Shown here: in pieces, positions 1 to 64,000 of the stretch
Position numbering within the stretch: position 1 is the first letter of the stretch
Layout: each line of letters begins with the position of its first letter
From: Patescibacteria group bacterium
GTDB taxonomy: Bacteria > Patescibacteriota > Patescibacteriia > Buchananbacterales > UBA6539
NCBI GenBank assembly: GCA_041662625.1
Contig: JBAZSB010000003.1
Location: forward strand, 38,552 to 102,551
Length of the DNA stretch: 64,000 nt
Direction of reading: 5' to 3'
The notes under the pieces: generated by a model
What the model was told of the DNA's origin: nothing
Databases searched by the model: none
What the model saw: only the letters and a program-made list of their open reading frames with translations
Translations under genes and position numbers: made by a program

Positions 1-262
1 GTGTGCCTGGGACACCGCTTAATTTTTTTGCCTGAACTTCCCAAAGAGTCGCGCAGCCGATGATATCCCCGCAGATTGGACAAGTATTATAGCAGGTTAC
101 AGCATCTTCTTCGTCCAAGGTGCATTTCAACGGTTGGGAACCTAAAATCAGTAGGCCGGCATCTTTACCACCAAATGATTGAGCAGTAATTGCCCAGGCC
201 GCCAGGCCGGCGACAATTGCAATAACTAAAATAGCGATGAAAATATTAATTTTTCTGTGCAT
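1..262 (-). CDS. partial CDS (N-terminal part; continues past window start): small membrane-anchored Cys-rich protein
   Basis: ATG at 262..260 (minus), open to the window edge. Translation MHRKINIFIAILVIAIVAGLAAW...CTLDEEDAVTCYNTCPICGDIIGC has an N-terminal TM helix and a CxxC-type Cys cluster. Absent from the ORF track because it has no stop in the window. Confidence 0.3.
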   Translation of the reverse strand, partial: MHRKINIFIAILVIAIVAGLAAWAITAQSFGGKDAGLLILGSQPLKCTLDEEDAVTCYNTCPICGDIIGCATLWEVQAKKLSGVPGT

Positions 263-422
263 TAGGCCTTCAAAGTAAATCATAATACTTTGATTATAGC
301 ATAGAATAAGAAATTAAGAAAATAAAAAATTAAGAAATTATTTTAAGGGTAACCCGACTTTGGTCGGCCTTTAAAGCCAACTAAAGTTGGTAGCATTTTA
401 TTGTCATTTGTTAAATATTGAG

Positions 423-517
423 GAATCAAGAATCAAGAATTATGAATCAAGGGGGATAAATCGAGAGTGAAGATTTAGTTTAAGCAACCATAATTCTTAA
501 TTCATGATTCATAATTC
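423..517. repeat. two inverted arrays of 4 tandem heptamers (GAATCAA-type at 423-450; ATAATTC-type, the reverse-complement form, at 490-517) flanking a 39-bp spacer
   Basis: Direct reading: gaatcaa gaatcaa gaattat gaatcaa ... ataattc ttaattc atgattc ataattc. The right array overlaps the first annotated ATG of rsmA. Confidence 0.6.
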
Positions 518-1370
518 GATAGCTATGCCTAACTCAGCTATTAACCAAGTTAAACAAATCTGCCGTGCTTACAATATCAATCCCTCGCGCCAAAAGGGTC
601 AGAATTTTTTAATTAATCCGGAGATAATCGAAAAAATTATCCAAGCCGCTGATCTCAAGAAGAGTGATACGGTTTTAGAAGTTGGCCCAGGTTTAGGAAT
701 TTTAACTGAAGAGTTAGTCAAACGAGTTAAAAAGGTAATCAGCGTTGAGCTGGATAAAAAACTTTTTGATTTTTTAAAGGTAAAATTCGCTGGGGTAAGT
801 AACTTGGAATTAATCAATGCCGATATTTTACGGTCACCGGTTACCGGTTGCCGGTTACCGGTTTATAAAATCGTTTCTAACCTGCCTTACAACATTACCT
901 CGCATTTTCTTAGGAAATTTTTAACGGCTAAAAACCGGCCGGCTGGAATGACTCTTTTGATTCAAAAAGAAGTGGCTCAAAGGATTTGTGCCCCAGTTGG
1001 GCAAATGAGCCTTTTGGCTTTGTCAGTTCAATTTTATGGCCAGCCAAAAATTATTGATTTTGTTAAACGGGATAATTTTTGGCCGACGCCAGAGGTCGAT
1101 TCAGCAATCTTGACAATCAGTAAGATTAAAAATCAACAAGCAGTGGATAACTATTTAGCCGGAGTAAACGAAGAATTCTTTTGGCGAGTTATTAAAATTA
1201 GTTTTTCGGCTAAAAGAAAACAAATACATAATAATTTGGCCGCCGGCCTGCATTTACCTGATGAGGAAATAAAAAAAATGCTTAAAAAAGCCAATTTTGA
1301 CCCGAAAATTCGTGCCCAAAATCTTAGTTTGGCTGATTGGCTTGCGCTAGTCAAAAGTTTAAGCCTCTAG
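504..1370 (+). CDS. rsmA: 16S rRNA (adenine1518/1519-N6)-dimethyltransferase RsmA/KsgA
   Basis: GQNFLINPEII motif, SAM-binding VLEVGPGLGILT, NLPYNITS motif. The real start may be the ATG at 525 (MPNSAINQ...). Confidence 0.85.
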   Translation: MIHNSIAMPNSAINQVKQICRAYNINPSRQKGQNFLINPEIIEKIIQAADLKKSDTVLEVGPGLGILTEELVKRVKKVISVELDKKLFDFLKVKFAGVSNLELINADILRSPVTGCRLPVYKIVSNLPYNITSHFLRKFLTAKNRPAGMTLLIQKEVAQRICAPVGQMSLLALSVQFYGQPKIIDFVKRDNFWPTPEVDSAILTISKIKNQQAVDNYLAGVNEEFFWRVIKISFSAKRKQIHNNLAAGLHLPDEEIKKMLKKANFDPKIRAQNLSLADWLALVKSLSL

Positions 1371-1393
1371 TTTATTAATGGCCCTAAAAACCC

Positions 1394-1422
1394 TTGCTTT
1401 ATTAGAGGTTTTTCTGCTATAA
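1394..1422 (+). promoter_or_regulatory. sigma70-like promoter (TTGCTT-17-TATAAT, TGc-extended) upstream of the 1485 operon
   Basis: cTTGCTTtattagaggtttttctgcTATAATat read directly from the sequence. Confidence 0.4.
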
Positions 1423-1484
1423 TATACTTAAGTCAAAGTAAAGATTCCTTTCGGATTTTAGCTTTAATTTTAAAGAAAAAAGAG

Positions 1485-2333
1485 ATGGCTTTCCGTAGTG
1501 GAAAAAAAGAAAAGTTTACCATTTTAGAGGAAATTTACCACGATGATACGTCTCCAAAAAAGTCAAAAAGGTTATTTCGGGACTATTTCCAAAACGCAAA
1601 ATTGGTTAATAATCTATTGGTCTCTGGCATTCTTTTTTTTGGCCTAGCCGCACTGGTGCTAGGTTTTTTTCAATTTCGCTACCAAATTAATAAGGATATT
1701 TTTGCTAAATTTCAGCCAAATGCAGCAGTTAGTGGGCCGGAAGATTTATTGGGACTAAAAGATAAAGATACTGACCAAGACGGGCTTTCTGACTATGATG
1801 AACTATATGTTTACCTTTCCAGTCCTTATCTCCAAGATACTGATTCTGATGGCATTAATGACCAAAAGGAAGTAGCGATAGGCAGCGATCCAACTTGCCC
1901 CGAAGGCCAGAACTGTTTTGCCTTTTGGAATCCCGGTTCGGCATCCACTCAAACTAATGATGCCAGCGATTTATTCTTAAGTAATCAGATATCTTCGCTT
2001 CAGTTGCGTGAAACCTTAAAACAAGCAGGAATGACTGATGATGAGTTGGCTCAATTCACCGATGAAGAATTGATGCAGTTATATCAAGAAGCCTTGGCTG
2101 GGATGCAATCAGGCAGTGAACAAACCGACACTGCAGCCGTTGATTTATCAGTGACTAATCCGGCGGATTTGACCCCGGATCAAATTCGGCAATATTTAAA
2201 AGAAGCTGGAGTTTCTAGCACTCTTTTAGATCAAGTCACTGATGAAGAGTTGATGAATCTGGCTAATGAATCTTTAGAGGCGCAAAATCCGGCCGCTTCG
2301 TCAAATCTGTCTAATACGAATGCGAATCAATAA
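1485..2333 (+). CDS. membrane-anchored hypothetical protein with thrombospondin-type-3-like Asp-rich Ca-binding motifs and two internal TDEELM repeats
   Basis: TM helix LLVSGILFFGLAALVLGFF; DTDQDGLSDYDE and DTDSDGINDQKE motifs; repeated xTDEELMxLxxE(A/S)L segments. First gene of the operon encoding the giant protein. Confidence 0.5.
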   Translation: MAFRSGKKEKFTILEEIYHDDTSPKKSKRLFRDYFQNAKLVNNLLVSGILFFGLAALVLGFFQFRYQINKDIFAKFQPNAAVSGPEDLLGLKDKDTDQDGLSDYDELYVYLSSPYLQDTDSDGINDQKEVAIGSDPTCPEGQNCFAFWNPGSASTQTNDASDLFLSNQISSLQLRETLKQAGMTDDELAQFTDEELMQLYQEALAGMQSGSEQTDTAAVDLSVTNPADLTPDQIRQYLKEAGVSSTLLDQVTDEELMNLANESLEAQNPAASSNLSNTNANQ

Positions 2334-2335
2334 AA

Positions 2336-5300
2336 ATGATAAAAGAAATTAAGCCAAAACTGAATTTGCCCGCCGCTACTCAGGAAGCTGACCAAACCAT
2401 TTCAAACAAATGGTTTTTAGCGTTTAAAAAAATCGTCACGGAAGTGGTTCTGGTGAGTATGGTTTTAAGTTTAATTACGCCAGCATTGATCTACCCGGAG
2501 CCGGCACGGGCATCTAATCCAACTGGTGCCCCGCCAGTGACCAAGCAATACCCGCCTAAGCCGACTGAAGTGCAAGTTCATGATGCTAGCGGGGTTAAAG
2601 TTATTCAAGATGAATCAGGTAAGACGCAAGCAGAAGTTAAAAAAGGGACTGATAATGTTACCGAAGCCCAAAAAAAAGATACCAAAGAGCTCACTAAATG
2701 GGAAGTTTTTAAGAAAAATTTGGATAAGATGTACCAGAAGTTAAGAAATGCTGTTAAAGTCGCGGCGGCTGAAGCTTTCAGTTATATGTTGAATACCTTT
2801 GCTTATGATACGGCGACTTGGCTGGCTTCTGGTGGTGAAGGCCAGCAGCCGATGTTTTTTACCGAAGATTGGGGTGAATATTTGACCAATTTGGTTGATA
2901 ACGCGGCTGGTACATTTTTAGAAAAGTTAGGTAACAATAGTTGGATCAATCTTAACCTTTGTACCCCTTCACTCGGCCTTAAAATTAGTATTGGTTTAGG
3001 CTTAGGTAATCTGCGGCGGCCTAAACAGCCAGATTGTACCGTCACTAAGATGATTAAAAATTGGAAGAGCTGGGCCGAGAGTCCTAATTTTTTGAGTCAA
3101 TTTGATGATATTTTTGATCCTAAGAGCAATGATATTGGCATTGCTGCGAAGGCTTTTGGTCTTTATTACCAAAAAGTCGAGGAAGATTGGTTAGCTGGTA
3201 TTTTTAGGCGCAAAGAAGGTGAAGGCTTCAAGTCAGTGGGTGATTCAATCGCCGATACCATTCTTACTCCCGGTACCGTAACAGCTGAAGGCGCTAAACA
3301 ATTAACGCGAACAGAAACCGGGTCAAAAGGGGAAGAAGTTAAAGTTGAGTATGGTAATATTTTCAATATCGCCATCGCGACTTTTATTAATACTTTATTG
3401 GGTAAACTTTTCGAACGATTATTTAAGAAAGGATTAGTCAGTTCAAAGGACGACAAGACCATTGATCTTTCCGGCCTTGGTAACCTTTTGGCCCGAGGGG
3501 CGACTAATCAGGATTTATATACAGGCGAGTCAGGTATTGAACTTTATAGCGGCGAAAAAGCGGCTCGATTACGCTTTCTTGATTTATTGCAAGCCGGTGC
3601 CAAGCAAGGTGGGGCTTATGATGTCTTAACCAAATTAGTTTATTGTTCTGATCCGGAGAATCCCGGACCGGATGAATGTGCGATCAAACAAGATTTTCGT
3701 TCAGCCATAGAAAGGAAATTAACTTTAAGAGAGGCAATTGATCAGGGTTTAATTGATGGCAATGCTCCTTTTGGTTTTATGGATTGGGATGCTAGTGCTC
3801 TTTACCGGGGTATATCTTATCGGAGCATTACGATTTTACGGACTTTTCGTGTGGTTCCAGTCGGCTGGGAAATTGCCGCCCAAACTATAAATAAATTTGA
3901 CCCTGGTAAGACTTATAGCTTGAATGATTTAATTGCTCGCTTCGCGGATGAAAGTTCAGATAATCTTTTCTATGGTTTAATTGACCCAGAATGGGTTTTA
4001 ACCTTGCCTGACCATTTTTGCAAATTGGAAGGTTACGGTTCGAAAGTTGTTTATGAAGGTGTAATTGGTGGTGATGATGCCAATAGTGATGGTGATTTTA
4101 CTGATGCTAACGATGTCCCACCCCAACGGACGGTTGGGCGGGCGGAATACTGCGCGGATTATCAAAGCTGTCTCCAAAAAGACGAGAGTGGTAATTGCCA
4201 GTATTATGGTTATTGTACTGAAGAAAGACGAATTTGGGATTTACAAGGTAAAGGCTGTAAACCCTACTTTAATACTTGTCAGACTTTTCAGCGCAGCGAT
4301 AATAAAGTTTTTAGTTTTTTGGAAAATACCTTGGACTTTAATGGCTGCAGCGCTGATAATGCCGGCTGCCAATGGTATTGTCAGGTCTTTAATCCTAGTA
4401 GTGATATTTGGACCTGTACTAATGAGCATATTGTAATTGATCCGGCCACCGGCGCAATTGATGCTGAACGTGTCTTAAAGCCCTGTAATTTGGCTGGCGG
4501 TTGTCTGGTTTCTACTAGTTGTGAAATAGCGGAAGGTGACAGTAGCTGTGTCGACAACACCAATGGCACTAATCTTTCTATTAGCAATTCTTGTAATTCC
4601 GGGTCAAGATGGTGGGTGGGTGATAAATGTATAATTAATCCTGCTGATGCTTTGTGTACGATTAAGCAGGGTGATGTGGGCTGTACTCTTACTGGCTGTG
4701 AATCGTTTGCTAATTTATTGCTTAATCCAAGTTTTGAAACCGCTGCTTCGCCTGGCAATCTAGCTGATAAATGGAGTACCAGTAGCGGTAGTTTAACTTA
4801 TTTTGAACGCGCAGCCGGGGCCAGTGAAAGAATCCATGCTGGGAAAAATAGTTTACGCTTTTTTAGCTACGGTTTATCTGTTAATGAAACAGTTAGTGCC
4901 GCTGAATTAGAACTACCAGTCGGCAATTATTATACTTTTTCCGGTTACGTTTATGATTATTTAAATGCCGGGGCAATTACTTTGGAAGTGGGAGGAAGTG
5001 GTGTTACCTCAGCTCAAAGCCGGGTGAGCACCAAAGGCAATGGCTGGCAGTTACTAACTTTTGATTTTTTAGTCGATAAGGAGAGTTCACCTGGCAGCGG
5101 CAAAGGAAAAGTTCAAGTAAAAATTATTGTTAGCGGTGATCAGGTCGGCGGGACAGCTTGGTTTGATGATTTCAGAATTACTCAAAGTTGTGTTGTGGAA
5201 AATGTCACTTTAACTTTGATTGGCACTGTTGGCGTCAATGAAAGTAAAATTCATCTAGATCGTGATGCCCAAAGTTGTGATGCCCAAAATGTCGGCTGTT

Positions 5301-8300
5301 CTGAATTAATCCGGACACTCCCGAATTTTGGCACTAATTTGGTGCCTAATTCCAGTTTTGAAGATTGGTCCGATCCTAGCGGCGTACCCCAAGGCTGGCA
5401 AACCGGTGAAAATTGGAACAGCGCTAACACTAGTTTCGAGCAGGCTGAAGGATATAGTGATAACTATAGTCTGAAATTGATTAAAAAAACCATTAGCACT
5501 AATGATGATAATTTTTCCCGAGATTTTGAAATTCCACTTTTTGCTTTAAAGCCCAATACTACCTATCGTGTTTCCTTTATGGCTAGGTCTGACCAAGATG
5601 CGGCTGCTAGTGACAGACTTTGGTATACAGAGATTTTATCAAACCATAATCCTGATTATTATTGCAGTTTGGATCAAGCTGAAAATTGTTACATCGGTAC
5701 GGTAGACGAAAATGAAGCACACTGTACCAGTCTTAATAAAGGGCATTGTGTATTTGATTATGATGGGGTGTTTATAGGCAGCCAGAGATTATTCCCACTC
5801 ACCGACGAGTGGCAGCAATTTGTTTCTGCTTCATTTACGACTCGTCACTTTAGTTATGATTTTAAATTTTCGATTTCGAGTCACTATACTAACCCAGCTA
5901 AACCACTTTATATCGATAATGTTCAAGTTGAAGAAGTGGAAACTAACAATGCGGCCGTTTCTAGTTACAGTGATTATGGCACGAAAAATTTAGTTTATCT
6001 TAAAAAACCGCCGGCCACTTTAGCCTGCCATGGCTATACTATTGACCGACCCAGCCCGGATGTTTTAACTGGTGTCAACCAAACCCAATGTAACGGAGAA
6101 AATATGGTCTGGCGGAAGTTCTGTGCGAATGCGACTGATGCCACTGACGCTGGTGAAGCTTGCACTAATAACGGTGAATGTGACAGCAACAGATGCAATC
6201 CCCAAGGCGCCAACGGCTGTGATGCTTCGGGTCAATTCTGTTGTCATTATACTGATTGGCCCGAGTGTTCTAATTTTGCCATGTACTGTCAGGAAGATGA
6301 AGTGGGCTGCGAACTTTACCGGCCTGTACTTGGCGGTCAGTCAATCCCCGCCAAAGTATCAATTCAAGATTATTGTCCGGCTGAATGCGTGGGTTACGAA
6401 GCTTATAAACAATCAACTAGTCATTTTGAAAGCCAGGAATCTTTGGAGTATTTTATTCCAAAAACAGCTAAAAGTTGTACGGCTAGCCAGGTTGGCTGTA
6501 CTGAATTTACCAATTTAGATGAGGTCGCTCGAGGTGGGGAAGGTAAAGAATATTATCAATATTTGCGTCAGTGCCGTAAGCCGGATCAGTCTGATGCCAA
6601 TTGCCAAAATTTTTACAATTGGCAGGGCTCGGATGAAACTGGTTACCAGTTGAAATTATATAATCTGACCGGCCAAACCCCAAGCGGGGGAGCACCCTTA
6701 GAGGTCAATACTGATCCGACGTTGTGGCCGACTTATTGGTGTGAGGTCAAAACCGATAGTGGTACTAATGGTCCCGATTGCTGTGATGGCCCAGAAGATT
6801 TAGCTGCTAATCCGTTCTGTAAAGAATTTTATGCCGCTAGTGGTGAGATTTATTATCGAATCTATGCCAATACCATCAGCTGCTCGGATGATTGTCATCC
6901 GTTGCGCCAGACGCGTTTGGAAAAAGATGAAAGTTTAGCTCGAGCTAATTGTGATAATACTAAGGGTACATGGGAGGGAGATGCCTGTGTTTATCACGCA
7001 ATACCGCAAGAAGGAACTCGTTGTTCAGCTAGCGCGGCTGGTTGCCGGGAATATCGCGGTAATGCGGGTGGCAATATTTTCACCGCTTTTGCCGATAATT
7101 TTGAATCCGGCGATACAGTTGGTTGGCGTTTTGGCGCCATCAGCAGCGAGGCTTTAAGTATTACCGGCCATTCAATCAAAACCCAATTACTCGGTTCTGA
7201 CACTGATAGTAATGGCACGATCGATACTTATGACAAAAGGGTAGTAACTTCTTGGGCCAGTTTATGGAAAGCCGGAACAACTGAATACATTAACGCTAAT
7301 ATTGTCTCCTGTACTGATACCAATTCAACCGACGTTCCATTTTGTGATACTACTCATACCAGTAATTGTTATGATCTGCAATTGGGTAAGTGTATTGCCA
7401 AGGAAACGGAGAATAATGAGACTTGCTACGTGGCTTTGGGTGAAAAAAGTTGTGGTGTAATGGGTAATGTTTTATTACCTAGTCGGACCTATCTGATTTC
7501 TTTCTGGGCCAAGAATGCCAGTGGGGTGGCAGATATCACCCTTGATTTGCTGGGAGCGGTTGATCCAGCGCCATTAGCTACTATCAGTCTCAGTCCCGAA
7601 TGGAATTATTATAGCCTCGGCCCATTTACTACTAGAGCTCAGCCTGATTTTGACTTAAGCGCCCGCTTGCGTTTCATAGGCTCAGTGAGAGACAGTAATC
7701 CCGATAGCCCTAGTCTTGTTGATTTTTATGTTGACAACGTGGAAATTAAAGAAGTGGCTGATTATGTTTATGTCATTAAGAATTCCTGGCAGACGCCAGC
7801 CAGTTGCGACACTAATCCTTGGACTTTGCCCCAGCCAACTCCCGCCCCGCAATTTATGCTTGGCTGTAAACAATATCTTGATTCTTATAGCCGGACCCAT
7901 AATTTAAAATCTTTTACCAATCTATGCCGCCTTGAGGCCGTTGGCTGTGAAGCTTTAATTGATACCTTTAATTTAACTTCACCTTTTGCCAAAGTCTTTA
8001 ATGAAAATGATGCTAATTCTGATGTCAGTATTCCGGCCGATCGGTTAGTTTATTTGGTCAATCGGACTAATTATCAGTGTCCTTCGACCAAGAAAGGCTG
8101 CCAAGCCGTTGGCCAGCCGACTATTAATGTTAATCAGGAAGCAGTTAATTATAAAACCGCTTATTTAATTAATGATCCCAATCAGTATAGTTCTTCCTTA
8201 TGTTCTAATCCTGAGGTGGGTTGTGAAGAATGGAGTACTGGCAATGGCTTTTCTTATTTCAAAGATCCGGGCCAACGGGTTTGTGAATACCGTTTAGCTC

Positions 8301-11300
8301 CAGGCCAAACTCAATCTAACTGGTTTAAATTTGGTTCAAGCGCTCAAACCGGCGATTGTCCTTTGGTTCAGCCATCCGTTGGTGTGCCACATCCGACTGA
8401 CAACTGGGTTGGCCTCTGTGCATCTGAAGCCAGCTCCTGTAACCAATTTATTGATCCGGTGAGTTTAATGAGTAAGAATTTAGTCTTCAATGCTGATTTC
8501 AAAACTAATGTGGTTACAACCGATACGCCTGATGTGCCGGACGGCTGGCAGGCTAATCTGACGACCGACGGTTTAGTTCAGTCTCTGAGCCTTCAACATG
8601 GTAATTTGTATACCTTGAGTTTTACCAGCAATAAGAATCTTTCTCTGGCAGATAATGATTTACATTTTGAAATTAGGAATTGTCCGCAAATTACTTCTTT
8701 TGATCATTCCTTAAATAACGTTTGTATTAATACTGTTACGGGGGAGCCGGTTCAGCCGCAGAAACTTTGTCAGAGTGATGACAATTGTGATGTGACTAAT
8801 CATCAAATTTGTTCGACTAATGTTTTGGTGATTTCACAAGGGGCTTATACCGGGGATAGTCGGACTTCCACTCAAATCGATAACTTTCCCCAAAATCAGA
8901 TCAGTTATTCTGGCAGAGTTTTTGTCACGCGTGATTGCAACGCTAAAATTATGATTACCAATGTGGGTGGGACGATTGAGAGTATTATTGGTACTGCCGC
9001 TAACAATTATACCGACGGACTGGTCAAAGAAGTAGCCTTAAGAAAAACCGACATTAATTATGTTTTAGCTGATTCGGTTGATAAGCGTAGTTGTAATGGC
9101 ATTGTTGATCCGGAAAGATATTGCGTTTTATTTAATGATCGCAGTGAGGTTAATTATAAATTGGGTGAAGATGACTTTAGTTACTTAGGTTTTGATGCTG
9201 ATGTGAGCGGTATTAATGTCAATAATGGTCTGCCGGTTTTACAATGCGCGGGTAACTGCGATTCTAATGCCGTTTTAAATGTTAGACCCGATCGAACCTG
9301 CGAAACCTGGCTGGCTTGTAACAGTTATGCCACCGTCGTTAACGCCGAAGGCGGGGAAGAAAGGCAGTGTTTAAACCTTGGCCTCTGTAATCTTTTGGCC
9401 GATGACGGTAGCTGTCTTAACTTTTTGGAAACTAGCCACGGCGACGCCCGAAAAGATTTTTATCAAGAACCCGAACAAATCCAAAATCTAAGCGGCTACA
9501 GTAAAGCAGGCTTGGAAGTCAGCGATACCTTTAATAAGACTATTTATGGCTATTACCCTTATGTGGAAATGTCCCAGGAAGGGGGAGCAACTAGTATTAC
9601 TAATAGCAACTTTGATTCAGTCTTTTCCGAAGGCAAAGAGCCGCTGGGTTGGGCCGAGTATGAATCTAAGGACAGCCAAGGTTGGCAAAATTTTAAATAT
9701 ACTATTGGTACTGATTTTAACTCGGCTTTGGAAGGTGGCTATTTGCAACTCAACACTTTTTATCAGGTTGTTTCCGAAGACGTTGATTTGGAAAAAGGAA
9801 CCAATTATATTTTGGGCGGCTGGATTAACACTTTGGAATTAAAGCATAACAACCTTAATGATTCCCAGCTTTTCACTCAGATTTGCTATAAACTTAATAA
9901 TCAGCTTGATTTAACTTGTCCGCCGGAATTGAAAGTTTTTGCTGGTTTAGGTTGGCAATATGTGACGGCGACATTCAACTCTGCTGGTAGCACTGCTTTG
10001 AAGATCGTACTGAAAAATAATGCCGGTGATATTTTGGCTTGTCGTGACGGCCATGAGGATACGGCGTGCGCCATCAGCGGTTATTCTTTGCTTGATGAGA
10101 TTTTATTAAAGCCAGTCTTAAAGGTAAAAAATCAGACTCCTGATAATTTGCGTGATTTTATTGCCCGGAGCTGCCGGCTTTATCCAGATTTTGATTCGTT
10201 AGCCTGTCAGTATTTTGAAGAAAATGTTTTGCATCGTGGTATTTTTGGCTACTGCCTGACGCAAGATCCAAATAATTTAAAACAGTGCCTCCAGTGGTGG
10301 CCAGTTGATCAGATTGGCGGCCAGTTAACGGATGAAATTTTGGCTTATAATATTCAAAGCCCGCTTTATTATTGTGTAGAGAAAGGTGAGAGACAAATCT
10401 TTAGTGAAGATACTGAATTCTCTTTTCTAGTTTCTGATTTTTCCGGTAATTTTACCGATGCTTATGGCCTCAGTGCCCAACTTGTACCTTTTGAAATATC
10501 TGAAGATTATCGGCCAGCTTTTCGTTACCCTTATGTCCGGCAATTTAGTGTTCGCCCCCAAATTTTCCCGCGTAATGATTGGCTTATTCCAGGTGTTGGT
10601 TTTAGACTCCTGGCTTTGGGCGATACGTTAATTGAAGTTAATATTTTTGGTGATCAGGGCCTTAAGAATGATCCTTTTGATTTGACCATTGGCCCAACTG
10701 GAAATAGAGGAATTTTGTTAGCTCCTTGGGGAGTACTAGTTGCGATCCCAGTTGAAATGCTTTACGCTTTTATTGCGGCTGATCATGGAGCATTAGATAT
10801 GGATGCACACTATATTGGAGAAATGAATGAAGGGATTGAGTCTTTGGGTCTTGGTGAAATTTTACCGGATAATGCTGTTGAACTTAATCTTTATTTCATC
10901 TGGTCTTGGCCTAACGGTATAAATCCGGAAAATATCGGGCGGGCCGAAAGTACCATCCAGACTCTGCGGCAAGTTGGTGATATTGCTAAGTTACTTTTAG
11001 CCCTTGGCGGGGCGAGTGCTAATTCAGCTCAACATGATGACGCCTGGGAAGAAGAAGGTGTTCCCGTATTTGGTATTTTGGAGGGAGAGGAGACGAGTCT
11101 CAATATTGTTTTTGGGTCGCTGGTTGGTGTCAAAATAGCGACAGAGCAGGATCCAATGTATAGTGGCATTGCTGAAGATCCGGTACCTGATATCCCGGGG
11201 GATATTTATGGTGGAATAGTAGTGATGGTGGAGGAAACTACCGATGGTGATTTGGCGCCGGGAATGAAACTTGATTTCATACCAAGTGAGGCCAAAGCCG

Positions 11301-12832
11301 GGTATTGCCAGAAACTAGTCCAGGTGGTGACTACGGCCGGCAATAACAAAGCTTGGACTGGTCGGGTTCAGTCGGGTTCTTCTTATATTTTATCTGACGC
11401 TAAAAGCCAAAAGAATTATTTCTTGTATTATGATCCATTTGACTATAATGAAATGCTTGAGGCGGCGGAAGAATGCTATGGTGTATGTAATGTCAATGGC
11501 CAATATTGTGAAATCCTTGGCCCAGGCAGTGAATGTCCTTGTCCAATGGGTGCGCCCCAGCAGATTGCTCAGGAGTGTATGAATGGCAAGTGTTATGATT
11601 GGAGTGGCAGTGATGCCAATACAATACCAACCAGTTATGACTGTACCGGTGATCCTCCTATTACCTTAAATGGAGAGTGTGATACTTATTTGCCTTTGAC
11701 TAATGAAACACCAACCGGAGATTGTATTTTAGATGCCACTTGCATTGGCGGCAAAAAAGAAGGTAATAGTTGCGAGACTGATGATGATTGCACTGATTAT
11801 AGTCCAGCTTGTTTTATCTACCAATCTTCTGATTTTCAGCCATTTGGTGCTATGGTTCCGCCGGCTGAAAGCCAATACCCAGAAAACTGGGATAGCCGAG
11901 TATCCACTTACCGCCAACCATTATTCTATGAACCGCCTTTGATTTCCCTGGCTGAGCCTTATCAGGCACGGATGGGTGAAGATCATACCGCTGACAGCTT
12001 AATGCGAATCTTTTTGAAGACTTATGGTGTCTGGAGCTGGGATGAAGGCGAATCGGATCTAGCAATTGATGACCATTATGAGCCTCTTGATCCTAATGAT
12101 CCTGATGATGCGGTTGATCTTCTGAATTATTCTTGGAATATTGTCAGCGACTGGGATAATACTTCTAAATTTCCGGATGCTGGTTATTGCACCAGTAATA
12201 TTCGGCCAGTTGAACCAACTCCGCCCACTTTGGATGATGTCACTCTTTGCCGCATTCGGCCAATAATTGATCCACTTAATATTTCGATTAATAATAGCCG
12301 CTCGACTGAGATTGGTAATGGTGATCCAGATGCTGTAATCAGCGGGGCCGGTTCGATTAAATTAAGTTTCACGGTCAAAGTTGATCCAAATCAATTGCCT
12401 ATTGGCTCTTACTCCGTAGATTGGGGCGACGGCGAGGTTTCTTCAGTTAATGGTGTTTCTTTGCGTGCCCGGCCCAACGTGGATAATCCTTTAACGTTGT
12501 ACCATGCGTATGATTTCTGGCAATTGCGCCGGCGCTGTAATGATGTAGGAGCATCTTGCACTGATGAGGCGGCCTGGGATGATGGCACCAGTATGCTTTA
12601 CTGCCCGGATGAAAATTCTTGCCGAATAAGATTAAGGATCAAAGTGCGGGATAACTGGAATGCTGAGACCTGCCTACCCGGGTTATCTGAAGTAAATTGT
12701 GCAGTTTCCCGGTGCAATACTTCACTAAGGACTTGTAATTATTCTAATCCTTGTCCCTCCGGCGAACTTTGTTTACCTGACAATAAATATATTCCGTTAT
12801 TAGATTATATCTTAGTCCAGCCAAGGCAATAA
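2336..12832 (+). CDS. giant (3498 aa) Cys-rich secreted/surface protein with multiple CBM4/9-like carbohydrate-binding-type modules
   Basis: Uninterrupted 10.5-kb ORF. N-terminal signal-anchor (VVLVSMVLSLITPALIYPEP). At least 4-5 modules start with N(P/S/A)SFE/NADFK...W...GW, typical of CBM_4_9. Cys-rich segments throughout. Confidence 0.7.
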   Translation: MIKEIKPKLNLPAATQEADQTISNKWFLAFKKIVTEVVLVSMVLSLITPALIYPEPARASNPTGAPPVTKQYPPKPTEVQVHDASGVKVIQDESGKTQAEVKKGTDNVTEAQKKDTKELTKWEVFKKNLDKMYQKLRNAVKVAAAEAFSYMLNTFAYDTATWLASGGEGQQPMFFTEDWGEYLTNLVDNAAGTFLEKLGNNSWINLNLCTPSLGLKISIGLGLGNLRRPKQPDCTVTKMIKNWKSWAESPNFLSQFDDIFDPKSNDIGIAAKAFGLYYQKVEEDWLAGIFRRKEGEGFKSVGDSIADTILTPGTVTAEGAKQLTRTETGSKGEEVKVEYGNIFNIAIATFINTLLGKLFERLFKKGLVSSKDDKTIDLSGLGNLLARGATNQDLYTGESGIELYSGEKAARLRFLDLLQAGAKQGGAYDVLTKLVYCSDPENPGPDECAIKQDFRSAIERKLTLREAIDQGLIDGNAPFGFMDWDASALYRGISYRSITILRTFRVVPVGWEIAAQTINKFDPGKTYSLNDLIARFADESSDNLFYGLIDPEWVLTLPDHFCKLEGYGSKVVYEGVIGGDDANSDGDFTDANDVPPQRTVGRAEYCADYQSCLQKDESGNCQYYGYCTEERRIWDLQGKGCKPYFNTCQTFQRSDNKVFSFLENTLDFNGCSADNAGCQWYCQVFNPSSDIWTCTNEHIVIDPATGAIDAERVLKPCNLAGGCLVSTSCEIAEGDSSCVDNTNGTNLSISNSCNSGSRWWVGDKCIINPADALCTIKQGDVGCTLTGCESFANLLLNPSFETAASPGNLADKWSTSSGSLTYFERAAGASERIHAGKNSLRFFSYGLSVNETVSAAELELPVGNYYTFSGYVYDYLNAGAITLEVGGSGVTSAQSRVSTKGNGWQLLTFDFLVDKESSPGSGKGKVQVKIIVSGDQVGGTAWFDDFRITQSCVVENVTLTLIGTVGVNESKIHLDRDAQSCDAQNVGCSELIRTLPNFGTNLVPNSSFEDWSDPSGVPQGWQTGENWNSANTSFEQAEGYSDNYSLKLIKKTISTNDDNFSRDFEIPLFALKPNTTYRVSFMARSDQDAAASDRLWYTEILSNHNPDYYCSLDQAENCYIGTVDENEAHCTSLNKGHCVFDYDGVFIGSQRLFPLTDEWQQFVSASFTTRHFSYDFKFSISSHYTNPAKPLYIDNVQVEEVETNNAAVSSYSDYGTKNLVYLKKPPATLACHGYTIDRPSPDVLTGVNQTQCNGENMVWRKFCANATDATDAGEACTNNGECDSNRCNPQGANGCDASGQFCCHYTDWPECSNFAMYCQEDEVGCELYRPVLGGQSIPAKVSIQDYCPAECVGYEAYKQSTSHFESQESLEYFIPKTAKSCTASQVGCTEFTNLDEVARGGEGKEYYQYLRQCRKPDQSDANCQNFYNWQGSDETGYQLKLYNLTGQTPSGGAPLEVNTDPTLWPTYWCEVKTDSGTNGPDCCDGPEDLAANPFCKEFYAASGEIYYRIYANTISCSDDCHPLRQTRLEKDESLARANCDNTKGTWEGDACVYHAIPQEGTRCSASAAGCREYRGNAGGNIFTAFADNFESGDTVGWRFGAISSEALSITGHSIKTQLLGSDTDSNGTIDTYDKRVVTSWASLWKAGTTEYINANIVSCTDTNSTDVPFCDTTHTSNCYDLQLGKCIAKETENNETCYVALGEKSCGVMGNVLLPSRTYLISFWAKNASGVADITLDLLGAVDPAPLATISLSPEWNYYSLGPFTTRAQPDFDLSARLRFIGSVRDSNPDSPSLVDFYVDNVEIKEVADYVYVIKNSWQTPASCDTNPWTLPQPTPAPQFMLGCKQYLDSYSRTHNLKSFTNLCRLEAVGCEALIDTFNLTSPFAKVFNENDANSDVSIPADRLVYLVNRTNYQCPSTKKGCQAVGQPTINVNQEAVNYKTAYLINDPNQYSSSLCSNPEVGCEEWSTGNGFSYFKDPGQRVCEYRLAPGQTQSNWFKFGSSAQTGDCPLVQPSVGVPHPTDNWVGLCASEASSCNQFIDPVSLMSKNLVFNADFKTNVVTTDTPDVPDGWQANLTTDGLVQSLSLQHGNLYTLSFTSNKNLSLADNDLHFEIRNCPQITSFDHSLNNVCINTVTGEPVQPQKLCQSDDNCDVTNHQICSTNVLVISQGAYTGDSRTSTQIDNFPQNQISYSGRVFVTRDCNAKIMITNVGGTIESIIGTAANNYTDGLVKEVALRKTDINYVLADSVDKRSCNGIVDPERYCVLFNDRSEVNYKLGEDDFSYLGFDADVSGINVNNGLPVLQCAGNCDSNAVLNVRPDRTCETWLACNSYATVVNAEGGEERQCLNLGLCNLLADDGSCLNFLETSHGDARKDFYQEPEQIQNLSGYSKAGLEVSDTFNKTIYGYYPYVEMSQEGGATSITNSNFDSVFSEGKEPLGWAEYESKDSQGWQNFKYTIGTDFNSALEGGYLQLNTFYQVVSEDVDLEKGTNYILGGWINTLELKHNNLNDSQLFTQICYKLNNQLDLTCPPELKVFAGLGWQYVTATFNSAGSTALKIVLKNNAGDILACRDGHEDTACAISGYSLLDEILLKPVLKVKNQTPDNLRDFIARSCRLYPDFDSLACQYFEENVLHRGIFGYCLTQDPNNLKQCLQWWPVDQIGGQLTDEILAYNIQSPLYYCVEKGERQIFSEDTEFSFLVSDFSGNFTDAYGLSAQLVPFEISEDYRPAFRYPYVRQFSVRPQIFPRNDWLIPGVGFRLLALGDTLIEVNIFGDQGLKNDPFDLTIGPTGNRGILLAPWGVLVAIPVEMLYAFIAADHGALDMDAHYIGEMNEGIESLGLGEILPDNAVELNLYFIWSWPNGINPENIGRAESTIQTLRQVGDIAKLLLALGGASANSAQHDDAWEEEGVPVFGILEGEETSLNIVFGSLVGVKIATEQDPMYSGIAEDPVPDIPGDIYGGIVVMVEETTDGDLAPGMKLDFIPSEAKAGYCQKLVQVVTTAGNNKAWTGRVQSGSSYILSDAKSQKNYFLYYDPFDYNEMLEAAEECYGVCNVNGQYCEILGPGSECPCPMGAPQQIAQECMNGKCYDWSGSDANTIPTSYDCTGDPPITLNGECDTYLPLTNETPTGDCILDATCIGGKKEGNSCETDDDCTDYSPACFIYQSSDFQPFGAMVPPAESQYPENWDSRVSTYRQPLFYEPPLISLAEPYQARMGEDHTADSLMRIFLKTYGVWSWDEGESDLAIDDHYEPLDPNDPDDAVDLLNYSWNIVSDWDNTSKFPDAGYCTSNIRPVEPTPPTLDDVTLCRIRPIIDPLNISINNSRSTEIGNGDPDAVISGAGSIKLSFTVKVDPNQLPIGSYSVDWGDGEVSSVNGVSLRARPNVDNPLTLYHAYDFWQLRRRCNDVGASCTDEAAWDDGTSMLYCPDENSCRIRLRIKVRDNWNAETCLPGLSEVNCAVSRCNTSLRTCNYSNPCPSGELCLPDNKYIPLLDYILVQPRQ

Positions 12833-12835
12833 TTT

Positions 12836-15800
12836 ATGATGGCTAAGTACGGTCAAAAATTAAGAAAGGCAAAATGGCTAATTGGTTTAGTAATAGTTTT
12901 ATTATTTTTCCTGTTTAGCAATTTTGCCTTGGCAGCCGATGAACCTGGTACCGTCGAGAAAGTAGTTGCCGAATTAATTACTTGGATTTGCATGGCTTTG
13001 ATTAAATTTATTGGCGGGTTATTGGCTATTCTGATTAAAGTTTTACTTTGGCTGATGCGCTATAACGGGTTTGTGGTTTCTACAGCCGTGGCCAACGGCT
13101 GGGTGCTGGTGCGTGATATCTCGAATTTGTTTTTTGTTGTTATCTTATTAGGTATTGCCATTGGTACAATTCTGCGGATTGAATCTTATAATTTTAAAAA
13201 GTTGCTGCCCAAAGTTTTAATTATGGCAGTTTTAGTCAATTTCAGCCGAACCATCTGCGGTTTGATTATTGATGCGGCCCAGGTGGTGATGATGACTTTT
13301 GCTGCCGCTTTTGCCGGTAATGTCGGTGAGAAAGCCATAATTGGTCTTTTAAATTTAGATCAAATAGTTAATTCCGAGACCTGGAATCCTCAGCAAGGTC
13401 TCGATCAGATGACGGTCGCTGTCAGTGCGCTTCTGGCAGTTATTTTACTTCTGGTCGCTTTAGTAGCAATTGTGGTCTATATTGCCGTTCTTATGATGCG
13501 GATTGTTTATCTTTGGCTTTTGGTGATTTTTTCACCCCTTGCCTATATTGCTGCGGCTTTTCCCCAAGGTATGGGTTATGCCAAGCAATGGTGGCAGGAA
13601 TTTGGCAAATATGTCATTATTGGGCCTTTGCTTGCTTTTAATCTCTGGTTAGCTTTTTCTATAGCTGGTACTAGTGGTGGTATATCACCATTAGAGTTGA
13701 ATATAACTGAAGCTGAAGGTCAAGAATTAACTACCGCCTATGTCGGTAAAGAGGCCGCAAACCAGCATTTCATCAATGCCATTGGCGGGCCTTATCAGAT
13801 GGTTTCTTTTATTATCGCTATTGCCATGCTTTTTGTTGGGTTAGCTATGATTAATAAAGTCGGGGTGGCGGGTGGCAATTTGGCTAGTAGCGCGATGAAT
13901 AAGATGAGGCAGCTAGGTACAGCGCCTTTTAGAGCCGGAGCTACACTAGGATTAAAGGCGGCTAAATCACCTATAACTGCTTATGCTTGGGGTGCTCGTA
14001 AATTAAAAGCTGGTTCAGTACCTGCTCTGCGTTGGATGAAAGGTGTTGAGTTAAATCCAGCCAATATTTATCGGGATGTCTCTGGCGCCCTTGCCAGAAA
14101 GAAGGTAGAAGATATCCGCCGAGGTAAACTCGCCGCTGGTGAACATTTAAAATCAGGTGGCTTCCGCGGGGCGGTTTTAGGGCTTGGGGCAACCGAGTGG
14201 GGTGATAATTATTTGAAAGGTTTTATGTTTCAGCAGGGAATCAGGCGGGCTATTTATGGTAAGGCCAAGAGGGCAGGAAAATTTACAGAGCAGGCCGAAA
14301 AATATGAAAAAATCGCCGGTCAAATGACAGTTCAAGAAAGACAGGAGGCAGAAATAAAAGAACAAGAAAATTTGGGTAAAGCCCAAGCAATCCGTGGTCA
14401 TCTGAAAAGCAGAGAAGTTGATTTGAATCAACCTGATAATGAATCTTCGCAGTTGGTGAGTCAGTATATTAGCGATTTAGAAAATAATCTTGAAGCCATT
14501 GAACAAGATAGAATTGATGCAAACTCTAAAGGCAATAAGGCTGAGGTAGACAAATTGACTAAAGAAAAAGAAGGAATGGAAAAACAGCTTAAAACTTTGC
14601 GGGGTAAGGCACAAGAAGGAGGGGGAAAAATTAAATTTGATGATCTAGATAACAATACAAGATTATCAATAGAATCGCTTTTAGATGTTAAAGCAAAGGC
14701 ATATGAAGGCGGGGCAAAATCGATCCGTAAAAATATTGATCAAAGAACGCCAGAAGGCAAAACCATCACCGAAAAACAAAGAGAGCAGGCACGAGAAAAA
14801 GCAGATTATTGGCGCAAAAGAGTGGATCGGGCGGCAGCTCTTACCCCTCAAGATGCTTATACTCGTGGTGAACGGCGAAGCGCTTTTGAAGAACAGCGGA
14901 AGTTATTTGGGGAAACAACTAATGAATTTGAATTGATGGCTGCTTTCCGGAGTGCTGTGACGCGGGGTGAATTAACCGAGGCTGGCGGTATTGCTTTACA
15001 ATCAGCCCGGGTCAGTCATTTAAATGAGTTGGTTAATGATACTCGGGCAACACAGGATTATTTTTATGATAAAGAAGGAAGAATTACCACTGACAAAAAA
15101 GAAGCAGATACAAATCGTGGTCGAAATGGGGTGGCTTATGCTAAAGGTGAGAGTTTTAAAGCTGATGTTGACGGTTTACATGCTTTTACGCAAGAAGTTT
15201 TTATGCATCGGCTTGATGCCGGGAAACAAACTGCCCTTTCATTAGAAAATGATTTAAGCAACATTTCCGAAGCTAATAACTGGTGGACATTTGGCCAGGC
15301 AACTTCTGCTGATTCTGCTGGTCTTTTACAGCAGAACGCGAAAGAATTACAACAAACGAGAAGTTACGTTGAAATGACTAAAAGAGATTTTGAAAGATTG
15401 AGCCGGGAAGGTAATCGGGGAGCCTGGATGACAGAAATGTGGATTGATGACGACGACCATTCTAAGGGTCGTAAGGCAATTTTAAATCCGGTTGGCGTGG
15501 TTGGTATGGCCCAAAACTGGGAAAGCATTTTAACTAACTTGCCTCGTGGTCGTTATAATAAAAATAATGCCATTCACATGATGTCAGAAGAGAACCAAAA
15601 GATTTTGGATGCAATCGAAGAGCAATACATCCCGGACTCTAGCAAAAAGAAATGGAAACAGTTCAGAAATGAACTTGAAAAATTTGCCGGTAAAGCGACT
15701 GGTGGAGCCGGAGGATCGTTGGGTGATCGAGTCCGTGAAGAATTGGGTGAAGCCGAAGTAATCAGGCGAACAGCGGCTAAAACACAGCCAGAAGGATTTT

Positions 15801-16366
15801 TAGATTTTGTGGAGGAACACGCCGTCGTGGAAGAACACCCCGTCGTGGAAGAACACCCCGTCTCAGGCCAAGCTTCAGCGGGTCAATCACCGCAAGCACC
15901 GGCAATATCTCCTGGATTAAATTTGTCGCCAGTACCGGCAATACCTTCTGGATTCAATTTGCCGCCTGCTGCTGCTAATAGAGTTGATAATTTAATGGAT
16001 CAAATGGATGATTTAGGAAGAATCTCTGGTCTTGTTAGCGGAGCTTTATCTCCAGAAGAACAAGCAGAAGATCTAGCAAGACTTAATGATGGAATTAGTA
16101 AACTAGCCGATAATATTGAAAAACTTGGCGATCAATTAGGTGATTTAGAGCATTTGGGTAGCGTTAGTCAATCTCTTACTGATTTAGGTAAAGATATTAG
16201 AAGTCAGCAAGGTGCTAGAGGAGCGGCGGATAATCCCAATGAGGCTGTTAAGCTTTTAAGAGAAATTGAGAATACACTTGAAAATTTGCAAATGCAAAGG
16301 TCAGCCGGTGAGGAAAGTCGAGAGGATGAAGATGAAGATGAATATGAAGAATTGGGACCACTTTAG
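12836..16366 (+). CDS. polytopic membrane protein (about 8 TM helices) with a long charged coiled-coil C-terminal tail; VirB6/TrbL-like candidate
   Basis: N-terminal signal followed by multiple hydrophobic helices over about 330 aa. C-terminal about 800 aa is rich in E/K/R/Q coiled-coil and contains EEH(A/P)VVEEHPV repeats. Lies 3 bp after the giant gene. Confidence 0.5.
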   Translation: MMAKYGQKLRKAKWLIGLVIVLLFFLFSNFALAADEPGTVEKVVAELITWICMALIKFIGGLLAILIKVLLWLMRYNGFVVSTAVANGWVLVRDISNLFFVVILLGIAIGTILRIESYNFKKLLPKVLIMAVLVNFSRTICGLIIDAAQVVMMTFAAAFAGNVGEKAIIGLLNLDQIVNSETWNPQQGLDQMTVAVSALLAVILLLVALVAIVVYIAVLMMRIVYLWLLVIFSPLAYIAAAFPQGMGYAKQWWQEFGKYVIIGPLLAFNLWLAFSIAGTSGGISPLELNITEAEGQELTTAYVGKEAANQHFINAIGGPYQMVSFIIAIAMLFVGLAMINKVGVAGGNLASSAMNKMRQLGTAPFRAGATLGLKAAKSPITAYAWGARKLKAGSVPALRWMKGVELNPANIYRDVSGALARKKVEDIRRGKLAAGEHLKSGGFRGAVLGLGATEWGDNYLKGFMFQQGIRRAIYGKAKRAGKFTEQAEKYEKIAGQMTVQERQEAEIKEQENLGKAQAIRGHLKSREVDLNQPDNESSQLVSQYISDLENNLEAIEQDRIDANSKGNKAEVDKLTKEKEGMEKQLKTLRGKAQEGGGKIKFDDLDNNTRLSIESLLDVKAKAYEGGAKSIRKNIDQRTPEGKTITEKQREQAREKADYWRKRVDRAAALTPQDAYTRGERRSAFEEQRKLFGETTNEFELMAAFRSAVTRGELTEAGGIALQSARVSHLNELVNDTRATQDYFYDKEGRITTDKKEADTNRGRNGVAYAKGESFKADVDGLHAFTQEVFMHRLDAGKQTALSLENDLSNISEANNWWTFGQATSADSAGLLQQNAKELQQTRSYVEMTKRDFERLSREGNRGAWMTEMWIDDDDHSKGRKAILNPVGVVGMAQNWESILTNLPRGRYNKNNAIHMMSEENQKILDAIEEQYIPDSSKKKWKQFRNELEKFAGKATGGAGGSLGDRVREELGEAEVIRRTAAKTQPEGFLDFVEEHAVVEEHPVVEEHPVSGQASAGQSPQAPAISPGLNLSPVPAIPSGFNLPPAAANRVDNLMDQMDDLGRISGLVSGALSPEEQAEDLARLNDGISKLADNIEKLGDQLGDLEHLGSVSQSLTDLGKDIRSQQGARGAADNPNEAVKLLREIENTLENLQMQRSAGEESREDEDEDEYEELGPL

Positions 16367-16381
16367 AACTATAAAGTAAAT

Positions 16382-17773
16382 ATGACTAATGATCAAAAAC
16401 AAAAAATAAATAATCTGATTAGCAAATTAAATGCCGATTTATCGGATATTAATTTTTTTAAAAAAACGCAGGAAGAACTAACTGATTTAATTGTTCAAAA
16501 CAGCGCAGAGCAAGCTTATTATTTGGCGATTTTTCTGGATTATTTTCTTAAACAAAGAAAAAATTTTGAAAAAGATTATCCACAATTATACCGAGATTAT
16601 CAGACGATTATTAGTAAGGCCAAATGGGTTTGCCTCCCTTTACTTTCGTTGCAAGAGGTTATTGGTTTATTTGAGGAAAATTTGGCTGAAGCTTTGCTTG
16701 ATCCTGATATTGTAGTATGGGAAAAATTAAGGGCATTTTTAGTTGCCCATATTTTACTTGATGAACGCGATAATATCAAAAGGGAACTGAGGGCGACTTT
16801 ATTGAGAAATAATCAAATTTTAACCCAAGGTGATATTATAGCGGAAAATCAATCTCATTCCGGCACAATTAGTAACTGGTTGCGTGATTATAACCAAAAG
16901 TTAGGAGCGGCAAAGTTAGAAAGTAAAAATATTGAATTGTATCAATATATCACTAATGATAGCAATATTAAGAAGTTGAACCCTGAAGAAAGAAGATGTC
17001 TAATTAGTTTATTTACTTTATATGAGAGGCTAAAGGCTTCTTCTTCAGAGGTGGCTGGTTATGAAGGTTCATTAGGCATATCTGATGAAGGAGAAGGTAA
17101 ATTTGCTATTATTTCGGATGGCGAAGTAGTAAGTCTTGATAAGAGATCAGAAAAAATGATTGAGCAAGCACAAGATATCATTGATGTTGCCTTAGGTAAA
17201 AAACCAGCTTCCATTTTGAAAAAATCAAAAGTTGTTGAATCACCAATTCAGTCAGTTGATAATGAACCGCCAAAACAAACGCTGATAGAAAAGGAGATTT
17301 TGGCCGCTTATCAAGGCGACCAAAAACAGCAGCAAGCTATTGCTAAAGAAGAAGCAAAAATCACTAAAAGTTTTGGTACTGACTTGATGAAGATCCGGCA
17401 AGAGTTTTTCCTTGCCGTTCAGAATAAGAATGTTAGCCGCACTATTGCCACTCTGAATATTTTAACTAAACAAAATGATCTGGAAAACTTCGTGAAAACT
17501 GATACTAAATTAAGTCAATTTCTAACCGCGATTTGGGAGAAGCGCTATGGTAAGGAGTTTACTGCCGAGTTTAAACAAAAGCCGGGTCAACTGAAGTTCG
17601 TCCGTTTATTCCTGCGCTATGTTTTGGAAGAACGGTTGGGACTTTCAGTCAGTGAGGCGGCACGAGTGGGCTTACAACTGGGTAATATCTTTGTTAGTTT
17701 GGGCCAGAAAGATTATAATAAAATGGCGTATTTTGATGTTGAGGCGAAAGCTTTTAATTGGTTTGAGGATTAG
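16382..17773 (+). CDS. hypothetical protein (463 aa), last gene of the giant-protein operon
   Basis: Long ORF, no TM helix, no recognisable motif. Confidence 0.5.
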   Translation: MTNDQKQKINNLISKLNADLSDINFFKKTQEELTDLIVQNSAEQAYYLAIFLDYFLKQRKNFEKDYPQLYRDYQTIISKAKWVCLPLLSLQEVIGLFEENLAEALLDPDIVVWEKLRAFLVAHILLDERDNIKRELRATLLRNNQILTQGDIIAENQSHSGTISNWLRDYNQKLGAAKLESKNIELYQYITNDSNIKKLNPEERRCLISLFTLYERLKASSSEVAGYEGSLGISDEGEGKFAIISDGEVVSLDKRSEKMIEQAQDIIDVALGKKPASILKKSKVVESPIQSVDNEPPKQTLIEKEILAAYQGDQKQQQAIAKEEAKITKSFGTDLMKIRQEFFLAVQNKNVSRTIATLNILTKQNDLENFVKTDTKLSQFLTAIWEKRYGKEFTAEFKQKPGQLKFVRLFLRYVLEERLGLSVSEAARVGLQLGNIFVSLGQKDYNKMAYFDVEAKAFNWFED

Positions 17774-17958
17774 GGTGGTATAATGGTAGGAAGGTAGGAT
17801 TGTAGATTGGGAGAAAAATTAAGTTCACATACAATCAACCTGAAGAAGTAATGAAAATGCTAAATAAAATGATTAACAATAGAACGTTAGACTAGTAGAT
17901 CTGTTAGGTTGCCTAATAAATTACCAACCTACCGATCTACAGTCCTACCGATCTACTT
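17774..17958 (+). mobile_element. degraded IVS-like element: GGTAG/CTACC-rich inverted-repeat arms enclosing only the last 18 codons of a four-helix-bundle gene
   Basis: 17817-17895 matches the 5' flank (aaattaagttcacatacaatcaac) and the 3' end (gaagaagtaatgaaaatgctaaataaaatgattaacaataga...) of the intact copy at 19222-19641. The right arm cctaccgatctacagtcctaccgatctac is nearly identical to 19683-19710. Confidence 0.6.
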
Positions 17959-18001
17959 ATTAACTTCCTGCTTGGGGACAGGGCAGAAAGGAAAAGATAA
18001 A

Positions 18002-19177
18002 ATGTCAAAGACTAAAGAAAAAAACCACATTTTTACTTCGGAATCAGTCAGCGAAGGTCATCCGGATAAAGTTTGTGACCAAATTTCCGATGCCATCTTG
18101 GATGAGCTGATTCGTCAGGACAAAAATTCCCATGCCGGAATTGAAACTTTAGCTACGACCGGTCTGGTAGTGGTGGCCGGAGAAATCAGAACGAAAGGTT
18201 ATGTTGATATTGCTAGCATCGTGCGAAGAACGATTAAAGAAATCGGCTATGATGATCATACTATTGGTTTTCATTGGGAAGATTGTGGCGTGATGGTGGC
18301 AATTGATGAACAAAGTCCAGACATTGCCCAGGGCGTGGATAGCGGCCGCGGCAAATTTAAAAAACAAGGCGCTGGTGATCAGGGTTTAATGTTTGGTTAT
18401 GCCTGCAAAGATACGCCCGAATTGATGCCACTGCCCATCATGTTGGCACATCAAATTGTTCAAAGACTCTCTCAGCTTCGGAAAAACAAAACAATGCCTT
18501 ACCTGCGGCCCGATGGCAAGTCAGAGGTTGCGGTTGAATATGTTAATAATAAGCCCAAGCGAGTTGATACGATTATTGTTGCTGCCAGCCACGACTGCGA
18601 AGTTGATGAAAAGAAAGTTGAAAGAGAAGTAATCAATAAAGTCATTAAACCGATTTGTAAAAAATATATCGATCGTAAAACCCGCTATTTCGTTAATGCC
18701 ACTGGTCGTTTTGTCAAATGTGGCCCGCCGGCTGACACTGGTTTAACCGGCAGAAAAATCATTGTTGATACTTATGGTGGTCATGGTAGTCATGGTGGCG
18801 GTTGTTTTTCCGGCAAGGATCCGTCAAAAGTTGACCGCTCGGCTTCTTATATGGCAAGATACGTGGCAAAAAATATTGTTGCCGCCGGAATTGCTGACCG
18901 GTGTGAAGTTCAGATGGCCTATGTCATTGGCGTGGCCGAACCAATCAGTATTTTGGTAGATACTTTTAGTACTGGTAAAATTTCTGACGAAAGAATTGTC
19001 AGTTTAATTAGAAAGTATTTTGATTTAACCCCGGCCGGGATTATTACCAAGCTAAATCTGTTAAGGCCAATTTATAAAAAGACTGCTGCCTACGGCCATT
19101 TTGGCCGCAAGGACCCGGATTTTACCTGGGAAAAGACAGATTTAGCCAAAGTCTTAAGAAAAGCAGCAGGTTTGTAA
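18002..19177 (+). CDS. metK: S-adenosylmethionine synthetase
   Basis: [34 protein letters not shown] is the canonical MetK N-terminus, with [12 protein letters not shown] and DTYGG motifs. SD-like ggaaaggaaaagataaaATG. The ORF-track start at 17909 lies inside the upstream repeat and is rejected. Confidence 0.9.
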
Positions 19178-19179
19178 AG

Positions 19180-19712
19180 TCGGTAGAACGGTAGGTCAGT
19201 AGGTTGGTAGAACGGTAGAGAAATTAAGTTCACATACAATCAACATAGCGCGCCTAAATAATAATTTATGAAATTATGGCGTTGCTAGTCGATTATAGAA
19301 AGTTGATTGTTTGGCAAAAGGGAGTAGATTTAGTTGTTGAAGTCTACAAATTAACTGAGTTACTTCCCAAGTCAGAGTTGTACGGTTTAACTTCACAAAT
19401 AAGAAGGTCGGCAGTTTCTATTCCATCAAACATTGCCGAAGGCCGAAGAAGGTGTAGTCTAGCCGAGTATAGACATTTTCTACAAATTGCCTTTGGTTCC
19501 GGTGGCGAATTAGAAACCCAGATAGAAATTTGTAAAAGGCTGCCAGGAATAAAAGAGTTCGACTATAGATCAGTAGATTTGCTGCTTGAAGAAGTAATGA
19601 AAATGCTAAATAAAATGATTAACAATAGACAGGTGGATTAGCAGATAGGTAGAACTATAAGGTTGTTTAATAACCTACTAACCTACCGATCTACAATCCT
19701 ACCGATCTACTT
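19180..19712 (+). mobile_element. intact IVS-like element: inverted-repeat arms (GGTAG-rich left, CTACC-rich right) enclosing a four-helix-bundle protein gene
   Basis: The left arm gtcggtagaacggtaggtcagtaggttggtagaacggtag and right arm cctactaacctaccgatctacaatcctaccgatctac are imperfect reverse complements. Same architecture as the degraded copy upstream of metK. Confidence 0.55.
19276..19641 (+). CDS. four-helix-bundle protein (23S rRNA intervening-sequence protein family, TIGR02436-like)
   Basis: About 120 aa. N-terminal (Y/F)xKL(I/K)VWQK, central IAEG(R/S), C-terminal MINNR. Paralog at 62933-63289. Confidence 0.7.
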   Translation: MALLVDYRKLIVWQKGVDLVVEVYKLTELLPKSELYGLTSQIRRSAVSIPSNIAEGRRRCSLAEYRHFLQIAFGSGGELETQIEICKRLPGIKEFDYRSVDLLLEEVMKMLNKMINNRQVD

Positions 19713-20855
19713 ATGACTGATCAAAATCAAAACCAAACTGATGATTTTTTCAATCTAATCAAGGAAGAACAGAAGGTTGAAAACCCCTTCGCTAATGATG
19801 AAATTTTATTTCGTGACAAAAGTGGTCAATTGAAGGTTTTAAAAGGTGGGGTAGTTTTGGATTTTGATAAGCAAAAAGTTCCTCAGCCACCAAGCAGTGC
19901 TCAGGTTAGTCCCCAGGTTGCCATACCAGTTAAACCTGTTCAAGTTAAAACCATTGAACCAGTTGAAGAAGAACTTATCAGCAAACCATTGAAGCTTGAC
20001 GAAGAGGTGAAGCGGATAATTGATAAATCCGGAATTCAATTGGAAACAGCTGAGGCGGATCAGCGTTTTAAAAATATTATCACCGCTCGACTCAAAGATA
20101 TTAGAGATCAAGTTCAAACCAGAGATATGCTTTTGAGTTCACCTTTGGTCGGTGGCATGGGGTTTGATTCACAAAAAGCTGATTCTATCTTAGCCATTAT
20201 TAATCAGGAGTTTGATGATTTGCATAGTCAGTTGAGGCAGTCGGTTAGTAATGAGCCGTTTTCTGATCTTAAAACCGAAGCGAAAAAACTTCTTGAAGAA
20301 CCGCTGGTTGAACCACCGGAAATAGTTTTCCAGCCGGCAGGGGCCCCAGAAGCTTCTGCGTCCGCCCAGACTCAACCAAAGATAGCACCAGTGATGGAAA
20401 CGAAAACTGAAGTTGTAATTAAAGAGCCAGTTGAATTTGAACCAGTGCCAGAAAGAGTCAGCATCAGTCGGCCGTTAGTGAGTCGAGATGAAACCAAGCC
20501 AAAAATTGAAGATGTTAAATTCCAACCGCGTTTAACTGGCCCAGTTGAAGAAATTAGATCAATGACGTTGACGGATTTCCGTCGCCTCGGAACAACGCCC
20601 CAGGAGGCCATTGAAAAGATTTTAGCCAAAATTGAGCTTTTGGAAGAAGAATCATTTACGCGAAAAGTTGAAGCTATCAGAGCTTGGAAGGAAAATGAAA
20701 TTCAGCAACTTTATCTTGAATTAGGGGATCAGAGTATGGAAGAGAAAAGACCAATTGCCGAAATTATCAATCGGCGAGCGCAAGAAAATATTCCCACTTT
20801 AAGCCAAGAGGAAGTTGAATCCATCATTGAATTAAATCAGAGGTTAAGATATTAA
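19713..20855 (+). CDS. hypothetical Pro/Glu-rich protein (380 aa)
   Basis: Long ORF starting immediately after the IVS-like right arm. Acidic and proline-rich, no TM helix. Confidence 0.45.
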   Translation: MTDQNQNQTDDFFNLIKEEQKVENPFANDEILFRDKSGQLKVLKGGVVLDFDKQKVPQPPSSAQVSPQVAIPVKPVQVKTIEPVEEELISKPLKLDEEVKRIIDKSGIQLETAEADQRFKNIITARLKDIRDQVQTRDMLLSSPLVGGMGFDSQKADSILAIINQEFDDLHSQLRQSVSNEPFSDLKTEAKKLLEEPLVEPPEIVFQPAGAPEASASAQTQPKIAPVMETKTEVVIKEPVEFEPVPERVSISRPLVSRDETKPKIEDVKFQPRLTGPVEEIRSMTLTDFRRLGTTPQEAIEKILAKIELLEEESFTRKVEAIRAWKENEIQQLYLELGDQSMEEKRPIAEIINRRAQENIPTLSQEEVESIIELNQRLRY

Positions 20856-20944
20856 AATAACAATTGACAATTAACTTTTAACAAAAAATGTGTTGGCAAT
20901 CATCAGTAGTTAATTGTTAATGGTTAACTGCTAACAGTTTAATT

Positions 20945-21406
20945 ATGCAGCAATTCGTCGTGCCACAATTTATCGATGTTGAAGATAAGGTCATCGGGCC
21001 AATTACGGTCCGGCAGTTTATTATTTTGTTAGTTGGCGGTGGTTTTATTTTTATTGCTTACAAATTATCTGATTTTACTTTATTTTTAGTAGAATTTATA
21101 TTTATTTTAGCTTTGACTGTTGGTATTGCCTTTATCAAAATTAATGGTCGACCGATTCATTATTTTTTTCTTAATGTTATCCAGACTTCAAAACGGGCAA
21201 AACTGAGAATTTGGCAAAAGATATTTTCTAATGCCGAACTTAAAGTTTATAGTAAAGTCGAAGTGCCTAAACTCCCGCCGCAAATTAGAACTAAAAACCG
21301 GGTGCGAGCTTCTCGGTTGGCCGAAATGTCTTTAATTGTTGATACCGGTGGTGTTTATCAAGGTGAGAAGGAGCCGCCGAGCAGCACGCCATTAGAAATT
21401 TATTAG
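20945..21406 (+). CDS. PrgI/VirB3-like small membrane protein of T4SS
   Basis: N-terminus FVVPQFIDVEDKVIGPITVRQFIILLVGG followed by two TM helices, the typical PrgI-family pattern. Directly precedes VirB4. Confidence 0.55.
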   Translation: MQQFVVPQFIDVEDKVIGPITVRQFIILLVGGGFIFIAYKLSDFTLFLVEFIFILALTVGIAFIKINGRPIHYFFLNVIQTSKRAKLRIWQKIFSNAELKVYSKVEVPKLPPQIRTKNRVRASRLAEMSLIVDTGGVYQGEKEPPSSTPLEIY

Positions 21407-21413
21407 TTTAATT

Positions 21414-22094
21414 ATGAAATCAAAAAAATTGGCCAATAAAAAAATTAGTGCCGTTACTCAACATTATCTTGATATTGCTGAAATTAAAGAAGATACGGTA
21501 GTCTTGAAAGATGGTACTTTGCGCGCAGTGCTTTTGGTTTCTAGCCTTAATTTTTCTTTAAAATCTGAAGAGGAGCAAGAAGCAATTATTTCCGCTTATG
21601 TCAGCTTTTTGAATTTTTTGGAATTTCCTTTACAAATTGTAATCCAATCAAGAAAATTAGATATTGATGGCTATTTGGGTCGCTTAAAGAAAATTGAGAA
21701 AGAGCAGACCAATGAATTATTAAGAATGCAGACTGCCGAATATCGTCAATATATTAGTGAGCTTGTTGAAATGGGTGATATTATGAATAAGCGATTTTAT
21801 ATTGTTGTCCCTTATGACCCTCTTACTGACAAGCAGAAATCTTGGTTTCGTCGTTTTATCAGTTTATTTACCGCTGCCAAGGAAGTCAAATTGAGTCAAC
21901 AAGCTTTTATGAAACGGCGCCGTGATTTGTTTCAGCGAGTTGAGCATGTTGTTACTGGACTAGCCTCAATGAGTTTGAAATCAGTGGTGTTAGACACTCA
22001 AAGTTTGATTGAACTTTATTATAATACTTATAATCCGGATGTTTATAATCAAGAAAAGTTAGTTGAATTAAACAAAATCCAAGTCGAAGAATAA
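21414..22094 (+). CDS. VirB4/TrbE-family conjugative ATPase, N-terminal (CagE_TrbE_VirB) part; ends at an in-frame TAA
   Basis: ...HYLDIAEIKEDTVVLKDGTLRAVLLVSSLNFSLKSEEEQ... is typical of the VirB4 N-domain. Same reading frame as the next ORF; only TAA-AAT separates them. Confidence 0.6.
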   Translation: MKSKKLANKKISAVTQHYLDIAEIKEDTVVLKDGTLRAVLLVSSLNFSLKSEEEQEAIISAYVSFLNFLEFPLQIVIQSRKLDIDGYLGRLKKIEKEQTNELLRMQTAEYRQYISELVEMGDIMNKRFYIVVPYDPLTDKQKSWFRRFISLFTAAKEVKLSQQAFMKRRRDLFQRVEHVVTGLASMSLKSVVLDTQSLIELYYNTYNPDVYNQEKLVELNKIQVEE

Positions 22095-22097
22095 AAT

Positions 22098-24029
22098 ATG
22101 GCTATTAAACCACAAGAAGTAATCAGAGATGAAAAGTTGGCGGCTTTGCCAATGGAGGAAAAACTGACGCCTGAGCAAAAAAAGAAAAAAGAAGAATCGG
22201 AATTAACGGTGGCTAAAACTGTTCTGGAAGAAGAGCGCATTTATCGTGAGGGAGTTATTTCGATAAAAGATCTAATTGCTCCTGCTGCCATGGAGGTAAC
22301 GCCGACCTTTCTTAAGCTGGGCAATAGGTATGTCCGGACCATTTTTGTTGTCGGCTATCCCCGTTATATTGCTGTTGGCTGGTTTGCCCCGATTATCAAC
22401 TTGAGTGTTGCTTTAGATATTGCCATGTTTTTCTATCCGGTTAAGTCTGATATTATTTTGAAGCAGTTAAAAAATAAAGTTGGTGCTTTAGAAGCTCAGA
22501 TATTGGCTGATCGGGAAAAGGGTGCGCCACGTGATCCAATTCGTGAGACTGCCTTAAGGGACATTGAAAAATTAAGAGATGACTTGACTCAAGGTGTGGA
22601 ACACTTTTTTCAATTTGGTCTTTATGTCACTATTTATTCTGAAGATAAGGAAAAACTTGACAATTTAACTGGTGATATCGAATCTTTGTTTGGTTCGCGG
22701 CTGGTTTTTTCAAAAAAAGTTCTCTATCAGGCTGAGCAAGGATTTAATTCGACTTTACCTTTAGGTAATGATGAATTGATGATTAGTTTTAATATGAATT
22801 CTTCGCCAGTAGCGTCTTCTTTCCCTTTTATTTCTTCTGAATTAACTTCTGATGAAGGAATTTTGTATGGGATTAACCGGCATAATAACAGTTTAATTTT
22901 ATTTGATCGGTTTTCCCTGCAGAATGCTAATACTGTTGTTTTTGCCACTTCCGGAGCGGGTAAAAGTTATACCATTAAACTTGAGGTTTTAAGAACGATG
23001 ATGCTGGGGACCGATGTGATTGTGATTGACCCGGAGCGGGAATATAAACATCTTTGCGATGCAGTTGGCGGTACTTACGTTAATATTTCCTTAAGTTCTG
23101 AGAGTAAAATTAATCCTTTCGATTTACCGCGCGCCGTTGGTGAGCAGCGGCCGGCCGATATAATTCGCGGATCGGTCATTACCCTTAAAGGTTTAGTCAG
23201 ATTGATGTTAGGCCAACTTACTCATCAAGAGGATTCATTAGTTGATCGGGCTTTACTCGAGACTTATGCGAAAAAAGATATTACTGCTGACTCTGATCTA
23301 GCTAAAATTGAAGCACCAATCATGCAGGATTTTCAGGATATTTTAGACGGCATGGAAGGCGGAGCTGATTTAGCCTTACGTTTAAAGAAATACACGCAAG
23401 GGACCTTTGCTGGTTTATTTAATAATCCGACCAATGTGGATATGAAAAATCAGCTCGTGGTTTTTTCAGTCAGGGATTTAGAAGATGAGTTAAGGCCGAT
23501 GGCAATTTATACGATTGTTAACTACATCTGGAACGTAGTCAGATCGCAGCTCAAGAAAAGGATTCTGATTATTGATGAGGCTTGGTGGTTAATGCAAAAC
23601 GAAGATTCAGCCAAATTTATTTGTGCCCTAGTCAAGCGTTGCCGTAAGTATTATTTAGGGGTAACTAATATTACTCAAGATGTCAATGATTTTTTGCTTT
23701 CCCCTTATGGTCAGGCCATAGTTAATAATTCAGCCATGCAACTTTTAATGCGTCAATCGCCAGCGGCAATTAATTTGGTTCAAAAAACTTTTATCTTAAC
23801 TGAAGGCGAAAAATACTTATTGCTCGAATGTGGCGTTGGCGAAGGAATATTTTTTGCCGGTGACAAACATGCGGCAATTAAAGTCGTTGCTTCTTATACC
23901 GAAGATCAGTTAATTACTTCTGACCCGCGCCAAATTTTGGAAATTGAGGAAGCAAAAAAAGAATTTGACCGGGTAATGGCCGGTCAAATTGATCAACCAG
24001 AATCAGAAGTAGAAGCAGAGACTGTCTAA
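22098..24029 (+). CDS. VirB4/TrbE-family conjugative ATPase, C-terminal ATPase part
   Basis: Walker A VVFATSGAGKSY, Walker B/DEAW motif RILIIDEAWWLM, C-terminal motifs of the VirB4/TraC family. Confidence 0.75.
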   Translation: MAIKPQEVIRDEKLAALPMEEKLTPEQKKKKEESELTVAKTVLEEERIYREGVISIKDLIAPAAMEVTPTFLKLGNRYVRTIFVVGYPRYIAVGWFAPIINLSVALDIAMFFYPVKSDIILKQLKNKVGALEAQILADREKGAPRDPIRETALRDIEKLRDDLTQGVEHFFQFGLYVTIYSEDKEKLDNLTGDIESLFGSRLVFSKKVLYQAEQGFNSTLPLGNDELMISFNMNSSPVASSFPFISSELTSDEGILYGINRHNNSLILFDRFSLQNANTVVFATSGAGKSYTIKLEVLRTMMLGTDVIVIDPEREYKHLCDAVGGTYVNISLSSESKINPFDLPRAVGEQRPADIIRGSVITLKGLVRLMLGQLTHQEDSLVDRALLETYAKKDITADSDLAKIEAPIMQDFQDILDGMEGGADLALRLKKYTQGTFAGLFNNPTNVDMKNQLVVFSVRDLEDELRPMAIYTIVNYIWNVVRSQLKKRILIIDEAWWLMQNEDSAKFICALVKRCRKYYLGVTNITQDVNDFLLSPYGQAIVNNSAMQLLMRQSPAAINLVQKTFILTEGEKYLLLECGVGEGIFFAGDKHAAIKVVASYTEDQLITSDPRQILEIEEAKKEFDRVMAGQIDQPESEVEAETV

Positions 24030-24056
24030 AAAATTTAAAGATTAATTATTAATTAT

Positions 24057-24647
24057 ATGAGTCGACGCAATAAAATAATTATCATCGTGGTGGTGGCAGT
24101 AGTTGTTTTATTATTAATAATAATATTTGTCTGGTGGCTGGGTCAAAGACAAAAATCAATCAGTCCGGGAGAAACAAATGCCAATGTGGGCCTTAATATT
24201 CCAGCAGGACTGCCGTCAGCCTCCACTGGCTTGACCAATCAGATTGAGCCAACTGCTTCCGAACCAAATCTAGAAGCTAGCCTCAAGGCCATTGCCTCAA
24301 CTTTTGCTGAACGGTTTGGTAGTTATTCTAATCAAGGGAATTTTTCTAATCTTGATGACCTGAAGGATCTAATGACTGTAAGAATGAAGAGTGCAATTGG
24401 TGATTATAAGGCCGATCAACAAGCTTCGATGGGCGGCACTGGCTACTATGGTGTTACAACTAAGGCAATTTCGCCACAAATTACTAATTTTGAAGAAAGT
24501 TTAGGCCGAGCCGAAATAATAGTTAAAACCCAAAGGCAAGAATCTTTCGGTAATACAACTAATCCTAAAGTTTTCTACCAAGATTTGAAACTAAATTTGG
24601 TCAAGACTGAGGCGGGTTGGAAAGTTGACGTCGCGCAGTGGCAGTAG
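24057..24647 (+). CDS. membrane-anchored hypothetical protein; possible VirB8/TcpC-like (NTF2-like) component
   Basis: N-terminal TM helix IIIIVVVAVVVLLLIIIFVWWL, then a soluble domain of about 150 aa ending in GWKVDVAQW. The assignment is an inference from position and size only. Confidence 0.3.
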   Translation: MSRRNKIIIIVVVAVVVLLLIIIFVWWLGQRQKSISPGETNANVGLNIPAGLPSASTGLTNQIEPTASEPNLEASLKAIASTFAERFGSYSNQGNFSNLDDLKDLMTVRMKSAIGDYKADQQASMGGTGYYGVTTKAISPQITNFEESLGRAEIIVKTQRQESFGNTTNPKVFYQDLKLNLVKTEAGWKVDVAQWQ

Positions 24648-24736
24648 TAAAATGGTACTACTAATTATAAACCACTAAGGGCGGGGAAGTGGTATAAAAT
24701 CAACATAGCGCTGCTTAAGATTAAAGTTAACAAGCT

Positions 24737-25399
24737 ATGTTCGATTTCAAGAAGTTATTTATTGATTTACTTTTCCCGATTGAATGTTTAGGCTGTGGTG
24801 AAAAAGAGCATTGGCTTTGCCCCGCCTGCTCAGCAAAAATTGAAATCAAGTTTAAAAACCAGCCGGAAATATTTGCCCCAAATCAGAGTTTAACCGGAGT
24901 TTGGTTAGCTGCTGATTATCGTCAGCCGCTTTTAATTAAAGTTTTGCATACTTTTAAATATAGCTTTGTTGTCTGTCTGGGTCAGGATTTAGCTGAGGTT
25001 TTAATCAGATTTTTGTCATTTAAAATCAAACAAAAAGAAATTTCTGGCTTTGATTTAGTCATTGCTATCCCATTAGCAAAACGAAGGCGACTTTGGCGAG
25101 GCTTTAATCAGGCGGAAATTTTGGCTGCTGAAATCAGTCGGCATTTTAGTTGGTCGAACAAATCAGATTTACTTTTTCGAAAGTATTATAACCGGCCTCA
25201 GGTTGGCTTGAAAGCCGTTGACCGGATCATTAATGTAAAAGGAATTTTCTGTGTTCAGCGTAGTGATTTATTAAAAAACAAGAAGGTTCTATTGATTGAT
25301 GACGTGGTCACTACCGGTGCCACGATGCAGGAATGTGCTAAAGTGATTAAAGAGGCTGGCGCCAAGGAAATTTGGGGATTAGCCGTGGCGCGTGGTTAA
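24737..25399 (+). CDS. comF: ComF-family (ComFC) competence protein, phosphoribosyltransferase domain with N-terminal zinc finger
   Basis: CLGCG...CPAC zinc ribbon; PRTase motif VLLIDDVVTTGATMQECAKVI. Confidence 0.75.
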   Translation: MFDFKKLFIDLLFPIECLGCGEKEHWLCPACSAKIEIKFKNQPEIFAPNQSLTGVWLAADYRQPLLIKVLHTFKYSFVVCLGQDLAEVLIRFLSFKIKQKEISGFDLVIAIPLAKRRRLWRGFNQAEILAAEISRHFSWSNKSDLLFRKYYNRPQVGLKAVDRIINVKGIFCVQRSDLLKNKKVLLIDDVVTTGATMQECAKVIKEAGAKEIWGLAVARG

Positions 25400-25403
25400 A
25401 CTC

Positions 25404-25432
25404 TTTACAGAAATGGTTTGTGGTGATATAAT
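25404..25432 (+). promoter_or_regulatory. sigma70 promoter TTTACA-17-TATAAT for tRNA-Ser
   Basis: ctcTTTACAgaaatggtttgtggtgaTATAATatcaagg, 14 nt upstream of the tRNA. Confidence 0.5.
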
Positions 25433-25446
25433 ATCAAGGTTTTTAA

Positions 25447-25533
25447 GGAGAGGTGCCGGAGTGGTCGAACGGGACTCACTGCTAACGAGTTATCCCTTAA
25501 CCGGGATCGCGGGTTCGAATCCCGCCCTCTCCG
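25447..25533 (+). tRNA. tRNA-Ser (anticodon GCU), class II with long variable arm
   Basis: GGAGAGG acceptor stem, anticodon loop CUGCUAA, variable arm TATCCCTTAACCGGGATC, T-arm GCGGGTTCGAATCCCGC. CCA not encoded. Confidence 0.75.
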
Positions 25534-25548
25534 TATTAAATAAAATCT

Positions 25549-26073
25549 ATGGCTAATATTCAAGAAGAAAAATCAAAAGAAAAAAAGGCGGAAGAAAGCC
25601 CAGATTACGGTGAGATTTTTTTCAGTTGGAAATTTTCCGAATTTCCTCAATATCAAAGAGAAAGAAAATGGTATGTTTGGGGTACAATTGTTGTAATCAT
25701 ATTACTCATCTACTCTTTTTTAACAATCAATTTCTTGTTTGGGTTAATTACCATAATGGCGGCTTTAATTATTTTGTTATTCCAGCGTAATAATAGTGAA
25801 GTTGAATTTAAAATTACCGAAGATGGTATTTTGGTTAATAAAAAGATTTTTGACTATAAAAATCTCAAAAATTTTTATATTATTTATAATCCGCCCGAAG
25901 TTAAAACTTTATATTTTGAGCCTAAAAGCATCTTCAATCCCCGGATACCAATCGCTTTAGAAAAACAAAATCCTGTTGCTATTCGCGAAGTTCTCCGCCA
26001 ATATCTTGAAGAAGATTTAGACCGAGAAGATGAGCCAGTGTCCGAGCAAATCTCTCGAATTTTTAAGCTGTAG
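25549..26073 (+). CDS. hypothetical membrane protein (174 aa)
   Basis: ORF with two central TM helices (TIVVIILLIYSFLTINFLFGLITIMAALIILL). Confidence 0.45.
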   Translation: MANIQEEKSKEKKAEESPDYGEIFFSWKFSEFPQYQRERKWYVWGTIVVIILLIYSFLTINFLFGLITIMAALIILLFQRNNSEVEFKITEDGILVNKKIFDYKNLKNFYIIYNPPEVKTLYFEPKSIFNPRIPIALEKQNPVAIREVLRQYLEEDLDREDEPVSEQISRIFKL

Positions 26074-26085
26074 TTGATTTACTTT

Positions 26086-26162
26086 GTCCCTGTAGCTCAA
26101 CTGGATAGAGCATCACCTTGCGGAGGTGGGGGTTGCAGGTTCAAATCCTGCCAGGGACGCCA
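26086..26162 (+). tRNA. tRNA-Arg (anticodon GCG as parsed)
   Basis: GTCCCTG acceptor stem, D-arm GCTCAACTGGATAGAGC, anticodon stem TCACC/GGTGG with loop TTGCGGA, T-arm GCAGGTTCAAATCCTGC. CCA encoded. Confidence 0.65.
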
Positions 26163-26175
26163 ATAAACAAAAAAA

Positions 26176-27000
26176 ATGAAAATAGCATTATCTACCCCAG
26201 TTTCAGAAATTAGCCGAGTGGGGAAAACGACCGCCATTCGTTTAAAAAAATTAGGCATTGAGACCGCTTCTGATCTCATTTTTTATTATCCTTTTCGTTG
26301 GGAAGATTTTAGTCAGATTTCGGAAATTGCTGAACTTACTCCCAGCTCAATTGTAACAATTCGGGGCAAAATTCAGCTGATAAAAAATCGTCGGAGTCCG
26401 GTAAAAAGAAAATTTTTAACCGAAGCTTTGGTGGCTGATAAAACCGGTTCAATTAAAGTTATTTGGTTTAATCAGCCATTTTTAGCCGAAGTTTTAAACC
26501 CGGGTGAGTTGGTTTATCTGTCCGGTAAAGTTGATTTTGACCGTTATACCATGCAATTGATTAATCCGGTTTATGAAAAAGTTACTAAAGGAACTACGAC
26601 TCATACGGCCCGGCTAGTGCCAATTTATTCATTAACTAGTAATTTAACCGAAAAACAAATTCGTTTTTTGATTAAATCAGTTTTGCCTGTGGCTAAATTA
26701 ATTAAAGATTGGTTACCCGAGTCAGTTATTAAAAATAATAATTTGATTAATTTAACTTTAGCTTTAAATCAAATTCATTTTCCGGCCGATCAAAAAATAT
26801 TAGCTCAGGCAATTCAGCGGCTTAAATTTGATGAACTATTTTTATTTCAGTTGCAGATCGTTTTAAGTCGGATTGAGATGAGCTCCAGTATCGCTGAACC
26901 AATAAATTTTTTTGAGGCCAAAACCAAAGAATTCGTCAGTTCTTTACCTTTTCGCTTAACTGATGATCAAAAAAAAATAAGCTTGGCAAATTATTTCTGA
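26176..27000 (+). CDS. recG: ATP-dependent DNA helicase RecG, N-terminal (wedge/OB) part; frame lost at an A-run
   Basis: Ends ...LPFRLTDDQKKISLANYF*. The homologous RecG motif continues in the +1 frame. Confidence 0.65.
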   Translation: MKIALSTPVSEISRVGKTTAIRLKKLGIETASDLIFYYPFRWEDFSQISEIAELTPSSIVTIRGKIQLIKNRRSPVKRKFLTEALVADKTGSIKVIWFNQPFLAEVLNPGELVYLSGKVDFDRYTMQLINPVYEKVTKGTTTHTARLVPIYSLTSNLTEKQIRFLIKSVLPVAKLIKDWLPESVIKNNNLINLTLALNQIHFPADQKILAQAIQRLKFDELFLFQLQIVLSRIEMSSSIAEPINFFEAKTKEFVSSLPFRLTDDQKKISLANYF

Positions 27001-27019
27001 TTTACAAAAAAATAAGCCA

Positions 27020-28240
27020 ATGAATCGTTTACTCGAAGGCGAAGTCGGTTCAGGTAAAACAATGGTGGCAACTTTAGCTATGTTTAATGTTAGCTTAGCT
27101 AATTTACAAACGGTTTTAATGGCGCCAACTGAAATTTTGGCCGCCCAACATTATAAAACTATTAGTAGCCTACTTAAGGCAAGTGGAGTCAAAGTTGCTC
27201 TTTTAACCCGATCGCAGCAAAAAATTAATGACCAAACAGTGACCAATCATAAAATTTTAGATCAGCTTTTGGCCGGAGAGATTAAAATAATTGTTGGCAC
27301 CCATGCCTTGATTCAAGAAAGAGTCGAATTTAAAAAACTTGCTTTAGCGATCATTGATGAGCAGCATCGCTTTGGAGTGGAGCAGCGAAAATTATTAAGA
27401 GAAAAATCAGGCGATCCAAAAATTACCCCTCATTTACTTTCAATGACCGCTACCCCCATTCCGCGATCTTTAGCTTTGACTTTGTATGGTGATTTAGATT
27501 TATCGATTATTAAAGAAATGCCAAAAGAACGAAAGAAAGTAATTACCGAAATTGTTGACCCAGCCAAACGTCAGCAGACTTATAATTTTATCCGTGATCA
27601 AATCCGTGATGGTCGTCAGGCGTTTGTTATTTGTCCTTTAATTGACCTTTCAGATAAATTAGGTGTTAAGGCCGTGACTGAAGAATATGAGAAGTTAACC
27701 AAGGAAGTTTTTCCGGAATTAAAAATTGCGATGCTCCATGGTAAATTAAAGGCTGCCCAAAAAGAAAAAATAATGGCTGATTTTTTGGCTAAACAAAGCG
27801 ATATTTTAGTCTCAACTTCAGTGGTTGAGGTCGGAGTTGACGTTCCTAATGCCAGCGTGATGTTAATTGAGGGCGCGGATCGGTTTGGTCTGGCTCAGCT
27901 TCACCAATTTCGCGGTCGGGTCGGGAGAAGCAACTTCCAATCTTATTGTTTTCTTTTTTCTGATAACCCAAGTCAAAAAACTAAAACTCGTCTCCAAGCT
28001 TTAATCTCAGCTAAAGATGGCTTTGAATTAGCCGAACTTGATTTACAACTGCGGGGGCCAGGCGAAATTTATGGTACGGTTCAATCTGGTCTGCCAGTTT
28101 TTAGAATTGCTCAATTATCTGATCATGAATTGATTGTTAAAACCAAAAATGCGGCTGAGCTGGTGGCACCGCATTTGGAAAAATATCCAATTTTGCAGGA
28201 GAAAATTAATCAGTTAATCAAAGAAGTACATTTAGAATAA
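27020..28240 (+). CDS. recG: ATP-dependent DNA helicase RecG, helicase-core part
   Basis: PMNRLLEGEVGSGKT (motif I), DEQHRFGV (motif II), helicase C-terminal motifs QLHQFRGRVGR. Upstream in this frame the sequence reads AWQIISDLQKNKP, continuing the RecG linker. Confidence 0.8.
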   Translation: MNRLLEGEVGSGKTMVATLAMFNVSLANLQTVLMAPTEILAAQHYKTISSLLKASGVKVALLTRSQQKINDQTVTNHKILDQLLAGEIKIIVGTHALIQERVEFKKLALAIIDEQHRFGVEQRKLLREKSGDPKITPHLLSMTATPIPRSLALTLYGDLDLSIIKEMPKERKKVITEIVDPAKRQQTYNFIRDQIRDGRQAFVICPLIDLSDKLGVKAVTEEYEKLTKEVFPELKIAMLHGKLKAAQKEKIMADFLAKQSDILVSTSVVEVGVDVPNASVMLIEGADRFGLAQLHQFRGRVGRSNFQSYCFLFSDNPSQKTKTRLQALISAKDGFELAELDLQLRGPGEIYGTVQSGLPVFRIAQLSDHELIVKTKNAAELVAPHLEKYPILQEKINQLIKEVHLE

Positions 28241-28248
28241 CCAATTGA

Positions 28249-28307
28249 ATAGAGTGATAGAGCGATAAAGTAATAAAGTCTACTTCTTTATCGCTCTATC
28301 ACTCTAT
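28249..28307. terminator. perfect 22-bp-stem hairpin between convergent recG and mpg (bidirectional terminator candidate)
   Basis: atagagtgatagagcgataaag - 15-nt loop - ctttatcgctctatcactctat, an exact reverse complement. It overlaps the last codons of mpg. Confidence 0.5.
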
Positions 28308-28862
28308 CGCTTTGTCACTGATATAGAATCGCCAAAGTTTATCTTTGTATTTCCCGGCATAGTCAACACCAATTCGAGTTGACTTTTTTATTTGTCTCGG
28401 CAAAATTTTTACGCCTCGATCCTCAATCCAGAGTTGGCAATTTTTGCCAAAAGCTGGCTTACCGTTTAAAGACTTATCAATTTTGAATGCCCGGCATAAT
28501 TTACCCGGCCCATCGGTTTTCATTTTTGACCCTAATCCCGATATTGGTTTGACTGCCCGGAGTAAAACCGCGGCTGGATAATTTTTGTGTTCAGTTACAA
28601 TATTAAGACAATAGTACATTCCATAGATTAAATAAATATACCAAAAACCCCCTTGACCAAACATAAGTTCTGTTCTTTTAGTCCGGCCTCGGCTGGCATG
28701 GGAAGCCAAATCGTTTGGCCCGATATAATTTTCTACCTCGGTGATTTCGCCAATAATTTTTTTGTTGCCAATTTTTCGGATTAAAAATTTTCCCAGAAGC
28801 TGGGAAGCAACTTTACGGGTTGGTTGATTATAAAAACTTTGGTTAAGTCGCATCTGGTTCAA
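28299..28862 (-). CDS. mpg: DNA-3-methyladenine glycosylase (Mpg/AAG family)
   Basis: FGQGGFWYIYLIYGMYYCLNIVTE core motif of the Mpg family. Confidence 0.75.
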   Translation of the reverse strand: MNQMRLNQSFYNQPTRKVASQLLGKFLIRKIGNKKIIGEITEVENYIGPNDLASHASRGRTKRTELMFGQGGFWYIYLIYGMYYCLNIVTEHKNYPAAVLLRAVKPISGLGSKMKTDGPGKLCRAFKIDKSLNGKPAFGKNCQLWIEDRGVKILPRQIKKSTRIGVDYAGKYKDKLWRFYISDKAIE

Positions 28863-28872
28863 TTATTAATTA

Positions 28873-28899
28873 ATAAGCAGACAATTTTTATCTGCTTAT
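28873..28899 (-). terminator. hairpin downstream of the TolB-like gene
   Basis: ataagcaga-caattttta-tctgcttat, followed by AT-rich sequence. Confidence 0.3.
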
Positions 28900-28923
28900 T
28901 AGTCTCATCTAGATTCGAATTTA

Positions 28924-30186
28924 TTATTTTAATCTTATATCGTAAAGTTTGCCGTCGGTTTTACTGTTGAAATAAAGATAACTACCGTCATCAGTGACTA
29001 ATATTTTTTCAATATTATGATTGCCGTTTGGTACAGCAATTTTTGATTTGAAGCCAGTTGCCAGATCAATTTTATAAATATCGCAAGGAGCAGTATCCAG
29101 ATCGCTTCGGAAGATGCCAGCACCTGTTGTAAGATTTTGTGGTACGGCGCAATAAACCGTGTCGTTATCCGCAAAGGTACATTTATCCGCCCAAGTTTCT
29201 AGTTTAAGACCGACTCGGTTTTGGCCAATATTGTCTCCTTGAGCCTCAACAATCCAAAGTGTCGGTTTATATTCGGAGGTGCTGGAGTAAACACTATAAA
29301 GCAAACGATCGCCAGCTGTTGACCATTGTCCCACGAAGCCACGGCCTTCAGTGACGGTGGTCTTAAGATTTTCATCATTTAGGCCAACAAAATATAAATT
29401 TTGGCGATCAAAGTCTTTATCTTCGCGGTAGATAGCAATAATTTGACCGCTTGGTGACCAATCAGAGTAAACAGTGGCATCTTTGTCACCTAGTAATTCA
29501 ATTTTTTCAGCTTCTGAACCATCCGCTTTGGCCACTGCCAGCCACCGATTTTCGGCATCGGTACCCATACTTTTTAAAACCAGCTGGTCGTTGTTGGGTG
29601 AGAAACTAAAGTCCTTCCAGTGATTTGGCAAAGTTATTTGTTGGTTGGTTGCAAAATCATAGACAATATTGGCGCCATCAGGATATTCCAAAACCGCCTT
29701 CTCTTTATTAGGTGACCAAGTAATATTTTCGACATCATAAAAAACTTGATCAGTCAGTGGTGTAGCCTTGCCATCAGGAGTAATTTTATAGAAAAGGCCA
29801 GTCGTTTTGTCATAATAAATGGCATTATTACCATCGGCGGCTAAAGTGGGTTGAAAAGCCGGATTACTGGTTAAAACCTTAGTTTCGGTTAAACCGCCAG
29901 TTGCTGTTTCAGAGATTGCCCCAGTGGTAGGAGAAATTGATGGGGGAGGACCAATATTAACATTGGTGCCACCGGGTAAAGCGCCATTAACATTTCCGTT
30001 TGTGGGAATATTTACATTAACTCCGGCCTCAGGTAGTCCGCCTGGTCCAACATTAATATTCGCATTTGGCCCTGGTACTTCCGGAACCGTTGGTTTGAGA
30101 AATAAAGCATACAAAAGCCAGCCAAAAATAATAACCGCCGCGAAAAAACCGATCAAAAGTAAGATTCTTTTCCAATTTAAAGGCAT
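28924..30186 (-). CDS. membrane-anchored beta-propeller protein (TolB/PD40-like repeats) with Gly/Asn/Pro-rich linker
   Basis: N-terminal TM helix, low-complexity PGPNANINVGPGGLP linker, repeated SP(D/N)G/SPNxxxLV motifs with W/Y-rich strands. Confidence 0.5.
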   Translation of the reverse strand: MPLNWKRILLLIGFFAAVIIFGWLLYALFLKPTVPEVPGPNANINVGPGGLPEAGVNVNIPTNGNVNGALPGGTNVNIGPPPSISPTTGAISETATGGLTETKVLTSNPAFQPTLAADGNNAIYYDKTTGLFYKITPDGKATPLTDQVFYDVENITWSPNKEKAVLEYPDGANIVYDFATNQQITLPNHWKDFSFSPNNDQLVLKSMGTDAENRWLAVAKADGSEAEKIELLGDKDATVYSDWSPSGQIIAIYREDKDFDRQNLYFVGLNDENLKTTVTEGRGFVGQWSTAGDRLLYSVYSSTSEYKPTLWIVEAQGDNIGQNRVGLKLETWADKCTFADNDTVYCAVPQNLTTGAGIFRSDLDTAPCDIYKIDLATGFKSKIAVPNGNHNIEKILVTDDGSYLYFNSKTDGKLYDIRLK

Positions 30187-30199
30187 AGGTTTATAACGT

Positions 30200-30335
30200 T
30201 GCTGCCCGAATACCGAGCGCTTTAGCGCGCGGATGAAGGGCAGTATGAGTAATAATCGTCGGCGGAGCCGACTCCTCTCGTTAAGAACCCACCCTGATAC
30301 CCCACTCTTTAGAGTGGGGTTGGGTTCATTATTAA
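30200..30335. ncRNA. GC-rich structured element between two minus-strand genes (candidate small RNA or 5' leader element)
   Basis: Local GC is much higher than the flanks. Nested hairpins ctgccc...gggcag, gtcggc-gga-gccgac, ccccactc-ttta-gagtgggg, and gaaccca...tgggttc closing. Confidence 0.3.
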
Positions 30336-30447
30336 GGGTTTCTATTTAGAAGCTTACTCAATTCACTATTTTTACTTCAATTTCGAGCCTAAACTGATGG
30401 TTTAGCTAGTATCATCGTCCTCAATAGAAATTATAGCATAAAATTGA

Positions 30448-31500
30448 TTAATCCATTAAGTAGTCGGTAGCCTTGCTAAATGCGTTTTTAATAATACCCC
30501 AGCCAATATCCCAGCCAACGCCAAGTAAAACTTTTGGATTTTCAATGACATAAATTATTGATCCAAATAAGACCAGAATAAACAAGATGAGAGCAAAAAT
30601 TAACAAGCCGATTAAAAGACAGCCGATAATTTCCACCCATTCCAGAGTTTTACTGGTGGTTTTACCAATTTTTCCGGCTTTATCCGTTACTTGCTTCGGC
30701 AGCCATTCTTCACCGAAGCGGCAGAAGAGGTCAGAGAATGGTGTTAGATAAGCAGCAATAAAATGAAAAGCAATATAAAACCAAGTTAAACCAAAAGAAA
30801 TAATCAAATTAAGCCAGGCTCCTTTAAGGAGAGTGCTGCTACCTTGCCGACTTGGTGCCATCGCCATTTGTTTTATTTTGCCTTCCCCTTCTCGTTTATC
30901 GCTGATACTACCGCGGCGGAAATCGCGCGCCATCTGTCTGGTATTTCTAGCTTGATCTTTAATGCCTTTTCCAGTTCTTTCTAAGCCTTGGCCAACTTTC
31001 TCGATTCCTTGGCCTGGCGCCTGACCGATTCTTTTACCCACTTTTGAACCAGTTTTAGCTCCGGCCCTAAAGCCAGCTGCCATACCTTGTGGTCCGCCAA
31101 GAATTCCACCAACGGCGCCAACAGTGCCACCAACACCGGCGCCAATACCAGAACCTAAGGCGCCCCCTGCCACTTTGGTTCCTTTGCCAGCGTATTTCAT
31201 CCCTTTACCTTGAGTTTCTAGCGCGCTACCGGCGGCTTGGGCCGCTGTTGCCGCTTGTTCAGCTCGTCGGGCACCTCGATCTTGTCGGTCCGCTTGAGTA
31301 ATTGGACCTTCGGTTGCTGACGGATAAGTTGGTAATTGATTTCGCCTTTTATCAATCTCGGCCAAGTCCTGTTCTTGCTGTATTTTGGTTTGCCTTCTTT
31401 TCTCCTGTTCTTCAGCCAAAGCCTGATCATTTTTGTTCCTTTGCTCGAATTTTAGGCGTTCCCAATCACGCCGATTTTGATCCTCAATATTATCGGCCAT
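30448..31500 (-). CDS. hypothetical membrane protein with Gly-rich segment and N-terminal charged coiled-coil
   Basis: ORF whose ATG overlaps the clpC-like stop (TAATG). C-terminal TM helices LLIGLLIFALILFILVLFGSIIYVI. Confidence 0.45.
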   Translation of the reverse strand: MADNIEDQNRRDWERLKFEQRNKNDQALAEEQEKRRQTKIQQEQDLAEIDKRRNQLPTYPSATEGPITQADRQDRGARRAEQAATAAQAAGSALETQGKGMKYAGKGTKVAGGALGSGIGAGVGGTVGAVGGILGGPQGMAAGFRAGAKTGSKVGKRIGQAPGQGIEKVGQGLERTGKGIKDQARNTRQMARDFRRGSISDKREGEGKIKQMAMAPSRQGSSTLLKGAWLNLIISFGLTWFYIAFHFIAAYLTPFSDLFCRFGEEWLPKQVTDKAGKIGKTTSKTLEWVEIIGCLLIGLLIFALILFILVLFGSIIYVIENPKVLLGVGWDIGWGIIKNAFSKATDYLMD

Positions 31501-33995
31501 TAATTTATAATTATTTTGTTATCCTTAACTCCAACTTTGATTGTTTTACTTTTGGTGGTCAGAATTTTTCTGGCAATCTTATTTTCAATTAGTTCTTGGA
31601 TATTTTTGCGGATGGCTCGAGCACCAATTTGGGGCTGATAACTAATTTTAGCCAGTGTTTTAATTACCTGAGGTTCTATTTCGATTTTCAGCCTTTGTTT
31701 AGCTAACCGTTTTTCCAGTTCTTTAAGTTGAAGTTGAATGATTTTACTGATCGCTTGAGTAGCCAGGGGATTAAAGATGATTGTTTGATCAATTCGACTG
31801 AGAAATTCCGGCGGGAATTTATCTTGGAGTTGTTTTAAAACTTCTTGTTTGATTTCTTCAGTTTTATTTTCAGTTTGACCCTGGAAGCCTAAAGCTGCCT
31901 GGCGGTTAAAGCTTTCTGAACCCAAATTAGAGGTCATAATAATAATGGTGTTTTTGAAGCTTACCTTTTTCCCCGTGCCATCAGTTAAATAACCATCTTC
32001 TAAGATTTGTAGTAAAAGATTGAAGACTTGGCGGTGGGCTTTTTCGATTTCGTCAAATAAAACTAAAGAGTAAGGTCGGCGTTTAACTGCATCTGTTAGT
32101 TTAGTATCTTCTTTGTAGCCAACGTATCCGGCTGGCGCCCCAATTAATTTGGAAATATTAAAACTTTCAGCAAATTCTGACATGTCAATTTTAATTAGGG
32201 CTTGTTTATTGCCAAAAATAGTTTCGGCTAAAACTTTTGCCGCCTCAGTTTTACCGACGCCAGAAGGGCCGAGGAAAATAAAAGAGCCGATGGGTCGGTT
32301 GGCATCAGCAATGCCGGTTCGGGCCCGCCTGATAAACTCCGCCACTGATTTTAAAGCCTCATCTTGGGCAATAATTTTTTTGGCTAGCAATTTTTCCAAT
32401 TTTAAAAGACGATTTTTTTCGGCTAAAATTAAGTCTGTTAAAGGAATGCCGGTAATTTTAGCCACGATTTGGGCAATATCTTGGTGGGTAATTTCGGCTA
32501 AAACTTTCGGTTTTTGTTTTTTCGCCTTTAGGCTTTCCAGCTGAATTAATAGATCTTGCTCTTGCTGTCGGTATTTTAAGGCCAAACTGAATTTTTCTTG
32601 AGCAACTGCATCCATCTTTTTTTGGGAAATCTCATTGAGTTGCTGCCTTAAATCTTTAAGCCCCTTAGTTTTTTGGTCAGTTCCCATTTTAACTTTAGTG
32701 GCGGAAGCGGCCTCGTCAATTAAATCAATTGCTTTGTCCGGCAGAAAACGATCAGGAATATATCTCTCTGAAAGTTCAGCGGCGGCAATAATTGCTTTTT
32801 GGTCAATTTTTACCTGGTGAAAAAGTTCATAATTATTTTTAATCCCTTCTAAAATTTCAATAGTTTGTTCCATACTTGGCTGATTGACCATTACCGGTTG
32901 GAAACGGCGTTCCAGAGCCGGGTCACTTTCAATTTGTTTTTTATAACCTTCTAAAGTCGTGGCACCGATACAGCGAATTTCTCCCCGCGCTAAGGCCGGC
33001 TTTAAAATGTTAGCTGCATCCATTGAGCCAGCCGCTGAGCCAACACCGATAATATTATGGATTTCATCAATGAATAAAATAATGTCCGGATTTCTTTTTA
33101 CTGCCTGAATTATTTGTTTGAGTCGGTTCTCAAATTCACCGCGGAAACTGGTTCCCGCAACGACTAAACTTAAATCTAAAGTATAAATTTTTTTGTTTGC
33201 TAAAATTTCCGGCACTTCACCCAGCAGGATTTTTTTAGCCAAGCCTTCCACAATTGCTGTTTTACCAACCCCCGGATCGCCTAAAAGCAAAGGGTTATTT
33301 TTGTTCCGGCGAGAAAGAATTTGGATGACTCTTTCCACCTCCGCTTCTCGGCCAATGAGCGGATCAATTTTTTTCTGGATTACTGGGTCAGTTAAATTAG
33401 TGCCGAAAATATCTAAAATTGAAGCGGAATCAGCCGTTAGTGGTTTCTCCGATAATGAAGAAGAATAATCTTCCCAGCCTTGGTTATTTTCACCTGGCAG
33501 GAAGTTACTTTTATTATTAAAGTGTTCAGCGGCGTCAGTTAAATCGGGAAATTTGGAAGTGCTATTCAAAATCATTTCCACCTGCTGATAAATCTCTAGC
33601 ACATTTGCCCCCTTTTGCTGAAAAATTTTGGTTGTCATTCCATCTTTAATTGTCAAAATGGATGCCAGAAGATGTTCTGTACCAATATATTTGTGTTGAT
33701 TAAAGCTGGCTATTAAAAAAGCTTTTTCAAGCAATTTTTTAGTCGCTTCAGTCAAACTAATTTGAGTAATTGCTCGTTGATTAGAATTTTCTTTGTTGAT
33801 TATAGTTTTAATTTCTTCGCTTTCAATTTTTGCTCTAGTTAAAATTTGAGCGGCAATACTCCCTTTTTGTAAACTTAACCCATAAAGAATATGTTGCGGT
33901 GTAATTGTTTGGTGGCCTGAAGCTAAGGCAAAACTAAAAGCGTTTTTTAGTGCCTGTTTGGAATTAGTACTAAATTTTTGGAAAAGGGAAAACAT
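31500..33995 (-). CDS. clpC: Clp/Hsp100-family AAA+ chaperone (ClpC-like; two AAA modules, short M-domain)
   Basis: Clp_N repeats; D1 Walker [16 protein letters not shown]; D2 Walker [19 protein letters not shown]; sensor motifs. 831 aa with a middle domain of about 60 aa favours ClpC over ClpB. Confidence 0.75.
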
Positions 33996-34029
33996 TTTCT
34001 ATTTCTATTTAAATTATCGACTTGACCGT

Positions 34030-34386
34030 TTAGTTTGTCTCTTGGTTATCAGGAATTCCGTCACCGTCGCTATCAATCAGGCCTTCAGTATTTGGTTGAG
34101 TGCCATCCCCATTAATATTTGTTAAATCAGTGGGAGCAGGAGCAGTCGGAGTGGTCCCCTGATTTGTCTCTTGGTTATCAGGAATTCCGTCACCGTCGCT
34201 ATCAATCAGGCCTGGATCCAAAATATTAGTTTCTGTTGCAGTTTTTTGCTGACCCGGATTTGAGATAAATTTAGATAGCATGACACTTAAAATAATTAGT
34301 AAAGTAATCAGAATAATGAGAATTATTAGGATCAGCACTTTTTTTAATTTGTTGGTTGATTGATTTAGATTGATTTTTGGGTTCAT
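34030..34386 (-). CDS. small membrane-anchored protein with duplicated GLIDSDGDGIPDNQETN (thrombospondin-type-3-like) Ca-binding motif
   Basis: N-terminal TM helix. Two identical 17-aa motifs encoded by a perfect 50-bp direct repeat. Confidence 0.5.
   Translation of the reverse strand: MNPKINLNQSTNKLKKVLILIILIILITLLIILSVMLSKFISNPGQQKTATETNILDPGLIDSDGDGIPDNQETNQGTTPTAPAPTDLTNINGDGTQPNTEGLIDSDGDGIPDNQETN
34034..34212. repeat. perfect 50-bp direct repeat (34034-34083 and 34163-34212), period 129 bp
   Basis: tttgtctcttggttatcaggaattccgtcaccgtcgctatcaatcaggcc occurs twice. Confidence 0.8.
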
Positions 34387-34407
34387 AAATTTTTTTTAGA
34401 CTTTAGA

Positions 34408-35307
34408 TTATATCATTTTTCTTAAAGTGGCGATTCTTTCTTCAATTGGCGGATGAGTGGCAAAAAGTTGAGACATAAAATGTTTTTTTCGGCCAAAAGG
34501 ATTGGCGATATAAAGATGGGCGGTGGCATTATTGGCTTGGCGTAACGGCATACTCTCGGTCTGAATTTTCTCTAAGGCTTTGGCTAAACCCTCCGGATAA
34601 CGGGTCAATAAAGCGCTGCTAGCATCCGCTAAAAATTCTCTTTTGCGTGAAATTGCCAATTGAATTAACTTGCCAATTATTGGTGAAAGGATAAGTAAAA
34701 TAGCACCGGCGACTAATAAAATTATTTGGAGCTGACTACTTTTACTGTCGCCCTCACCCCTGCGGCCACCACCCCAAAATCTAATCCGAATAAACCAGTC
34801 AGAAAGCAGGGCGATTAAGCCGACCATGATAATGACAACAGTCATTAATAAAATATCATAGTTTTTAATATGGGAGAGCTCATGAGCGATTACACCTTCT
34901 AATTCCTCATTAGCTAATTTTTCGATTGCTCCATTAGTTACTGCTATTGAAGCATGCTTGGGATCACGGCCAGTGGCAAAAGCATTAATTGCCGGATCTG
35001 GGATAATATAAATTTTTGGTAAATCCAAACCGGCAGTAATGGTTAAATTTTCAACCAGTCGATAAAGATAAGGGTTATCAGTTTTTTGAATTGGTCCTTT
35101 AGCCCCGGCAGTCCACAAAGCAACTTTATCACCTTGGTAGTAGCTAAACAGCGAGGTAACAATAGAAATCAATGCCGCTATAACTAAGCCGGCATAACCA
35201 ATATCAGTCAGTTGAGAAAAAGCGAGGCCAATTAAAAGAATAACAACAATAAAAATGCCGATTAAAAGCGCAGTTCTTCTTTTATTGGAATCAATCTGGT
35301 TATACAT
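34408..35307 (-). CDS. htpX: zinc metalloprotease HtpX (M48 family)
   Basis: HELSHIKNYD HExxH motif, N-terminal TM helices. Confidence 0.8.
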   Translation of the reverse strand: MYNQIDSNKRRTALLIGIFIVVILLIGLAFSQLTDIGYAGLVIAALISIVTSLFSYYQGDKVALWTAGAKGPIQKTDNPYLYRLVENLTITAGLDLPKIYIIPDPAINAFATGRDPKHASIAVTNGAIEKLANEELEGVIAHELSHIKNYDILLMTVVIIMVGLIALLSDWFIRIRFWGGGRRGEGDSKSSQLQIILLVAGAILLILSPIIGKLIQLAISRKREFLADASSALLTRYPEGLAKALEKIQTESMPLRQANNATAHLYIANPFGRKKHFMSQLFATHPPIEERIATLRKMI

Positions 35308-35421
35308 AGACGCGGATAAACGCGGATTAAAACGCAGAACAACGCAGAAGGCAATTAATTTTTTGTCATTCTCACCTCACTTCCGTATATTCCGCGTTTC
35401 CTTCAGCGTTATTCTGAGATA

Positions 35422-35976
35422 TTAGAATTTTACTGCCACGTTTTCTTTTTCTCCAGCTTCGGCTTGGAAAAAATCAAATTTTTTGAAGCCGAGGATGCCG
35501 GCAACTAAATTGTTAGGGACAACTTCAATTTTAGTATTGAAGTCCCGAACGTTACCATTGTAAAAGCGGCGAGCGGCTTGAATTTTATTTTCTGTATCAG
35601 AAAGTTCATCTTGGAGTTTTAAGAAATTTTGTGAAGCTTTCAGATCAGGGTAATTTTCTGCCACGGCAAAGATTGATTTTAGTGTTTGCGAGAGCATATT
35701 TTCCGCTTTGCCTTTTTCTGTTACTCCAGAAGCGTTAATAGCGGCAGATCGGGCTTGGGTAACTTTTTCAAAAAGTTCTTTTTCATGAGTCGCATAACCT
35801 TTGACGGTTTCAATTAAGTTGGGGATCAAATCATGCCGCCGTTTGAGTTGGACATCAATATCAGAGAATGCCTCCTGGGTGCGGTTTTTTAGCCTAATTA
35901 GGCTATTAAAAACAAAAATTAGCCACAGGATAATGACCGCCACTATGACTAAAATAATCCACAGAAGATTTTCCAT
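35422..35976 (-). CDS. lemA: LemA-family protein
   Basis: N-terminal TM helix plus LemA signature (ENYPDLKASQNF...RRFYN). Confidence 0.75.
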   Translation of the reverse strand: MENLLWIILVIVAVIILWLIFVFNSLIRLKNRTQEAFSDIDVQLKRRHDLIPNLIETVKGYATHEKELFEKVTQARSAAINASGVTEKGKAENMLSQTLKSIFAVAENYPDLKASQNFLKLQDELSDTENKIQAARRFYNGNVRDFNTKIEVVPNNLVAGILGFKKFDFFQAEAGEKENVAVKF

Positions 35977-36185
35977 AGTCAGTTTTCTCCTTTGATTTAA
36001 TTGCTGGGTATTATTTATTGCCCAGAATTAATTTTTATGTTAAAATATATTTAAGAAGCTATTTCCGCTTGTTTAAATTATATAATAAAGAGGGGCTTTA
36101 GTCAAAGACACATTTTTCTTTATATACATATTTATTTAATCCCTAATGATTAGTCAAATAATCATTATAGGGCAGGAAAAAAAAT

Positions 36186-39100
36186 ATGAAAAACCGAGCT
36201 ATTTTAGCAAAAATCCTCCCCCTGATTTCTGGTTTAGTGACTGTTGTTTTGGTCACTTTTTTTATTATGGCAGCTTGGGTGTGGGCAGCCAGTAGTTGGC
36301 AAGGGCCAACTGAATCGCCACCCCAGGGTAATCCTTCTGGTTTTATTCAGGCTAGTCCACCTAGTGCCCAAGAAGCCCGGATTAATATTAATGGTGATGC
36401 CGAGGTGGGTAATTTGATAATTAAACCAACCGGATCGTTTATTTTTGGTTTAGAGGACCCGATTAGTAGTTGGCCTGACCTTTGCGCAGAAATTAGCCCA
36501 AATGTTTGTACTGGCTGGAGTGATGCCTTGATTGAGCTTATTGGTACTGGGCTTTGGCAAAAATCAGGCGGGACTGGGCCGGATATTTATTATAATACAG
36601 GTGATATTGGTATGGGGACCGAAAATCCAGGTGATGACGGCCAGGGTCGAAAAAATGTCCATATCTATTCCAATAACGGCAGTCGCTTGATTATCGATGG
36701 CGCTGGCAGCAGTGCTCTAAGTGCTGCCTTTCTGGATTTTGTCACCCGGGGTGATGGGACAAAGACTGTTAACAATGTCTCGACCCAAGGTTGGAATTTT
36801 ATGGCTTACAGCAATAGCTATCTGACGAGTAACCTTAAAAATGACTTAAGAATTCGTTATTATAATGGAACCGTGCCAACCGATGTAATTCATTTGACTG
36901 ACACTGGCAATGTCGGAATTGGTATAACGGCGCCTGACTCTTTTTTGCATGTTGAAACTGGTGATGCTCGTGGAACTTTATCAGCTGGTTATACGACTAG
37001 AGCCCTGGGAAGAAATTCAATTGCTTTAGGTAAAGGAATTGATGTTACTGGTGATAATTCTATTGGTATCAGGTTAAATACTGGCCAAAAAGATATTGCG
37101 ATGGTAACTAATCCTGGAGTTATGGCAATTTTGGATGGCAACGTTGGTATTGGTACTACCGCGCCGACGAATAAATTAGAGATTCAAGATAGCGGCCGCA
37201 ATTCAGTTAGTCTGTCAAAAATTTCAAGTGATACTGCTGATCCAGAAAATATCAATCTTTTTGTTGGCTTTGAAAGATTTTGGAATTCAGTTGATGATAA
37301 TCCTGTAATCAAGGGCTGGAATAATCGGACAGGCCAGCCAGCCGCTTTAGACTTACAAGGCCAAAATGGCGGAATTGTGATAGTGCCTTCTAGGCTCCAA
37401 GTAGGTATAGGGGCAAAGGCGCTTAATCCATCTTCAAATACCTTTTTCTTGGTTACTGATAGTGGCGCAAATTCTAATCGAGTAGCAATAGAGGGTGATG
37501 TTTACTATGGTACAGCGATAAAAGGGGCTTCTCATTATGGTTGGTCTGGTTATTTTAAATCTCCCGATTCTTCTCCTAGTCCTAGTTATAAAGGTGTCTT
37601 TATTGATAAGTTATGTTTAGGCTCGGAAACTAGTTGTCAGACCAGTTGGTCTGGTGTGGGCGGCAATACCTGGCTAGTTAATAACGGTAATGTCTACAGA
37701 AATCCTAGCTATGGTAATGTTGGTATCGGTACATCCGCGCCTTATGAAGAATTCGTCGTACAGGGTGCGGCTGGCAATCCCGCCTTTATTGCCGCAGCCG
37801 GAGGAGCAGATGAGTGGCAGTATTCAGGGGTAGATTTGTGGAATACGGGCACTAATTATGGTAGCGCCAGCTCGCCAGGGAATACTTTGTGGCGCCTGAC
37901 TCATCGGCGATCAAATTCTACCGTCAGCCCAGTCGAAGACTCTTTCCAAATTCATTACAAAGATAGTAATAATAACTGGATTAATCCGTTGACAATTTTA
38001 CCTAATGGTAATGTTGGTATTGGCACGGCCGATCCTAAGTCTAGTTTGGATATTACTGGAAACATTAAGTTAAATAGTAATCCGGCGAATGGTGGCGCCC
38101 AGGTTCAAATCGAAAGTTACTATGTTACGCCTACACCGGCGGTTCAAGGCAAAGGTTTTGGTGGTGGTTTTTGGGTTAATGAATATTACGATCCAGTGGC
38201 TGATACCATGCGTCGAACCCGGACTGGGCCGTCAGGGGTTTTCAATATGAAGGAAGATGGTCATTGGCGGCTTACTTCTTCTCCTTCAGGTGCTGCGGGT
38301 TCAGATGCGAATGTTAATGCGGTATTAGATTTATTTATTCAGAATAATGGGCAAGTTGGGATTGGTACAGCCACACTAGCATCAGGCGATAAATTAACAG
38401 TAGCCGGTAATATTAAGGCCAGCGGTACCATTTGTGCTAATAATGGTTCGGTTTGTCTTGGTGGCAGCGGGAGTACTGGCTGGACCGATGGTGGCACTAA
38501 TGTTTATTTAACTACTACTTCGGATAATGTCGGAATCGGTACAGCTAGTCCTTCAAGTAAGTTAGATGTAGCTGGTGGTGGGATTAGTGGCAATTATGGT
38601 CTCATACCTAATTATGCTAGTTGGAATAGTTACGGCACTGGTGACGGCGGCGCAGGGATTTATAATGATAGTGGCACTTTTAAAAAGTTAATGATAGTCG
38701 GTAATAATTCGGCCGGCGGGGCAGTTCCAGGTGGGCGGGAAGTCGGGATTTGGGATAATTTAACCGTTAATGGCAATACTTATGTCGCTGGTAACGTTGG
38801 TATTGGTAAGGCACCATCCAGCCAAAAGTTAGACGTGGCGGGAAATATTAACGGCACTGGACTTTGTATTGGTGGTGATTGTAAGACAAGCTGGAGCCAA
38901 GTCGGCGGATCGGCTTGGACTGATAGTGGCACGGCAATATATAACACGACTTTAACTGATAATGTTGGCATCGGTACAGCTAGCCCTTCCAATAAGTTAG
39001 ATGTTGTTGGCTTTATTGAAGCAAACGGTAGCAGCACCATCGTTAATACTTCACCACCCTCAGCTGATCAAGTTACTGGTTGGAAAATTGGGCTTTGGGG

Positions 39101-40049
39101 TAATCAATATGCTATTGGTGTAGCTGGTTATACTTTAGCCTTAAAGGCTGGGCCATGGGTTTCATTTTTTTATGGTAATCCAGTAGGAAATGGAACTGCC
39201 ACTACGCCCGATACCGGTGCTTATGCTGCTTTTTCTCCAACGACAAATTATTTGGCCGGTAATGTTGGTATCGGCAAAACCGCACCTAGTCAGAAATTAG
39301 ACGTGGCGGGAAATATTAACGGCACTGGACTTTGTATTGGTGGTGATTGTAAGACAAGCTGGAGCCAAGTCGGCGGATCGGCTTGGACTGATAGTGGCAC
39401 GGCAATATATAACACGACTTTAACTGATAAGGTTGGCATTGGCACAGCCAATCCAGTTAATAAATTGGACGTCGCTGGCGATGTTGCTATTACGGGCAAA
39501 CATGCTTTGCGTGGCAATGACTCTTGGTTAAGATTAAATCAAGACGGTGCTTTCACTTCCGGCGTGCATACTCCAGGTGTCTTTGCACCAGGCAGTTTAA
39601 ATGTCGGTGGAGCAGGCGGTTGGGGTAACCCGGGTGCCGGAAATGTCTGGATAGCTGGTAACGTTGGTATTGGTACAGCGGCGCCGGCGGCAAAATTGGA
39701 TGTTAACGGTCAGGTTAAAATATCAGGTGGTAGTCCCGGGTTAAACAAGATTCTTACTTCAGACGCCTCCGGTTTAGCCACTTGGAAAACGCTGAACTTT
39801 TTAACCTGTAATTTAAATACCTCAACGTGGACAATGGATAATGGTTGTACGGTTGGTTTTCCGGGATCCTACAAAGAACCTTTCATAATGTATTGCCCAG
39901 CCGGTTATTTTGCGATGAGCGGTGGGGTTGATTGCGGCGTTAACGATACAGTTGGAATTAGTATTCCTTATAACGGTGGCTGGAAGATAGATTGCAGTGG
40001 TATTTATTATGCTGATAGTGGCGCTTTGACTTGCGTAAAATTACAATAA
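36186..40049 (+). CDS. large (1287 aa) secreted repeat protein with reiterated NVGIGT(A/T)xPxxKLDVxG motifs (phage tail-fibre-like) and Cys-containing C-terminal domain
   Basis: N-terminal TM/signal anchor. At least 12 copies of the GNVGIGT motif. C-terminus CPAGYFAMSGGVDCG...WKIDCSG. Confidence 0.6.
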   Translation: MKNRAILAKILPLISGLVTVVLVTFFIMAAWVWAASSWQGPTESPPQGNPSGFIQASPPSAQEARININGDAEVGNLIIKPTGSFIFGLEDPISSWPDLCAEISPNVCTGWSDALIELIGTGLWQKSGGTGPDIYYNTGDIGMGTENPGDDGQGRKNVHIYSNNGSRLIIDGAGSSALSAAFLDFVTRGDGTKTVNNVSTQGWNFMAYSNSYLTSNLKNDLRIRYYNGTVPTDVIHLTDTGNVGIGITAPDSFLHVETGDARGTLSAGYTTRALGRNSIALGKGIDVTGDNSIGIRLNTGQKDIAMVTNPGVMAILDGNVGIGTTAPTNKLEIQDSGRNSVSLSKISSDTADPENINLFVGFERFWNSVDDNPVIKGWNNRTGQPAALDLQGQNGGIVIVPSRLQVGIGAKALNPSSNTFFLVTDSGANSNRVAIEGDVYYGTAIKGASHYGWSGYFKSPDSSPSPSYKGVFIDKLCLGSETSCQTSWSGVGGNTWLVNNGNVYRNPSYGNVGIGTSAPYEEFVVQGAAGNPAFIAAAGGADEWQYSGVDLWNTGTNYGSASSPGNTLWRLTHRRSNSTVSPVEDSFQIHYKDSNNNWINPLTILPNGNVGIGTADPKSSLDITGNIKLNSNPANGGAQVQIESYYVTPTPAVQGKGFGGGFWVNEYYDPVADTMRRTRTGPSGVFNMKEDGHWRLTSSPSGAAGSDANVNAVLDLFIQNNGQVGIGTATLASGDKLTVAGNIKASGTICANNGSVCLGGSGSTGWTDGGTNVYLTTTSDNVGIGTASPSSKLDVAGGGISGNYGLIPNYASWNSYGTGDGGAGIYNDSGTFKKLMIVGNNSAGGAVPGGREVGIWDNLTVNGNTYVAGNVGIGKAPSSQKLDVAGNINGTGLCIGGDCKTSWSQVGGSAWTDSGTAIYNTTLTDNVGIGTASPSNKLDVVGFIEANGSSTIVNTSPPSADQVTGWKIGLWGNQYAIGVAGYTLALKAGPWVSFFYGNPVGNGTATTPDTGAYAAFSPTTNYLAGNVGIGKTAPSQKLDVAGNINGTGLCIGGDCKTSWSQVGGSAWTDSGTAIYNTTLTDKVGIGTANPVNKLDVAGDVAITGKHALRGNDSWLRLNQDGAFTSGVHTPGVFAPGSLNVGGAGGWGNPGAGNVWIAGNVGIGTAAPAAKLDVNGQVKISGGSPGLNKILTSDASGLATWKTLNFLTCNLNTSTWTMDNGCTVGFPGSYKEPFIMYCPAGYFAMSGGVDCGVNDTVGISIPYNGGWKIDCSGIYYADSGALTCVKLQ
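38829..39430. repeat. two identical 134-bp copies (38829-38962 and 39297-39430) inside the 36186 gene, 468 bp apart
   Basis: Identical stretch ttagacgtggcgggaaatattaacggcactggactttgtattggtggtgattgtaagacaagctggagccaagtcggcggatcggcttgg...tttaactgataa. It also shows up as two identical spurious minus-strand ORFs in the ORF track. Confidence 0.85.
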
Positions 40050-40145
40050 GACTTCCAAACATTTCTTTGGCTGTAATGGGACAACCTGGAAACAGTTAGA
40101 TAATTAAATCTGCTTAGATAATTTATTGTTTAAATAGTATATCGT

Positions 40146-41954
40146 ATGAGGTTAAAGTTTTTAGCCCTAAGCCTTACCTTTGGCATTATTAGTTTAGGCA
40201 TCGTTACTTTTGTTTTTGCCGTGGAAGCTCCCCCGGCGCCAGTTTGTGGTAACGGTGTTACCGAGGCGGGTGAAGAATGTGATGACGGTAATCATACTCT
40301 TACCGATTTATGTGACACTTTTGCCGAGGCGCCCAAAAGCAATGGTGAGTGCACCCTGACCTTTTGTGGTGATGGGGCGGTTCAATCGCCTAATGGCAGC
40401 GGGGTAAATCCGAATGAAAAGTGTGATGACCAAAATGAAGAAACAGCTTTGTGCACTAGCGAATGCGGTCAAAAAATGATGGGCTGGGCCTGGTCAAGTA
40501 CTTTTGGTTGGCTTTCTTTAAATGATGATAATTGTTTAATCAAATATCTTAATCCGGATTTACAAACTGAAAATCCAGATATTTGTCGTACCCAAACAAT
40601 TGATTATTATGTTCAAATTACGGCCAATAATGAAGTCGTGGGTTATGCCTGGTCGGATAATATCGGCTGGTTTTGCTTCGGCTCAAGGTGTACTGGTAAT
40701 CCATTACCGGGTGTTTCACCAAATACCTCTTTAATTATTGATCCCCAAGCGCCGGAGAGTCCCCAAGTGAAAGGTTGGGCCAAAGCTGAGGGTTTTGGTG
40801 ATAACGGTTGGTTTTCTCTAAATTGTGAAAATGATAGTTCTTGCGGTAATGTTGAATATCAAACCCTGTTAATTAAAAGTGATTTTGATGGTACTTGCAG
40901 TAAAACTGCCTCGGATTATTGTGTTAGTAACTCAGATTGTCCGGCTGGTGAAGAATGTTTTCGCGAGCAACGCTTCACTTTAAGTGGTTGGGCTTGGAAT
41001 GATAATATTGGCGCTCCAGGTTTAGGGTGGCTGCAATTTAATCCAGTTAGTGAAATTTCCCCTTGGCTGCAAACTGAATACGGTGATATTTATGCTTTAC
41101 GTGGCATTACTGGTGGACAAGCTCCCGGTTACAATGCTACTTACCGGATTTTAGCCAATGATACAATTGTTAATTTTTCTTCTGCCCGAGGAACTGATAG
41201 TTGGTGGGTTGATCGAGAATTTGGGCCTCTTAATTTCCCAATGCCCCAAACTCGCTATTCCAATGCCCTGGGTCAGCTGGATGTCAACGGTTTGATTTGT
41301 GATTTTACCTCAGGTGGCAATACTTGTGTTAATAAATACGGTAAGACCGTAGTTGATCTTAAACAGCAGCCTTTAGCCAGTCAGCAACTTTTGGGTGGCA
41401 AAATTTATTATCATGAAGGTGATTTGACTATTGGTAGCTCAGTGGAATTTTTGAATGGCTCTGGGTTTGATGATGGCTCCGGGACAATTATTATTAAAGG
41501 TAATTTAGTTATTAATTCTGATATTACCTATGACGATTCTGATGACTTGACTCGATTTAGAAACTTGGCTTCGGTGGCCTGGATTGTTCTGGGAGATTTA
41601 AAGATTTCTCCTAATGTTCCGGCCACCACTGGCGGAAAACTCGCCGGTAATTTTATTGTGATTGGCGCAGGGGAAAATAGTTGTAGCCCTGATCCTGATG
41701 TGGAAGTGGCAGGCTGCGGTCAAATCTATAGTTGCGGTAGTTTATCAGAATGTAATAAACGCTTAACCGTTTCTGGTTTAATGATGGCCCGAAAATTTTT
41801 CTTGAAACGAACTTTTACGGAAAAAGAAGAAACACCGATTCAGGGGTCAGAAATTATTATTTATGATGGTCGACTTTTAGCCAATACGCCGCCCGGGCTG
41901 GGTGATTTTGCCAAGGCTTTGCCAATTTGGCGGTCAGGAACTTTCTCTCGTTAA
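40146..41954 (+). CDS. secreted protein with two N-terminal Cys-rich repeats (CGNG/CGDG...ECDDGN type) and reiterated GW(A)W...GW motifs
   Basis: Signal peptide. Two CGxGVxExGEECDDGN-like repeats. Four GWAWSxxxGW(F/L)S-type repeats. Confidence 0.5.
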   Translation: MRLKFLALSLTFGIISLGIVTFVFAVEAPPAPVCGNGVTEAGEECDDGNHTLTDLCDTFAEAPKSNGECTLTFCGDGAVQSPNGSGVNPNEKCDDQNEETALCTSECGQKMMGWAWSSTFGWLSLNDDNCLIKYLNPDLQTENPDICRTQTIDYYVQITANNEVVGYAWSDNIGWFCFGSRCTGNPLPGVSPNTSLIIDPQAPESPQVKGWAKAEGFGDNGWFSLNCENDSSCGNVEYQTLLIKSDFDGTCSKTASDYCVSNSDCPAGEECFREQRFTLSGWAWNDNIGAPGLGWLQFNPVSEISPWLQTEYGDIYALRGITGGQAPGYNATYRILANDTIVNFSSARGTDSWWVDREFGPLNFPMPQTRYSNALGQLDVNGLICDFTSGGNTCVNKYGKTVVDLKQQPLASQQLLGGKIYYHEGDLTIGSSVEFLNGSGFDDGSGTIIIKGNLVINSDITYDDSDDLTRFRNLASVAWIVLGDLKISPNVPATTGGKLAGNFIVIGAGENSCSPDPDVEVAGCGQIYSCGSLSECNKRLTVSGLMMARKFFLKRTFTEKEETPIQGSEIIIYDGRLLANTPPGLGDFAKALPIWRSGTFSR

Positions 41955-42027
41955 AATTTTGCTTGCTGGTTAATTCCTAAAATCCCAAATTAGCGGATTA
42001 TCTTATCTTTATTATTCCCATAGCTTT

Positions 42028-43197
42028 ATGCCATTTTTTTCTTCTCCGCAAAGTTATTTAGGCGTTGATTTTGATGCTAAAAGTGTCAAGGTTGTTGAGT
42101 TGAGAAGCGAGGGTGGCCGGCCGCGACTAGTAACTTATGGCTATGTTGATAAAGATGTAGAAAAAAGTATTGCGGATAATGATCGTGGACAAAATTTAGA
42201 AACAGCTAAACTCATTAAACAAGTCTGCCAAAAGGCCAGAACGACTACCTCTAAAGCCATTACGGCCTTGCCGGCCTATTCGGTTTTTAGTTCAATTTTG
42301 AGCCTACCGGGTATGACCAAAAAAGATTTAGCCACGGCCGTTAAATGGGAAGCCAAAAAGGTAGTTCCCTTACCAATTGAAGAGATGATTTTAGACTGGA
42401 AAGTTTTGGAAGATTTTTCCGTCGGTCCACTGATAGCCGGAGTAAAAAAAGGAGAAGAAGAGCAAAAACCCGAAGATGGTAATGGCAACGAAGAAGTAAA
42501 TACTGAGGAAGCTCGTCCGAAAGGGTTTTTAAAAATCAATCCTAAAGCTAAAAAGAGTTATACCAAAATATTACTAACCGCCGCTCCTAAAGATTTAGTC
42601 AAGCGTTATATTGAGATTTTCAAAGCGGCAGATTTGAATTTATTAAGTTTAGATACGGAAGCCTTTGCTCTGATCCGGTCGCTGGTGGGGAGTGATAAGT
42701 CAGCTTTGATGATTGTTGATATTGGTTCAGTTGTTACTAGTATTTCGATTGTTGTCAACGGGATTCCTATTTTGAATCGGAGTATTGATGTTGGTGGTTT
42801 AACAATCACCAAATCAATTGCCAATAGCTTAAATGTCAGTTTGGATCGAGCCGAGCAGTTTAAATATGATATTGGGATGAATCCCCAGCGCGTCGGACAG
42901 GGGAGTGTGCCTAAAACAATTGAGATGACGTTGGGTCCAATTGTTGATGAATTAAGGTACAGTTTAAATCTTTATAAAAATCAGGGTCAAAAAGACATTG
43001 AGAAAGTAATTTTAACTGGTGGCTCATCACTTCTTTTGAATTTACCGGAATATTTAGCAAATTTATTAGGCTTGCGGGTCTTTCTGGGTGATCCTTGGGC
43101 GCGGGTAGTTTATCCGGAAGAATTAAAACCCGTTTTAGATGAGATTGGTGCCCGTTATTCAGTCGCCATCGGTTTAGCGATGAGGGACATCTCATAA
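42028..43197 (+). CDS. pilM: type IV pilus assembly protein PilM (actin-like ATPase fold)
   Basis: N-terminal YLGVDFDAKSVKVVEL. Domain pattern of PilM/FtsA-like proteins. First gene of the pil operon. Confidence 0.7.
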   Translation: MPFFSSPQSYLGVDFDAKSVKVVELRSEGGRPRLVTYGYVDKDVEKSIADNDRGQNLETAKLIKQVCQKARTTTSKAITALPAYSVFSSILSLPGMTKKDLATAVKWEAKKVVPLPIEEMILDWKVLEDFSVGPLIAGVKKGEEEQKPEDGNGNEEVNTEEARPKGFLKINPKAKKSYTKILLTAAPKDLVKRYIEIFKAADLNLLSLDTEAFALIRSLVGSDKSALMIVDIGSVVTSISIVVNGIPILNRSIDVGGLTITKSIANSLNVSLDRAEQFKYDIGMNPQRVGQGSVPKTIEMTLGPIVDELRYSLNLYKNQGQKDIEKVILTGGSSLLLNLPEYLANLLGLRVFLGDPWARVVYPEELKPVLDEIGARYSVAIGLAMRDIS

Positions 43198-43222
43198 TAA
43201 TTATAAATTATAAATTAAATTT

Positions 43223-44353
43223 GTGCCTGAGATTAATTTACTGCCTGATGAATTGAGAGGTAAAGAGAATAAAGAGTTAAAATCGGCTCAAAAAAAGCCG
43301 AGTGAGTTTAAAGTTGAAATGGCAAGTCCGGCTAAAGAGAAAGCTACCCCACCGTTAAAAGAGTTTAAACCTTCACTTTTAAGTCGTCTTTTTGCTAAAA
43401 AGTTGGAGCCAGCTCAGACCCCGACTGCTTCCCCTTCGGAATCATTTGAAGGAGAAGCAAGACAAGCTAAAGAAGCACTGAAGCAAGAAGAAGAAAAAGT
43501 ATTGCATCTTCCTCAAATGGAAGAAGCCGAAGTTGATTTGTCTGCAGCGCCGCCCTCTTTCCAAGCTAGTAGTAATTTGGAACAAAAAAATAAAAGTCAG
43601 GATGTTGATAGCGAAAGAATAAAATCCCGAGTTTCGCCGCCGCTCTTTAAAACCACTGCTGAAGTGGCTAAACCTCCTCAGCTGCAGAAGGAATCCAATT
43701 TTTTTGATAAATTATTTTTTTGGCGTCACAAGAAAAAAATTAAGCCGGCTAAAAGCTTCGCTAAAGAAACAGTTTTAGATGTTAATTTAATCCCAGCTGA
43801 TTTAGCTAAACAGCCAGAAGCTGAATTATCTAATAAGTTATTCACGAGCGGGATAGTAGTCCTAATTTTTATTTTATTAGTCACGGCAGTTTATTTAGGT
43901 ATTAGTTGGTATCAACTCAGAGTCGTCAGACAGATTGGGGATGTCGAAGCCAAAATTGCCAGCCTGGATCAAGAAATTGCCCAGTATGAAAAAGATAAAT
44001 CATTGGCTTTGGATTTACAACAGCGTTTAGATTTAATTCATCAGCTTCTTAATGATCATATCTATTGGACTAAATTTTTTGGTCTTTTGGAGAAATATAC
44101 AATTAGTGAAGTTTACTATTCTAATTTTTCGATGACTGGTAAAGATAAATTAATTCTTTCGGCGATTGGGAAAGATTATGAATCAGTGGCTAAGCAATTA
44201 GTGGCTTTTCAGCAAGCTACTGATTTTATTAAAAGTGTTAAAATTGATGCCGCCTCAGCTCAATTTGATCCCGAAGAGCTCGCTTATTTAGGTGTAAAAT
44301 TTAATATTAGCTTAGAATTTTTACCCGATGTATTTTTGAAACCCGATAAATAA
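43223..44353 (+). CDS. pilN: PilN-like bitopic protein with extended charged N-terminal region
   Basis: Single TM helix (IVVLIFILLVTAVYLGISWY) followed by a coiled-coil periplasmic part. Position after pilM. Confidence 0.45.
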   Translation: MPEINLLPDELRGKENKELKSAQKKPSEFKVEMASPAKEKATPPLKEFKPSLLSRLFAKKLEPAQTPTASPSESFEGEARQAKEALKQEEEKVLHLPQMEEAEVDLSAAPPSFQASSNLEQKNKSQDVDSERIKSRVSPPLFKTTAEVAKPPQLQKESNFFDKLFFWRHKKKIKPAKSFAKETVLDVNLIPADLAKQPEAELSNKLFTSGIVVLIFILLVTAVYLGISWYQLRVVRQIGDVEAKIASLDQEIAQYEKDKSLALDLQQRLDLIHQLLNDHIYWTKFFGLLEKYTISEVYYSNFSMTGKDKLILSAIGKDYESVAKQLVAFQQATDFIKSVKIDAASAQFDPEELAYLGVKFNISLEFLPDVFLKPDK

Positions 44354-44374
44354 CCAATCTAATTAAGATATAGT

Positions 44375-45007
44375 ATGGCTGACGCCAAAGAAGTTAAAAA
44401 GGACAAAAAGAGAAATCCAGCTTTAATGCTGGCATTAATTCGGTATCATAAATTGATTACGGCTCTTTTAGTAATTTTGATAATTTTTTTGAGTTATCAA
44501 TTTATTCTTGAGCCAAAATATCAGCAAGTTAGTCTTGGCGGTCGATATAATTTAGCGACTTTGGAAGAAGAATTGAATAAACGAGAAACTTATTTAAATA
44601 GTTTGAAAGAATTAGCTGGAAATTATCAAAAAATTAGCCAGGAGCAGGTTGAAAATTTAAAAAAGATTTTACCAGCAGAAAAAGATATTCCGTCCCTTTT
44701 CGTTCAACTTCAAGCCTTAACGGAACAACATAATTTGATACTGGCGACAATTAGTATTAATGAAATTTCCGAGGCATCTTCGACCAAAAAAAGTAAAGTC
44801 CAAGAGGAGACGCCACCTGCTCCAGGAATCAAAAAATTGGATATTAGTTTAAATTTGATTGGTAAGGAGGGGGGAAATAACTATTTGGCAGTTAAAGAAT
44901 TTCTTACTACTTTAGAAAGTAATTTGCGGCTGTTTGATGTTAACTCAGTTTATTTTAGTCCGACATCAGCAAATTATTCAATTAATCTTTTTACCTATTA
45001 TTATTAG
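44375..45007 (+). CDS. pilO: PilO-like bitopic protein
   Basis: N-terminal TM helix then coiled-coil. Size and gene order match PilO. Confidence 0.45.
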   Translation: MADAKEVKKDKKRNPALMLALIRYHKLITALLVILIIFLSYQFILEPKYQQVSLGGRYNLATLEEELNKRETYLNSLKELAGNYQKISQEQVENLKKILPAEKDIPSLFVQLQALTEQHNLILATISINEISEASSTKKSKVQEETPPAPGIKKLDISLNLIGKEGGNNYLAVKEFLTTLESNLRLFDVNSVYFSPTSANYSINLFTYYY

Positions 45008-45019
45008 TCACTCTAGTTT

Positions 45020-45325
45020 ATGTTAGTGCAAAAGAAAATGAGGGGAGCAAAAAGAAAAATCATGATTGTGGTGGTTATTGGTGTAATTTTAGTAATTAGT
45101 TATCTGTTTTTCAATAGTTTTATCGCCGGAAAAATTCAAATTTTTAAACCTTTAGAAGTAGAACCCATAAAGAAGCTAACTGTTCCTGATTTGAACCCCA
45201 AGTTTGATTATGATTTTTTGACCAAAACACCTTATACTGAATTAAAAATGTCCTCGCGAGCTAAACTGCCAGTTGAGGTCGATAAAATTGGGAGAGAAAA
45301 TCCATTTGCGGAAATCAAATTTTAA
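45020..45325 (+). CDS. small membrane-anchored protein (PilP-like position)
   Basis: N-terminal TM helix; 101 aa; between pilO and pilB. Confidence 0.35.
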   Translation: MLVQKKMRGAKRKIMIVVVIGVILVISYLFFNSFIAGKIQIFKPLEVEPIKKLTVPDLNPKFDYDFLTKTPYTELKMSSRAKLPVEVDKIGRENPFAEIKF

Positions 45326-45365
45326 GATCAGGAAATTGACCCTAATTTAACTATCACTCATTCTC

Positions 45366-47096
45366 ATGTATAAAAATCAGGATCAACTAATCCAAGAATT
45401 GATTACGGAAAATTTATTAACTAAAGAACAAGCGGCCGACTTGCAGAGCCGAACTTTAGAAGCGGGGAAAACTCCCGAAGAATTGATTATTCGAGAGAAT
45501 TTAGTTAATGAAGATAAATTGACCCAAGTTAAAGCTAAACTTTTGAATATTCCTATTGCTGATTTGGAAGGCAAACAATTATCTCGTAAGATATTGAATT
45601 TGATTCCCCAGGAAGTAGCAGAAAATTATCAAATGGTCCCTTTCGAAAAAGTAGATAATGAAATTAAAGTCGGTTTAGTTAATCCCCAAAATTTTAAAGC
45701 GGTTGAGGCCGTTGAGTTTTTGGCCCAAAAGGCGGAATTAAAAGTCAAATATTTTCTTATCTCCCAAAGTAGTTTTTTATCCGCTTTCGGTCAGTATCAG
45801 GTTTTAGGTGAGGAGGTAAAACAAGCGCTGAAAGGTGTCAGTGAAGATTCAATGATGTCGGGGGCAGACAAAAAAGATCTTAAGGAGATGGAAGAAGTTA
45901 TTAAGAGTGCCCCGGTTTCTAAAATGGTTTTGGTAATCATTCGCCATGCCATTGACGGACGAGCTTCTGACATTCATATTGAGCCAACGGTTACTGATAC
46001 CAAAGTTCGTTATCGGATTGATGGAATTTTGCGGACCTCACTAGTTTTACCTAAATATATTCATGCCGCAATTGTAGCGCGGATTAAGGTTTTGGCTAAT
46101 TTAAAGCTTGATGAAACTCGTAAACCGCAGGATGGTCGAATCCGATTAACTATTGCTGGTCGGGATATTGATTTTCGAGTTTCAACCCTGCCTTTATTTG
46201 AGGGTGAAAAAGTAGTTTTGAGAATTTTGGATACGACCGCTCAGATTCCCGGCCTGGAGCAGTTAGGTTTTAATCCAATTTATATTGATTTAATTAAGGA
46301 ATCAATTAAAAAACCTCATGGTTTAATTTTACTTACCGGGCCAACCGGTTCGGGTAAAACCACAACTTTGTATACCATTTTGACCATGTTGAATCAGGAA
46401 GGAATTAATATTATCACTTTGGAAGATCCAATCGAATATTATATTGATGGTGTTAACCAATCACAAATTAGACCAGAGATTGATTATACCTTTGCCTCAG
46501 GCCTGCGGGCAATTTTAAGGCAGGATCCAAACGTGGTAATGCTTGGTGAAATTCGTGACAAGGAAACAACCGAATTAGTAATCCATGCCAGCCTGACTGG
46601 TCATATGATTCTTTCCACTTTGCATACTAATAGTGCTATTGGCGCCATTCCTCGCTTGATTGATCTAGGGGCAGAGCCATTTTTACTTTCCTCGGTAATA
46701 AATTTAATCATTGCCCAAAGATTGGCTAGAAAGATTTGTCCCGATTGTAAGAAAGAAGTTAAGGTTCCACCCTTGTTGCTTAAAAAAGCCAAGGAGAATT
46801 TAGCTGGCATCCCTGCTAAATATTTAGAAGGTGTCGACGTAGCTAATCCGGTATTTTTTAAAGGTGAAGGCTGTGCCCACTGTGGTAACTTAGGTTATCA
46901 AGGCCGGGTGGCAGTGGCAGAAGTTATCACTATTACTCCAGAGCTACGGGAAATTATCAATCAAGGTGGTGATACTACGGCAATCAGAAAAGCCTTGGTG
47001 AGCCAAGATTTTATTACTATAGCGCAGGATTGTCTTATTCGAGCTTTGAAAGGCATTACTACAATTGATGAAGTCGTTAGGATTTCTCAGCTTTAA
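45366..47096 (+). CDS. pilB: type IV pilus assembly ATPase PilB (GspE family)
   Basis: T2SSE_N domain; Walker A LLTGPTGSGKTTTLY; Asp/His boxes (MLGEIRD, STLHTN); tetracysteine CPDC...CAHC. Confidence 0.85.
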   Translation: MYKNQDQLIQELITENLLTKEQAADLQSRTLEAGKTPEELIIRENLVNEDKLTQVKAKLLNIPIADLEGKQLSRKILNLIPQEVAENYQMVPFEKVDNEIKVGLVNPQNFKAVEAVEFLAQKAELKVKYFLISQSSFLSAFGQYQVLGEEVKQALKGVSEDSMMSGADKKDLKEMEEVIKSAPVSKMVLVIIRHAIDGRASDIHIEPTVTDTKVRYRIDGILRTSLVLPKYIHAAIVARIKVLANLKLDETRKPQDGRIRLTIAGRDIDFRVSTLPLFEGEKVVLRILDTTAQIPGLEQLGFNPIYIDLIKESIKKPHGLILLTGPTGSGKTTTLYTILTMLNQEGINIITLEDPIEYYIDGVNQSQIRPEIDYTFASGLRAILRQDPNVVMLGEIRDKETTELVIHASLTGHMILSTLHTNSAIGAIPRLIDLGAEPFLLSSVINLIIAQRLARKICPDCKKEVKVPPLLLKKAKENLAGIPAKYLEGVDVANPVFFKGEGCAHCGNLGYQGRVAVAEVITITPELREIINQGGDTTAIRKALVSQDFITIAQDCLIRALKGITTIDEVVRISQL

Positions 47097-47129
47097 TCCT
47101 TAATGTTTAAAAATTAATAATTTAAAATT

Positions 47130-47507
47130 ATGGCAAAAAAGAAACTTATTCTCCTAGTGGAAGATGATGAATTTTTAGCTGAGCTTTATGCAACTAAACT
47201 TAATTTAGAGGGATATGAAGTGGCTTTGGCTACTGATGGTGAAAAAGGTCTGAAAATGGTCAAAGAAAAAATGCCTGATTTGATTTTGCTTGATATCATT
47301 TTGCCAAAAATGGATGGTTTTGAAATTTTAAAAAATATCAAGGCCGATAAGGCCCTGCGGAATTTACCTGTCATCCTATTGACTAATTTAAGCCAAAAAG
47401 ATGAAATTAAGAAAGGTTTAGACCTTGGGGCTAATGATTATTTAATCAAAGCTCATTTTATGCCTTCTGAGGTAGTTAAAAAAATAAAGAAAACAATTGG
47501 CGGCTAA
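47130..47507 (+). CDS. single-domain CheY-like response regulator (PilH/PilG-like)
   Basis: LLVEDDEF acidic pocket, phospho-acceptor LLDIILPKMDG, conserved T and K positions. Confidence 0.7.
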   Translation: MAKKKLILLVEDDEFLAELYATKLNLEGYEVALATDGEKGLKMVKEKMPDLILLDIILPKMDGFEILKNIKADKALRNLPVILLTNLSQKDEIKKGLDLGANDYLIKAHFMPSEVVKKIKKTIGG

Positions 47508-48591
47508 TCTAAAAAATATGGAAGCTTCACTTACTATTATTCTCAATCGTATTTTGACCGCCGCGGCTAAACGGCGGGCCTTAAACGTCCATTTGGCGGT
47601 CGGGTCTTATCCAGTTTTTCGAATTGATGATGATTTAGTTGAATTGACTGATGAAGCAGTGGTTACTTCTGATTTTATTAAAAAAATAGCTGATGATTGG
47701 TTGGATAGTGAGCAGCAGAAAAAATTGAAAGAAGAGAAAGAAATTATTTTTGTTAAAGAAATTAGTAAAAATTTTCGGGTGAAAGTCAATTTCTTTTTTC
47801 AAAAAAATCTTCTGTCAATTTCTTTGCGGTTGATTCCAGCTCGGATTCCACCTTTAGTTAGTTTAGGTTTACCCAAAGCCATTTATAGTTTAACGGATAA
47901 AAAATCAGGCCTAATTATCGTCACTGGCCCTTATGGCTCGGGTCGGACAACGACGGTGGCTTCAATGGTTGAGGAAATTAATAATAGCCGGAAAGAAAAT
48001 ATTATTACTATCGAAAAGCCAATTGAGTATATTTTTGTTAATAATAAAAGTTTAATTGAACAACGAGAAGTTGGCACTGATGTTAATTCTTTCAGCAATG
48101 CCTTGGAATATGCTCAACAAGCTGATGTTGATTTAATTGTGGTTGGCGCCACCCCTGATCCGGGAATTATTCCTTTAGTCTTAGAATTTGCTAATTCTGG
48201 TCGCTTAGCTTTTTTAGTGATGGATACGACTTCAGTCGTTCAGACAGTGGAAGAAATCTTTGCTAGCTTTAGCGGGGATGAAAAATCCCGTGGCCAGCTT
48301 TTACTTTCTGGAAGTTTGCTTGCTATTATTGCTCAACGTTTAGTGCCAAAAGCAGGGGGTGGCTTAGTTTTGGCTGCTGAAGTTTTAATGGCAACCGAGT
48401 CAGTTCGGTCCCTGATTGCCGAAAATCGGATTAAACAACTAACTACGGTGCTTCAGACTTCACGGGCCGAGGGAATGTTGAGTTTAGATCAATCACTGGC
48501 GGAATTAGTTAAATCCGGTGAAGTGTTAATCGATAAAGCAATTGAATATGCCGCTGATCCTGAAAATTTTCGGTCCAGATCAAAATCTTAG
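47497..48591 (+). CDS. PilT-like retraction ATPase paralog with degenerate catalytic motifs
   Basis: PilT-type N-domain and overall layout. Walker A reads GPYGSGRTT (Lys to Arg), Walker B ...DLIVVGATPD lacks the catalytic Glu, and the His box is lost (LAFLVMDTTS). Confidence 0.6.
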   Translation: MAANLKNMEASLTIILNRILTAAAKRRALNVHLAVGSYPVFRIDDDLVELTDEAVVTSDFIKKIADDWLDSEQQKKLKEEKEIIFVKEISKNFRVKVNFFFQKNLLSISLRLIPARIPPLVSLGLPKAIYSLTDKKSGLIIVTGPYGSGRTTTVASMVEEINNSRKENIITIEKPIEYIFVNNKSLIEQREVGTDVNSFSNALEYAQQADVDLIVVGATPDPGIIPLVLEFANSGRLAFLVMDTTSVVQTVEEIFASFSGDEKSRGQLLLSGSLLAIIAQRLVPKAGGGLVLAAEVLMATESVRSLIAENRIKQLTTVLQTSRAEGMLSLDQSLAELVKSGEVLIDKAIEYAADPENFRSRSKS

Positions 48592-48628
48592 CTTCTAGAC
48601 TTAGTTACTAAAAGCCATAAGCTACTTT

Positions 48629-49834
48629 ATGCCCAATTTTCGCTATAAAGCCACTGATGAAAATAATGAAGAAGTCGAAGGAATTGTTCAAGCTGCTTCG
48701 CCGGAGGTAGCAGCGGATATTCTAACTGATCAAGAGCTGACTATCATTTCTTTGGTGGAAGAAAAGAGCAGTTTTTTGGAGCGTTCTTTAAAAATTTTAA
48801 ATCGAGTGAAAATTAGAGATTTAGTCATTTTTTCTCGTCAGTTGTCAGTAATCGTTTCCGCCACTATCCCTTTAGTCCAGGGTTTGAGGATTTTAGTGAC
48901 CCAGACTGAAAGCACGGTTCTCAAAACTATAATTTCTGAAATGGCTGATGATGTCGAAGGGGGAGCTAAACTTTCTGCTGCCTTAAACCGCCATCCCGAA
49001 GTTTTTAGTGATTTTTTCATCAATATTATTAAATCAGGAGAAACTTCCGGTAAATTAGATGAAGTTTTAAATTATTTGGCTGATCAACAGGAAAAAGATT
49101 ATGATTTAATGTCTAAGATTAAGGGGGCAATGATTTATCCGATTTTTATTTCCTCTGGTTTAGTAGTCGTCGGAGCGTTAATGATGATTTTCGTTATACC
49201 CCAGCTAACTTCCGTTCTGACAGAAACCGGAGCGGAGTTGCCCATTTCCACTAAAATTTTAATTTTTACAAGTAATTTTCTAGCAGCTTATTGGTGGTTA
49301 TTATTGATTGCTTTGGGTCTAATTTTTGGCCTAGGCAAAATGCTACTTCAAACTCAGTCAGGCCGCCACTATTTTGATGTTTTCAAATTGAAAGTTCCTA
49401 TATTTGGCAAACTTTTTCAAAAGATAATTTTGGTTAGGTTTACTCGGAGTCTTTATACTTTGACTACGGGTGGTGTCTCTTTAACTAAAAGTTTAGATAT
49501 TGTTGCCTCAGTTGTGGGTAACGATGTTTATAAAAGATTAATTAAAGAAACGGCCGCTGAAGTTGAAGACGGCAATTCAATTGCCACGGTTTTTTTACGA
49601 AGTAAAGAGATGCCGGTAATGGTTTCCCAGATGTTAAATTTAGGGGAAAAAACCGGCCGCCTTGATGACATCCTCGATAAGTTGTCTAATTTTTACAGTC
49701 GGGAAGTATCTAATATTGTGGCTAACCTAGTTTCCTTGCTTGAACCTTTGATTATGACTTTAATGGGCGTGGCAGTAGCGGTTTTGGTTTCGGCAATAAT
49801 TTTACCAATGTATAGTTTAGCTAGTAGTTTTTAA
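48629..49834 (+). CDS. pilC: type IV pilus inner-membrane platform protein PilC (GspF family)
   Basis: Two T2SSF repeats, three TM segments, typical size of 401 aa. Confidence 0.8.
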   Translation: MPNFRYKATDENNEEVEGIVQAASPEVAADILTDQELTIISLVEEKSSFLERSLKILNRVKIRDLVIFSRQLSVIVSATIPLVQGLRILVTQTESTVLKTIISEMADDVEGGAKLSAALNRHPEVFSDFFINIIKSGETSGKLDEVLNYLADQQEKDYDLMSKIKGAMIYPIFISSGLVVVGALMMIFVIPQLTSVLTETGAELPISTKILIFTSNFLAAYWWLLLIALGLIFGLGKMLLQTQSGRHYFDVFKLKVPIFGKLFQKIILVRFTRSLYTLTTGGVSLTKSLDIVASVVGNDVYKRLIKETAAEVEDGNSIATVFLRSKEMPVMVSQMLNLGEKTGRLDDILDKLSNFYSREVSNIVANLVSLLEPLIMTLMGVAVAVLVSAIILPMYSLASSF

Positions 49835-49857
49835 AATATTAATTAAGATAAATAAAC

Positions 49858-50292
49858 ATGCCTATGTTTAAAAAGAATAAAGGCCGAAAAGGCTTTACTC
49901 TAGTTGAACTCTTAGTCGTTGTTAGTATTATTGGGATTTTGTCGACTTTGTCAAATGTTTCCGTTAATATTGCCCGGGTCCGGGCGCGTGATGCTAAAAG
50001 AAAAGCTGACATGGCTCAGGTTAAACTTGCTTTGTATCTGTATTATGATGACAATCTTCAGTTTCCCGACGCCGATGAATTGCCGGAAAATGCCATTGCC
50101 AATTGGAATAATATTTTAGTCCCGGCTTTAAATGGTAACCCACCTGAATTTGTTTATATGGTTTTAGTCCCTAAAGATCCCCTCAACAAAACCCCTCATT
50201 TTTACGGCTATAATACCCTTAGGAATGATCAAGAGTTTGTCCTTTCTTATTATTTAGAGGATGGCGGCCCGCAAGAGTTTCATGGCTATTAA
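49858..50292 (+). CDS. type IV pilin/pseudopilin (prepilin N-terminal methylation motif)
   Basis: Leader MPMFKKNKGRKG followed by FTLVELLVVVSIIGIL. Confidence 0.7.
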   Translation: MPMFKKNKGRKGFTLVELLVVVSIIGILSTLSNVSVNIARVRARDAKRKADMAQVKLALYLYYDDNLQFPDADELPENAIANWNNILVPALNGNPPEFVYMVLVPKDPLNKTPHFYGYNTLRNDQEFVLSYYLEDGGPQEFHGY

Positions 50293-50294
50293 TT

Positions 50295-50322
50295 TGTTGA
50301 TTTTGTTGTTTTTTGGTATAAT
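50295..50322 (+). promoter_or_regulatory. TG-extended -10 promoter (tTGgTATAAT) for major pilin paralog 1
   Basis: ttttttggtataatat, followed by the strong SD aaaggaaagggggtgaaaaaATG. Confidence 0.45.
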
Positions 50323-50400
50323 ATAGAAAACTGTTGATAACTAATTAAAAAATAAAAATTCGCGTAATAACGCGATCACCAAAGGAAAGGGGGTGAAAAA

Positions 50401-50874
50401 ATGAAGAAAAAAGGTTTTACACTCATTGAGTTATTGGTGGTAATTGCCATTATCGGTTTGTTATCCACCTTAGCGGTTGTGGCTTTGAATTCTGCCCGGC
50501 AAAAAGCCCGGGATGCCAAGCGGGTGGCTGATATCAAACAGGTTCAGACCGCTTTAGAGCTCTACTTTAACGACCAGAATCGTTATCCGGGTTCGGCTGA
50601 ATCAACTGGTACGGCCTATGCCGCTATCACCAGCGCTGTTTTAGGCTCAAGCAGTTATCAATGTTTAGGTACGGTGGGTTGGGCTGCCACAGGTTGTACC
50701 GGAGCTTACATGGGGTTAGTCCCATCCAATCCGACGCCGGTTAATACTGCTGTTGCCAGCTATTATTATTCCAGTACCGCAAGTAACGGCTATTCTCTTA
50801 TTTTTGCTTTAGAAGGCCAAACTGGCGGTTTGGGCGTTGGAGCGCATACGGCGACTCAAGACGGAATTCAGTAA
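50401..50874 (+). CDS. major type IV pilin, paralog 1
   Basis: MKKKG|FTLIELLVVIAIIGLLSTLAVVALNSARQKARDAKR...; strong SD; terminator immediately downstream. Confidence 0.8.
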   Translation: MKKKGFTLIELLVVIAIIGLLSTLAVVALNSARQKARDAKRVADIKQVQTALELYFNDQNRYPGSAESTGTAYAAITSAVLGSSSYQCLGTVGWAATGCTGAYMGLVPSNPTPVNTAVASYYYSSTASNGYSLIFALEGQTGGLGVGAHTATQDGIQ

Positions 50875-50904
50875 TTTTATATAACTCGGAAGCTTCCAAA
50901 TTTC

Positions 50905-50932
50905 AACCCCGCCCTTTTTTAGGGGCGGGGTT
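50905..50932 (+). terminator. rho-independent terminator after pilin paralog 1
   Basis: aaccccgccc-ttttttag-gggcggggtt. Confidence 0.6.
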
Positions 50933-51253
50933 ATATTATAATAAGATTTCAATTTGGGTGAGTGATTTCCCTTACCTTCAGGCGATAACCGTAGCAAGTG
51001 ATAAATTACCAAAACAAAATTACAAATCACATGATAAAATTTTAAGCATCAAATCACAAATATCAAACAAAGTACAATGACCAAAATTACAAATTAAAAA
51101 CGGCCGAGATTGGCATTTTGGATTTTGACCCATTCGGCAAGCTCAGGGTCACCCTGAGTTTATTGAAGGGTGAAAATTGTGATTTGAGATTTGTTTGGAG
51201 CTTGTAGTTTGGAATTTGGTGCTTATTACCCATGACTTCCAGTCGACAGTGGT

Positions 51254-51281
51254 TTGAAAAATAAGTAAAAAATGATATAAT
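51254..51281 (+). promoter_or_regulatory. sigma70 promoter TTGAAA-16-TATAAT positioned for a leaderless transcript of the 51289 gene
   Basis: The -10 hexamer ends 7 nt before the ATG at 51289. Confidence 0.45.
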
Positions 51282-51288
51282 TTAGAAT

Positions 51289-53568
51289 ATGGATTTAGGC
51301 AAAAGCCAAAAGTTTTTTCCAGTTTTGTTTCTGCTCGGTTTAGTAATCCTATTTTTCTTTCCCTACCTGACGGGTGGAAAGATTCCTTATGCTGCTGATT
51401 TGACCGGCAGCGATTTAACCGAATTGGATTTGCCATTACGTTTTTTGGCCAAAGAATCTTTCCAGCAGGGTCAAATCCCACTTTGGACTGATTTATTATC
51501 CAATGGCTTCCCGATTTTAGCCGAAGGTCAGGCTGGCATTTTTTACCCTTTTAATTTTATTCTTTTTAATCTTTTACCTTTTAATCTTGCTGTTAATTTT
51601 ACTTTGATTCTAAATTTTTTTTTGGCTGGGCTGTTTGTTTATTTTTATTGCCGGGTTTTGAAAATTAGCCAAGTCGGTTCGATACTAGCCGCTTTAGCTT
51701 TCAGCTTTAGTGGTTTTTTTATTTTTCGCTTTAAACATTTGAATTTGATTAATGCAGCGATTTGGCTGCCCTTGGAGTTTTATTTGATTGAGAAATATTT
51801 TTTGAGTAAAAGAAGACCGTTGATTATCATTGCCTTAAGTTTGGTTTTTGCCGTTCAGTTTTTTGCCGGCCATGTCCAGATTACTTATATTTCTTTAATG
51901 AGTTGTTTTATTTATTTTACCTTTAAAGTTTGTTTTCATCGGCATGAAAAGATTCGAAAAAAAATCATAGAAGTATTTTTATTTTGGTTGATTGTCGGCT
52001 TCATTACTTTTGGTTTAAGTGCCATCCAATTTTTACCAAGTTTTGAATTTGCCAAAATTTCTGACCGCCAGAGCTGGATCAGCTATGAGAATGCCACATC
52101 ATTTCAATATCATCCGGCTAATTTATTTACTTTTGTTTCACCTTATGCTTTTGGCAATCCAGCCAAAGCCACTTATCAGCAAAACAATAGAGAATTTGGT
52201 GTTTTCTGGGAAAATAATATTTATTTTGGCATTTTGCCTTTGGTTTTTTCTCTAGTGGCAATTTTTTTCTTATTTTTTAAAAGCCGAAAAGTTAAAATTT
52301 TGACATTTCTACTATTAATATCTTTTTTCTTTATTCTGGGTGATTTCAATCCTTTCTTTGGTTTATTTTGGCAATTTATTCCTGGTTTTAAATTATTCCG
52401 GTTTCCCCAAAGATTTTTACTTTTGGCGTTGATTTCTCTAGTGACTTTAAGTGGGCTGGGATTTGATTGGTTTTGGCAGAAAGCTTTGGTCTGGCAATCC
52501 AAAATTAAGTCTGAGATTAAATCTAAATTGTTATTCAAATTTTTGTTACCATTGGTATTAATTTTAATCACAGCCATTGATTTATTTGTGGTTGCTTTTA
52601 ATTATGTTGGCACCTTGGATTATGATGCTTATTTCAATAAACCAGCCAGCGTCGAATTTTTAGAACAAGACCCTGACAACTTTAAAATTCTCAGCCTCCG
52701 CTGGATGGATTCCTGGCAGCGGCTTTATGGCCTGGCCGGTGGCTGGCAAAATAATTTATCTTTATTTATTGCCGGTAGGAATTTGCTGCCGCCAAACCTT
52801 AATGTCTTTTGGGGTATTCCAACGATTGAAGACCGCTCATTATTTGAAGGCGGCTTAGGCGGTGTTGGCCGGTTTTCTCAATACCAAAATATTCTACTGG
52901 GCATCAATCAATCTTTTGAAGATACTAAGCAGATGGCATTTACTGACCAATTTTTGAAACTTTTAGGAGTACAAAACGTTAAGTATATAATTTCCTTTTT
53001 TGATATCAAAGAAACTGATAATCTAAAAGTAAAAAAAGAAGTTAAGCTGGATTTTTTAGCACCTTTGAAGATTTATGAAAATAGTTATTATTTGCCCCCC
53101 ATATTGGCTTTTTTCAAGATTCAAAAAATTAAAAATCCAGATGATATTTTACCGGTGATTTTTAATCCGGAATTTAATCCCGCCGAAACTTTAATTTTAG
53201 AAAATGACGTTGATTATCAAAATCAGGACTCAGAAATTAAAAAGCCTGATATTCAAGTTGATTATGAGCAGGTTAATAATATTAAAATCAATGTTGATTT
53301 TCCCCAAGCCGGATTTCTGTATTTAGATCAGATTTATTTTCCGGGTTGGCAGGCAAAAATCGACGGTCAGCCGGCCGAAATTTTACGGGCCAACTATACT
53401 TTTACTGCTATTCAAGTACCAAGCGGCCAACATCAAATTGAATTTTTTTATCGGCCAGCGTCCTATTTTATTGGTAAAACCATAACTTTATTGACGTTTC
53501 TTGGCTTGTTGCTATATTTAATTTATTATTTTATCTCAAGGAAAAATGAAAAACCCCTTACCAGTTAG
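51289..53568 (+). CDS. large polytopic membrane protein, YfhO-like putative GT-C glycosyltransferase
   Basis: 759 aa, at least 12 TM helices, N-terminal FFPYLTGGK, large periplasmic C-terminal region, single C-terminal TM; architecture of YfhO-family proteins. Confidence 0.45.
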   Translation: MDLGKSQKFFPVLFLLGLVILFFFPYLTGGKIPYAADLTGSDLTELDLPLRFLAKESFQQGQIPLWTDLLSNGFPILAEGQAGIFYPFNFILFNLLPFNLAVNFTLILNFFLAGLFVYFYCRVLKISQVGSILAALAFSFSGFFIFRFKHLNLINAAIWLPLEFYLIEKYFLSKRRPLIIIALSLVFAVQFFAGHVQITYISLMSCFIYFTFKVCFHRHEKIRKKIIEVFLFWLIVGFITFGLSAIQFLPSFEFAKISDRQSWISYENATSFQYHPANLFTFVSPYAFGNPAKATYQQNNREFGVFWENNIYFGILPLVFSLVAIFFLFFKSRKVKILTFLLLISFFFILGDFNPFFGLFWQFIPGFKLFRFPQRFLLLALISLVTLSGLGFDWFWQKALVWQSKIKSEIKSKLLFKFLLPLVLILITAIDLFVVAFNYVGTLDYDAYFNKPASVEFLEQDPDNFKILSLRWMDSWQRLYGLAGGWQNNLSLFIAGRNLLPPNLNVFWGIPTIEDRSLFEGGLGGVGRFSQYQNILLGINQSFEDTKQMAFTDQFLKLLGVQNVKYIISFFDIKETDNLKVKKEVKLDFLAPLKIYENSYYLPPILAFFKIQKIKNPDDILPVIFNPEFNPAETLILENDVDYQNQDSEIKKPDIQVDYEQVNNIKINVDFPQAGFLYLDQIYFPGWQAKIDGQPAEILRANYTFTAIQVPSGQHQIEFFYRPASYFIGKTITLLTFLGLLLYLIYYFISRKNEKPLTS

Positions 53569-55372
53569 TCAATCAAGGAAAAATTTTCTTTTGGCCTGTC
53601 TAGTTTTTGTTTTAGTAATGAGTGTTTATCTTTTTACTTTGGCGCCTTCAATCACCATGGAGGATAGCTCAGAATTAATAACGGCGGCTTATACTCTAGG
53701 TATTCCTCATCCACCTGGTTTTCCCTTGTATGTTTTATTGGGTAAACTGTTTACTTTTATTCCTTTAGGTACTATTGCCTGGCGGGTTAACTTAATGTCA
53801 GCAGTGTTTGGTGCTTTAACCGTTGCTTTGCTTTTTATCATTACCAACAAAATCATCATCAATCGTTTGGTTGCTTTTAGTTTTTCTTTGTTTTTAGCCT
53901 TTAGCTCAATTTTTTGGTCCCAAAGTGTTATCGCCGAAGTCTATACCCTTAATACGTTTTTATTGACGCTTCTAGTTTTACTTTTATTGGCTTGGCAGGA
54001 AAAAAGAAAAGACGGTTTTTTGCTTTGGTTTGCCTTTTTTTATGGCTTAAGTTTGACTAATCATACGATGATGATTTTGCTTGCCCCGGTTTTTGCTCTT
54101 TATATTTTAGTTATTGACAGGAAGATAATAAAAAGATGGCCCTTAATTTTAAAGATGTTTTTGCTATTTTGTCTAGGTTTAACAGTTTATTTTTATCTTT
54201 TTTTGCGGGCTTGGCAAAGAGCGGTTTATAATTGGGGACTAATTTCTAACTGGCATCATGTTTTGGCTCATATCATGCGCCGGCAATATAGTGATTTTTC
54301 TCCTTTGACTAATGCTTATGGTAAAGTTGGTTTAGTTATTTCTTTTTTCTTTGATATTTACCAGCAGTTTTTCCTGCCGACTTTGCTTTTGGCTTTAGGC
54401 GGCGCAGTTTACCTCTACAAAAAGAATCGGAGCTTTTTCGTTTTATCAATGGGCATTTTTTTGTTCAATAGTCTTGGCATAATTTATTTAAGAAAATATG
54501 GCTGGGCTTTGGGGATTGATTATACTTATCGGGTTTATTATCTGCCAGCATTTTTAGTGTTAACAATATGGCTTTCGGCAATCGTGGCTTATCTTTATGA
54601 TTTTTTACGCCAAGCCTTCAAGGCCAAAAAAGTGATTATTTTCCGGATTGTTCAGGTACTTTTCTTTTTAGTTTTACTTTCTTTACCCGTTAGTTTTTTG
54701 GTTGCTAATTATTCAGATTGTGATTTAAGCGACTTTTGGTTTAATTACGATTACTTTAATAATTTATTGGAAAGCCTGGAGCCAAACAGCGTCTATTTTA
54801 CGGCTTACGATGGGAGCTTGCAGGGTGATACGGAACTTTTTAGTCTGATTTATTTTAAAATGGTAGAAAATGTCCGGCCTGATGTTGATGTAGTGACTGA
54901 ACAAAACTTTTTTTATAAGACGGTATTTATGCAGGTGCCAAAAGAATATTTTGCTTTAACTTTTGAGAACCGGCGCAAAGAGATTTTTAATTTACTAAGT
55001 GAAGTTAAAGATCGTCCTTTCTATACTAATTATGCGATCACCTTAGCCAATAATGATTTAGGCTGGTTTAGTTTGGCTAATGGTTATGCTTATAAAATGT
55101 ATCCCAGTTTGGAAGCAGCTAAACAAGCTAGCTTACCCTTTTATGCCCACTCCATCAGGAATTTGGATGAGGTTGACGATTATAGCGATTATCCGACTGC
55201 CGGTTTAGCGGCTCACTATTACTATAATTTGGCTGCTTACTATTTAACCCAGGGAGATAAGAATCGGTCGCAACATAATTTAATCCGGGCTTTTAATTTG
55301 GATACGGCCCCATTCAGTCATGAATATCTCCGTTTTTTGGATTATCGTGTCAATTGGTTAAGTAAGGATTAA
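53546..55372 (+). CDS. DUF2723-family polytopic membrane protein (GT-C/PMT-like glycosyltransferase) with C-terminal TPR-like region
   Basis: Motif SELITAAYTLGIPHPPGFPLYVLLGKLF is characteristic of DUF2723/TMEM260-like proteins; multiple TM helices; start overlaps the upstream gene by 23 nt. Confidence 0.55.
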   Translation: MKNPLPVSQSRKNFLLACLVFVLVMSVYLFTLAPSITMEDSSELITAAYTLGIPHPPGFPLYVLLGKLFTFIPLGTIAWRVNLMSAVFGALTVALLFIITNKIIINRLVAFSFSLFLAFSSIFWSQSVIAEVYTLNTFLLTLLVLLLLAWQEKRKDGFLLWFAFFYGLSLTNHTMMILLAPVFALYILVIDRKIIKRWPLILKMFLLFCLGLTVYFYLFLRAWQRAVYNWGLISNWHHVLAHIMRRQYSDFSPLTNAYGKVGLVISFFFDIYQQFFLPTLLLALGGAVYLYKKNRSFFVLSMGIFLFNSLGIIYLRKYGWALGIDYTYRVYYLPAFLVLTIWLSAIVAYLYDFLRQAFKAKKVIIFRIVQVLFFLVLLSLPVSFLVANYSDCDLSDFWFNYDYFNNLLESLEPNSVYFTAYDGSLQGDTELFSLIYFKMVENVRPDVDVVTEQNFFYKTVFMQVPKEYFALTFENRRKEIFNLLSEVKDRPFYTNYAITLANNDLGWFSLANGYAYKMYPSLEAAKQASLPFYAHSIRNLDEVDDYSDYPTAGLAAHYYYNLAAYYLTQGDKNRSQHNLIRAFNLDTAPFSHEYLRFLDYRVNWLSKD

Positions 55373-55411
55373 GACTCTTTCCCGCAAAAGCCTTGGCTCT
55401 TTAAAATAATG

Positions 55412-55440
55412 TTTACTAAGGTTTAATATTTTGGTATAAT
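55412..55440 (+). promoter_or_regulatory. promoter TTTACT-17-TATAAT (TGg-extended) for major pilin paralog 2
   Basis: gTTTACTaaggtttaatattttggTATAAT, then the strong SD aaggaaaggaggtgaaaaaATG. Confidence 0.5.
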
Positions 55441-55508
55441 AAAATAAAGAATAATTACTTGATATAATTAAACTAAAAACCAAAAAGACAAGGAAAGGAG
55501 GTGAAAAA

Positions 55509-56048
55509 ATGAGAAAAACGAAAGGTTTTACTCTGATTGAATTATTGGTAGTAATTGCCATTATTGGGTTACTTTCTACCTTAGCCGTCGTGGCTTTAAA
55601 TTCCGCCCGAGAAAAGGCAAGAGATGCCAAGCGGGTGGCTGATGTAAAACAAGTTCAAACTGCTTTAGAACTTTATTATAATGATGCCGAGGGTTATCCG
55701 CCGGTTGCCAATGTTGTCACATTGGGTGCTAACGGTGCTGATTGTGGTGGTGCAGATTGTTTAGTTTTATGCCATGGCACAACCGATGACGGGACTGATG
55801 GCATTGTTAGCCAATCTTCTGATTGTGATGACGGTGCTAATATTTATATGGGTTTATTGCCGGCTGCTCCGGTACCACCGGGTGAGAATTCCTATGAATA
55901 TGAATCACTTGGTGACGGTGCCGCTTGCGGTAGTAGTGGTGAACTTAGTTGTCCGACTTATGAGCTGACTTTTACTTTAGAGAAGCCAACTGGTTCTTAT
56001 ACAGGCACGGCCTGTGTCGCGACGCCTGATGGTATTACTTGCAGCTAA
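55509..56048 (+). CDS. major type IV pilin, paralog 2 (Cys-rich C-terminal domain)
   Basis: MRKTKG|FTLIELLVVIAIIGLLSTLAVVALNSAREKARDAKRVADVKQVQTALELY. Nearly identical N-terminal 55 aa to paralog 1, with diverged synonymous sites. Confidence 0.8.
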   Translation: MRKTKGFTLIELLVVIAIIGLLSTLAVVALNSAREKARDAKRVADVKQVQTALELYYNDAEGYPPVANVVTLGANGADCGGADCLVLCHGTTDDGTDGIVSQSSDCDDGANIYMGLLPAAPVPPGENSYEYESLGDGAACGSSGELSCPTYELTFTLEKPTGSYTGTACVATPDGITCS

Positions 56049-56084
56049 AAATCAATTTGTAAAAAATTAGTTATTATAACCAAT

Positions 56085-56115
56085 AACAAAACCCCCAAAG
56101 GTGAGGGGTTTTGTT
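56085..56115 (+). terminator. rho-independent terminator after pilin paralog 2
   Basis: aacaaaacccc-caaaggtga-ggggttttgtt, then T-rich sequence. Confidence 0.6.
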
Positions 56116-56145
56116 ATTTATCAACTTTCAAATCTCAAAATTAGT

Positions 56146-56174
56146 TGCCTTATTTCGCGGCGCGGGGTAAAATT
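56146..56174 (+). promoter_or_regulatory. candidate promoter TTGCCT-17-TAAAAT for pilD
   Basis: Read directly from the sequence between the terminator and the pilD start. Confidence 0.3.
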
Positions 56175-56181
56175 AAGATGT

Positions 56182-56931
56182 ATGGAAGCTCTATTTGTTT
56201 TATTTTTTGGTCTAGTAATTGGTAGTTTTTTAAATGTCGTAATTTGTCGTTTGGGCCATAAAAAATCATTTATTGCGGGCCGCTCGGCTTGCCCGAAGTG
56301 TCACAAAAAAATTGTTTGGTATGATAATATCCCTTTGCTTAGTTACCTGATTTTGCAGGGTCGTTGCCGTCAATGTGGCAAAAGTATTTCCTGGCAGTAC
56401 CCTAGCGTTGAATTAGCTACTGCCATAATTTTCCTTTGTCTTTTTTTAAATTTTGGTTTATCTGCCCAATTTTTTGTTGCTTTGATTTTTAGCAGTTTTT
56501 TGTTAGTGATTTTTGTTTATGATCTTAAACATTATTTAATTTTGGATCAAGTTATTATTCCGGCGGCAGTAATTGCTTTTCTGGCTAACATTTTTTTAGG
56601 CTTTAGTATTTGGAGTTTAATTATAGCCGCTTTGGTTGGCGCAGGATTTTTTGCCCTACAGTTTATCGTCTCCTCAGGGCAATGGGTCGGTGATGGTGAT
56701 ATACGTCTTGGGGCTTTGATGGGTCTAATGCTTGGTTGGCCGCTTTTACTTGTTGCTTTATTTCTAGCTTATTTGATTGGTGCAATCTTTGGCTTAATTT
56801 TGATTGCTTTAAATAAGAAAAAGATGTCTTCACAAATTCCTTTTGGTCCATTCTTGAGCGGGGCAACATTTTTGACTTTTATTTATGGCCAAGATTTATT
56901 AAATTGGTATTTTCATTTAATCTATTTTTGA
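56182..56931 (+). CDS. pilD: prepilin peptidase PilD (A24 family) with N-terminal Zn-binding CxxC...CxxC domain
   Basis: MEALFVLFFGLVIGSFLNVV start; CPKC...CRQC; peptidase A24 TM core with conserved Asp residues. The ORF-track start at 56101 lies in the terminator hairpin and is rejected. Confidence 0.75.
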   Translation: MEALFVLFFGLVIGSFLNVVICRLGHKKSFIAGRSACPKCHKKIVWYDNIPLLSYLILQGRCRQCGKSISWQYPSVELATAIIFLCLFLNFGLSAQFFVALIFSSFLLVIFVYDLKHYLILDQVIIPAAVIAFLANIFLGFSIWSLIIAALVGAGFFALQFIVSSGQWVGDGDIRLGALMGLMLGWPLLLVALFLAYLIGAIFGLILIALNKKKMSSQIPFGPFLSGATFLTFIYGQDLLNWYFHLIYF

Positions 56932-56934
56932 TTT

Positions 56935-57564
56935 ATGTTCACCCCGCAAAAGAAATCAGGCTTTACTTTGGTTGAGTTGTTAGTTTCAACTGCCATTATG
57001 ATGATGATTTTTAGTTTTGTTTTGGCAAATTTTCGGGCTGGGGCAAGGAGCGGAGAAATCGATGTGGCTTTGAAACAGGTGATTTCGGGAATCGGGTTGG
57101 TTCGCAATTTGACTTTAGGGGGGCAGACAGTTGATAATCCGACTCCACCGCCGGATCAAATTTTTCCCCTTGGCGGCTATGGTATTCATTTTGACAAAAA
57201 TCCCACCCAATTTATTTTATTTAATCTGACTGTAGCTGACAGTAGTTATGAGTCGGGTGATGGCGTAATTTTAACCAATGGCTTAAAAAAATTTGATGAT
57301 GTTGATTTTATTCAATTTTGTGGATCAAATAGTATTGAGAGTTTGCCTTGCCAGTCGCCAGACTGGAAAGATTTAAAGCATGGCGGTGATGATTATCTTG
57401 AAATAATTTTTCCTGCCCCCGGAGAATTTTTTGCCAATTATCCTGATCTTGGGCAGGATTATGATTATGTCGGCGGAATTATTCAGCATAAAAAAACATT
57501 TCGTCGAGCTTATTTTTTATTTTCTTTAACCTCCGGTTTGCTAAGTGGAGATTTATTACAATGA
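56935..57564 (+). CDS. minor pilin/pseudopilin (prepilin-type N-terminal cleavage/methylation domain)
   Basis: MFTPQKKSG|FTLVELLVSTAIMMMIF. Confidence 0.6.
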   Translation: MFTPQKKSGFTLVELLVSTAIMMMIFSFVLANFRAGARSGEIDVALKQVISGIGLVRNLTLGGQTVDNPTPPPDQIFPLGGYGIHFDKNPTQFILFNLTVADSSYESGDGVILTNGLKKFDDVDFIQFCGSNSIESLPCQSPDWKDLKHGGDDYLEIIFPAPGEFFANYPDLGQDYDYVGGIIQHKKTFRRAYFLFSLTSGLLSGDLLQ

Positions 57565-58127
57565 GTTTAACCAATTCTCACAAAGGTCAAAGTTTAATGG
57601 AAATGATTGCCGCAATTGCAATTTTATTAATTGTGGTAACTGCAATTTTGGCTTTGACTATCTCTAATATCGTCGGTCAAAAGGAAAGTGAATTTCAAGT
57701 TTTGGCTAATAATCTAGCGCGGGAGGGGATAGAAGCGGTCAGAGATATCAGGGATTCTAATTGGCTTGGTGGCCAAGCTTGGGATACAGGCTTACAAAGC
57801 GGCGAAGCAATTGTTGATTTTATTAAAGCGGAGAATCATTGGCAGCTTGATTCTACTAGCTGTAGTGGCAATGATTTACTCTATTTTGACCCTGCTAGTG
57901 GCTTTTATAGTCATGATAGTGATGGTCAAAATTCTAGTTTTTCCCGTTGCCTAGATTTGAGTAGTATCTGTTTGGATAGTGATGGCAATGAATATATTGT
58001 TGCCGATAACGCTTGTAATAGTGATGATCAAAAAATTGGTTTAAAGGTTGAAGCTAAAGTTACTTGGCTAGAGCGGGGTAAGCATAGAGAGGTTCAACTT
58101 GATGATTTAATTTATGACTGGAGATAA
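57561..58127 (+). CDS. minor pilin/pseudopilin (PilV/GspI-like N-terminus)
   Basis: ...HKGQSLMEMIAAIAILLIVV. Confidence 0.5.
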   Translation: MSLTNSHKGQSLMEMIAAIAILLIVVTAILALTISNIVGQKESEFQVLANNLAREGIEAVRDIRDSNWLGGQAWDTGLQSGEAIVDFIKAENHWQLDSTSCSGNDLLYFDPASGFYSHDSDGQNSSFSRCLDLSSICLDSDGNEYIVADNACNSDDQKIGLKVEAKVTWLERGKHREVQLDDLIYDWR

Positions 58128-58845
58128 GAAAACAAGAAATCAAGAAATCAAGAAATCAAGAAATCAATTGGGGTTTACTTTGATGGAAGTTTTGGTTGTC
58201 CTGGGTATTTTTTCGATTTTGGGAGTTTTAATTATTGATGTTTTCTTGCTTGCTCTCCAATCGCAGCGGCAGGTTTCAGCGCGGCAGAAAACTTTATCTA
58301 ATTTACGTTATGTCATTGAGGATATGGCGCGACAGGTTAGAACTTCAGAAATCGATTATGCAAGCTATACCGGCGGCGTTATTGAGCAACCGGCGACCCA
58401 ATTAGTTTTAATTGATCAGGAAGGAAAAAGGGTTGTTTATGAACTAATTGATAATGAGGAAATTCAATTGACAGTTGATACGGAAAGCGCGCCGGTTACT
58501 AATCCAACAGAAGTCAAAGTCGAAAAACTTTCTTTTTACATTAATCCGATTACTGATCCATTTTATAGTGAAAGATGCAATGGTCCCCAGGGTAGCAATG
58601 GCTGCCTGAATAATTTAGAATGTACTATTAATGAAAGCGCCGATGAAGTTGGTTTTTGCATTTGTTCACTTGACTCTGATTGTGCGACAAAAAATTGTGA
58701 TGATCAAGAAAGTCTCTGTTTGCCGTTTAATCAGCAGCCAATTGTGACCATTGTTTTAGGCTTCAAATCAGTTGGACCAAGGCTTGAAGAAGAAAAAGTA
58801 ATTTATTTACAAACTACAGCCGTCAGCCGAGTTTATAAAAGATAA
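58114..58845 (+). CDS. minor pilin with long leader containing an 8-bp tandem repeat array
   Basis: ...RNQLG|FTLMEVLVVLGIFSILG; Cys-rich C-terminal domain; overlaps the upstream gene by 14 nt. Confidence 0.55.
   Translation: MTGDKKTRNQEIKKSRNQLGFTLMEVLVVLGIFSILGVLIIDVFLLALQSQRQVSARQKTLSNLRYVIEDMARQVRTSEIDYASYTGGVIEQPATQLVLIDQEGKRVVYELIDNEEIQLTVDTESAPVTNPTEVKVEKLSFYINPITDPFYSERCNGPQGSNGCLNNLECTINESADEVGFCICSLDSDCATKNCDDQESLCLPFNQQPIVTIVLGFKSVGPRLEEEKVIYLQTTAVSRVYKR
58126..58167 (+). repeat. tandem 8-bp repeat (aagaaaac + 4x aagaaatc) within the first 18 codons of the 58114 gene
   Basis: gagataagaaaacaagaaatcaagaaatcaagaaatcaagaaatcaattgg. Confidence 0.85.
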
Positions 58846-58857
58846 GATGATTTAAGT

Positions 58858-59766
58858 ATGTCTAAATTTACCAATCAATCAGGGATGATTTTGATCTTAG
58901 CAGTTTTAATTATTGCCGCAATTTTAGGTGCGGCGGCGATTTTTAGTAATTTGATTATCCGGGAAATTCAGCAAGTCAGGCTAATTGATCAATCAATCCA
59001 AGCATTTTACCTGGCTGAAAGCGGAGCCGAACGATCTTTACATCAGGTGCGGCGGCGGGAAGCAATCCGCGATTGCTGCCTGGTTGAAGCTAACCCTGAG
59101 GTGGCTTGTGCTAATCCTGGTAATTATTTTTGTAAAACTAACAGCCATTGTTCTAATAATAATACGATTCCTTGTATTAACCCAACCGGCAGTAGCAGCC
59201 GGGGTAGCTGGGAAATAAACGCTGCCAATGAATCCGAAACTTCGATTGTTTTAAAAAATGGTGAATCTTTCCAGATTGATTTGTTTAACCCTTATCAGAC
59301 CCAAAGTTCTAACATTAATGCGATTCAGGTTGATCGGAGTGATCCTGGGGTGGTAGCAGTTGGGGAGTTTACTAATCTGACTAAAATTCTTGGGATTAGC
59401 ACGGCGGTTAACTGCCAAGAACAGCCGCCAGTCTTTAAATATTGGCTGCCATCGCCCGATGCTTTAATTACTTCGCATGATGGTTGGAAAATTTTAGCTG
59501 CCTGCTCTTATTCTTTTAAGTTAATTTACCCTTTGGATAGTAGCGGGGAGGGTGAGACTGAGCCGCCGATTTTAGCCACAATCAGAGTCTTTAATACCGA
59601 CCCAGAGCCGGATAAACAGTTGGAAATCCCCAGTCGCTTTGTGATTGATTCCCAAGCTTCTTTTCGTAATTCGTTACAAAAAGTCCGGGTCAGAACGCCG
59701 ATTCGTTCACCACTTTCCGGACTTTATGACTTCGTGTTATTTTCTGAAGAAAGAATTGTTAAGTAA
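58858..59766 (+). CDS. PilX-like pilus assembly protein (PilX N-terminal domain)
   Basis: N-terminal TM GMILILAVLIIAAILGAAAIF, then ...AFYLAESGAERSL, typical of PilX_N; Cys-rich rest. Confidence 0.45.
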   Translation: MSKFTNQSGMILILAVLIIAAILGAAAIFSNLIIREIQQVRLIDQSIQAFYLAESGAERSLHQVRRREAIRDCCLVEANPEVACANPGNYFCKTNSHCSNNNTIPCINPTGSSSRGSWEINAANESETSIVLKNGESFQIDLFNPYQTQSSNINAIQVDRSDPGVVAVGEFTNLTKILGISTAVNCQEQPPVFKYWLPSPDALITSHDGWKILAACSYSFKLIYPLDSSGEGETEPPILATIRVFNTDPEPDKQLEIPSRFVIDSQASFRNSLQKVRVRTPIRSPLSGLYDFVLFSEERIVK

Positions 59767-59771
59767 ACTAA

Positions 59772-61802
<2,031 letters not shown>

Positions 61803-62384
61803 GAAAAAACGGCGCCTCAAGAATAGATCTCTGATCTGGGAGTGTGTCCTCTGAGAGAGGAAACACATCATTGATCCATCTGAGTTCCGGCGCCGTCATC
61901 CGGCAGAATATGGGGGGAACGAGGGGGCGCGTTCCGCCGCCAAGGGGGCTCTGCCGAAAAAACCTGATGATACCTCCATAGAAATTCAGGTATAATAGTT
62001 TAAGGTACCAAGTTGACTTGAGTTTGTCAATTTTTTTATTATCCAAGTTTTATTTCAGCTAAAAAAAGAAGGCACATCTGCGGAGTTGAGTCAGCGTAGT
62101 CTTTGGCGATAACTCGCCGTTCGACATACTTGATTCAACGCGATGTGCCTTTCCTCTTGCTGGGTTGGAACCCCTGAACAGAAGGCGCGATTCTGCAACG
62201 GCGTGGTTAAACGCAACAAGAGGGACGCCTGAGGAGGGCGGGGAAAAAGATCCTTAGGGTGGCACCAGGCCAAACTTGTGAGGGGCCGTTACTGGGGGGC
62301 GCTCCAGATATGGCTCGCCGCCATGATTGGCCTGTGGGACCGGTCATTGGAAACCGTGTGCCACCCCGGGGAAAAGGAGCAAGT
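61803..62384. ncRNA. about 580-nt GC-rich, highly structured non-coding region (one or two structured RNAs) adjacent to tRNA-Gly; class unresolved
   Basis: GC content far above the surroundings. Nested long-range helices (acggcgcc/ggcgccgt, cggcag/ctgccg, gaaggcacatc/gatgtgcctt, ggcga-uaac-ucgcc). An AT-rich promoter-like insert (TTGACT...TATTAT) at 62023-62052 splits it into two blocks. The ORFs called here are short, overlapping and on both strands. Confidence 0.45.
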
Positions 62385-62461
62385 TGGGGCAGGAGAGAGG
62401 ATTCGAACCTCCGACATCTGGATTGGAAGTCCAGTACTCTAGCCAGTTGAGCTACTCCTGC
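62385..62461 (-). tRNA. tRNA-Gly (anticodon UCC), CCA encoded
   Basis: Reverse complement GCAGGAGTAGCTCAACTGGCTAGAGTACTGGACTTCCAATCCAGATGTCGGAGGTTCGAATCCTCTCTCCTGCCCCA; anticodon loop CTTCCAA. Confidence 0.8.
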
Positions 62462-62535
62462 TTTTGTTAGTAGAAACTCTAACAAACAGACAGAATCTTG
62501 TCAAACTTAAAAAATGCTTATATACTGAGTAAGTA

Positions 62536-62590
62536 AATCCAGTAAATCCAGTAAATCAAGCAGCTTGATTCACTGGATTTACTTGTTCGC
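62536..62590. promoter_or_regulatory. tandem taaatccag repeats plus imperfect 16-bp palindrome upstream of gatC
   Basis: aaatccagtaaatcaagc-agc-ttgattcactggattt. Confidence 0.3.
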
Positions 62591-62606
62591 TGTGTTTACT
62601 AATTCT

Positions 62607-62900
62607 ATGGCTTTATCCCAAAAAGACGTTGAACATATTGCTTTGCTTGCCCGGCTTGGGTTAAGTGAAGCGGAAAAGGAGAAATTTGCTAGTCAACTTT
62701 CTTCAATTTTAGATTATGTCGAGCAGCTGAAAGAAGTTAAGACAGAAGGCGTGGAGCCGACGGCTCAAGTCACTGGTTTGGAAAATGTGATGCGGCCTGA
62801 TGGAATGTTTACTTTGTCGAAACCCGAGATGGAAAAACTGGTCAAGCTGGCACCGGAGAGTGAAGATAACCTAGTGAAGACGAAATCAGTCTTTAATTGA
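62607..62900 (+). CDS. gatC: Glu-tRNA(Gln) amidotransferase subunit C
   Basis: MALSQKDVEHIALLARLGLSEAEKEKF... is the GatC signature. The upstream in-frame extension to 62565 overlaps the palindrome and is probably not translated. Confidence 0.75.
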   Translation: MALSQKDVEHIALLARLGLSEAEKEKFASQLSSILDYVEQLKEVKTEGVEPTAQVTGLENVMRPDGMFTLSKPEMEKLVKLAPESEDNLVKTKSVFN

Positions 62901-62932
62901 CGGCTTTGAACTAAGAACTGGGAACTAAGAAC

Positions 62933-63289
62933 ATGCTATTTAGATTTAGAGAATTCAAAGTTTATCAAGATGCCCAAATTTTTAGAGCAGATATTTATAA
63001 ATTAACCAAAAAATTTCCTAAGGAGGAAACTTTCTGTCTTACCGCCCAGCTTAGAAGAGCTGTTATTTCAATAATTTTAAACATTGCTGAAGGCTCAAAC
63101 AGGCTATCAGATTTAGATTTTAGGCGTTTTTTAAATCTTTCCCTTACATCTCTAGAAGAAGTTGTCGCTTGCCTAGATATCGCTTTAGAAGAAAATTATA
63201 TAACTGAAGAAGAACGTTCGGAAAAATTAAAAGAAGCAGAAGTTTTGGGAAAACAGTTATTGGGTTTTATCAAGAAGCTAGAGAAGTAA
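62933..63289 (+). CDS. four-helix-bundle protein (IVS-associated family), inserted between gatC and gatA
   Basis: FKVYQDAQIF...LNIAEGSNR...; flanked by inverted repeats gctttgaac...gttcaaagc. Confidence 0.7.
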   Translation: MLFRFREFKVYQDAQIFRADIYKLTKKFPKEETFCLTAQLRRAVISIILNIAEGSNRLSDLDFRRFLNLSLTSLEEVVACLDIALEENYITEEERSEKLKEAEVLGKQLLGFIKKLEK

Positions 63290-63315
63290 GTTAATTGTTC
63301 AAAGCTCATTGTTCT

Positions 63316-64000
63316 ATGTTATTAAACGAACTAACAATCTCCCAAGCCCATGACGGCTTAAAGAAAAAAGACTTTAGTTCAGTTGAACTGACTAAGGCTT
63401 GTTTGGAACAAATCAAAAAAACGGATGATAAGATTAAGGCTTTTATTACTGTGACTGAAGATTTGGCTTTGCAGCAAGCTCAAGCCGCTGACCAAAAAGG
63501 GGATTTTTTAAATCCTTTAGCCGGCATTCCCAACGCGATTAAAGATTGTTTTTGCACTAAAGGCGTCAAATCAACAGCTGGTTCAAAGATTTTAGAAAAT
63601 TACGTGCCGCCATATTCCGCCACTTCAATTGAGAAGTTAGAAGCTAACGATTCAGTGATGTTAGGAAAAGTTAATTTGGATGAATTTACCATGGGCTCGT
63701 CTTGCGAAAATTCCGGTTTTTTCCCGACTAAAAATCCTTGGGATTTAGCCAGAGTCCCGGGCGGTTCTTCTGGGGGTTCAGCCGCGGCAGTTACTGCCAA
63801 TCAATGTCTTTATGCCTTGGGAACTGATACCGGCGGTTCCATCCGCGAGCCAGCCTCTTTTTGCGGCATCACCGGTTTGAAAGTCACTTACGGCCGGGTT
63901 TCGCGGTATGGCGTAATGTCTTATGCCTCTTCTTTTGATACGATTGGTGCTTTAACTAAAAATGTCGAAGACGCCGCCTTAGTTTTAAATGCCATTGCCG
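63316..64000 (+). CDS. gatA: Glu-tRNA(Gln) amidotransferase subunit A (partial, continues past window end)
   Basis: MLLNELTISQAHDGLKKKDF...; amidase signature GGSSGGSAAAV and GTDTGGSIR. No stop in the window, hence absent from the ORF track. Confidence 0.85.
   Translation, partial: MLLNELTISQAHDGLKKKDFSSVELTKACLEQIKKTDDKIKAFITVTEDLALQQAQAADQKGDFLNPLAGIPNAIKDCFCTKGVKSTAGSKILENYVPPYSATSIEKLEANDSVMLGKVNLDEFTMGSSCENSGFFPTKNPWDLARVPGGSSGGSAAAVTANQCLYALGTDTGGSIREPASFCGITGLKVTYGRVSRYGVMSYASSFDTIGALTKNVEDAALVLNAIA

Follow-up and report, generated by a model that had tools for sequence, protein, structure and literature searches.

The window analysed here, a 64-kb stretch of DNA from a Patescibacteria MAG, carries at positions 1485-25399 a run of genes that all lie on the + strand, and every open reading frame (ORF) listed in a preliminary description of this DNA was present at its coordinates. 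The genes of this run, together with those beyond it that bear on its interpretation, are as follows:

1485-2333, + strand: TSP3 Ca-binding membrane protein, 282 aa
2336-12832, + strand: giant surface protein, 3498 aa
12836-16366, + strand: extended VirB6/TrbL-like polytopic membrane protein, 1176 aa
16382-17773, + strand: soluble all-helical two-domain protein, 463 aa
17909-19177, + strand: MetK, S-adenosylmethionine synthetase (housekeeping)
19276-19641, + strand: 23S_rRNA_IVP four-helix-bundle protein
19713-20855, + strand: soluble protein of a large unnamed family, 380 aa
20945-21406, + strand: PrgI/VirB3-like small membrane protein, 153 aa
21414-22094, + strand: TrsD-like protein, a free-standing VirB4 N-domain homolog, 226 aa
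22098-24029, + strand: VirB4-like ATPase, 643 aa
24057-24647, + strand: bitopic VirB8/PrgL-like protein, 196 aa
24737-25399, + strand: ComFC-type protein with a Zn ribbon and a phosphoribosyltransferase fold
26176-28240, + strand: RecG helicase, in two ORFs (274 and 406 aa)
28924-30186, - strand: bitopic PD40 beta-propeller protein, 420 aa
30448-31500, - strand: two-transmembrane-helix (2-TM) protein, 350 aa

Both the PrgI/VirB3-like protein and the VirB4-like ATPase named in the preliminary description scored above curated cutoffs. PrgI matched Pfam PF12666 at 33.5 bits (gathering score 27), and VirB4 matched the NCBIfam model conju_CD1110 at 352.6 bits (cutoff 325), covering model positions 177-730 of 752, as well as Pfam P-loop_TraG at 101.6 bits; Walker A (GAGKS) and Walker B (LIIDEAW) motifs can be read from its sequence. 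While the ATPase assignment was confirmed, that description had overlooked the separate TrsD-like ORF at 21414-22094. This protein matched NCBIfam profiles for the VirB4_plasma N-terminal region (E 2.5e-10) and the TrsD/TraD family (E 4.6e-6), aligned to positions 2-117 of the CD1110 model, and has orthologs with a precomputed PF26593 TraC-like domain. VirB4 is split over two ORFs (i.e., the TrsD-like N-domain protein followed by the ATPase), and in 46 of 50 loci the TrsD-like protein has an ORF of its own, the same number in which PrgI is present. The bitopic protein, which had been put forward as possibly VirB8-like, has a TM helix (aa 3-30) joined by a linker to an NTF2-like domain (aa 70-195). 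Its AF2 model (pLDDT 88) retrieved R388 TrwG/VirB8 as the top Foldseek match in the PDB (E 2.3e-4), followed by CagV, PrgL, IcmL-like proteins and TcpC, and hhalign against PrgL gave an E of 8.7e-5 with a probability of 60%, strengthening the VirB8 assignment; this NTF2 fold also matches proteins outside type IV secretion systems (T4SSs), such as ARC6/PARC6. The VirB8-like protein is present in 40/50 loci. Together with VirB6, the VirB3, TrsD, VirB4 and VirB8 proteins would form a translocon in the cytoplasmic membrane.

The VirB6-like protein itself had no significant Pfam match. Nevertheless, 16 of 42 family members matched TrbL/VirB6 PF04610 (best E 5.8e-6), many homologs carry precomputed PF04610 or PF19590 domains, and hhalign against pCF10 PrgH gave an E of 0.0037 over 179 columns, with a probability of only 9%. 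Based on these family, domain and profile matches, the protein encoded at 12836-16366 appears homologous to VirB6, remotely but consistently, in line with its original designation as VirB6/TrbL-like. The protein comprises a TM domain (~aa 1-345) that is conserved in all 85 loci, whereas its hydrophilic tail (aa 350-1176) is not and evolves faster than every other protein of the cluster; compared with its closest relative, the protein is 73% identical within the TM domain but 43% over its full length. The long tail had been characterized as coiled-coil, and such a stretch is indeed there, but it is accompanied by an aromatic-rich, globular-looking region and a low-complexity acidic and Pro-rich end with short tandem repeats. 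We found no similarity to the tail in PDB or Pfam. Because 11 K/R fall within the first 55 residues past the last TM helix, the tail is probably cytoplasmic.

Comparison of about 85 related loci, all from ABY1-type CPR, revealed that the gene order TSP3-giant-VirB6-like-463 aa-(MetK)-380 aa-PrgI-TrsD-VirB4-VirB8-like is kept across ABY1 (individual counts are over subsets, e.g. 36, 50, 60 or 82 loci). The same order recurs in dozens of genomes of Buchanan-, Falkow-, Uhr-, Magasanik- and Kerfeldbacteria. The two proteins left without a name in the preliminary description are, by this synteny, conserved members of the cluster. The 463-aa protein, a conserved neighbour of the VirB6-like gene, had no fold match. 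The 380-aa protein, always encoded directly upstream of PrgI and present in 47 of 50 loci, has a conserved C-terminal domain (~aa 225-380) and belongs to a family with 2,345 cluster representatives at E<=1e-3, and it had no match in Pfam, NCBIfam or PDB. These two soluble proteins and the VirB6 tail may form a cytoplasmic platform that replaces a coupling protein. The embedded metK reported earlier was borne out by three Pfam MetK domains (E 1e-43 to 1e-66); MetK occupies the equivalent position in 17/50 loci, and AdoHcyase is next in one locus (L004). The 23S_rRNA_IVP gene (Pfam, 127 bits) has copies at differing cluster positions in different genomes and is probably a mobile-like insertion outside the machine.

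Further candidates lie on the opposite strand. The 350-aa protein, which had no Pfam match, is charged in its N-terminal region and carries two TM helices with the motif FCKLGEEW in its C-terminal part. In 43 of 82 loci a homolog immediately precedes the VirB6-like gene, which makes the protein a candidate displaced T4SS accessory component. The 420-aa PD40 protein is a possible accessory component: in another locus (L003), a protein 38% identical to it (E 3e-86) is encoded downstream of the T4SS cluster, amid T4SS_pilin genes, and L073 likewise has a homolog on the downstream side of its cluster.

Upstream of the VirB6-like gene, the co-located Ca-binding-repeat membrane protein and CBM-bearing surface protein recognized in the preliminary description both held up in Pfam searches. 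The first has a single N-terminal TM helix by hydropathy (aa 44-62), a bacterial thrombospondin-type-3 Ca-binding repeat (TSP3_bac, 35.2 bits, cutoff 25) and helical 'TDEEL' motifs towards the C-terminus. Its gene is the first of the surface arm, and homologs precede the giant gene in at least 15 loci, the 10-kb view limiting this number. The giant protein is Cys-rich and non-repetitive (no tandem repeats were found), begins with a signal peptide or anchor (aa 29-52; i.e., it is secreted or anchored) and has conserved and variable blocks across loci; CBM_4_9 (29.8 bits, cutoff 25.9) at aa 1001-1089 falls within a variable block. Its sequence features revealed no C-terminal anchor, and a PDB sequence search gave no match. 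The TSP3 and giant proteins could constitute a cell-surface, host-contact arm, in the position that the PrgB/PrgC adhesins occupy in pCF10.

Because the unrelated ksgA and metK stand in equally conserved synteny, adjacency alone is a weak argument for a joint function of the T4SS with the giant protein, ComF or RecG. The giant-protein operon (1485-12832) and the T4SS might accordingly be mere neighbours held together by general ABY1 synteny, without functional coupling; 15 of 60 loci have no recognisable giant homolog upstream, and L004 has an opposite-strand Peptidase_M23 gene in its place. We consider this improbable given that the genes lie on one strand with gaps of only 2-3 nt between TSP3 and giant genes and between giant and VirB6-like genes (3 nt for the latter here), that a same-strand giant homolog precedes the VirB6-like gene in 45/60 loci, a co-occurrence of 75% across lineages whose VirB6 domains are just 35-49% identical, and that monoderm conjugation systems place adhesins at the equivalent position (pCF10 prgB/prgC).

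The preliminary description had recognized no relaxase or coupling protein, and our searches agreed: we detected no relaxase or T4CP domain among window ORFs of 80 aa or longer, nor in 8.9 kb upstream of the window or about 3 kb downstream. Likewise, no integrase was found in the 64 kb plus flanks, no tRNA-derived att repeats in or just outside the window, and no VirB2-like pilin or VirB1-like hydrolase within it. A T4CP gene may lie in another part of the genome; many distant VirD4 homologs were found in a survey of Patescibacteria (PMC12102498). The homology of the components to MPF_FATA conjugation genes and the two tRNA genes just downstream of the cluster might be expected of an integrative conjugative element or plasmid transfer region that is degraded or incomplete, whether ordinary conjugation machinery or its remnant. 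This origin is very improbable, because the core genes are all intact and show high conservation (VirB4 shares 95% identity with its nearest relative and 74-89% with others), composition is uniform, and the cluster occupies one shared chromosomal position beside ksgA in many species, in addition to the missing relaxase, T4CP, integrase and att repeat. Domain searches, structure prediction and synteny instead support the original proposal that an episymbiotic CPR bacterium here has a reduced T4SS-like system that is not conjugative. We conclude, with a probability of about three in four, that the locus is a non-conjugative T4SS of the Patescibacteria clade, located on the chromosome, with no relaxase and derived from monoderm MPF_FATA conjugation machinery, in an ABY1-class (Buchananbacteria-like) arrangement.

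This machine is probably a contact-dependent translocon. Downstream of it, the ComF assignment was upheld by Pfam Pribosyltran and DZR_2 matches, with TIGR00201 at 108 bits (E 4.4e-31), under its cutoff of 233, and ComF or RadA follows the VirB8-like gene within 1 kb in 30 of 36 loci. RecG (Pfam RecG_wedge and DEAD/Helicase_C/RecG_dom3_C) is a conserved downstream neighbour; here, a frameshift within a run of nine A (A9, near 26975-26983) makes it read as two ORFs, whereas an ortholog in L005 is intact (695 aa). We tentatively favour, at less than even odds, a translocon that would import host DNA or nucleic acid and hand it to ComFC/RadA/RecG-type functions. In Southlakia epibionticum, T4SS genes are essential for epibiotic growth (PMC10633639), and this essentiality is independent of ComEC-mediated competence, which lends no support to a simple competence role. 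For the Saccharibacteria system, Wang et al. raise protein export as another possibility (PMC10633639). Here, proteins or effectors would pass into or onto the host, with the giant and TSP3 proteins as adhesins and the 463-aa and 380-aa proteins, two conserved cytoplasmic proteins encoded within the cluster, as receptors, chaperones or substrates; effector translocators without a T4CP are known (e.g. Ptl and Brucella VirB). We regard export as the rather unlikely option, since effector-like genes or secretion signals were not recognised, a monoderm cell has no Ptl-like periplasmic loading route, and the conserved downstream partners are DNA-processing genes rather than effectors. Other roles take up the remaining probability.

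The cluster also has parallels in DNA-uptake systems (Helicobacter pylori ComB, archaeal Ced), which likewise combine a VirB4-type ATPase and polytopic membrane proteins without a T4CP or relaxase; the present cluster is genomically associated with the transformation-related ComFC, RadA and RecG. However, similarity to CedB is generic to ATPases (45 bits against a cutoff of 700), and ComB requires outer-membrane VirB7-10 proteins that are absent here. Extended VirB6 proteins (Rickettsiales RvhB6, F-plasmid TraG; PMC12857230) share the layout of a polytopic VirB6-like domain followed by a large hydrophilic C-proximal domain, whereas the tail here lacks sequence similarity to PDB or Pfam entries.

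Among Gram-positive conjugative T4SSs (pCF10, pIP501/pGO1), VirB4 belongs to the same NCBIfam CD1110 family. The pCF10 operon (prgB-prgL) is collinear with the cluster in its adhesin(s), VirB6 (PrgH), VirB3 (PrgI), VirB4 (PrgJ) and VirB8-like protein (PrgL), and pGO1 and pIP501 (trsC-trsD-trsE) also have a separate TrsD ORF ahead of VirB4. Unlike these systems, the cluster lacks a PcfC/TraJ coupling protein, a relaxase, a PrgK/TraG hydrolase and an LPXTG adhesin, has a VirB6 four times longer with a hydrophilic tail, and is chromosomal and interleaved with housekeeping genes.

The closest counterpart is the Patescibacteria-clade T4SS (Southlakia epibionticum SEML1_0006-0019; Quinonero-Coronel et al. 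2025). Both have an MPF_FATA-like VirB4 with an adjoining TrsD-like ORF, PrgI/VirB3, VirB6 and VirB8-like proteins, no relaxase or T4CP nearby (as published for S. epibionticum, PMC10633639) and a chromosomal setting with ksgA, comF and recG, while this window lacks a VirB2-like pilin array and a VirB1-like hydrolase. The Patescibacteria survey (PMC12102498) places the Patescibacteria VirB4 clade as sister to MPF_FATA and describes TrsD, PrgI and VirB6 as widespread and VirB8 as almost confined to ABY1; ABY1 loci occur with comF, recG and radA, and ksgA is often close to virB4. Given this match to the systems of Wang 2023 and Quinonero-Coronel 2025, the system type is already known. The published survey detected no adhesins (PMC12102498), and it describes neither the TSP3-giant pair and the embedded metK nor the three families of 463-aa, 380-aa and 2-TM proteins. 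These three families, along with the conserved surface arm of TSP3, giant and VirB6 genes, are features not yet reported.

The locus at 1485-25399 (+ strand) lies in a chromosomal, co-oriented region that is rich in housekeeping genes, with a GC content of 0.34-0.46 and a steadily positive GC skew. The preliminary description had read it as a reduced T4SS-like system, with T4SS-type components beside a giant CBM-bearing protein and a Ca-repeat protein, and with metK embedded among them. Domain searches, structure prediction and synteny over 85 loci supported this reading, and each of these parts was recovered in the ordered run of genes below.

Genes of the ordered plus-strand run (window coordinates, strand, product)
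504-1370, +, KsgA; start of the run, which spans 504-28240
1485-2333, +, TSP3-repeat membrane protein, 282 aa
2336-12832, +, giant protein, 3498 aa; CBM_4_9 (aa 1001-1089) is the sole recognised domain
12836-16366, +, polytopic VirB6-like protein, 1176 aa
16382-17773, +, 463-aa protein with no assigned family
17909-19177, +, MetK
19276-19641, +, 23S_rRNA_IVP four-helix-bundle protein
19713-20855, +, 380-aa protein of an unnamed family
20945-21406, +, PrgI (Pfam)
21414-22094, +, TrsD-like protein, 226 aa (NCBIfam)
22098-24029, +, VirB4-like ATPase, 643 aa (NCBIfam, Pfam)
24057-24647, +, bitopic VirB8-like protein, 196 aa (AF2, Foldseek, hhalign)
24737-25399, +, ComF
25447-25533, +, tRNA-Ser(GCT)
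25549-26073, +, DUF5673 protein, between the two tRNA genes
26086-26162, +, tRNA-Arg(GCG)
26176-28240, +, RecG, read as two ORFs

The rest of the window encodes a ClpB/ClpC-like ATPase, an M48 peptidase, LemA, a full type IV pilus locus, LigA and GatC. The 8.9-kb upstream flank carries LeuRS, FemAB, Sua5 and similar genes, and GatC and GatA lie directly downstream. Promoter and terminator consensus scans of the window performed no better than chance and therefore did not delimit operons. An Rfam scan returned three tRNAs only, with no SAM riboswitch before metK. RecG is split into ORFs of 274 and 406 aa by a frameshift in a run of nine A's (near 26975-26983); reading through it restores the RecG motif, and the ortholog at the related locus L005 is a single 695-aa ORF. 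The frameshift may reflect misassembly, a pseudogene or slippage.

Two of the core components were recognised by curated models. The PrgI/VirB3 homolog adjoining virB4 scored 33.5 bits for Pfam PrgI (gathering threshold 27). VirB4 scored 352.6 bits for the NCBIfam CD1110 family (VirB4-like conjugal transfer ATPase; curated cutoff 325), with an alignment spanning model positions 177-730 of 752, and 101.6 bits for Pfam P-loop_TraG. Judged by sequence, VirB4 is a monoderm (FATA/CD1110-like) type ATPase, and its orthologs at loci fetched via the VirB6-like gene are all from Patescibacteria and 74-95% identical to it. The N-terminal part absent from VirB4 is covered by the neighbouring 226-aa ORF (CD1110 positions 2-117), whose TAA stop lies three bases 5' of the VirB4 ATG. 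This ORF also matched VirB4_plasma (N-terminal region, E 2.5e-10) and the NCBIfam TrsD/TraD family (E 4.6e-6), and its orthologs carry PF26593. Because it completes the VirB4 N-terminus and stands as an ORF of its own (221-242 aa) in 46 of 50 related loci, it is a TrsD-type free-standing VirB4 N-domain and not a broken gene.

The VirB8-like and VirB6-like proteins were assigned through structure and family profiles. In an AF2 model of the 196-aa protein (49 homologs, mean pLDDT 88), a disordered linker joins a TM helix to an alpha+beta domain that contains four long antiparallel strands. Its best Foldseek matches in the PDB were R388 TrwG/VirB8, CagV, PrgL, an IcmL-like protein, Rickettsia VirB8 and TcpC; the top matches (VirB8, CagV, PrgL, IcmL) had E-values of 2e-4 to 1e-2 and TM(target) of 0.4-0.67, and other NTF2-fold proteins such as ARC6/PARC6 likewise matched. 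The family profile aligned with pCF10 PrgL (hhalign, E 8.7e-5, 60% probability), while the protein had no Pfam VirB8 match and a PDB sequence search with its profile matched the TM helix only. Fold, topology (an N-terminal TM helix followed by a modelled extracytoplasmic NTF2-like domain) and position after virB4 in a T4SS cluster thus support it as a VirB8/PrgL-like component, in line with the possible VirB8-like bitopic protein proposed in the preliminary description.

The 1176-aa protein had no Pfam match of its own. Its relatives, all from Patescibacteria, include many with precomputed TrbL or TrbL_3 matches and one that NCBI names 'type IV secretion system protein'; scanned singly, 16 of 42 family members matched Pfam TrbL (best E 5.8e-6). 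The family profile aligned with pCF10 PrgH over 179 columns (hhalign, E 0.0037) at a low probability of 9%. PDB sequence searches with the protein and its profile returned coiled-coil noise only, and tblastn detected no counterpart of the TM domain among 72,556 plasmids. We accept the protein, encoded near virB4, as a remote VirB6 homolog. Its lineage-specific end holds two in-frame tandem repeats, an 18-bp unit present three times (VEEHPV, 15809-15862) and a Pro-rich 36-bp unit present 2.1 times (15890-15966).

Several parts of conjugative systems were sought. Pfam scans that covered every window ORF down to 80 aa found no relaxase, VirD4/TcpA coupling protein, VirB9/10/11 or integrase, and the preliminary description had likewise recognised no relaxase, coupling protein or VirB9/10/11 homolog; the sole relaxase-type match was sub-threshold (Relaxase_C, 19.4 bits against 30) and fell in a protein of the type IV pilus locus. 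The complete conjugative system that might have lain just outside the window did not appear, as neither the 8.9 kb upstream nor the directly downstream flank encodes a relaxase or coupling protein. Window ORFs also contained no VirB1-like hydrolase (lysozyme, SLT, CHAP or M23 domains) and no T4SS_pilin or TrbC match indicative of a VirB2-like pilin; some relatives of the locus have an M23 gene nearby. The tRNA-Ser and tRNA-Arg genes, which stand on either side of the DUF5673 gene in the ComF-RecG interval, had no att-type repeats elsewhere in the window.

We found that this arrangement is conserved. A search in which each GTDB species was represented by one genome yielded at least 565 relatives of the VirB6-like protein, from which 80 loci were fetched (Buchanan-, Falkow-, Uhr- and Magasanikbacteria or 'Patescibacteria group'), and window proteins were compared by phmmer with all ORFs of 85 loci. 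The gene order is the same at the loci of five VirB6-like homologs with 30-44% identity. Where at least 8 kb upstream was in view, a giant-protein homolog lay upstream on the same strand in 45 of 60 loci, with at least 1500 aa of it visible in 42, and the TSP3 protein and KsgA follow further upstream wherever the view extends that far. MetK occupies the same position within the cluster in the 17 loci that have it; at L004 (14312-16774) an S-adenosylhomocysteine hydrolase follows it.

Conservation of components: number of loci with a homolog downstream, out of the 50 in which 8 kb or more could be viewed; identity to the corresponding protein of locus L001, the nearest relative
380-aa protein: 47/50; 71%
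PrgI: 46/50; 90%
TrsD: 46/50; 95%
VirB4: 42/50; 95%
VirB8-like: 40/50; 82%
463-aa protein: 35/50; 54%
MetK: 17/50
Giant protein: 63% identity
VirB6-like protein: 43% identity

The VirB6 TM domain is 73% identical to that of L001 against 43% for the whole protein, which makes the tail the fastest-evolving part of the cluster. Past the VirB8-like gene (36 loci with at least 700 bp in view), 24 loci have a RadA-type gene and 6 have ComF, in every case on the same strand and within about 1 kb; a Zn ribbon, KaiC/RecA ATPase and ChlI-like domain were confirmed for two of the RadA-type genes. Several Falkowbacteria-type loci encode a membrane-anchored DsbA/thioredoxin-like protein between the VirB8-like gene and radA (L014:10929-11705; L025:19321-20175; L033:18947-19861), of which no equivalent was seen in the window; its presence would be consistent with Cys-rich surface proteins that require oxidation. 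Many GTDB-representative MAG records among the relatives are titled 'uncultured Gammaproteobacteria bacterium' (others Pirellulales or Planctomycetota; e.g., L010, L011, L014, L016) and look mislabelled, given the Patescibacteria-specific cluster.

The giant protein is Cys-rich, with a Sec-type signal or anchor, no C-terminal anchor and no DNA-level repeats; it alternates conserved blocks (aa 200-700, 1300-1600, 1800-2000, 2200-2400, 2600-2700 and 3300-3400) with variable ones, the CBM lying inside a variable block. The 463-aa protein, for which structure prediction had been proposed, is soluble, belongs to a narrow family (35 matches) and was modelled as two helical domains (pLDDT 87.6) with no meaningful PDB neighbour. 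The soluble 380-aa protein has a conserved C-terminal domain and a family of 2,345 representatives at E<=1e-3, with no Pfam model or PDB relative; PDB sequence searches with its profile and with the giant protein gave no match. By hhalign, its family is unrelated to the 463-aa family and to pCF10 PrgD.

Two further families extend beyond ComF. In 43 of 82 loci the gene directly upstream of the VirB6-like one encodes a homolog of a 350-aa protein (30448-31500, - strand) that bears the motif FCKLGEEW and has two TM helices at its C-terminus; in the window this protein is instead encoded 14 kb away on the opposite strand, behind the ClpB/ClpC-like ATPase. Two other lineages (L003, L073) encode homologs of a 420-aa PD40 beta-propeller protein (28924-30186, - strand) downstream of their T4SS clusters. 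Since both are tied to T4SS loci, the functional module may reach to about 31.5 kb, past its reported end. The 2-TM family was unrelated to a T4SS_pilin protein and to PrgG (hhalign), and BLASTP ruled out that the 2-TM protein is a VirB2-like pilin-domain protein like the PD40-adjacent one of L003.

Small 23S_rRNA_IVP (bAvd-like) genes occur in several copies (window 19276-19641 and 62933-63289; L086:3548-3910; L002, L009, L055, L056). They occupy differing intergenic positions of the same conserved cluster from genome to genome, which suggests a mobile or selfish element. Elsewhere, a second small TSP3_bac Ca-binding-repeat protein (118 aa, 34030-34386, - strand) adjoins the M48 peptidase and LemA. 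Two more large proteins (1287 and 602 aa, 36186-41954) precede the complete type IV pilus locus (42028-58845), which comprises PilM, PilO, PilB, a response regulator, PilT, PilC, several pilins and a prepilin peptidase, with YfhO and PMT-like glycosyltransferases intervening. On comparison, the 1287-aa protein proved unrelated to the giant protein.

The composition and conservation of the cluster were observed; its function we infer. VirB3, TrsD, VirB4, VirB8 and VirB6 would form a cytoplasmic-membrane translocon, and the TSP3 and giant proteins a surface arm. Our leading guess, at about 40%, is that the machine imports host nucleic acid. Import is favoured by the missing coupling protein together with DNA-uptake precedents that lack a T4CP (ComB, Ced), and by the nucleotide auxotrophy of these organisms together with near-universal ComF/RadA/RecG neighbours, which sharpen the question of import versus export. 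However, conserved neighbourhood extends to ksgA and metK as well, and synteny by itself is therefore no proof of coupling; in addition, the essentiality of the T4SS in Southlakia is independent of ComEC. That the T4SS instead exports proteins is a serious if somewhat unlikely rival. The ABY1 T4SS might be one conserved two-arm super-cluster, a contact-dependent 'reverse conjugation' machine feeding an organism that cannot synthesise nucleotides, a reading that is improbable taken jointly as a whole. Its extracellular host-contact arm would comprise the TSP3 Ca-binding anchor, the giant protein, the 2-TM protein and the fast-evolving extended VirB6, in place of the VirB2 pilin arrays of other classes, and the variable blocks of the Sec-exported giant, CBM included, would set host specificity. 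The 463-aa and 380-aa proteins would be a cytoplasmic arm that substitutes for the coupling protein and hands imported host DNA to ComFC, RadA and RecG.

Among T4SSs, the Patescibacteria system is the first on which the growth of the carrier bacterium itself was shown to depend. In Southlakia epibionticum its genes are essential for epibiotic growth (Wang et al. 2023, PMC10633639). That system resembles Gram-positive conjugative systems and has pilin genes and no recognisable coupling protein or relaxase (PMC10633639). Patescibacteria VirB4 forms a clade related to MPF_FATA (Quinonero-Coronel et al. 2025, PMC12102498). The same survey found TrsD, PrgI/VirB3, VirB6 and VirB2-like proteins widespread, VirB8 homologs almost confined to class ABY1, relaxases rare, ksgA common near virB4, and comF, recG and radA commonly included in ABY1 loci; it detected no adhesins and does not mention giant proteins or metK (PMC12102498). 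A 2025 review calls the Patescibacteria systems 'most exciting newcomers' and leaves the role of extended VirB6 domains unassigned (PMC12857230).

Our locus shares with this clade the FATA-type VirB4, adjacent TrsD, PrgI/VirB3 and remote VirB6, as well as the absence of a relaxase and coupling protein from the cluster and the chromosomal housekeeping context. VirB2-like pilin genes near virB4 are frequent in the clade, not universal, and none is in the window. Gene order is collinear with pCF10 (prgB/prgC adhesins, prgH, prgI, prgJ, prgL), but the conjugative MPF_FATA type of pCF10/pIP501 has a relaxase, a coupling protein and a VirB1-like hydrolase (PrgK/TraG), which the locus lacks. Homology to Ced fails, with 45 bits for CedB (cutoff 700) and 20.8 for CedD (cutoff 600), and the locus has no VirB7, VirB9 or VirB10, so that any likeness to the DNA-uptake T4SSs ComB and Ced would be a functional analogy only. 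The comparative analysis provides a parts list of the ABY1 version: an extended VirB6 preceded by a conserved giant surface protein and its Ca-binding partner, a VirB8-like protein with structural support, three unnamed conserved families (463 aa, 380 aa and 2-TM) and, downstream, near-universal ComF or RadA. Interaction modelling, and genetics in tractable relatives, can take these parts as concrete candidates. The locus is a typical ABY1 instance of the published system and not a new kind of system, to which the giant/TSP3 pair and the 463-aa, 380-aa and 2-TM families add previously undescribed accessory parts.

Follow-up and report, generated by a model that had tools for sequence, protein, structure and literature searches.

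A giant cysteine-rich protein with CBM-like modules in a Patescibacteria T4SS gene cluster: a candidate arm for host recognition

In the 64,000-bp stretch of DNA analysed here (the window), a single gene at positions 2336–12832 of the + strand, on which all the features described below also lie, encodes a giant protein of 3,498 aa with a net charge of about -199 and 128 cysteines. Counts of synteny across related loci place this gene as a conserved member of a T4SS gene cluster, and we infer that its product most likely recognises host glycans, or adheres to the host, on behalf of the Patescibacteria T4SS. It is the leading candidate for the component in contact with the host cell. More specifically, we propose, with a probability of about 0.5, that the giant is the extracellular arm of the T4SS-like system of a Parcubacteria/ABY1-type Patescibacterium and that it docks on the host via lectin modules.

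Reading frame and homolog family

The giant ORF opens with ATG and, in the translated window, runs for 3,498 codons with zero internal stops, in agreement with the original prediction of one uninterrupted 10.5-kb frame covering about 16% of the window (10,497 of 64,000 bp, 16.4%). From the base composition of the window the probability of a stop was calculated as 0.066 per codon, so that an open frame of this length would be expected by chance with P ~1e-104. This figure argues against an artefact, be it a chimeric assembly or a decayed pseudogene mistaken for a single ORF, as do an identical 3,498-aa protein encoded on a 17.9-kb Logan contig from an independent assembly, the full-length collinearity of the giant with many homologs from other assemblies and the retention of its cysteines among those homologs; we consider the chance of such an artefact to be negligible. 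Scanning positions 1–20000 for promoters and terminators gave counts that were not above those of shuffled sequence.

An exhaustive HMMER search recovered ~1,300 cluster representatives collinear with the giant. Compared for length and module number, as the original prediction had proposed, the homologs were mostly of 2,400–3,900 aa and carried from 1 to 6 modules. The same search overturned the view of the giant as an orphan, which had come from a word-indexed search (aa 1–640, one partial match). When an alignment of the N-terminal core was used as the query, relatives were found in at least 502 species-level Patescibacteria genomes, a genome scan with the single giant sequence having found nothing. 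NCBI labels the homologs “carbohydrate binding domain-containing protein”, and our literature searches returned no description of the protein family.

Gene neighbourhood and the T4SS locus

The gene immediately upstream (1485–2333; Pfam TSP3_bac, E 1.1e-8) codes for a single-pass membrane protein of 282 aa with bacterial TSP3 (Ca-binding) repeats and a TM helix at aa 39–57, and a homolog of it was found directly upstream of the giant, on the same strand, in 63/66 related loci. The downstream partner (12836–16366) is a protein of 1,176 aa that we read as VirB6/TrbL-like; its TM profile shows a polytopic membrane protein with ~10 TM helices and a long charged tail. Six of the 47 members of its family match Pfam TrbL (PF04610, best E 3.5e-7), although the window copy itself does not, and a weak TrbL_3 match was present in locus L003. 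This gene lies downstream of the giant in 37/42 related loci. With 2 bp separating the TSP3 stop from the giant ATG, and 3 bp between the giant stop and the VirB6-like gene, the three genes are packed in an operon-like manner.

The VirB6-like gene is followed by one for a soluble protein of 463 aa (16382–17773), which has a homolog in 14 loci where the sequence extends that far. Further downstream we identified a PrgI/VirB3-like protein (20945–21406; Pfam PrgI, E 6e-8), a TrsD/TraC-like protein (21414–22094; weak TraC_F_IV match), the VirB4 ATPase (22098–24029; P-loop_TraG, E 5e-29, with AAA_10 and DUF87) and, closing the conserved block, a ComF-like protein composed of a double zinc ribbon and a phosphoribosyltransferase (24737–25399). 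PrgI, TrsD, VirB4 and ComF also follow the giant in loci L001 (73% identity) and L004 (34%); the TrsD counterparts in both match PF26593 TraC-like, and the ComF-like gene holds the same position in L004. Overall, the order KsgA / TSP3-repeat protein / giant / VirB6(TrbL)-like / PrgI / TrsD / VirB4 / ComF is conserved to ~34% identity. With homologs of VirB4, VirB3/PrgI, TrsD and VirB6 lying close together, the locus qualifies as a monoderm-type (MPF_FATA-like) Patescibacteria T4SS gene cluster. The adjacency of the giant to a T4SS-like module, as first noted from this one sequence, extends to a synteny with the VirB6/TrbL-like gene and with PrgI-TrsD-VirB4 that is kept across deeply diverged Patescibacteria, and the packing of the TSP3, giant and VirB6-like genes together with this synteny speaks in favour of a recognition arm.

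The same neighbourhood can be read differently, with the giant as an independent surface glycan-binding protein for particle or polysaccharide attachment or for nutrient capture, whose place beside the T4SS is an inherited, origin-proximal gene order. T4SS genes have indeed been reported to sit among origin-proximal housekeeping genes (PMC12102498), and the label given to the homologs by NCBI goes no further than carbohydrate binding. Moreover, ksgA, a housekeeping gene unconnected to secretion, is conserved just upstream of the block in 56/85 loci, and gene order alone is accordingly weak evidence for a role in host recognition. This independent function nevertheless appears improbable to us, given that the giant adjoins its neighbours with gaps of 2–3 bp and that this adjacency persists at ~34% protein identity. 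In the close relatives, insertions of MetK and other genes interrupt the block at other places and leave the TSP3-giant-VirB6-like trio intact, and no catalytic domain was found in the giant with Pfam.

Domain architecture of the giant protein

Hydropathy analysis revealed an N-terminal hydrophobic helix at aa 26–55 (2411–2500), conserved in homologs, with an equivalent in 111/125 full-length sequences. We read this helix as the signal-anchor that had been predicted originally, although the N-terminus may alternatively be a cleavable signal with the site ARA/S at aa 57–60. None of these homologs has a further hydrophobic 19-mer in its long middle part, and a single anchor helix followed by such a middle part favours the recognition-arm reading.

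The N-terminal core domain (aa ~120–700; 2693–4435), which is helical in part and Cys-rich at its end, is the best-conserved part of the giant, aligned by 98–99% of the 150 best homologs. It is this domain, and not the CBM modules, that is the signature of the family, a point absent from the original prediction. No match to the core was found in Pfam or NCBIfam, nor in PDB sequences by single-sequence or profile search. Its AF2 model, built from a 20-sequence alignment, was poor (mean pLDDT 50.7, with only aa ~429–560 confident), and comparison of this model with the PDB using Foldseek gave nothing better than E 2.7. Being without a known family or solved structure, the core (aa 120–700) is a target for structure determination.

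The 128 cysteines make up 3.66% of the protein and are clustered in the long stretches between modules, as had been proposed. Counting them, as the original prediction had suggested, and comparing them between proteins showed that 75/128 are shared by 75% or more of the 18 homologs examined, which have ~33–73% identity to the giant, and the spacing C-x6-C was seen 16 times against 4.5 expected. Two conserved Cys-rich blocks stand out. The first (aa 1215–1577; 5978–7066) contains recurrent C-x6-C hairpin motifs and keeps most of its cysteines in 16–18/18 homologs, and aa 1300–1600 are aligned by 83–92% of the 150 best homologs. The second (aa 1813–2044; 7772–8467) is aligned by 79–87% of homologs, with cysteines kept in 17–18/18. 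The Cys-rich blocks gave no Pfam match at E<=10. From their composition and conservation, these stretches are probably disulfide-bonded.

Strong conservation of the N-terminal domain and of the Cys-rich blocks suits a structural machine subunit equally well. In such a case the giant would be an envelope-spanning component of the T4SS and not an adhesin: its N-terminal domain would dock on the VirB6-like and VirB4 proteins, the Cys-rich stalk would replace the missing VirB7/9/10 or VirB8, and the CBM-like modules would hold the glycans of the cell's own wall or S-layer, so fixing the machine in the envelope. The tight packing with the VirB6-like gene fits this arrangement, as does the finding that VirB8 and outer components are seldom detected in CPR T4SS loci (PMC12102498). 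We take this possibility seriously but judge it unlikely, as a varying module number and the hypervariable cassettes described below would be unusual for a purely structural core, an extracellular stalk of ~2,800 residues seems longer than a monoderm envelope would need, and no similarity to known T4SS structural proteins was detected by Pfam, PDB sequence or Foldseek searches.

The original prediction also counted at least four or five modules of CBM4/9 type on the strength of their opening motifs, which we located at aa 797 (NPSFE), 1005 (NSSFEDW), 2052 (NADFK...PDGW) and 2423 (NSNFDSVF...PLGW), along with an extra one, ADNFESGDTVGW, at aa 1586. M2 (aa 998–1205; 5327–5950), a CBM_4_9 module with a Cys-containing insertion, passes Pfam CBM_4_9 (PF02018) over aa 1001–1089 with 29.8–30.8 bits (E 4e-7 to 9e-7) against a curated gathering threshold of 25.9 bits, which supplies the CBM similarity on which the original prediction depended. 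M1 (aa 790–955; 4703–5200), when scanned alone against Pfam, gave only a sub-threshold CBM_6 match; its AF2 model is all beta with pLDDT 85–94 (71–87 for M2), and it aligned by hhalign to M2 and M5 with probabilities of 95.9% and 98.4%. M3 (aa 1578–1812; 7067–7771), which bears a large Cys-rich insertion, matched M2 at 98.2% and CBM_4_9 weakly when taken alone (15.0 bits, E 0.033, below the 25.9-bit threshold). M5 (aa 2415–2598; 9578–10129) matched M1 at 98.4%, M2 at 91% and M3 at 87%, and its region is aligned by 76–84% of the 150 best homologs. M1, M4 and M5 scanned alone gave no CBM_4_9 match. The modules are related to each other at profile level only.

The exception was the NADFK module, M4 (aa 2045–2240; 8468–9055), which has the opening motif 'NLVFNADF...PDGW' but resembles the others no further than its first ~30 residues: the hhalign probability was 62% against M2, confined to that stretch, and 15%, 1.8% and 8.4% against M1, M3 and M5, respectively. 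As whole-domain homology and any CBM match were absent, M4 is not supported as a fifth module, leaving a count of four.

The AF2 model of M1-M2 consists of two beta-sandwiches, for which Foldseek returned CBM22, CBM4-2, CBM61 and CBM16 structures, the best match being the tandem CBM22 4xup (E 2e-13); against the CBM4-2 entries 4bj0 and 2y6j, TMt was 0.73 and rmsd 3.8 A. The models place M1 and M2 in the CBM-type fold, and profile comparison makes M3 and M5 their homologs; all four are putative carbohydrate binders. Jelly-rolls of CBM-like type are known from toxins, enzymes and the fibres of phages as well, which counsels caution over recognition as their function, and the Foldseek matches of M1-M2 included Cry1, Cry8 and Vip3 toxins and a mycobacteriophage central fibre.

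Beyond M5 lies a hypervariable C-proximal cassette (aa ~2700–3150; 10433–11785), delimited by homolog coverage and identity. Its first 300 residues contain hardly any Cys but many Gly and hydrophobic residues, and are followed by a lineage-specific Cys-rich insert. Fewer than 10% of the 150 best homologs align to aa 2750–2950 and at most 20% to the remaining cassette, identity to the closest relative is 20–49% with large indels, and the cysteines at aa 3047–3159 are kept in 0–2/18 homologs. Divergence from that relative, 64% identical over the whole protein, is concentrated in M2 (32–45%), M3 (30–34%) and aa 2700–3200, while the scaffold, with its Cys-rich blocks, stays 70–90% identical. Judged by these sequence comparisons, variable M2, M3 and cassette together with a varying module number would be the pattern expected of a ligand-recognition surface.

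The cassette contains a weak hydrophobic segment at aa 2792–2810. It was rejected as a second transmembrane segment of the family, a strongly hydrophobic 19-mer being present in the corresponding variable region of only 7/125 full-length homologs. Combined with the toxin structures retrieved by Foldseek, this segment could suggest a toxin-like protein or effector in which the CBM-like domains aim a lytic or pore-forming cassette (aa ~2700–3000) at the host envelope, as in Cry/Vip3. We find this very unlikely: the toxin matches are confined to the CBM-like domains of those proteins, the hydrophobic segment is not conserved, the N-terminal membrane anchor speaks against release, and no enzymatic or pore-forming family was found with Pfam.

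The protein ends in a conserved C-terminal domain (aa 3151–3450; 11786–12685) with the invariant pattern LP...Y..DWGDG...H.Y...DNW, present in 113/150 homologs and without a Pfam match. A PKD identity for the DWGDG...H.Y motif was considered and discarded, since neither the segment of the giant nor any of 24 aligned family members matched the Pfam PKD families. The C-terminus itself reads ...DYILVQPRQ and carries no LPXTG motif.

Proposed role and comparison with known systems

Bringing these features together, we propose that the single N-terminal TM helix anchors the giant in the cytoplasmic membrane, with the N-terminal domain (aa ~120–700) lying close to the membrane and probably touching the VirB6/TrbL-like channel protein and the TSP3 membrane protein. 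The other ~2,800 residues would reach outward as a strongly acidic stalk of conserved Cys-rich blocks, probably braced by disulfides, along which four CBM4/9/22-like beta-jelly-roll lectin modules would be spaced, and which would end in the hypervariable cassette and the conserved C-terminal domain. The lectin modules, together with the variable cassette, would then bind glycans or other structures of the host envelope and so dock the T4SS onto the host, along with the ComF/RecG functions encoded nearby.

A stronger version of this proposal, which we offer tentatively and consider rather unlikely, would make the giant an obligatory, hitherto unrecognised extracellular T4SS subunit of ABY1-type Patescibacteria, its N-terminal domain seated on the TSP3 protein and the VirB6-like channel, its disulfide-braced lectin stalk of ~2,800 residues reaching the host, and glycan recognition at its tip opening the channel. 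The giant would in that case be the element that the T4SS has lacked for contact and specificity, and channel opening would serve DNA or nutrient uptake, with comF and recG adjoining, or effector delivery. The role of the T4SS in these bacteria has been called “completely unknown” (PMC11665869). A substantial part of bacterial diversity belongs to the Patescibacteria, which apparently live attached to host cells; the only species studied by genetics needs its T4SS to grow. A lectin-bearing giant within the T4SS block would offer a concrete host-recognition candidate for the uncultivated ABY1/Parcubacteria lineages; its variable cassettes could mark host range, and its CBM-like modules could be expressed alone and screened on glycan arrays to guess hosts.

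The locus shares VirB4, TrsD, PrgI/VirB3 and a VirB6-like protein with the Patescibacteria T4SS of Wang et al. 2023 (PMC10633639) and Quinonero-Coronel et al. 2025 (PMC12102498), and likewise has no relaxase or coupling protein nearby. KsgA, comF and recG occur in the neighbourhood here as reported for class ABY1, in which comF and recG adjoin the T4SS (PMC12102498). A giant protein with CBM modules does not feature among the conserved neighbours in the main texts of these two papers. Gram-positive-type T4SSs depend on surface adhesins, and none were detected in the CPR systems surveyed (PMC12102498). Epibiotic growth of a Saccharibacterium requires the T4SS and several envelope proteins that bind polysaccharides (PMC10633639); the T4SS studied experimentally are from Saccharibacteria, a different lineage from that of the giant.

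The modules have in common with CBM4, CBM9 and CBM22 domains (Rhodothermus marinus Xyn10A CBM4-2; Paenibacillus barcinonensis Xyn10C CBM22-1/CBM22-2) the beta-jelly-roll, the opening N-x-[SD]-F-[EK]...G-W and the closing Y-[IV]-D-[ND]-[VI] strand, and the M1-M2 model superposes on the solved structures at a sequence identity of just 13–18%. In contrast to those domains, they have no attached glycoside hydrolase and are set in a membrane-anchored, Cys-rich protein of 3,498 aa, with Cys-rich insertions in M2 and M3.

PrgB, the aggregation substance of pCF10, resembles the giant in being a large protein encoded in a monoderm-type (MPF_FATA-like) T4SS cluster and surface-exposed, as the giant is predicted to be; both would be expected to establish contact between cells for the secretion channel. 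The giant is about three times the size of PrgB. It differs in having an N-terminal TM anchor instead of an LPXTG wall anchor, in its richness in cysteine and in its CBM-type modules. A PrgB-type identity was rejected, there being no PrgB-domain match and no C-terminal LPXTG, and Pfam and PDB sequence searches, whose one match was CBM_4_9, recovered neither PrgB nor another known T4SS adhesin, which weighs against a recognition arm.

Lastly, giant adhesins of the RTX/Bap type (SiiE, LapA) are, like the giant, acidic surface proteins of several thousand residues thought to bridge to another surface. Membership of this repetitive class was rejected, as self-BLASTP at E<=10 found no internal repeats or tandem similar domains, and the giant has neither tandem Ig-like repeats nor an RTX or T1SS signal. 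It is instead a mosaic without repeats, made up of unique Cys-rich blocks and anchored at its N-terminus, with a Ca-binding TSP3-repeat partner encoded next door.

Integrity of the giant gene and its family

The giant protein is encoded by a single ORF of about 10.5 kb at 2336–12832 (+ strand), with an ATG start, 3,498 codons and zero internal stops; at 16.4% of the window, it agrees with the original prediction of one uninterrupted frame covering about 16%. Given the base composition of the window (P(stop) = 0.066 per codon), a frame staying open this far is expected by chance with P ~1e-104. The identical 3,498-aa sequence, with the same neighbours, was found on an independent 17.9-kb contig. 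Together with collinearity with homologs, this argues against the chimera that had been considered as a possible fault, and an assembly artefact is the least likely of the rival explanations, one that is barely credible. The protein is strongly acidic (D+E 460 versus K+R 261) and has a hydrophobic helix at aa 26–55 and no other hydrophobic segment, which supports the proposed N-terminal signal-anchor, although anchoring and topology themselves are predicted.

A word-indexed search recovered only one partial relative. Exhaustive HMMER searching with aa 1–1200 returned 1,296 cluster representatives at E ≤ 1e-3 (944 at E ≤ 1e-30). The best 150 of the 1,296 matches are mostly 2,400–3,900 aa long, and recognisable modules number from one to six per homolog (n = 124 full-length homologs). 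When the whole giant was aligned with the best 150 homologs by BLASTP, conservation was collinear, with aa 150–700 aligned in 98–99% of them, aa 1300–1600 in 83–92%, aa 1750–2050 in 79–87%, aa 2250–2650 in 76–86% and aa 3150–3450 in 47–78%. Coverage was 49% at aa 1600–1650, 26–39% at aa 700–950, 1050–1300 and 1650–1700, and under 10% at aa 2750–2950.

Two peptide patterns drawn from the N-terminal core (aa ~120–700, the family signature), scanned against one genome per GTDB species, identified 502 genomes with a confirmed relative. Titles of the best 80 name Buchanan-, Falkow-, Kerfeld- or Uhrbacteria, Parcubacteria or Patescibacteria group, and those nearest in the core (58–63% identity) bear Candidatus Buchananbacteria or Patescibacteria group bacterium titles, Buchananbacteria being placed within the Parcubacteria group by NCBI. 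Two family members carry the NCBI name “carbohydrate binding domain-containing protein”. About 20 of the best 80 are TPA MAGs with implausible titles, eighteen “uncultured Gammaproteobacteria”, one “Tangfeifania” and one “Zixiibacteriota” (loci L011, L017, L019, L026, L029, L031, L037, L040, L041, L047, L050, L060, L062, L065, L071, L073 and L077–L080). All hold a Patescibacteria-type giant gene, in KsgA/TSP3/VirB6-like order wherever flanks are present, and their titles are probably wrong or the bins contaminated. In one Buchananbacteria genome (L018, 8750–10258) the N-terminal-core ORF spans just ~500 aa, stop to stop; a broken copy or an error in the sequence may explain this.

Neither the core, used as a single sequence or a profile, nor 59 members scanned individually matched anything in Pfam, NCBIfam or the PDB. 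The AlphaFold2 model of the core was poor (mean pLDDT 50.7, confident at aa ~429–560 only) and returned no Foldseek match in the PDB. The conserved C-terminal domain shows an invariant W-G and D-N-W pattern; a PKD identity was rejected, the motif being similar, yet none of 24 aligned family members matching a PKD profile. The remaining blocks had no Pfam match at E ≤ 10.

Lectin-like modules, cysteine-rich blocks and a variable cassette

The original prediction counted at least four or five CBM_4_9-type modules, and the motifs on which it drew are present (NPSFE at aa 797, NSSFEDW at 1005, NADFK...PDGW at 2052 and NSNFDSVF...PLGW at 2423), with another of this kind at aa 1586, ADNFESGDTVGW. 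Across the whole giant Pfam detected a single family, CBM_4_9 at aa 1001–1089 (E 9e-7, 29.8 bits; cut-off 25.9 bits). Scanned one at a time, M2 (aa 998–1205) exceeded the cut-off, M3 (aa 1578–1812) gave a weak CBM_4_9 match (E 0.033), M1 (aa 790–955) a weak CBM_6 match, and M4 (aa 2045–2240) and M5 (aa 2415–2598) no Pfam match. One profile per module was built from homologs and pairs were aligned with hhalign, linking M1 to M5 (probability 98.4%) and M2 (95.9%), M2 to M3 (98.2%) and M5 (91%), and M3 to M5 (87%); M4 aligned with M2 at 62%, confined to the first 30 residues.

Segment-wise structure prediction of aa 781–1215 with AlphaFold2 (alignment of 10 sequences, mean pLDDT 73) gave an all-beta domain for M1 (pLDDT 85–94) and a beta domain with an inserted helix for M2 (71–87), joined by a disordered linker. 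Foldseek returned 291 PDB matches at E ≤ 1e-3, headed by the Xyn10C tandem CBM22-1/CBM22-2 (E 2e-13) and by CBM-like domains from GH101 enzymes, with single-domain matches to CBM4-2 (TMt 0.73, rmsd 3.8 Å), CBM61, CBM16 and a porphyran-binding CBM. A mycobacteriophage fibre and CBM-like domains of Cry and Vip3 toxins were also listed; that the giant is itself a toxin-like effector is very improbable. Based on the Pfam, hhalign and AlphaFold2/Foldseek results, four modules (M1, M2, M3 and M5) either show the CBM4/9/22 jelly-roll fold or share homology with domains showing it, with putative sugar binding; the count of four thus stands, with M4 an unproven fifth.

The giant contains 128 Cys (3.66%), clustered at aa 601–800, 1101–1700, 1801–2400, 2501–2700, 3001–3200 and 3401–3498. 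Seventy-five are kept in ≥75% of 18 homologs (identity 73% to ~33%); 17 are private, almost all of which fall in a lineage-specific insert (aa 3047–3159) or at the very C-terminal end. There are 16 C-x6-C motifs where 4.5 are expected (no more than 12 in any of 500 shuffles), and nine copies, within the Cys-rich blocks between modules, follow C-x5-[GS]-C-x-[EQ]-[FLYW] (aa 671, 981, 1318, 1381, 1563, 1864, 1915, 1956 and 2028), those at aa 981, 1563 and 2028 lying immediately ahead of M2, M3 and M4. This mini-motif is a candidate marker of a small, recurring disulfide hairpin without a Pfam match. Because of the N-terminal anchor and the lack of any other hydrophobic segment, the conserved Cys are best read as extracellular structural disulfides; the Cys-rich stretches anticipated between modules are there, while their disulfide pairing is putative.

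Compared with P0002, its closest relative, the giant is 64% identical globally, with an uneven spread: 70–90% in the N-terminal core and Cys-rich scaffold blocks, 32–45% at aa 1001–1200 (M2), 30–34% at aa 1601–1800 (M3) and 20–49%, with large indels, at aa 2700–3200. The fastest-changing parts are the C-proximal cassette (aa ~2700–3150/3200) and the lectin-like M2 and M3, and such a pattern would be expected of a surface recognising a changing partner. Within the otherwise Cys-rich giant the cassette is nearly Cys-free and Gly- and hydrophobic-rich over its first 300 residues. In the window copy this variable region includes a weak hydrophobic segment (aa 2792–2810, window 10709–10765), and in 7 of 125 homologs (P0005, P0006, P0012 and P0043 among them) it contains a 19-mer that is strongly TM-like (KD up to 2.8).

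Gene order around the giant

The window holds genes typical of Patescibacteria (CPR): KsgA, a membrane protein with TSP3 repeats, the giant, a polytopic protein (~10 TM) bearing a long charged tail, MetK, a 23S-rRNA-IVS protein, PrgI, TraC/TrsD-like, VirB4 ATPase, ComF-like, RecG as two ORFs, ClpB, LemA and a type IV pilus operon that is complete and includes pilins and prepilin peptidase. The same KsgA, comF and recG arrangement around virB4 has been reported for class ABY1 by Quinonero-Coronel et al. (PMC12102498). The gaps are 2 bp between the TSP3 gene (1485–2333, +) and the giant's ATG, 3 bp between the giant's stop and the polytopic gene (12836–16366, +), and 15 bp between that gene and the subsequent ORF. 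The contig of a 73%-identical homolog (L001) keeps this order via MetK and PrgI to TraC-like; that of a 34%-identical homolog (L004) is a compact block of KsgA, TSP3, giant, 930-aa, 355-aa and 451-aa proteins, PrgI, TraC-like, VirB4, a 192-aa protein and ComF-like, and two other distant homologs begin the same way.

Of the 66 loci with enough sequence among the best 80 genomes, 63 have a TSP3 homolog immediately upstream in the same orientation; a polytopic-protein homolog lies downstream in 37 of 42 (gap ≤29 bp in 14 of those). Six of 47 polytopic-family members match Pfam TrbL/VirB6 (best E 3.5e-7) and one has a weak precomputed TrbL_3 match; the window copy has no Pfam match. The proposed link to an adjacent T4SS-like module gains from an order kept down to 34% identity and from these matches, but ksgA also lies within the conserved block in 56 of 85 loci, so order alone does not prove functional coupling. 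A glycan-binding protein unrelated to the T4SS is an unlikely reading.

MetK and the 23S-rRNA intervening-sequence protein gene (17909–19641, +) lie between the VirB6-like and PrgI–VirB4 parts of the block; MetK is likewise inserted in L001, and the T4SS genes are contiguous in L004. RecG is encoded by two ORFs 19 bp apart (26176–27000 and 27020–28240, both +), the wedge/OB domain in one and the helicase domains in the other, either a real split gene or a frameshift/stop. A second small TSP3-repeat protein (118 aa; 34030–34386, −) adjoins an M48 peptidase and LemA; its repeats, like those of the protein encoded just before the giant, are of the TSP3_bac type. A second large ORF (36186–40049, +; 1,287 aa) has an N-terminal TM helix, no Pfam match and eight copies of NVGIGT-x-P-x2-KLDV-x-G; it is followed by a 602-aa protein (40146–41954, +) with 24 Cys and a myxo_disulf_rpt match. 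Both immediately precede the type IV pilus operon and are possible pilus-associated surface proteins. Five N_methyl pilin-like genes and prepilin peptidase surround a YfhO-family membrane protein and a TMEM260-like/PMT_2 protein O-mannosyltransferase (51289–55372, +), a placement that suggests glycosylation of pilins or surface proteins.

Proposed role and comparison with known T4SSs

The best-supported reading, to which we assign a probability of about 0.5, is that the giant serves the Patescibacteria T4SS as an extracellular arm anchored in the membrane, which would present its lectin-type modules and variable cassette to the host envelope. The main rival makes the giant a structural subunit of the secretion machinery, with CBM-like modules that would bind the wall of the producing cell. 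This rival is consistent with the extreme conservation of the N-terminal core; it is possible, though doubtful, and is compatible with an adhesin arm.

The literature searched held no description of the giant family or its N-terminal signature domain, of its mosaic of conserved Cys-rich blocks, or of its fixed place heading the T4SS block in ABY1/Parcubacteria-type genomes. A survey of CPR T4SS loci detected no adhesins (PMC12102498), and what the T4SS does in these bacteria has been described as “completely unknown” (PMC11665869). Neither CBM-type modules nor the presence of a T4SS in Patescibacteria is new. In kind, the giant would be a T4SS-associated surface protein. Surface adhesins replace pili in monoderm T4SSs (PMC12102498), and epibiotic growth of Southlakia epibionticum requires both the T4SS and several envelope proteins that bind polysaccharides (PMC10633639).

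Follow-up and report, generated by a model that had tools for sequence, protein, structure and literature searches.

Inverted 8-nt arrays around a four-helix-bundle gene beside metK: probable IVS-like cassettes at operon junctions

The sequence analysed is a single 64-kb stretch of DNA, called the window throughout. It includes an operon with a conserved gene order: TrbL, a gene of 46x aa, metK, a gene of 38x aa, PrgI, TraC-like, and VirB4. Two repeat-bounded units lie at the junctions on either side of metK: junction A, from the 46x-aa gene to metK; and junction B, from metK to the 38x-aa gene. The features are as follows.

16382-17773, plus strand: upstream 463-aa operon gene; its TAG stop (17771-17773) adjoins the left array of the degraded unit
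17774-17958, plus strand: degraded unit, the intact element minus an internal stretch
17777-17813, plus strand: left array of the degraded unit, in 8-nt units GGTATaat, GGTAGgaa, GGTAGgat, tGTAGatt, gGGAG
17816-17839, plus strand: 24-nt spacer that recurs unchanged at 19221-19244 (2 exact matches against 0 expected by chance)
17841-17895, plus strand: remnant of the four-helix-bundle ORF, its last 17-18 codons and TAG
17921-17956, plus strand: right array of the degraded unit, with CTAC cores at 17929, 17937, 17945 and 17953; predicted to pair with 17777-17810
18002-19177, plus strand: metK (S-adenosylmethionine synthetase), a conserved operon member
19178-19718, plus strand: intact unit, bounded by its predicted helix and enclosing a 121-aa PF05635 gene
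19182-19221, plus strand: left array of the intact unit, five 8-nt units GGTAGaac, GGTAGgtc, aGTAGgtt, GGTAGaac, GGTAGaga
19221-19275, plus strand: leader of the four-helix-bundle gene, containing the conserved motif AATCAACATAGCGC (19238-19251)
19276-19641, plus strand: four-helix-bundle gene, 121 aa (PF05635 / TIGR02436)
19639-19666, plus strand: proximal mini-array (TAGcagaTAGgTAG) and loop, taking in the ORF stop codon
19674-19710, plus strand: right array of the intact unit, five CTAC cores with an 8-nt period (19675, 19683, 19691, 19699, 19707)
19713-20855, plus strand: downstream 380-aa operon gene, without a Shine-Dalgarno sequence

A preliminary description had noted imperfect inverted arms, rich in GGTAG and CTACC, around the 121-aa gene, and these are confirmed. 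Each arm is an array of 8-nt tandem units, with the general form GGTAGnnn on the 5' side and nnnCTACC on the 3' side. With one mismatch allowed, GGTAGNNNGGTAG matches the window 16 times, and 15 of these matches lie inside the four arms (1.3 expected). Three points were absent from that description: the tandem-unit construction of the arms; the course of the helix from stop to start; and the generality of the layout across relatives.

The two units are close copies over the parts that they share: 83% identity between the left arms (17777-17839 versus 19182-19244), 90% between the ORF ends (17841-17900 versus 19587-19646), and 86% between the right arms. The deletion in the degraded unit corresponds to 19245-19586 (342 nt), so the earlier observation that a second unit keeps the same arms and only the tail of the gene is borne out. 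Evidently the degraded upstream copy is a non-autonomous relic, in which most of the ORF is gone and the helix is kept.

Both units do flank metK, as had been reported, but metK is not a bracketed cargo: it keeps its place in orthologous operons that lack cassettes (L100, L098), and its role as cargo of a composite element was rejected for that reason. Its start had been placed just beyond a right arm, and lies 44 nt past the arm of the degraded unit, preceded by its own leader and Shine-Dalgarno sequence (17959-18001). Promoter and terminator scans of the units gave nothing above shuffled expectation, and the cassette is therefore most likely co-transcribed with the operon. An Rfam search over the window returned three tRNAs only, with no rRNA and no known RNA family at the units.

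Folded in silico with their flanks included, both units form arm-arm helices (z = -4.2 and -5.2). In the intact unit, residues 19178-19227 are predicted to pair with 19667-19718 (40 pairs, 5 of them G-U). This helix begins right behind the metK TAA (19175-19177) and runs on to 19718; the G of the AUG and the second codon of the 380-aa gene pair with AGUC (19178-19181), directly behind the metK stop. The degraded unit forms 36 arm-arm pairs (duplex -39.9 kcal/mol), and the TAG stop of the 463-aa gene is paired within its predicted helix. That helix stops short of the metK start: the last predicted pair is at 17970, and the start codon lies 32 nt further. Within the intact unit, the mini-array could alternatively form a local hairpin with the right array (-16.5 kcal/mol), and is further developed in the orthologues L006, L007, and L009. 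A weak prediction (z = -1.9) has the leader paired with codons 9-12 of the ORF and with the region around its start codon.

The arms are 77-91% complementary. Their mismatches show no excess of G-U over A-C (25 versus 29), so a test for RNA-level selection on the helix was negative, and the arms carry no strand-specific covariation signature of an RNA helix. Arm complementarity could come merely from both arms being built of one unit.

A comparison set of 84 unique related loci reveals how general this layout is. At least three TAGs spaced 6-10 nt apart lie upstream of the gene in 74 of the 84 relatives, against 4 of 318 control windows; the modes of the spacing are 7 and 8, and the arrays cover all three frames in 66 of the 74 loci. 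The preliminary description had taken the protein family to reside usually inside 23S rRNA intervening sequences (IVSs). This does not hold for the sample: 70 of the 84 relatives lie in sense between co-oriented protein genes, against one in the opposite orientation, and Rfam found no rRNA or known RNA family at the 12 related loci checked. Polarity is similarly fixed, with the TAG array 5' and the CTA array 3' at 64 loci and the reverse at one. At 57 of 64 loci the array marks the end of a co-oriented upstream ORF; 24 of these ORFs stop at the first TAG of the array and about 13 at one further along (roughly 37 of the 57). The downstream start lies at most 10 nt from the last CTA in 37 of 54 loci.

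Predicted structures follow the same geometry. The minimum-energy fold contains at least 10 arm-arm pairs at 43 of 45 loci; the upstream stop is inside the helix or at most 3 nt away in 41 of 43, and the downstream start likewise in 35 of 43. Alignment scores are higher for two arms of one locus than for arms taken from different loci (medians 27 and 16), and 37 of the 84 loci score above the 95th percentile of mismatched pairs. An IVS-like cassette with stop-to-start placement in operons evidently recurs in dozens of other bacteria. Open-access papers and preprints yielded no account of four-helix-bundle cassettes outside rRNA that have tandem-unit arms; a prior description is possible. Not all arrays have a TAG core: GGCAGAA, GGGAACA, GGGAAGA, or GGACAGA takes its place in cyanobacterial, Gemmatimonadota, and rRNA examples, and cyanobacterial four-helix-bundle genes are flanked by heptamer arrays. 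Supplying stop codons therefore does not explain the arrays in general.

These features suggest that the two units are probably copies of a co-transcribed, IVS-like selfish gene cassette that occupies operon junctions. The cassette sits in sense and fills exactly the gap between two genes of a conserved operon. In the transcript its arrays would pair into a helix of about 40 bp, at the base of which the stop codon of the upstream gene and the start codon of the downstream gene would lie on opposite strands. With TAG stops set in all three frames by the 5' array, the upstream ORF would always end where the cassette begins; ribosomes that terminate at this point would open the lowest pairs of the helix and uncover an AUG that is otherwise occluded and has no Shine-Dalgarno sequence. 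Melting of this kind would keep the host genes translationally coupled; for the translation of its neighbours the helix would be an insulator or a coupler. By analogy with rRNA IVSs, the long helix is also a plausible substrate for RNase III, cleavage by which would release the cassette mRNA.

Orthologous operons differ at the same two junctions, and the fillings found there include nothing at all, the four-helix-bundle cassette, PDDEXK_3, GIY-YIG, and other hairpins. Junction A has six different fillings across the loci compared. Junction B is empty in L100, where a 25-nt spacer contains the Shine-Dalgarno sequence AAGGTGA, and its filling in L094, which shares 95% metK identity with the window, is PDDEXK_3. 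Because orthologous operons hold different fillings or none, cassettes turn over at these sites: they are gained, lost, and swapped over evolutionary time, and so behave as selfish passengers. Between genomes with only 61% identity in metK, the four-helix-bundle protein reaches 87%.

The known copies are few: the two in the window, and a third from the same species, which is diverged and was found in related contigs L002-L005 only. A search for further copies with the arm pattern CCTACCGATCTACNNNCCTACCG in a metagenome collection returned 8 loci, all unrelated and GC-rich, none with a four-helix-bundle gene; a scan of viral contigs gave no confirmed relatives.

This variation bears on a more conservative account, in which the units are ordinary fixed intergenic regulatory hairpins (stabilisers, insulators, or attenuators) and the four-helix-bundle gene is a normal host gene, with nothing mobile. 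Three diverged relatives (the window, L006, and L007) all keep the cassette at junction B, purifying selection on the gene is strong (dN/dS 0.07-0.09), and the placement fits operon expression. Against this, other orthologous operons, L094 among them, have unrelated small genes or nothing at these junctions; the cassette also occurs next to unrelated genes (leuS, CRISPR cas operons; PMC3936711) and within rRNA; and decayed copies exist besides intact ones. We regard fixed hairpins as an improbable explanation.

The same turnover is more congenial to a DNA-level mobile element, for which the arrays would be subterminal inverted repeats and serve as targets of a trans-acting recombinase or nuclease, with the degraded unit as a MITE-like, non-autonomous derivative and the RNA helix as an incidental feature. 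An internal-deletion derivative that keeps both ends would fit this account, as would the varying occupancy and the swapping of cassettes, with nuclease-type cargos (PDDEXK_3, GIY-YIG) at the same sites; PDDEXK_3 genes bear their own CGCGGAT-type flanks across phyla, and the lack of G-U bias among arm mismatches is in keeping with it. Yet no transposase or recombinase was found in or near the units, and comparison of filled sites with the empty L100 site revealed no target-site duplication. Moreover, copies from one genome have different arms (the window copy and L002, its second paralogue in the species), unlike transposon ends. The sense bias (70 versus 1) and the stop-to-start placement point instead to constraints at the level of the transcript. 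A DNA-level element seems unlikely. The proposal of a selfish or mobile stem-loop element is partly supported: variation among related genomes at exactly these junctions, the predicted pairing of the arms in their flanks, and an architecture like that of genuine rRNA IVSs speak for it; the missing target duplication and recombinase speak against it.

The transcript-embedded cassette that we favor encodes a conserved protein, and the original recognition of a four-helix-bundle gene is upheld by profile searches: PF05635 at 127.1 bits (cutoff 33.8; E=3.9e-37) and TIGR02436 at 122.9 bits (cutoff 24). The AlphaFold model (pLDDT 90.5) has four helices. Its best Foldseek matches are 2GSC (TM 0.82-0.88, 47% identity; phmmer E=2e-24) and 2RLD, each deposited with five chains, followed by Avd of the diversity-generating retroelement (DGR) ribonucleoprotein. 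Residues G37, R44, S48, N52, and E55 are invariant in an alignment of 25 relatives, and correspond to the family motif GxxRxxxSxxxNxxE (PMC3936711). The cassette protein matched no transposase or nuclease family, and PADLOC returned no defence-system match. It is probably an Avd-like pentamer that binds RNA.

If so, the arrays may primarily be binding sites of that pentamer, one 7-8-nt unit per subunit, an idea compatible with the cassette explanation. Binding would compete with helix formation and might thereby regulate expression of the cassette or its neighbours, by analogy with TRAP and HutP; candidate RNA ligands are the unit repeats (GGUAGAAC)5 and (GAUCUACC)5. In its favor, 5' arrays typically have 4-5 units (58 of 84 loci), each arm in the window has five, and the homologues 2GSC and 2RLD have five chains. 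The nearest characterised structural relative, Avd, belongs to an RNA-protein complex, and the protein itself is mildly basic (pI 8.5-9.8) and strongly conserved. Fixed polarity (64 versus 1) implies that single-strand sequence matters, beyond the duplex. Precedents are TRAP, which binds (G/U)AG repeats (PMC4027176), and HutP, which binds UAG repeats 4 nt apart (PMC2425495). Sequence-specific recognition is harder to reconcile with units that vary widely between loci and phyla while the protein remains 60-70% identical; in addition, 3' arrays are shorter and less regular than 5' arrays, unit numbers range from 3 to 19, and the degraded copy retains its arms without coding for the protein. Array binding by the pentamer is a tentative proposal, which we hold to be possible but doubtful. 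(A universal GGYAG or YAG core as the protein target was ruled out by Geminocystis GGGAAGA, Leptolyngbya GGAGAnn, and CPR TAGCTTG-type units.)

The several strands can be joined in one speculative reading, which we offer with little confidence. Here rRNA IVSs would be the best-known special case of a widespread and so far undescribed class of selfish, transcript-embedded cassettes that carry a four-helix-bundle or PDDEXK_3 gene within inverted 7-8-nt arrays. These cassettes would insert from stop to start, supply the stop, and hide the next start; opening by ribosomes, excision by RNase III, or both would render them harmless; and the pentamer, behaving like TRAP or HutP, would bind the periodic units and so control the process or promote spread.

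To our knowledge, no function or mobility mechanism has emerged for IVS elements and S23p proteins in about 30 years. That most family members lie in mRNA operon junctions, with a stop-helix-start geometry, opens the question to experiment. Earlier papers describe PF05635 genes as 'associated' with CRISPR-Cas and DGR loci (PMC3936711, PMC10053308); should the genes be operon-junction passengers, such links imply no common function. Cassettes and their decayed relics also make up a share of intergenic sequence in the tiny Patescibacteria genomes. Separately, many homologues lie on contigs of 0.5-1.5 kb, so the cassettes may break short-read assemblies.

Several known systems invite comparison. 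MITEs, Correia/NEMIS elements, and REPs likewise have inverted ends and internally deleted copies, lie between genes in transcription units, and can form RNA hairpins; REPs carry a GTAG tag (PMC3733652), and GTAG is found in the window arms as well. In contrast, no transposase or RAYT partner was found beside the units, their ends are tandem arrays that differ between copies, their cargo is a conserved non-transposase protein, and their known copies are few. Classification as a transposon or MITE is unlikely: the terminal repeats are not common to all copies, no target duplication was seen against the empty L100 site, and no transposase partner was found. Membership of the REP/RAYT group was rejected: a REP is a lone palindrome of 20-40 bp that ends in GTAG, is present in many copies, and has a RAYT gene in its genome, whereas the GTAG cores of the units recur every 8 nt in gene-enclosing arrays, with only four arms in the window. 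By description alone, the arrays resemble cyanobacterial STRRs, short tandemly repeated heptamers in intergenic regions of genera that also hold heptamer-flanked four-helix-bundle genes.

Avd (PDB 4DWL, 8UB7) shares the four-helix-bundle fold (TM about 0.75), is a pentamer, and works in an RNA-protein complex, whereas sequence identity is only about 10%. Assignment of the cassette protein to DGR Avd was rejected (NF033474 at 18.3 bits against a cutoff of 80, and no reverse transcriptase among 13 neighbouring proteins), and no template/variable repeat was noticed in the neighbouring genes. TRAP and HutP offer a possible likeness of mechanism: UAG triplets recurring along a single RNA strand would stand in competition with an alternative hairpin, and a ring-shaped homo-oligomer is encoded close by. 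In HutP sites a UAG is followed by 4 nt, a period of 7, which equals the commonest array period among the relatives. The folds are unrelated, however, and the repeats described here are matched by a complementary array, with the gene of the protein itself between the two.

The closest likeness is to the IVSs of rRNA. Those differ in residing in rRNA, with helix 25 or 45 at their base; the window units stand between protein-coding genes of an mRNA operon, have a stop and a start codon at the base of the helix, and carry a TAG that serves as the stop codon of the upstream gene. RNase III is known to cut rRNA IVSs out of the primary transcript without religation, and for the window units such excision is a prediction; in Coxiella, the helix-45 IVS has a 28-bp stem with GACAGAT heptamers and is excised in this way (PMC4990558). 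The shared features are several. The IVSs of Coxiella burnetii, Leptospira, and Azospirillum lipoferum (AZO_p2) contain a homologous ORF in sense with the host transcript, and terminal inverted repeats form a stem of 28-40 bp around it, as in the window. The 23S rRNA IVS of Azospirillum, with its homologous ORF, has arms made of GGACGGA/GGACAGA tandem units, and the window arms are likewise built of tandem units. Finally, in rRNA IVSs the ORF decays readily while the stem persists, and the degraded unit upstream of metK is alike in this respect.

Two cassettes resembling rRNA intervening sequences (IVSs) adjoin metK, and the sequence is as the preliminary description had it: two units at these coordinates, a 121-aa gene in one of them, and an internal deletion in the other.

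Features of the two units at metK
17774-17958: degraded unit, with four parts common to the intact unit
18002-19177: metK, with its stop codon at 19175-19177
19182-19221: left array of the intact unit, five 8-nt units (GGTAGaac, GGTAGgtc, aGTAGgtt, GGTAGaac, GGTAGaga)
19276-19641, plus strand: four-helix-bundle ORF, 121 aa, matching PF05635 (E=3.9e-37) and also TIGR02436
19674-19710: right array of the intact unit, five CTAC cores with a period of exactly 8 nt

The degraded unit is the intact element without 19245-19586. It comprises a left array (83% identical to its intact counterpart); a 24-nt spacer that is exact between the units, where none is expected by chance; the last 17-18 codons of the ORF plus the stop codon (90%); and a right array (86%). 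The GGTAG periodicity is restricted to the four arms, which contain 15 of its 16 window matches, against 1.3 expected. The arms had been said to be able to pair, and in silico they do: both units, folded with their flanks, form arm-arm helices (z = -4.2 and -5.2). The predicted helix of the intact unit joins 19178-19227 to 19667-19718 through 40 pairs, 5 of them G-U, and the AGUC directly 3' of the metK stop codon is predicted to base-pair with the last base, a G, of the following gene's AUG (19713-19715) and with that gene's second codon. The degraded-unit right array (17922-17956) is also 87% complementary over 30 nt to the intact-unit left array (19180-19217), so an alternative long-range helix could form around the whole metK coding region.

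Annotation places the 121-aa protein in a Patescibacteria (CPR) MAG. The conserved operon around its gene resembles a system for type IV secretion or competence and comprises TrbL-like, 46x-aa gene, metK, 38x-aa gene, PrgI, TraC-like, VirB4-like ATPase, 196-aa gene, and ComF-like phosphoribosyltransferase. No reverse transcriptase, transposase, or rRNA lies near the units, and promoter and terminator scans at the units found nothing above chance. At the operon head, a 3498-aa ORF (2336-12832) immediately precedes the TrbL-like gene. Elsewhere in the window, recG appears as two ORFs 19 nt apart, 26176-27000 (wedge domain) and 27020-28240 (helicase core); candidate explanations are a frameshift, an error in sequencing, and a gene that is truly split.

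Six orthologous operons, those of the window and five related loci, were compared at junction A (46x-aa gene to metK) and junction B (metK to 38x-aa gene).

Contents of the two junctions in six orthologous operons
Window: A, degraded four-helix-bundle unit; B, four-helix-bundle cassette
L006: A, gene-less TTCTAAT/ATTAGAA hairpin; B, four-helix-bundle cassette
L007: A, PDDEXK_3 cassette; B, four-helix-bundle cassette
L094: A, nucleotidyltransferase pair with vestiges (GGTAG arm, CTAC arm, PDDEXK_3 3' end); B, PDDEXK_3 gene with CGCGGAT-type flanks
L098: A, GIY-YIG gene with palindromes; B, unrelated palindrome
L100: A, 85 nt without a cassette; B, empty, a 25-nt spacer with Shine-Dalgarno AAGGTGA

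Because the junctions are filled variously around a constant metK, metK is a resident operon gene, at the same place in orthologues; the two copies do bracket it, as first described. The same differences (empty, four-helix-bundle, PDDEXK_3, GIY-YIG) answer the doubt, raised at the outset, that the units might be fixed ancient spacer. By this comparison the junctions are hot spots at which small cassettes are gained and lost. The metK of L094 is 95% identical to that of the window. The two loci have the six bases after its stop codon in common and diverge from there to the next ATG. At another related locus, L009, an intact four-helix-bundle cassette lies directly 3' of a 42x-aa gene, at the contig end.

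Other elements occupy these junctions. The L006 hairpin (1540-1700), at the junction of the window's degraded unit, has the opposite polarity, with CTA-type units first. PDDEXK_3 (GxxExxY) genes (L007 1170-1740; L094 4020-4520 and 1700-1800; also L109-L111) come with inverted tandem flanks of their own (CGCGGAT/ATCCGCG type), seen in CPR, Gemmatirosa, Treponema, and Fusobacteria; around metK, L094 has one intact and one decayed copy, a mirror of the window's four-helix-bundle pair. In L098 (2400-3250 and 4386-4500), the GIY-YIG gene and gene-less GTCATTGCGAG...CGAAGCAATGAC palindromes fill the same two junctions. The metK leader (window 17959-18001) contains an element, CTTGGGGAYAGG...AAAGGAA, conserved in the window, L006, L007, L094, L098, and L100; it matched no Rfam family at the gathering threshold.

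The cassette layout is real and general. With 80 further loci from genome assemblies, and with close relatives, the set came to 84 unique four-helix-bundle genes, each with complete flanks. In 74 of these, at least three TAGs stand upstream at 6-10 nt spacing (control windows, 4/318); the typical array has 4-5 units, most often spaced 7 or 8 nt apart. The most enriched trinucleotide is TAG upstream and CTA downstream, each 3.5x. Unit sequences vary by locus (TAGCTTG, TAGGTTG, TAGGAAG, TAGAACGG, and others), and arms match within a locus: the median alignment score is 27 for same-locus arms versus 16 for different-locus arms, and 37/84 loci score above the 95th percentile for arms paired between loci. 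An excess of G-U over A-C among the arm mismatches, which was expected, is absent (25 versus 29). Whole-segment folds place at least 10 arm-arm pairs in 43 of 45 loci (median, 29). In 64 loci the TAG array lies on the 5' side and the CTA array on the 3' side, with the reverse in 1. Since a bare duplex is indifferent to polarity, the single-strand sequence matters.

The family had been described as usual in 23S rRNA IVSs; instead, 70 of the 84 genes are flanked by two co-oriented genes, with one antisense within such a pair. The co-oriented upstream ORF terminates at the array in 57/64 loci, its stop coinciding with the array's first TAG in 24 and with one further along in about 13, and the downstream start codon is at most 10 nt from the last CTA in 37/54. 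In the folds, the upstream stop lies within the helix or at most 3 nt away in 41/43 loci, and the downstream start likewise in 35/43.

Many close homologues lie on contigs of just 0.5-1.5 kb, which suggests that the cassettes or their arms often break short-read assemblies. A GC-rich metagenome contig (L105/L107, ~2400-2600; ~4300-4450) has a gene-less hairpin after a stop codon, with GACGGTAA/GGTAGG units facing CCTACCGT; it may be what is left of a cassette, or else an independent hairpin with the same kind of unit.

From this layout we infer a mechanism. The cassette would be co-transcribed with the operon, its arrays pairing into a long helix. TAG in all three frames at the 5' border would ensure that the upstream ORF is always terminated; we propose this guarantee as the reason why polarity is fixed in CPR. 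The AUG of the downstream gene has no Shine-Dalgarno sequence and would lie at the base of the helix, beside the stop codon of the upstream gene, where a terminating ribosome would open the helix; through this classical coupling by hairpin melting, the insertion would be almost neutral to the operon. Moreover, RNase III cleaves duplexes of this kind, 28-40 bp long, in rRNA IVSs, and cleavage here would set the cassette mRNA free. The degraded unit has lost the gene and kept the helix; this is what one would expect if the helix is the part that the host transcript has to keep or put up with.

The AlphaFold model of the 121-aa protein is a four-helix bundle (pLDDT 90.5), nearest to structures 2GSC and 2RLD, then to the DGR protein Avd; on the Avd analogy, it probably binds RNA as a pentamer. 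With about five units for five subunits, and TRAP and HutP as precedents, its binding to the arrays is an attractive idea. The gene is under strong purifying selection (dN/dS 0.07-0.09) and is much more conserved than its neighbours: between the window and L006, the protein is 87% identical versus 61% for metK. In its leader, the conserved motif AATCAACATAGCGC (19238-19251) has predicted pairing with the ORF start region (z = -1.9), faintly suggesting translational control of the cassette gene. A second exact copy of this 14-nt motif (24698-24711; context 24640-24760) stands in front of the ComF-like gene (start codon 24737), and there a predicted hairpin with GCUAUGUUCGAUUU hides the start codon (z = -2.4). 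The motif is kept at this junction in orthologues L094, L096, and L100; the copy could be left over from a four-helix-bundle cassette or be a regulatory signal common to both sites.

Beyond CPR, the same gene occurs on cyanobacterial and other plasmids, between inverted arrays built of other heptamer or octamer units.

Array units outside CPR
Stanieria: GGCAGAA
Nostoc edaphicum: GGGAACA, five copies
Geminocystis: GGGAAGA
Picosynechococcus: GGAGATAA, between cmr2 and cmr3
Pseudanabaena: TAGCTTT and AAAGCTA (19 copies), between cas6 and cas4
Gemmatirosa: GGGCAGGA

The TAG core, shared by CPR and some cyanobacteria, is not universal. The Pseudanabaena galeata plasmid pPg_01 (L093, 1280-1960) is an extreme unit-array expansion inside a CRISPR-Cas operon: very long arrays, (AAAGCTA) x19 upstream and (AAAGCCA) x ~9 downstream, preceded by a TAGCTTT array. 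Four-helix-bundle genes within cas operons have been noted before and read as functional association (PMC3936711).

The window elements fail the tests for membership in DGR Avd, transposons or MITEs, and REP/RAYT. The open-access papers and preprints searched gave no description of the operon-junction form or its tandem-unit, stop-supplying arms; such cassettes offer a handle on an old open question. One match, carried by plasmid AZO_p2 of Azospirillum lipoferum, truly lies inserted in 23S rRNA (LSU model, 504 bits) and has arms of GGACGGA/GGACAGA units. The Coxiella IVS has a 28-bp terminal stem with 3-4 tandem GACAGAT heptamers, variable in number; RNase III excises it, and its ORF is decaying (PMC4990558). 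Because these arms too are tandem units, the window elements share the architecture of real IVSs, but are located in mRNA. The closest known kind is therefore the rRNA IVS with an S23p ORF; lacking the rRNA location that defines that kind, the window elements are IVS-like.

Follow-up and report, generated by a model that had tools for sequence, protein, structure and literature searches.

Separate and probably intact TrsD-like and VirB4 genes in a common reading frame in a patescibacterial T4SS-like locus

According to Quinonero-Coronel et al. (2025; PMC12102498), homologs of TrsD, VirB4, and PrgI/VirB3 are widespread in Patescibacteria. TrsD is described there as remotely homologous to the N-terminus of VirB4 and as the commonest T4SS component of these bacteria; 1,664 of 2,272 TrsD homologs adjoin VirB4, and the CONJScan/MacSyFinder TrsD profile recovers the patescibacterial homologs. 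The same article reports that the homologous genes in Ca. S. epibionticum, a TrsD homolog among them, are essential and, citing Wang et al. (2023), that the T4SS is essential for the epibiotic growth of a cultivated patescibacterium. The word TrsD is absent from the main text of Guglielmini et al. (2014; PMC4027160).

A known system with this gene order is pGO1 of Staphylococcus aureus (pGO1/pSK41, MPF_FATA, pGO1 subclass), where the VirB3-like gene trsC (135 aa) is followed by trsD, for a small soluble protein of 227 aa, and by trsE, for a VirB4-type ATPase of 672 aa. In Bacillota plasmids, a TrsD-like gene overlaps the VirB4 gene, which belongs to the CD1110 family in Pontibacillus and carries no annotation other than DUF87 in C. 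botulinum. Two further plasmids carry a TrsD-like ORF. In pXO1, it follows a PrgI gene, and only ORFs of 418 aa and 160 aa without annotation lie downstream; in a Salinigranum haloarchaeal plasmid, it lies near the end of the record, and the displayed part contains no gene annotated as VirB4. Fused VirB4 proteins (TrwK of R388 and the CD1110 and Mbov_0397 families) are single chains of approximately 750–900 aa, and in the R388 structure VirB3 wraps the VirB4 N-terminal domain (PMC9259494).

The window analyzed here, a 64,000-nucleotide stretch of a Patescibacteria contig, contains exactly the TrsD, VirB4, and PrgI trio and shows no substantive difference from what the accessible part of PMC12102498 describes. 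Entries from Patescibacteria MAGs match its proteins exactly or almost exactly. Unlike the fused families, the first approximately 200 VirB4 residues are encoded separately, and the order of a 153-aa PrgI-like protein, ORF A of 226 aa, and ORF B of 643 aa mirrors that of pGO1. The features of the locus are as follows.

20945-21406, forward strand: PrgI/VirB3-like small membrane protein of 153 aa (Pfam PF12666 PrgI; E value, 6.3e-8; score of 33.5 bits, above the cut-off of 27)
21414-22094, forward strand: ORF A, 226 aa, C-terminus ...QVEE, stop codon TAA at 22092-22094 (sequence read directly)
22092-22097, forward strand: natural stop codon TAA of ORF A (22092-22094) followed by a 3-nt spacer, AAT (22095-22097), read directly
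22098-24029, forward strand: ORF B, start codon ATG at 22098, 643 aa beginning MAIKPQ (read directly)
22950-22967, forward strand: Walker A motif SGAGKS, ORF B residues 285-290 (from the translation)
23562-23585, forward strand: Walker B region ILIIDEAW, ORF B residues 489-496 (from the translation)
24057-24647, forward strand: 196-aa protein with one N-terminal transmembrane anchor (hydrophobic residues 1-33)

The PrgI-like gene heads the prgI-trsD-virB4 run, ends 7 nt before ORF A, and also precedes the ORF A homolog in relatives L083–L086. Its product has two predicted transmembrane helices, residues 16-39 and 40-69 being hydrophobic. The 196-aa protein gave no significant match in Pfam or NCBIfam; its gene is kept next to virB4 in close relatives and follows ORF B in L083 and L122. 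In the conjugative plasmid pGO1, genes for a relaxase and a coupling protein are close by, whereas the locus in the window looks chromosomal, lying among housekeeping genes (SAM synthetase, recG, and a clpB-like gene), and no relaxase was seen among the window ORFs examined.

ORF A and ORF B are in a common frame, because both start positions are divisible by 3, and exactly one stop codon lies between them. The preliminary description had reported this layout, one frame with TAA AAT before an ATG, and both coordinates and translation match it. It had read the arrangement either as a VirB4 gene of about 870 aa broken by a stop codon or as a base-calling error or strain heterogeneity, and had named reinitiation at the adjacent ATG and stop-codon readthrough as other possibilities.

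ORF A is a predicted remote homolog of TrsD that lies below the NCBI membership threshold for TrsD/TraD: it matched positions 13-149 of the 201 in NF041427 with an E value of 4.6e-6 and a score of 26.6 bits, far short of the cut-off of 200. It has the size and place of a TrsD, being 226 aa long and encoded between the PrgI-like and VirB4 genes. Alignment by hhalign of a 60-sequence ORF A profile with pGO1 TrsD gave a probability of 76% (E value, 2.3e-5; 121 columns; 26% identity). Judged by hydrophobicity, the protein is soluble, with no transmembrane segment. The NCBIfam profile VirB4_plasma was matched over positions 91-253 of 894 (E value, 2.5e-10), and conju_CD1110 over positions 2-117 of 752. 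Pfam PF26593 (TraC-like) is the precomputed domain of the identical protein P0001 and of all its listed homologs; our own hmmscan against a local Pfam did not return it and yielded TraC_F_IV alone, below threshold (E value, 0.005). An AlphaFold2 model of ORF A had a mean pLDDT of 70.7, and in a Foldseek search its top 14 PDB matches were all TrwK/VirB4 chains (best E value, 7.7e-3; probability, 0.99), the predicted fold agreeing best with TrwK.

ORF B is a VirB4-type T4SS ATPase that lacks the first N-terminal part, its ATPase role being predicted from sequence. It exceeded the curated cut-off of NCBIfam NF045971 conju_CD1110 (352.6 bits against 325; E value, 4.4e-105) and carries both the Walker A and the Walker B motif. 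Pfam P-loop_TraG (101.6 bits; cut-off, 25.8), AAA_10, and DUF87 were found at residues 274-577. The protein starts with a charged tail, which is followed by the latter half of the N-terminal domain of VirB4 and then by the P-loop ATPase domain. The conju_CD1110 match covered only positions 177-730 of 752 and the VirB4_plasma match positions 278-892. ORF B thus does not have the full-length VirB4 architecture in one chain, as positions 1-176 and 1-277 of these profiles, respectively, are unmatched, and the missing part is supplied by ORF A. TIGR00929 VirB4 positions 214-727 align with ORF B residues 49-578; therefore, ORF A corresponds to just the first 200 or so VirB4 residues. The preliminary description had placed the break at the border between the N-terminal and ATPase domains, which does not agree with the approximately 270 residues that precede the P-loop domain in ORF B. 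Its view that both ORFs are VirB4-related is borne out by the profile matches.

A reading without any split VirB4 would make ORF A an accessory protein in its own right, with no more than a superficial likeness to the N-terminus of VirB4. The sub-threshold Pfam result fits this, as does the PDB sequence search with the ORF A profile, which returned nothing meaningful (best E value, 0.23, dynactin); the structural match to TrwK is also weak, with a TM-score of 0.38 for a model of pLDDT 70.7. Against it, the profile matches of ORF A run colinearly along the N-terminal part of two fused VirB4 families (E values, 2.5e-10 and 2e-3), the profile match of ORF B begins where that of ORF A stops, and the structural matches named above are all VirB4. 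One fused relative, P0378, aligns to ORF A over residues 2-222 and to ORF B over residues 322-890, and the same remote homology is stated in PMC12102498. We therefore regard an unrelated accessory protein as very improbable. ORF A appears to be a stand-alone equivalent of fused VirB4 up to about residue 200, and the two ORFs together span the whole profile of the fused families.

The joint coverage of the profile, the common frame with one TAA between the ORFs, and the existence of P0378 would also suit a recent nonsense mutation in a full-length gene of about 870 aa, the outcome being a pseudogene or a newly inactivated T4SS. This was the first explanation offered for the locus, and comparison with relatives makes it exceedingly improbable. 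Among 80 loci from GTDB species-representative Patescibacteria, 74 carry both genes, and the two are separate in all 74. The best 120 homologs of ORF A are 193-237 aa long, mostly 226 aa, the best 120 of ORF B are 555-678 aa, and none in either set is near 870 aa. ORF A shares 64-100% identity with these homologs over 226 aa, with many invariant residues right up to the C-terminus, unlike a decaying fragment. Among the best 150 representatives of 50%-identity clusters (34-69% identity to ORF A), 149 are stand-alone proteins of 107-443 aa. The only fused representative is P0378, an 898-aa protein in which a Pro/Ala-rich linker of about 95 aa separates the ORF A-like part from an ORF B-like part with 51% identity to ORF B; since this relative exists, fusion is evidently tolerated. 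The split between trsD and virB4 is thus kept across Patescibacteria, and it is an arrangement already known. Two loci, L008 and L011, have a TrsD homolog but lack any match to VirB4, and long ORFs are almost absent downstream; neither locus has N runs or Rfam matches, and each is possibly a chimeric contig.

The recG gene of the window (26176-28240) served as a positive control. It is frameshifted here, yet a near-identical strain and 29 of 29 relatives carry it intact, which is the pattern of a pseudogene, namely intact relatives and a lesion private to this genome; the VirB4 junction does not show this pattern. recG is thus an example of a true disruption under the same comparison that was applied to the junction of ORF A and ORF B. 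The lesion lies in a homopolymer and is probably an assembly or strain-level one. It shows that the window, which comes from a metagenome-assembled genome, holds at least one probable lesion of this kind, and the TAA between ORF A and ORF B could likewise be a base-calling or assembly error or reflect strain heterogeneity in the metagenome. However, the junction TAAAATATG is unchanged in Logan SRR18595301 (L086) and in ENA ERZ27249449 (L122), in the latter over 71 identical nt. L122 is clearly a separate assembly and not a copy of the same one, because its recG differs from that of the window. The orthologs also place the stop at the same protein position, ending at a conserved ...VEE C-terminus followed by TAA (47), TAG (17), or TGA (9). 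The nearest relative, at 95% identity and represented by three assemblies, has an 83-nt spacer that puts ORF B in another frame with its start, ATGGCTATTAAACCACAAGAAGTAAT, unchanged, which speaks against both a sequencing error and a nonsense mutation. Hence, an artifact at the junction has next to no probability.

Programmed readthrough of the stop codon, or another form of recoding, would yield a functional fused TrsD-VirB4 isoform from the two ORFs. The local layout invites this idea, with a shared frame and only TAA-AAT in between; a single in-frame stop separates the two genes in 11 of 73 relatives as well, and P0378 shows that a fused form can exist. Adjacent genes are expected to share a frame one time in three. 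Across 73 of the 74 loci (L052, whose two genes overlap, was left out), the spacing of ORF A and ORF B ranges from 0 to 509 nt and the frame relation is random, with 26 pairs in the same frame, 19 offset by +1, and 28 offset by +2 (chi-square p = 0.40). The common frame of ORF A and ORF B is therefore no more than chance. Moreover, 15 of the 26 in-frame loci have 2-7 stops within the spacer, and the two closest relatives (95% and 81% identity) are both out of frame. Of the three stop codons, TAA is as a rule the one least prone to readthrough, a further point against this reading. Taken together, we consider recoding very unlikely at this junction; the TAA at 22092-22094 is the ordinary stop codon of ORF A.

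These results indicate, with high confidence, two separate, intact, presumably co-transcribed genes, one TrsD-like and one VirB4, and not one interrupted gene. A split gene with an adjacent ATG, a secondary alternative in the preliminary description, is what the evidence favors, and the ortholog comparison proposed there returned two separate genes at every locus carrying both. No Shine-Dalgarno-type RBS precedes ORF B, whose leader is AT-rich; this says little, because just 7 of the 42 window genes carry an SD-like motif. A promoter and terminator scan of positions 19000-25500 found no terminator-like site between ORF A and ORF B, and its 16 promoter-like sites stand at shuffle level (16.6 expected from shuffles). 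The missing terminator is consistent with co-transcription, yet does not count as evidence for it. Translation of ORF B would begin at its own ATG, whether ribosomes initiate there independently or through coupling to the termination of ORF A 3 nt upstream. The two proteins may then associate non-covalently and rebuild a VirB4-like unit, in which the ORF A protein might contact the PrgI/VirB3-like protein encoded just upstream, by analogy with VirB3 and VirB4 of R388.

The breakpoint can be compared with that of pGO1. BLASTP of ORF B against TrsE gave an E value of 1e-43, with an alignment that pairs ORF B residue 58 with TrsE residue 36 and continues from there; the breakpoint is therefore equivalent in the window and in pGO1. 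The proteins of the two systems are very distant, with 24-26% identity. The data are compatible with a breakpoint common to Patescibacteria and pGO1. A tentative and rather doubtful extension is that both splits go back to a single ancient fission at this point, with TrsD:VirB4 stoichiometry set independently and a fused isoform arising by trace readthrough. If a single fission were true, the patescibacterial T4SS would be linked to one particular branch of the conjugation systems of monoderms, the pGO1-like one. With the N-terminal module detached, cells would be able to set the TrsD:VirB4 stoichiometry independently, and strains with a shared frame, like that of the window, could gain a fused isoform by trace readthrough.

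The detail of the junction, namely the 0-509 nt spacing, the random frame, and the rare fused form, adds to what the accessible part of PMC12102498 contains. For a T4SS specialist, the finding holds no surprise beyond a point of annotation and a general rule. The rule is that where an in-frame stop separates two neighboring, domain-homologous ORFs, the stop says little unless the region is a single ORF in relatives. As for annotation, the T4SS-like locus of the window is to be treated as intact and its VirB4 as not inactivated. A false pseudogene call would mislead inference of the lifestyle of the organism, because PMC12102498 reports the T4SS to be essential for epibiotic growth in a cultivated patescibacterium.

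Sequence analysis of the junction demonstrated that a TrsD-like gene (trsD, ORF A) is directly followed by a VirB4-type ATPase gene (virB4, ORF B), with a PrgI/VirB3-like gene (prgI) upstream.

20945-21406, + strand: PrgI/VirB3-like gene, two TM helices, ending 7 nt before ORF A
21414-22094, + strand: ORF A, 226 aa, C-terminus ...NKIQVEE, TAA stop at 22092-22094
22095-22097, + strand: A-B spacer AAT, read from the sequence
22098-24029, + strand: ORF B, 643 aa, ATG start at 22098, N-terminus MAIKPQEV...

The start positions of both ORFs are multiples of 3, and thus their frames coincide with one stop codon between them, as the preliminary description had stated. Judged by its sequence, ORF B is a VirB4-type ATPase. 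Its residues 274–577 matched Pfam P-loop_TraG, AAA_10, and DUF87, with a Walker A motif (SGAGKS, residues 285–290) and a Walker B motif (ILIIDEAW, residues 489–496), and it scored 352.6 bits against NCBIfam conju_CD1110 (cut-off, 325), covering only profile positions 177–730 of 752. ORF A matched VirB4_plasma (positions 91–253 of 894; E value, 2.5e-10), conju_CD1110 (positions 2–117 of 752; E value, 2e-3), and, well under the cut-off, the TrsD/TraD family NF041427 (positions 13–149 of 201; E value, 4.6e-6). These N-terminal matches are colinear with the fused VirB4 families, and because the profile matches of A and B complement each other, the two ORFs tile a complete VirB4. The break had been placed between the N-terminal domain and the ATPase domain; it lies inside the N-terminal domain, and B retains approximately 270 residues before the P-loop.

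The ortholog comparison proposed earlier was performed, and relatives were also found to carry two separate genes. The best 120 homologs each of A (64–100% identity; 193–237 aa, mostly 226) and B (555–678 aa) came from Buchananbacteria, Falkowbacteria, Roizmanbacteria, and other Patescibacteria. When 1.84 billion cluster representatives were searched exhaustively with A by HMMER, 149 of the best 150 matches (34–69% identity) were stand-alone proteins of 107–443 aa, and one (P0378, 898 aa) was fused. Among 80 species-representative genome loci, in which both genes were placed by tblastn, 74 carried both trsD and virB4, as separate genes in every case. These results do not support a nonsense mutation in an intact virB4 and bear out the split-gene alternative.

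The spacer between the two genes, measurable in 73 loci, ranged from 0 to 509 nt, most commonly 2 nt; in the 74th locus (L052), the genes overlap. Stop codons of the A orthologs were TAA (47), TAG (17), and TGA (9). Relative to A, B stood in the same frame in 26 loci, in +1 in 19, and in +2 in 28, a distribution indistinguishable from an even three-way split (chi-square p = 0.40), and 15 of the 26 in-frame spacers contained two to seven stops. Stop-codon readthrough, which had also been offered, is therefore not supported. A 95%-identical lineage (ENA, JGI, and Logan assemblies) has the start codon and first codons of B seen in the window behind an 83-nt spacer in another frame, and in an 81% relative (L001) the spacer is 2 nt long and the frame likewise differs. 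Since the frame is random among relatives and differs in the nearest ones, the agreement of frames in the window is a one-in-three coincidence. Homolog lengths, junctions in relatives, and the nearest relatives thus speak independently against a lesion.

A sequencing error was likewise not supported, as L086 (Logan assembly of SRR18595301) and L122 (ENA assembly ERZ27249449) carry the TAAAATATG junction without a single base difference. L122 is an assembly distinct from that of the window, because recG differs between them. The recG gene of the window served as a positive control.

26176-27000: recG wedge-domain ORF, 274 aa, RecG profile positions 4-272 of 692
27020-28240: recG helicase ORF, 406 aa, RecG profile positions 286-663

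These two ORFs are in different frames, and the break (junction 26969–27000) is a run of nine A followed by TAA; deletion of one base restored a continuous RecG motif. All 29 related metagenome loci carry the two recG halves in a single frame without an intervening stop, and in the near-identical strain of L122 recG is intact (687 aa), with A8+TCA vs. A9+TAA in the window. Either the homopolymer was misassembled or recG is inactivated specifically in this strain. The same comparison found recG broken and trsD and virB4 normal.

The fused P0378 aligned to A over residues 2–222, followed by an approximately 95-aa linker rich in Pro/Ala and, from its residue 322, a B-like part 51% identical to B. 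Stand-alone A homologs P0259 and P0262 carry Pro-, Ala-, Gln-, and Gly-rich C-terminal tails of approximately 200 aa, which the P0378 linker resembles, and B begins with approximately 45 charged residues ahead of its conserved part. The linker, the tails, and the charged start of B indicate that the breakpoint sits at a flexible linker; this region is a hotspot of disordered insertions, as P0259, P0262, and P0378 show. ORF A was modeled with AlphaFold2 from a 60-sequence alignment (mean pLDDT, 70.7), and the top 14 Foldseek matches of the model in the PDB were all TrwK/VirB4 chains of the R388 T4SS (best match: E value, 7.7e-3; probability, 0.99; TM-score, 0.38). This model-based evidence tying A to VirB4 is weak but one-sided.

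Staphylococcus aureus plasmid pGO1 has trsC (135 aa), trsD (227 aa), and trsE (672 aa, DUF87) in the same order as prgI, A, and B. The A profile matched pGO1 TrsD (hhalign E value, 2.3e-5; probability, 76%), and B matched TrsE (E value, 1e-43) from B residue 58 and TrsE residue 36, so that the two breakpoints correspond. A tblastn search of PLSDB with A retrieved 371 plasmids, chiefly from Bacillus and other Bacillota. In Pontibacillus and C. botulinum plasmids, A matched a gene annotated as "hypothetical protein" that overlaps at its end with the following gene, which is a CD1110-family VirB4 in the former and is annotated only as DUF87 in the latter. In B. anthracis pXO1 (L123, 88047–89312 and downstream), a PrgI-family gene precedes a 304-aa TrsD-like ORF, and the expected place of VirB4 holds only 418-aa and 160-aa ORFs, unannotated in PLSDB, which may represent a decayed VirB4. 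Quinonero-Coronel et al. (2025; PMC12102498) describe TrsD, a remote homolog of the VirB4 N-terminus, as the T4SS component retrieved most abundantly in Patescibacteria, with 1,664 of its 2,272 homologs associated with VirB4, and list the TrsD homolog adjoining VirB4 in Ca. S. epibionticum ML1 as essential. The arrangement is thus not new, having been described for Patescibacteria and pGO1-type plasmids.

Several other features were observed. In the species-representative loci L008 (4137–7633) and L011 (4173–7669), the TrsD homolog is not followed by a VirB4 match in the next 3.5 kb. These stretches are almost devoid of long ORFs and contain neither N runs nor Rfam matches; they may reflect chimeric contigs or non-coding DNA of an unusual kind. 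Long trsD–virB4 spacers in relatives (60–200 nt) often consist of short direct repeats, such as CCCTAATCC or AAGATCATTAAGATAAGAT units, and others contain inverted repeats and potential hairpins, such as GTCATTGCGAGCGGAGCGAAGCAATCTCG...CTTCGTTCCTCGCAATGAC in L012 (spacers with repeats: L007, L012, L013, L014, L022, L034, L037, L039, L058, L069, and L074); such sequences could represent intergenic repeat elements, or signals for mRNA processing or stability. Within the T4SS-like gene run of the window, a 23S-rRNA-intervening-sequence-protein family gene (19276–19641; PF05635; E value, 4e-37) stands between a SAM synthetase gene and a 380-aa ORF. The 95% relative has a PDDEXK_3 gene in this slot, and the 509-nt spacer of L060 holds, at approximately 4180–4690, a gene resembling the PF05635 gene by eye. 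The small PF05635 gene may be mobile or often swapped. Two very large ORFs lie upstream of the T4SS-like genes.

2336-12832: very large ORF, 3498 aa
12836-16366: adjacent very large ORF, 1176 aa

Pfam and NCBIfam searches of the 1176-aa protein and the next, 463-aa protein gave no match.

A and B are two conserved ORFs under purifying selection. Spacing is tight (prgI–A, 7 nt; A–B, 3 nt), and a sequence scan found no terminator-like site between A and B. The leader of B is AT-rich without a Shine–Dalgarno motif, like those of 35 of 42 genes in the window; only 7 of 42 long ORFs have a Shine–Dalgarno-like motif in the 20 nt preceding the start. Because most leaders are of this kind, the motif is unusable for validating starts in this genome. 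The genes prgI, A, and B are probably co-transcribed, and B would be initiated at ATG 22098 either independently or by termination–reinitiation coupling. The VirB4 N-terminal domain is wrapped by VirB3 and mediates VirB4 dimerization (Mace et al., 2022; PMC9259494). The A protein probably binds the PrgI/VirB3-like protein as well as B, the latter through its N-terminal half, and this binding would rebuild the membrane-proximal part of the VirB4 protomer.
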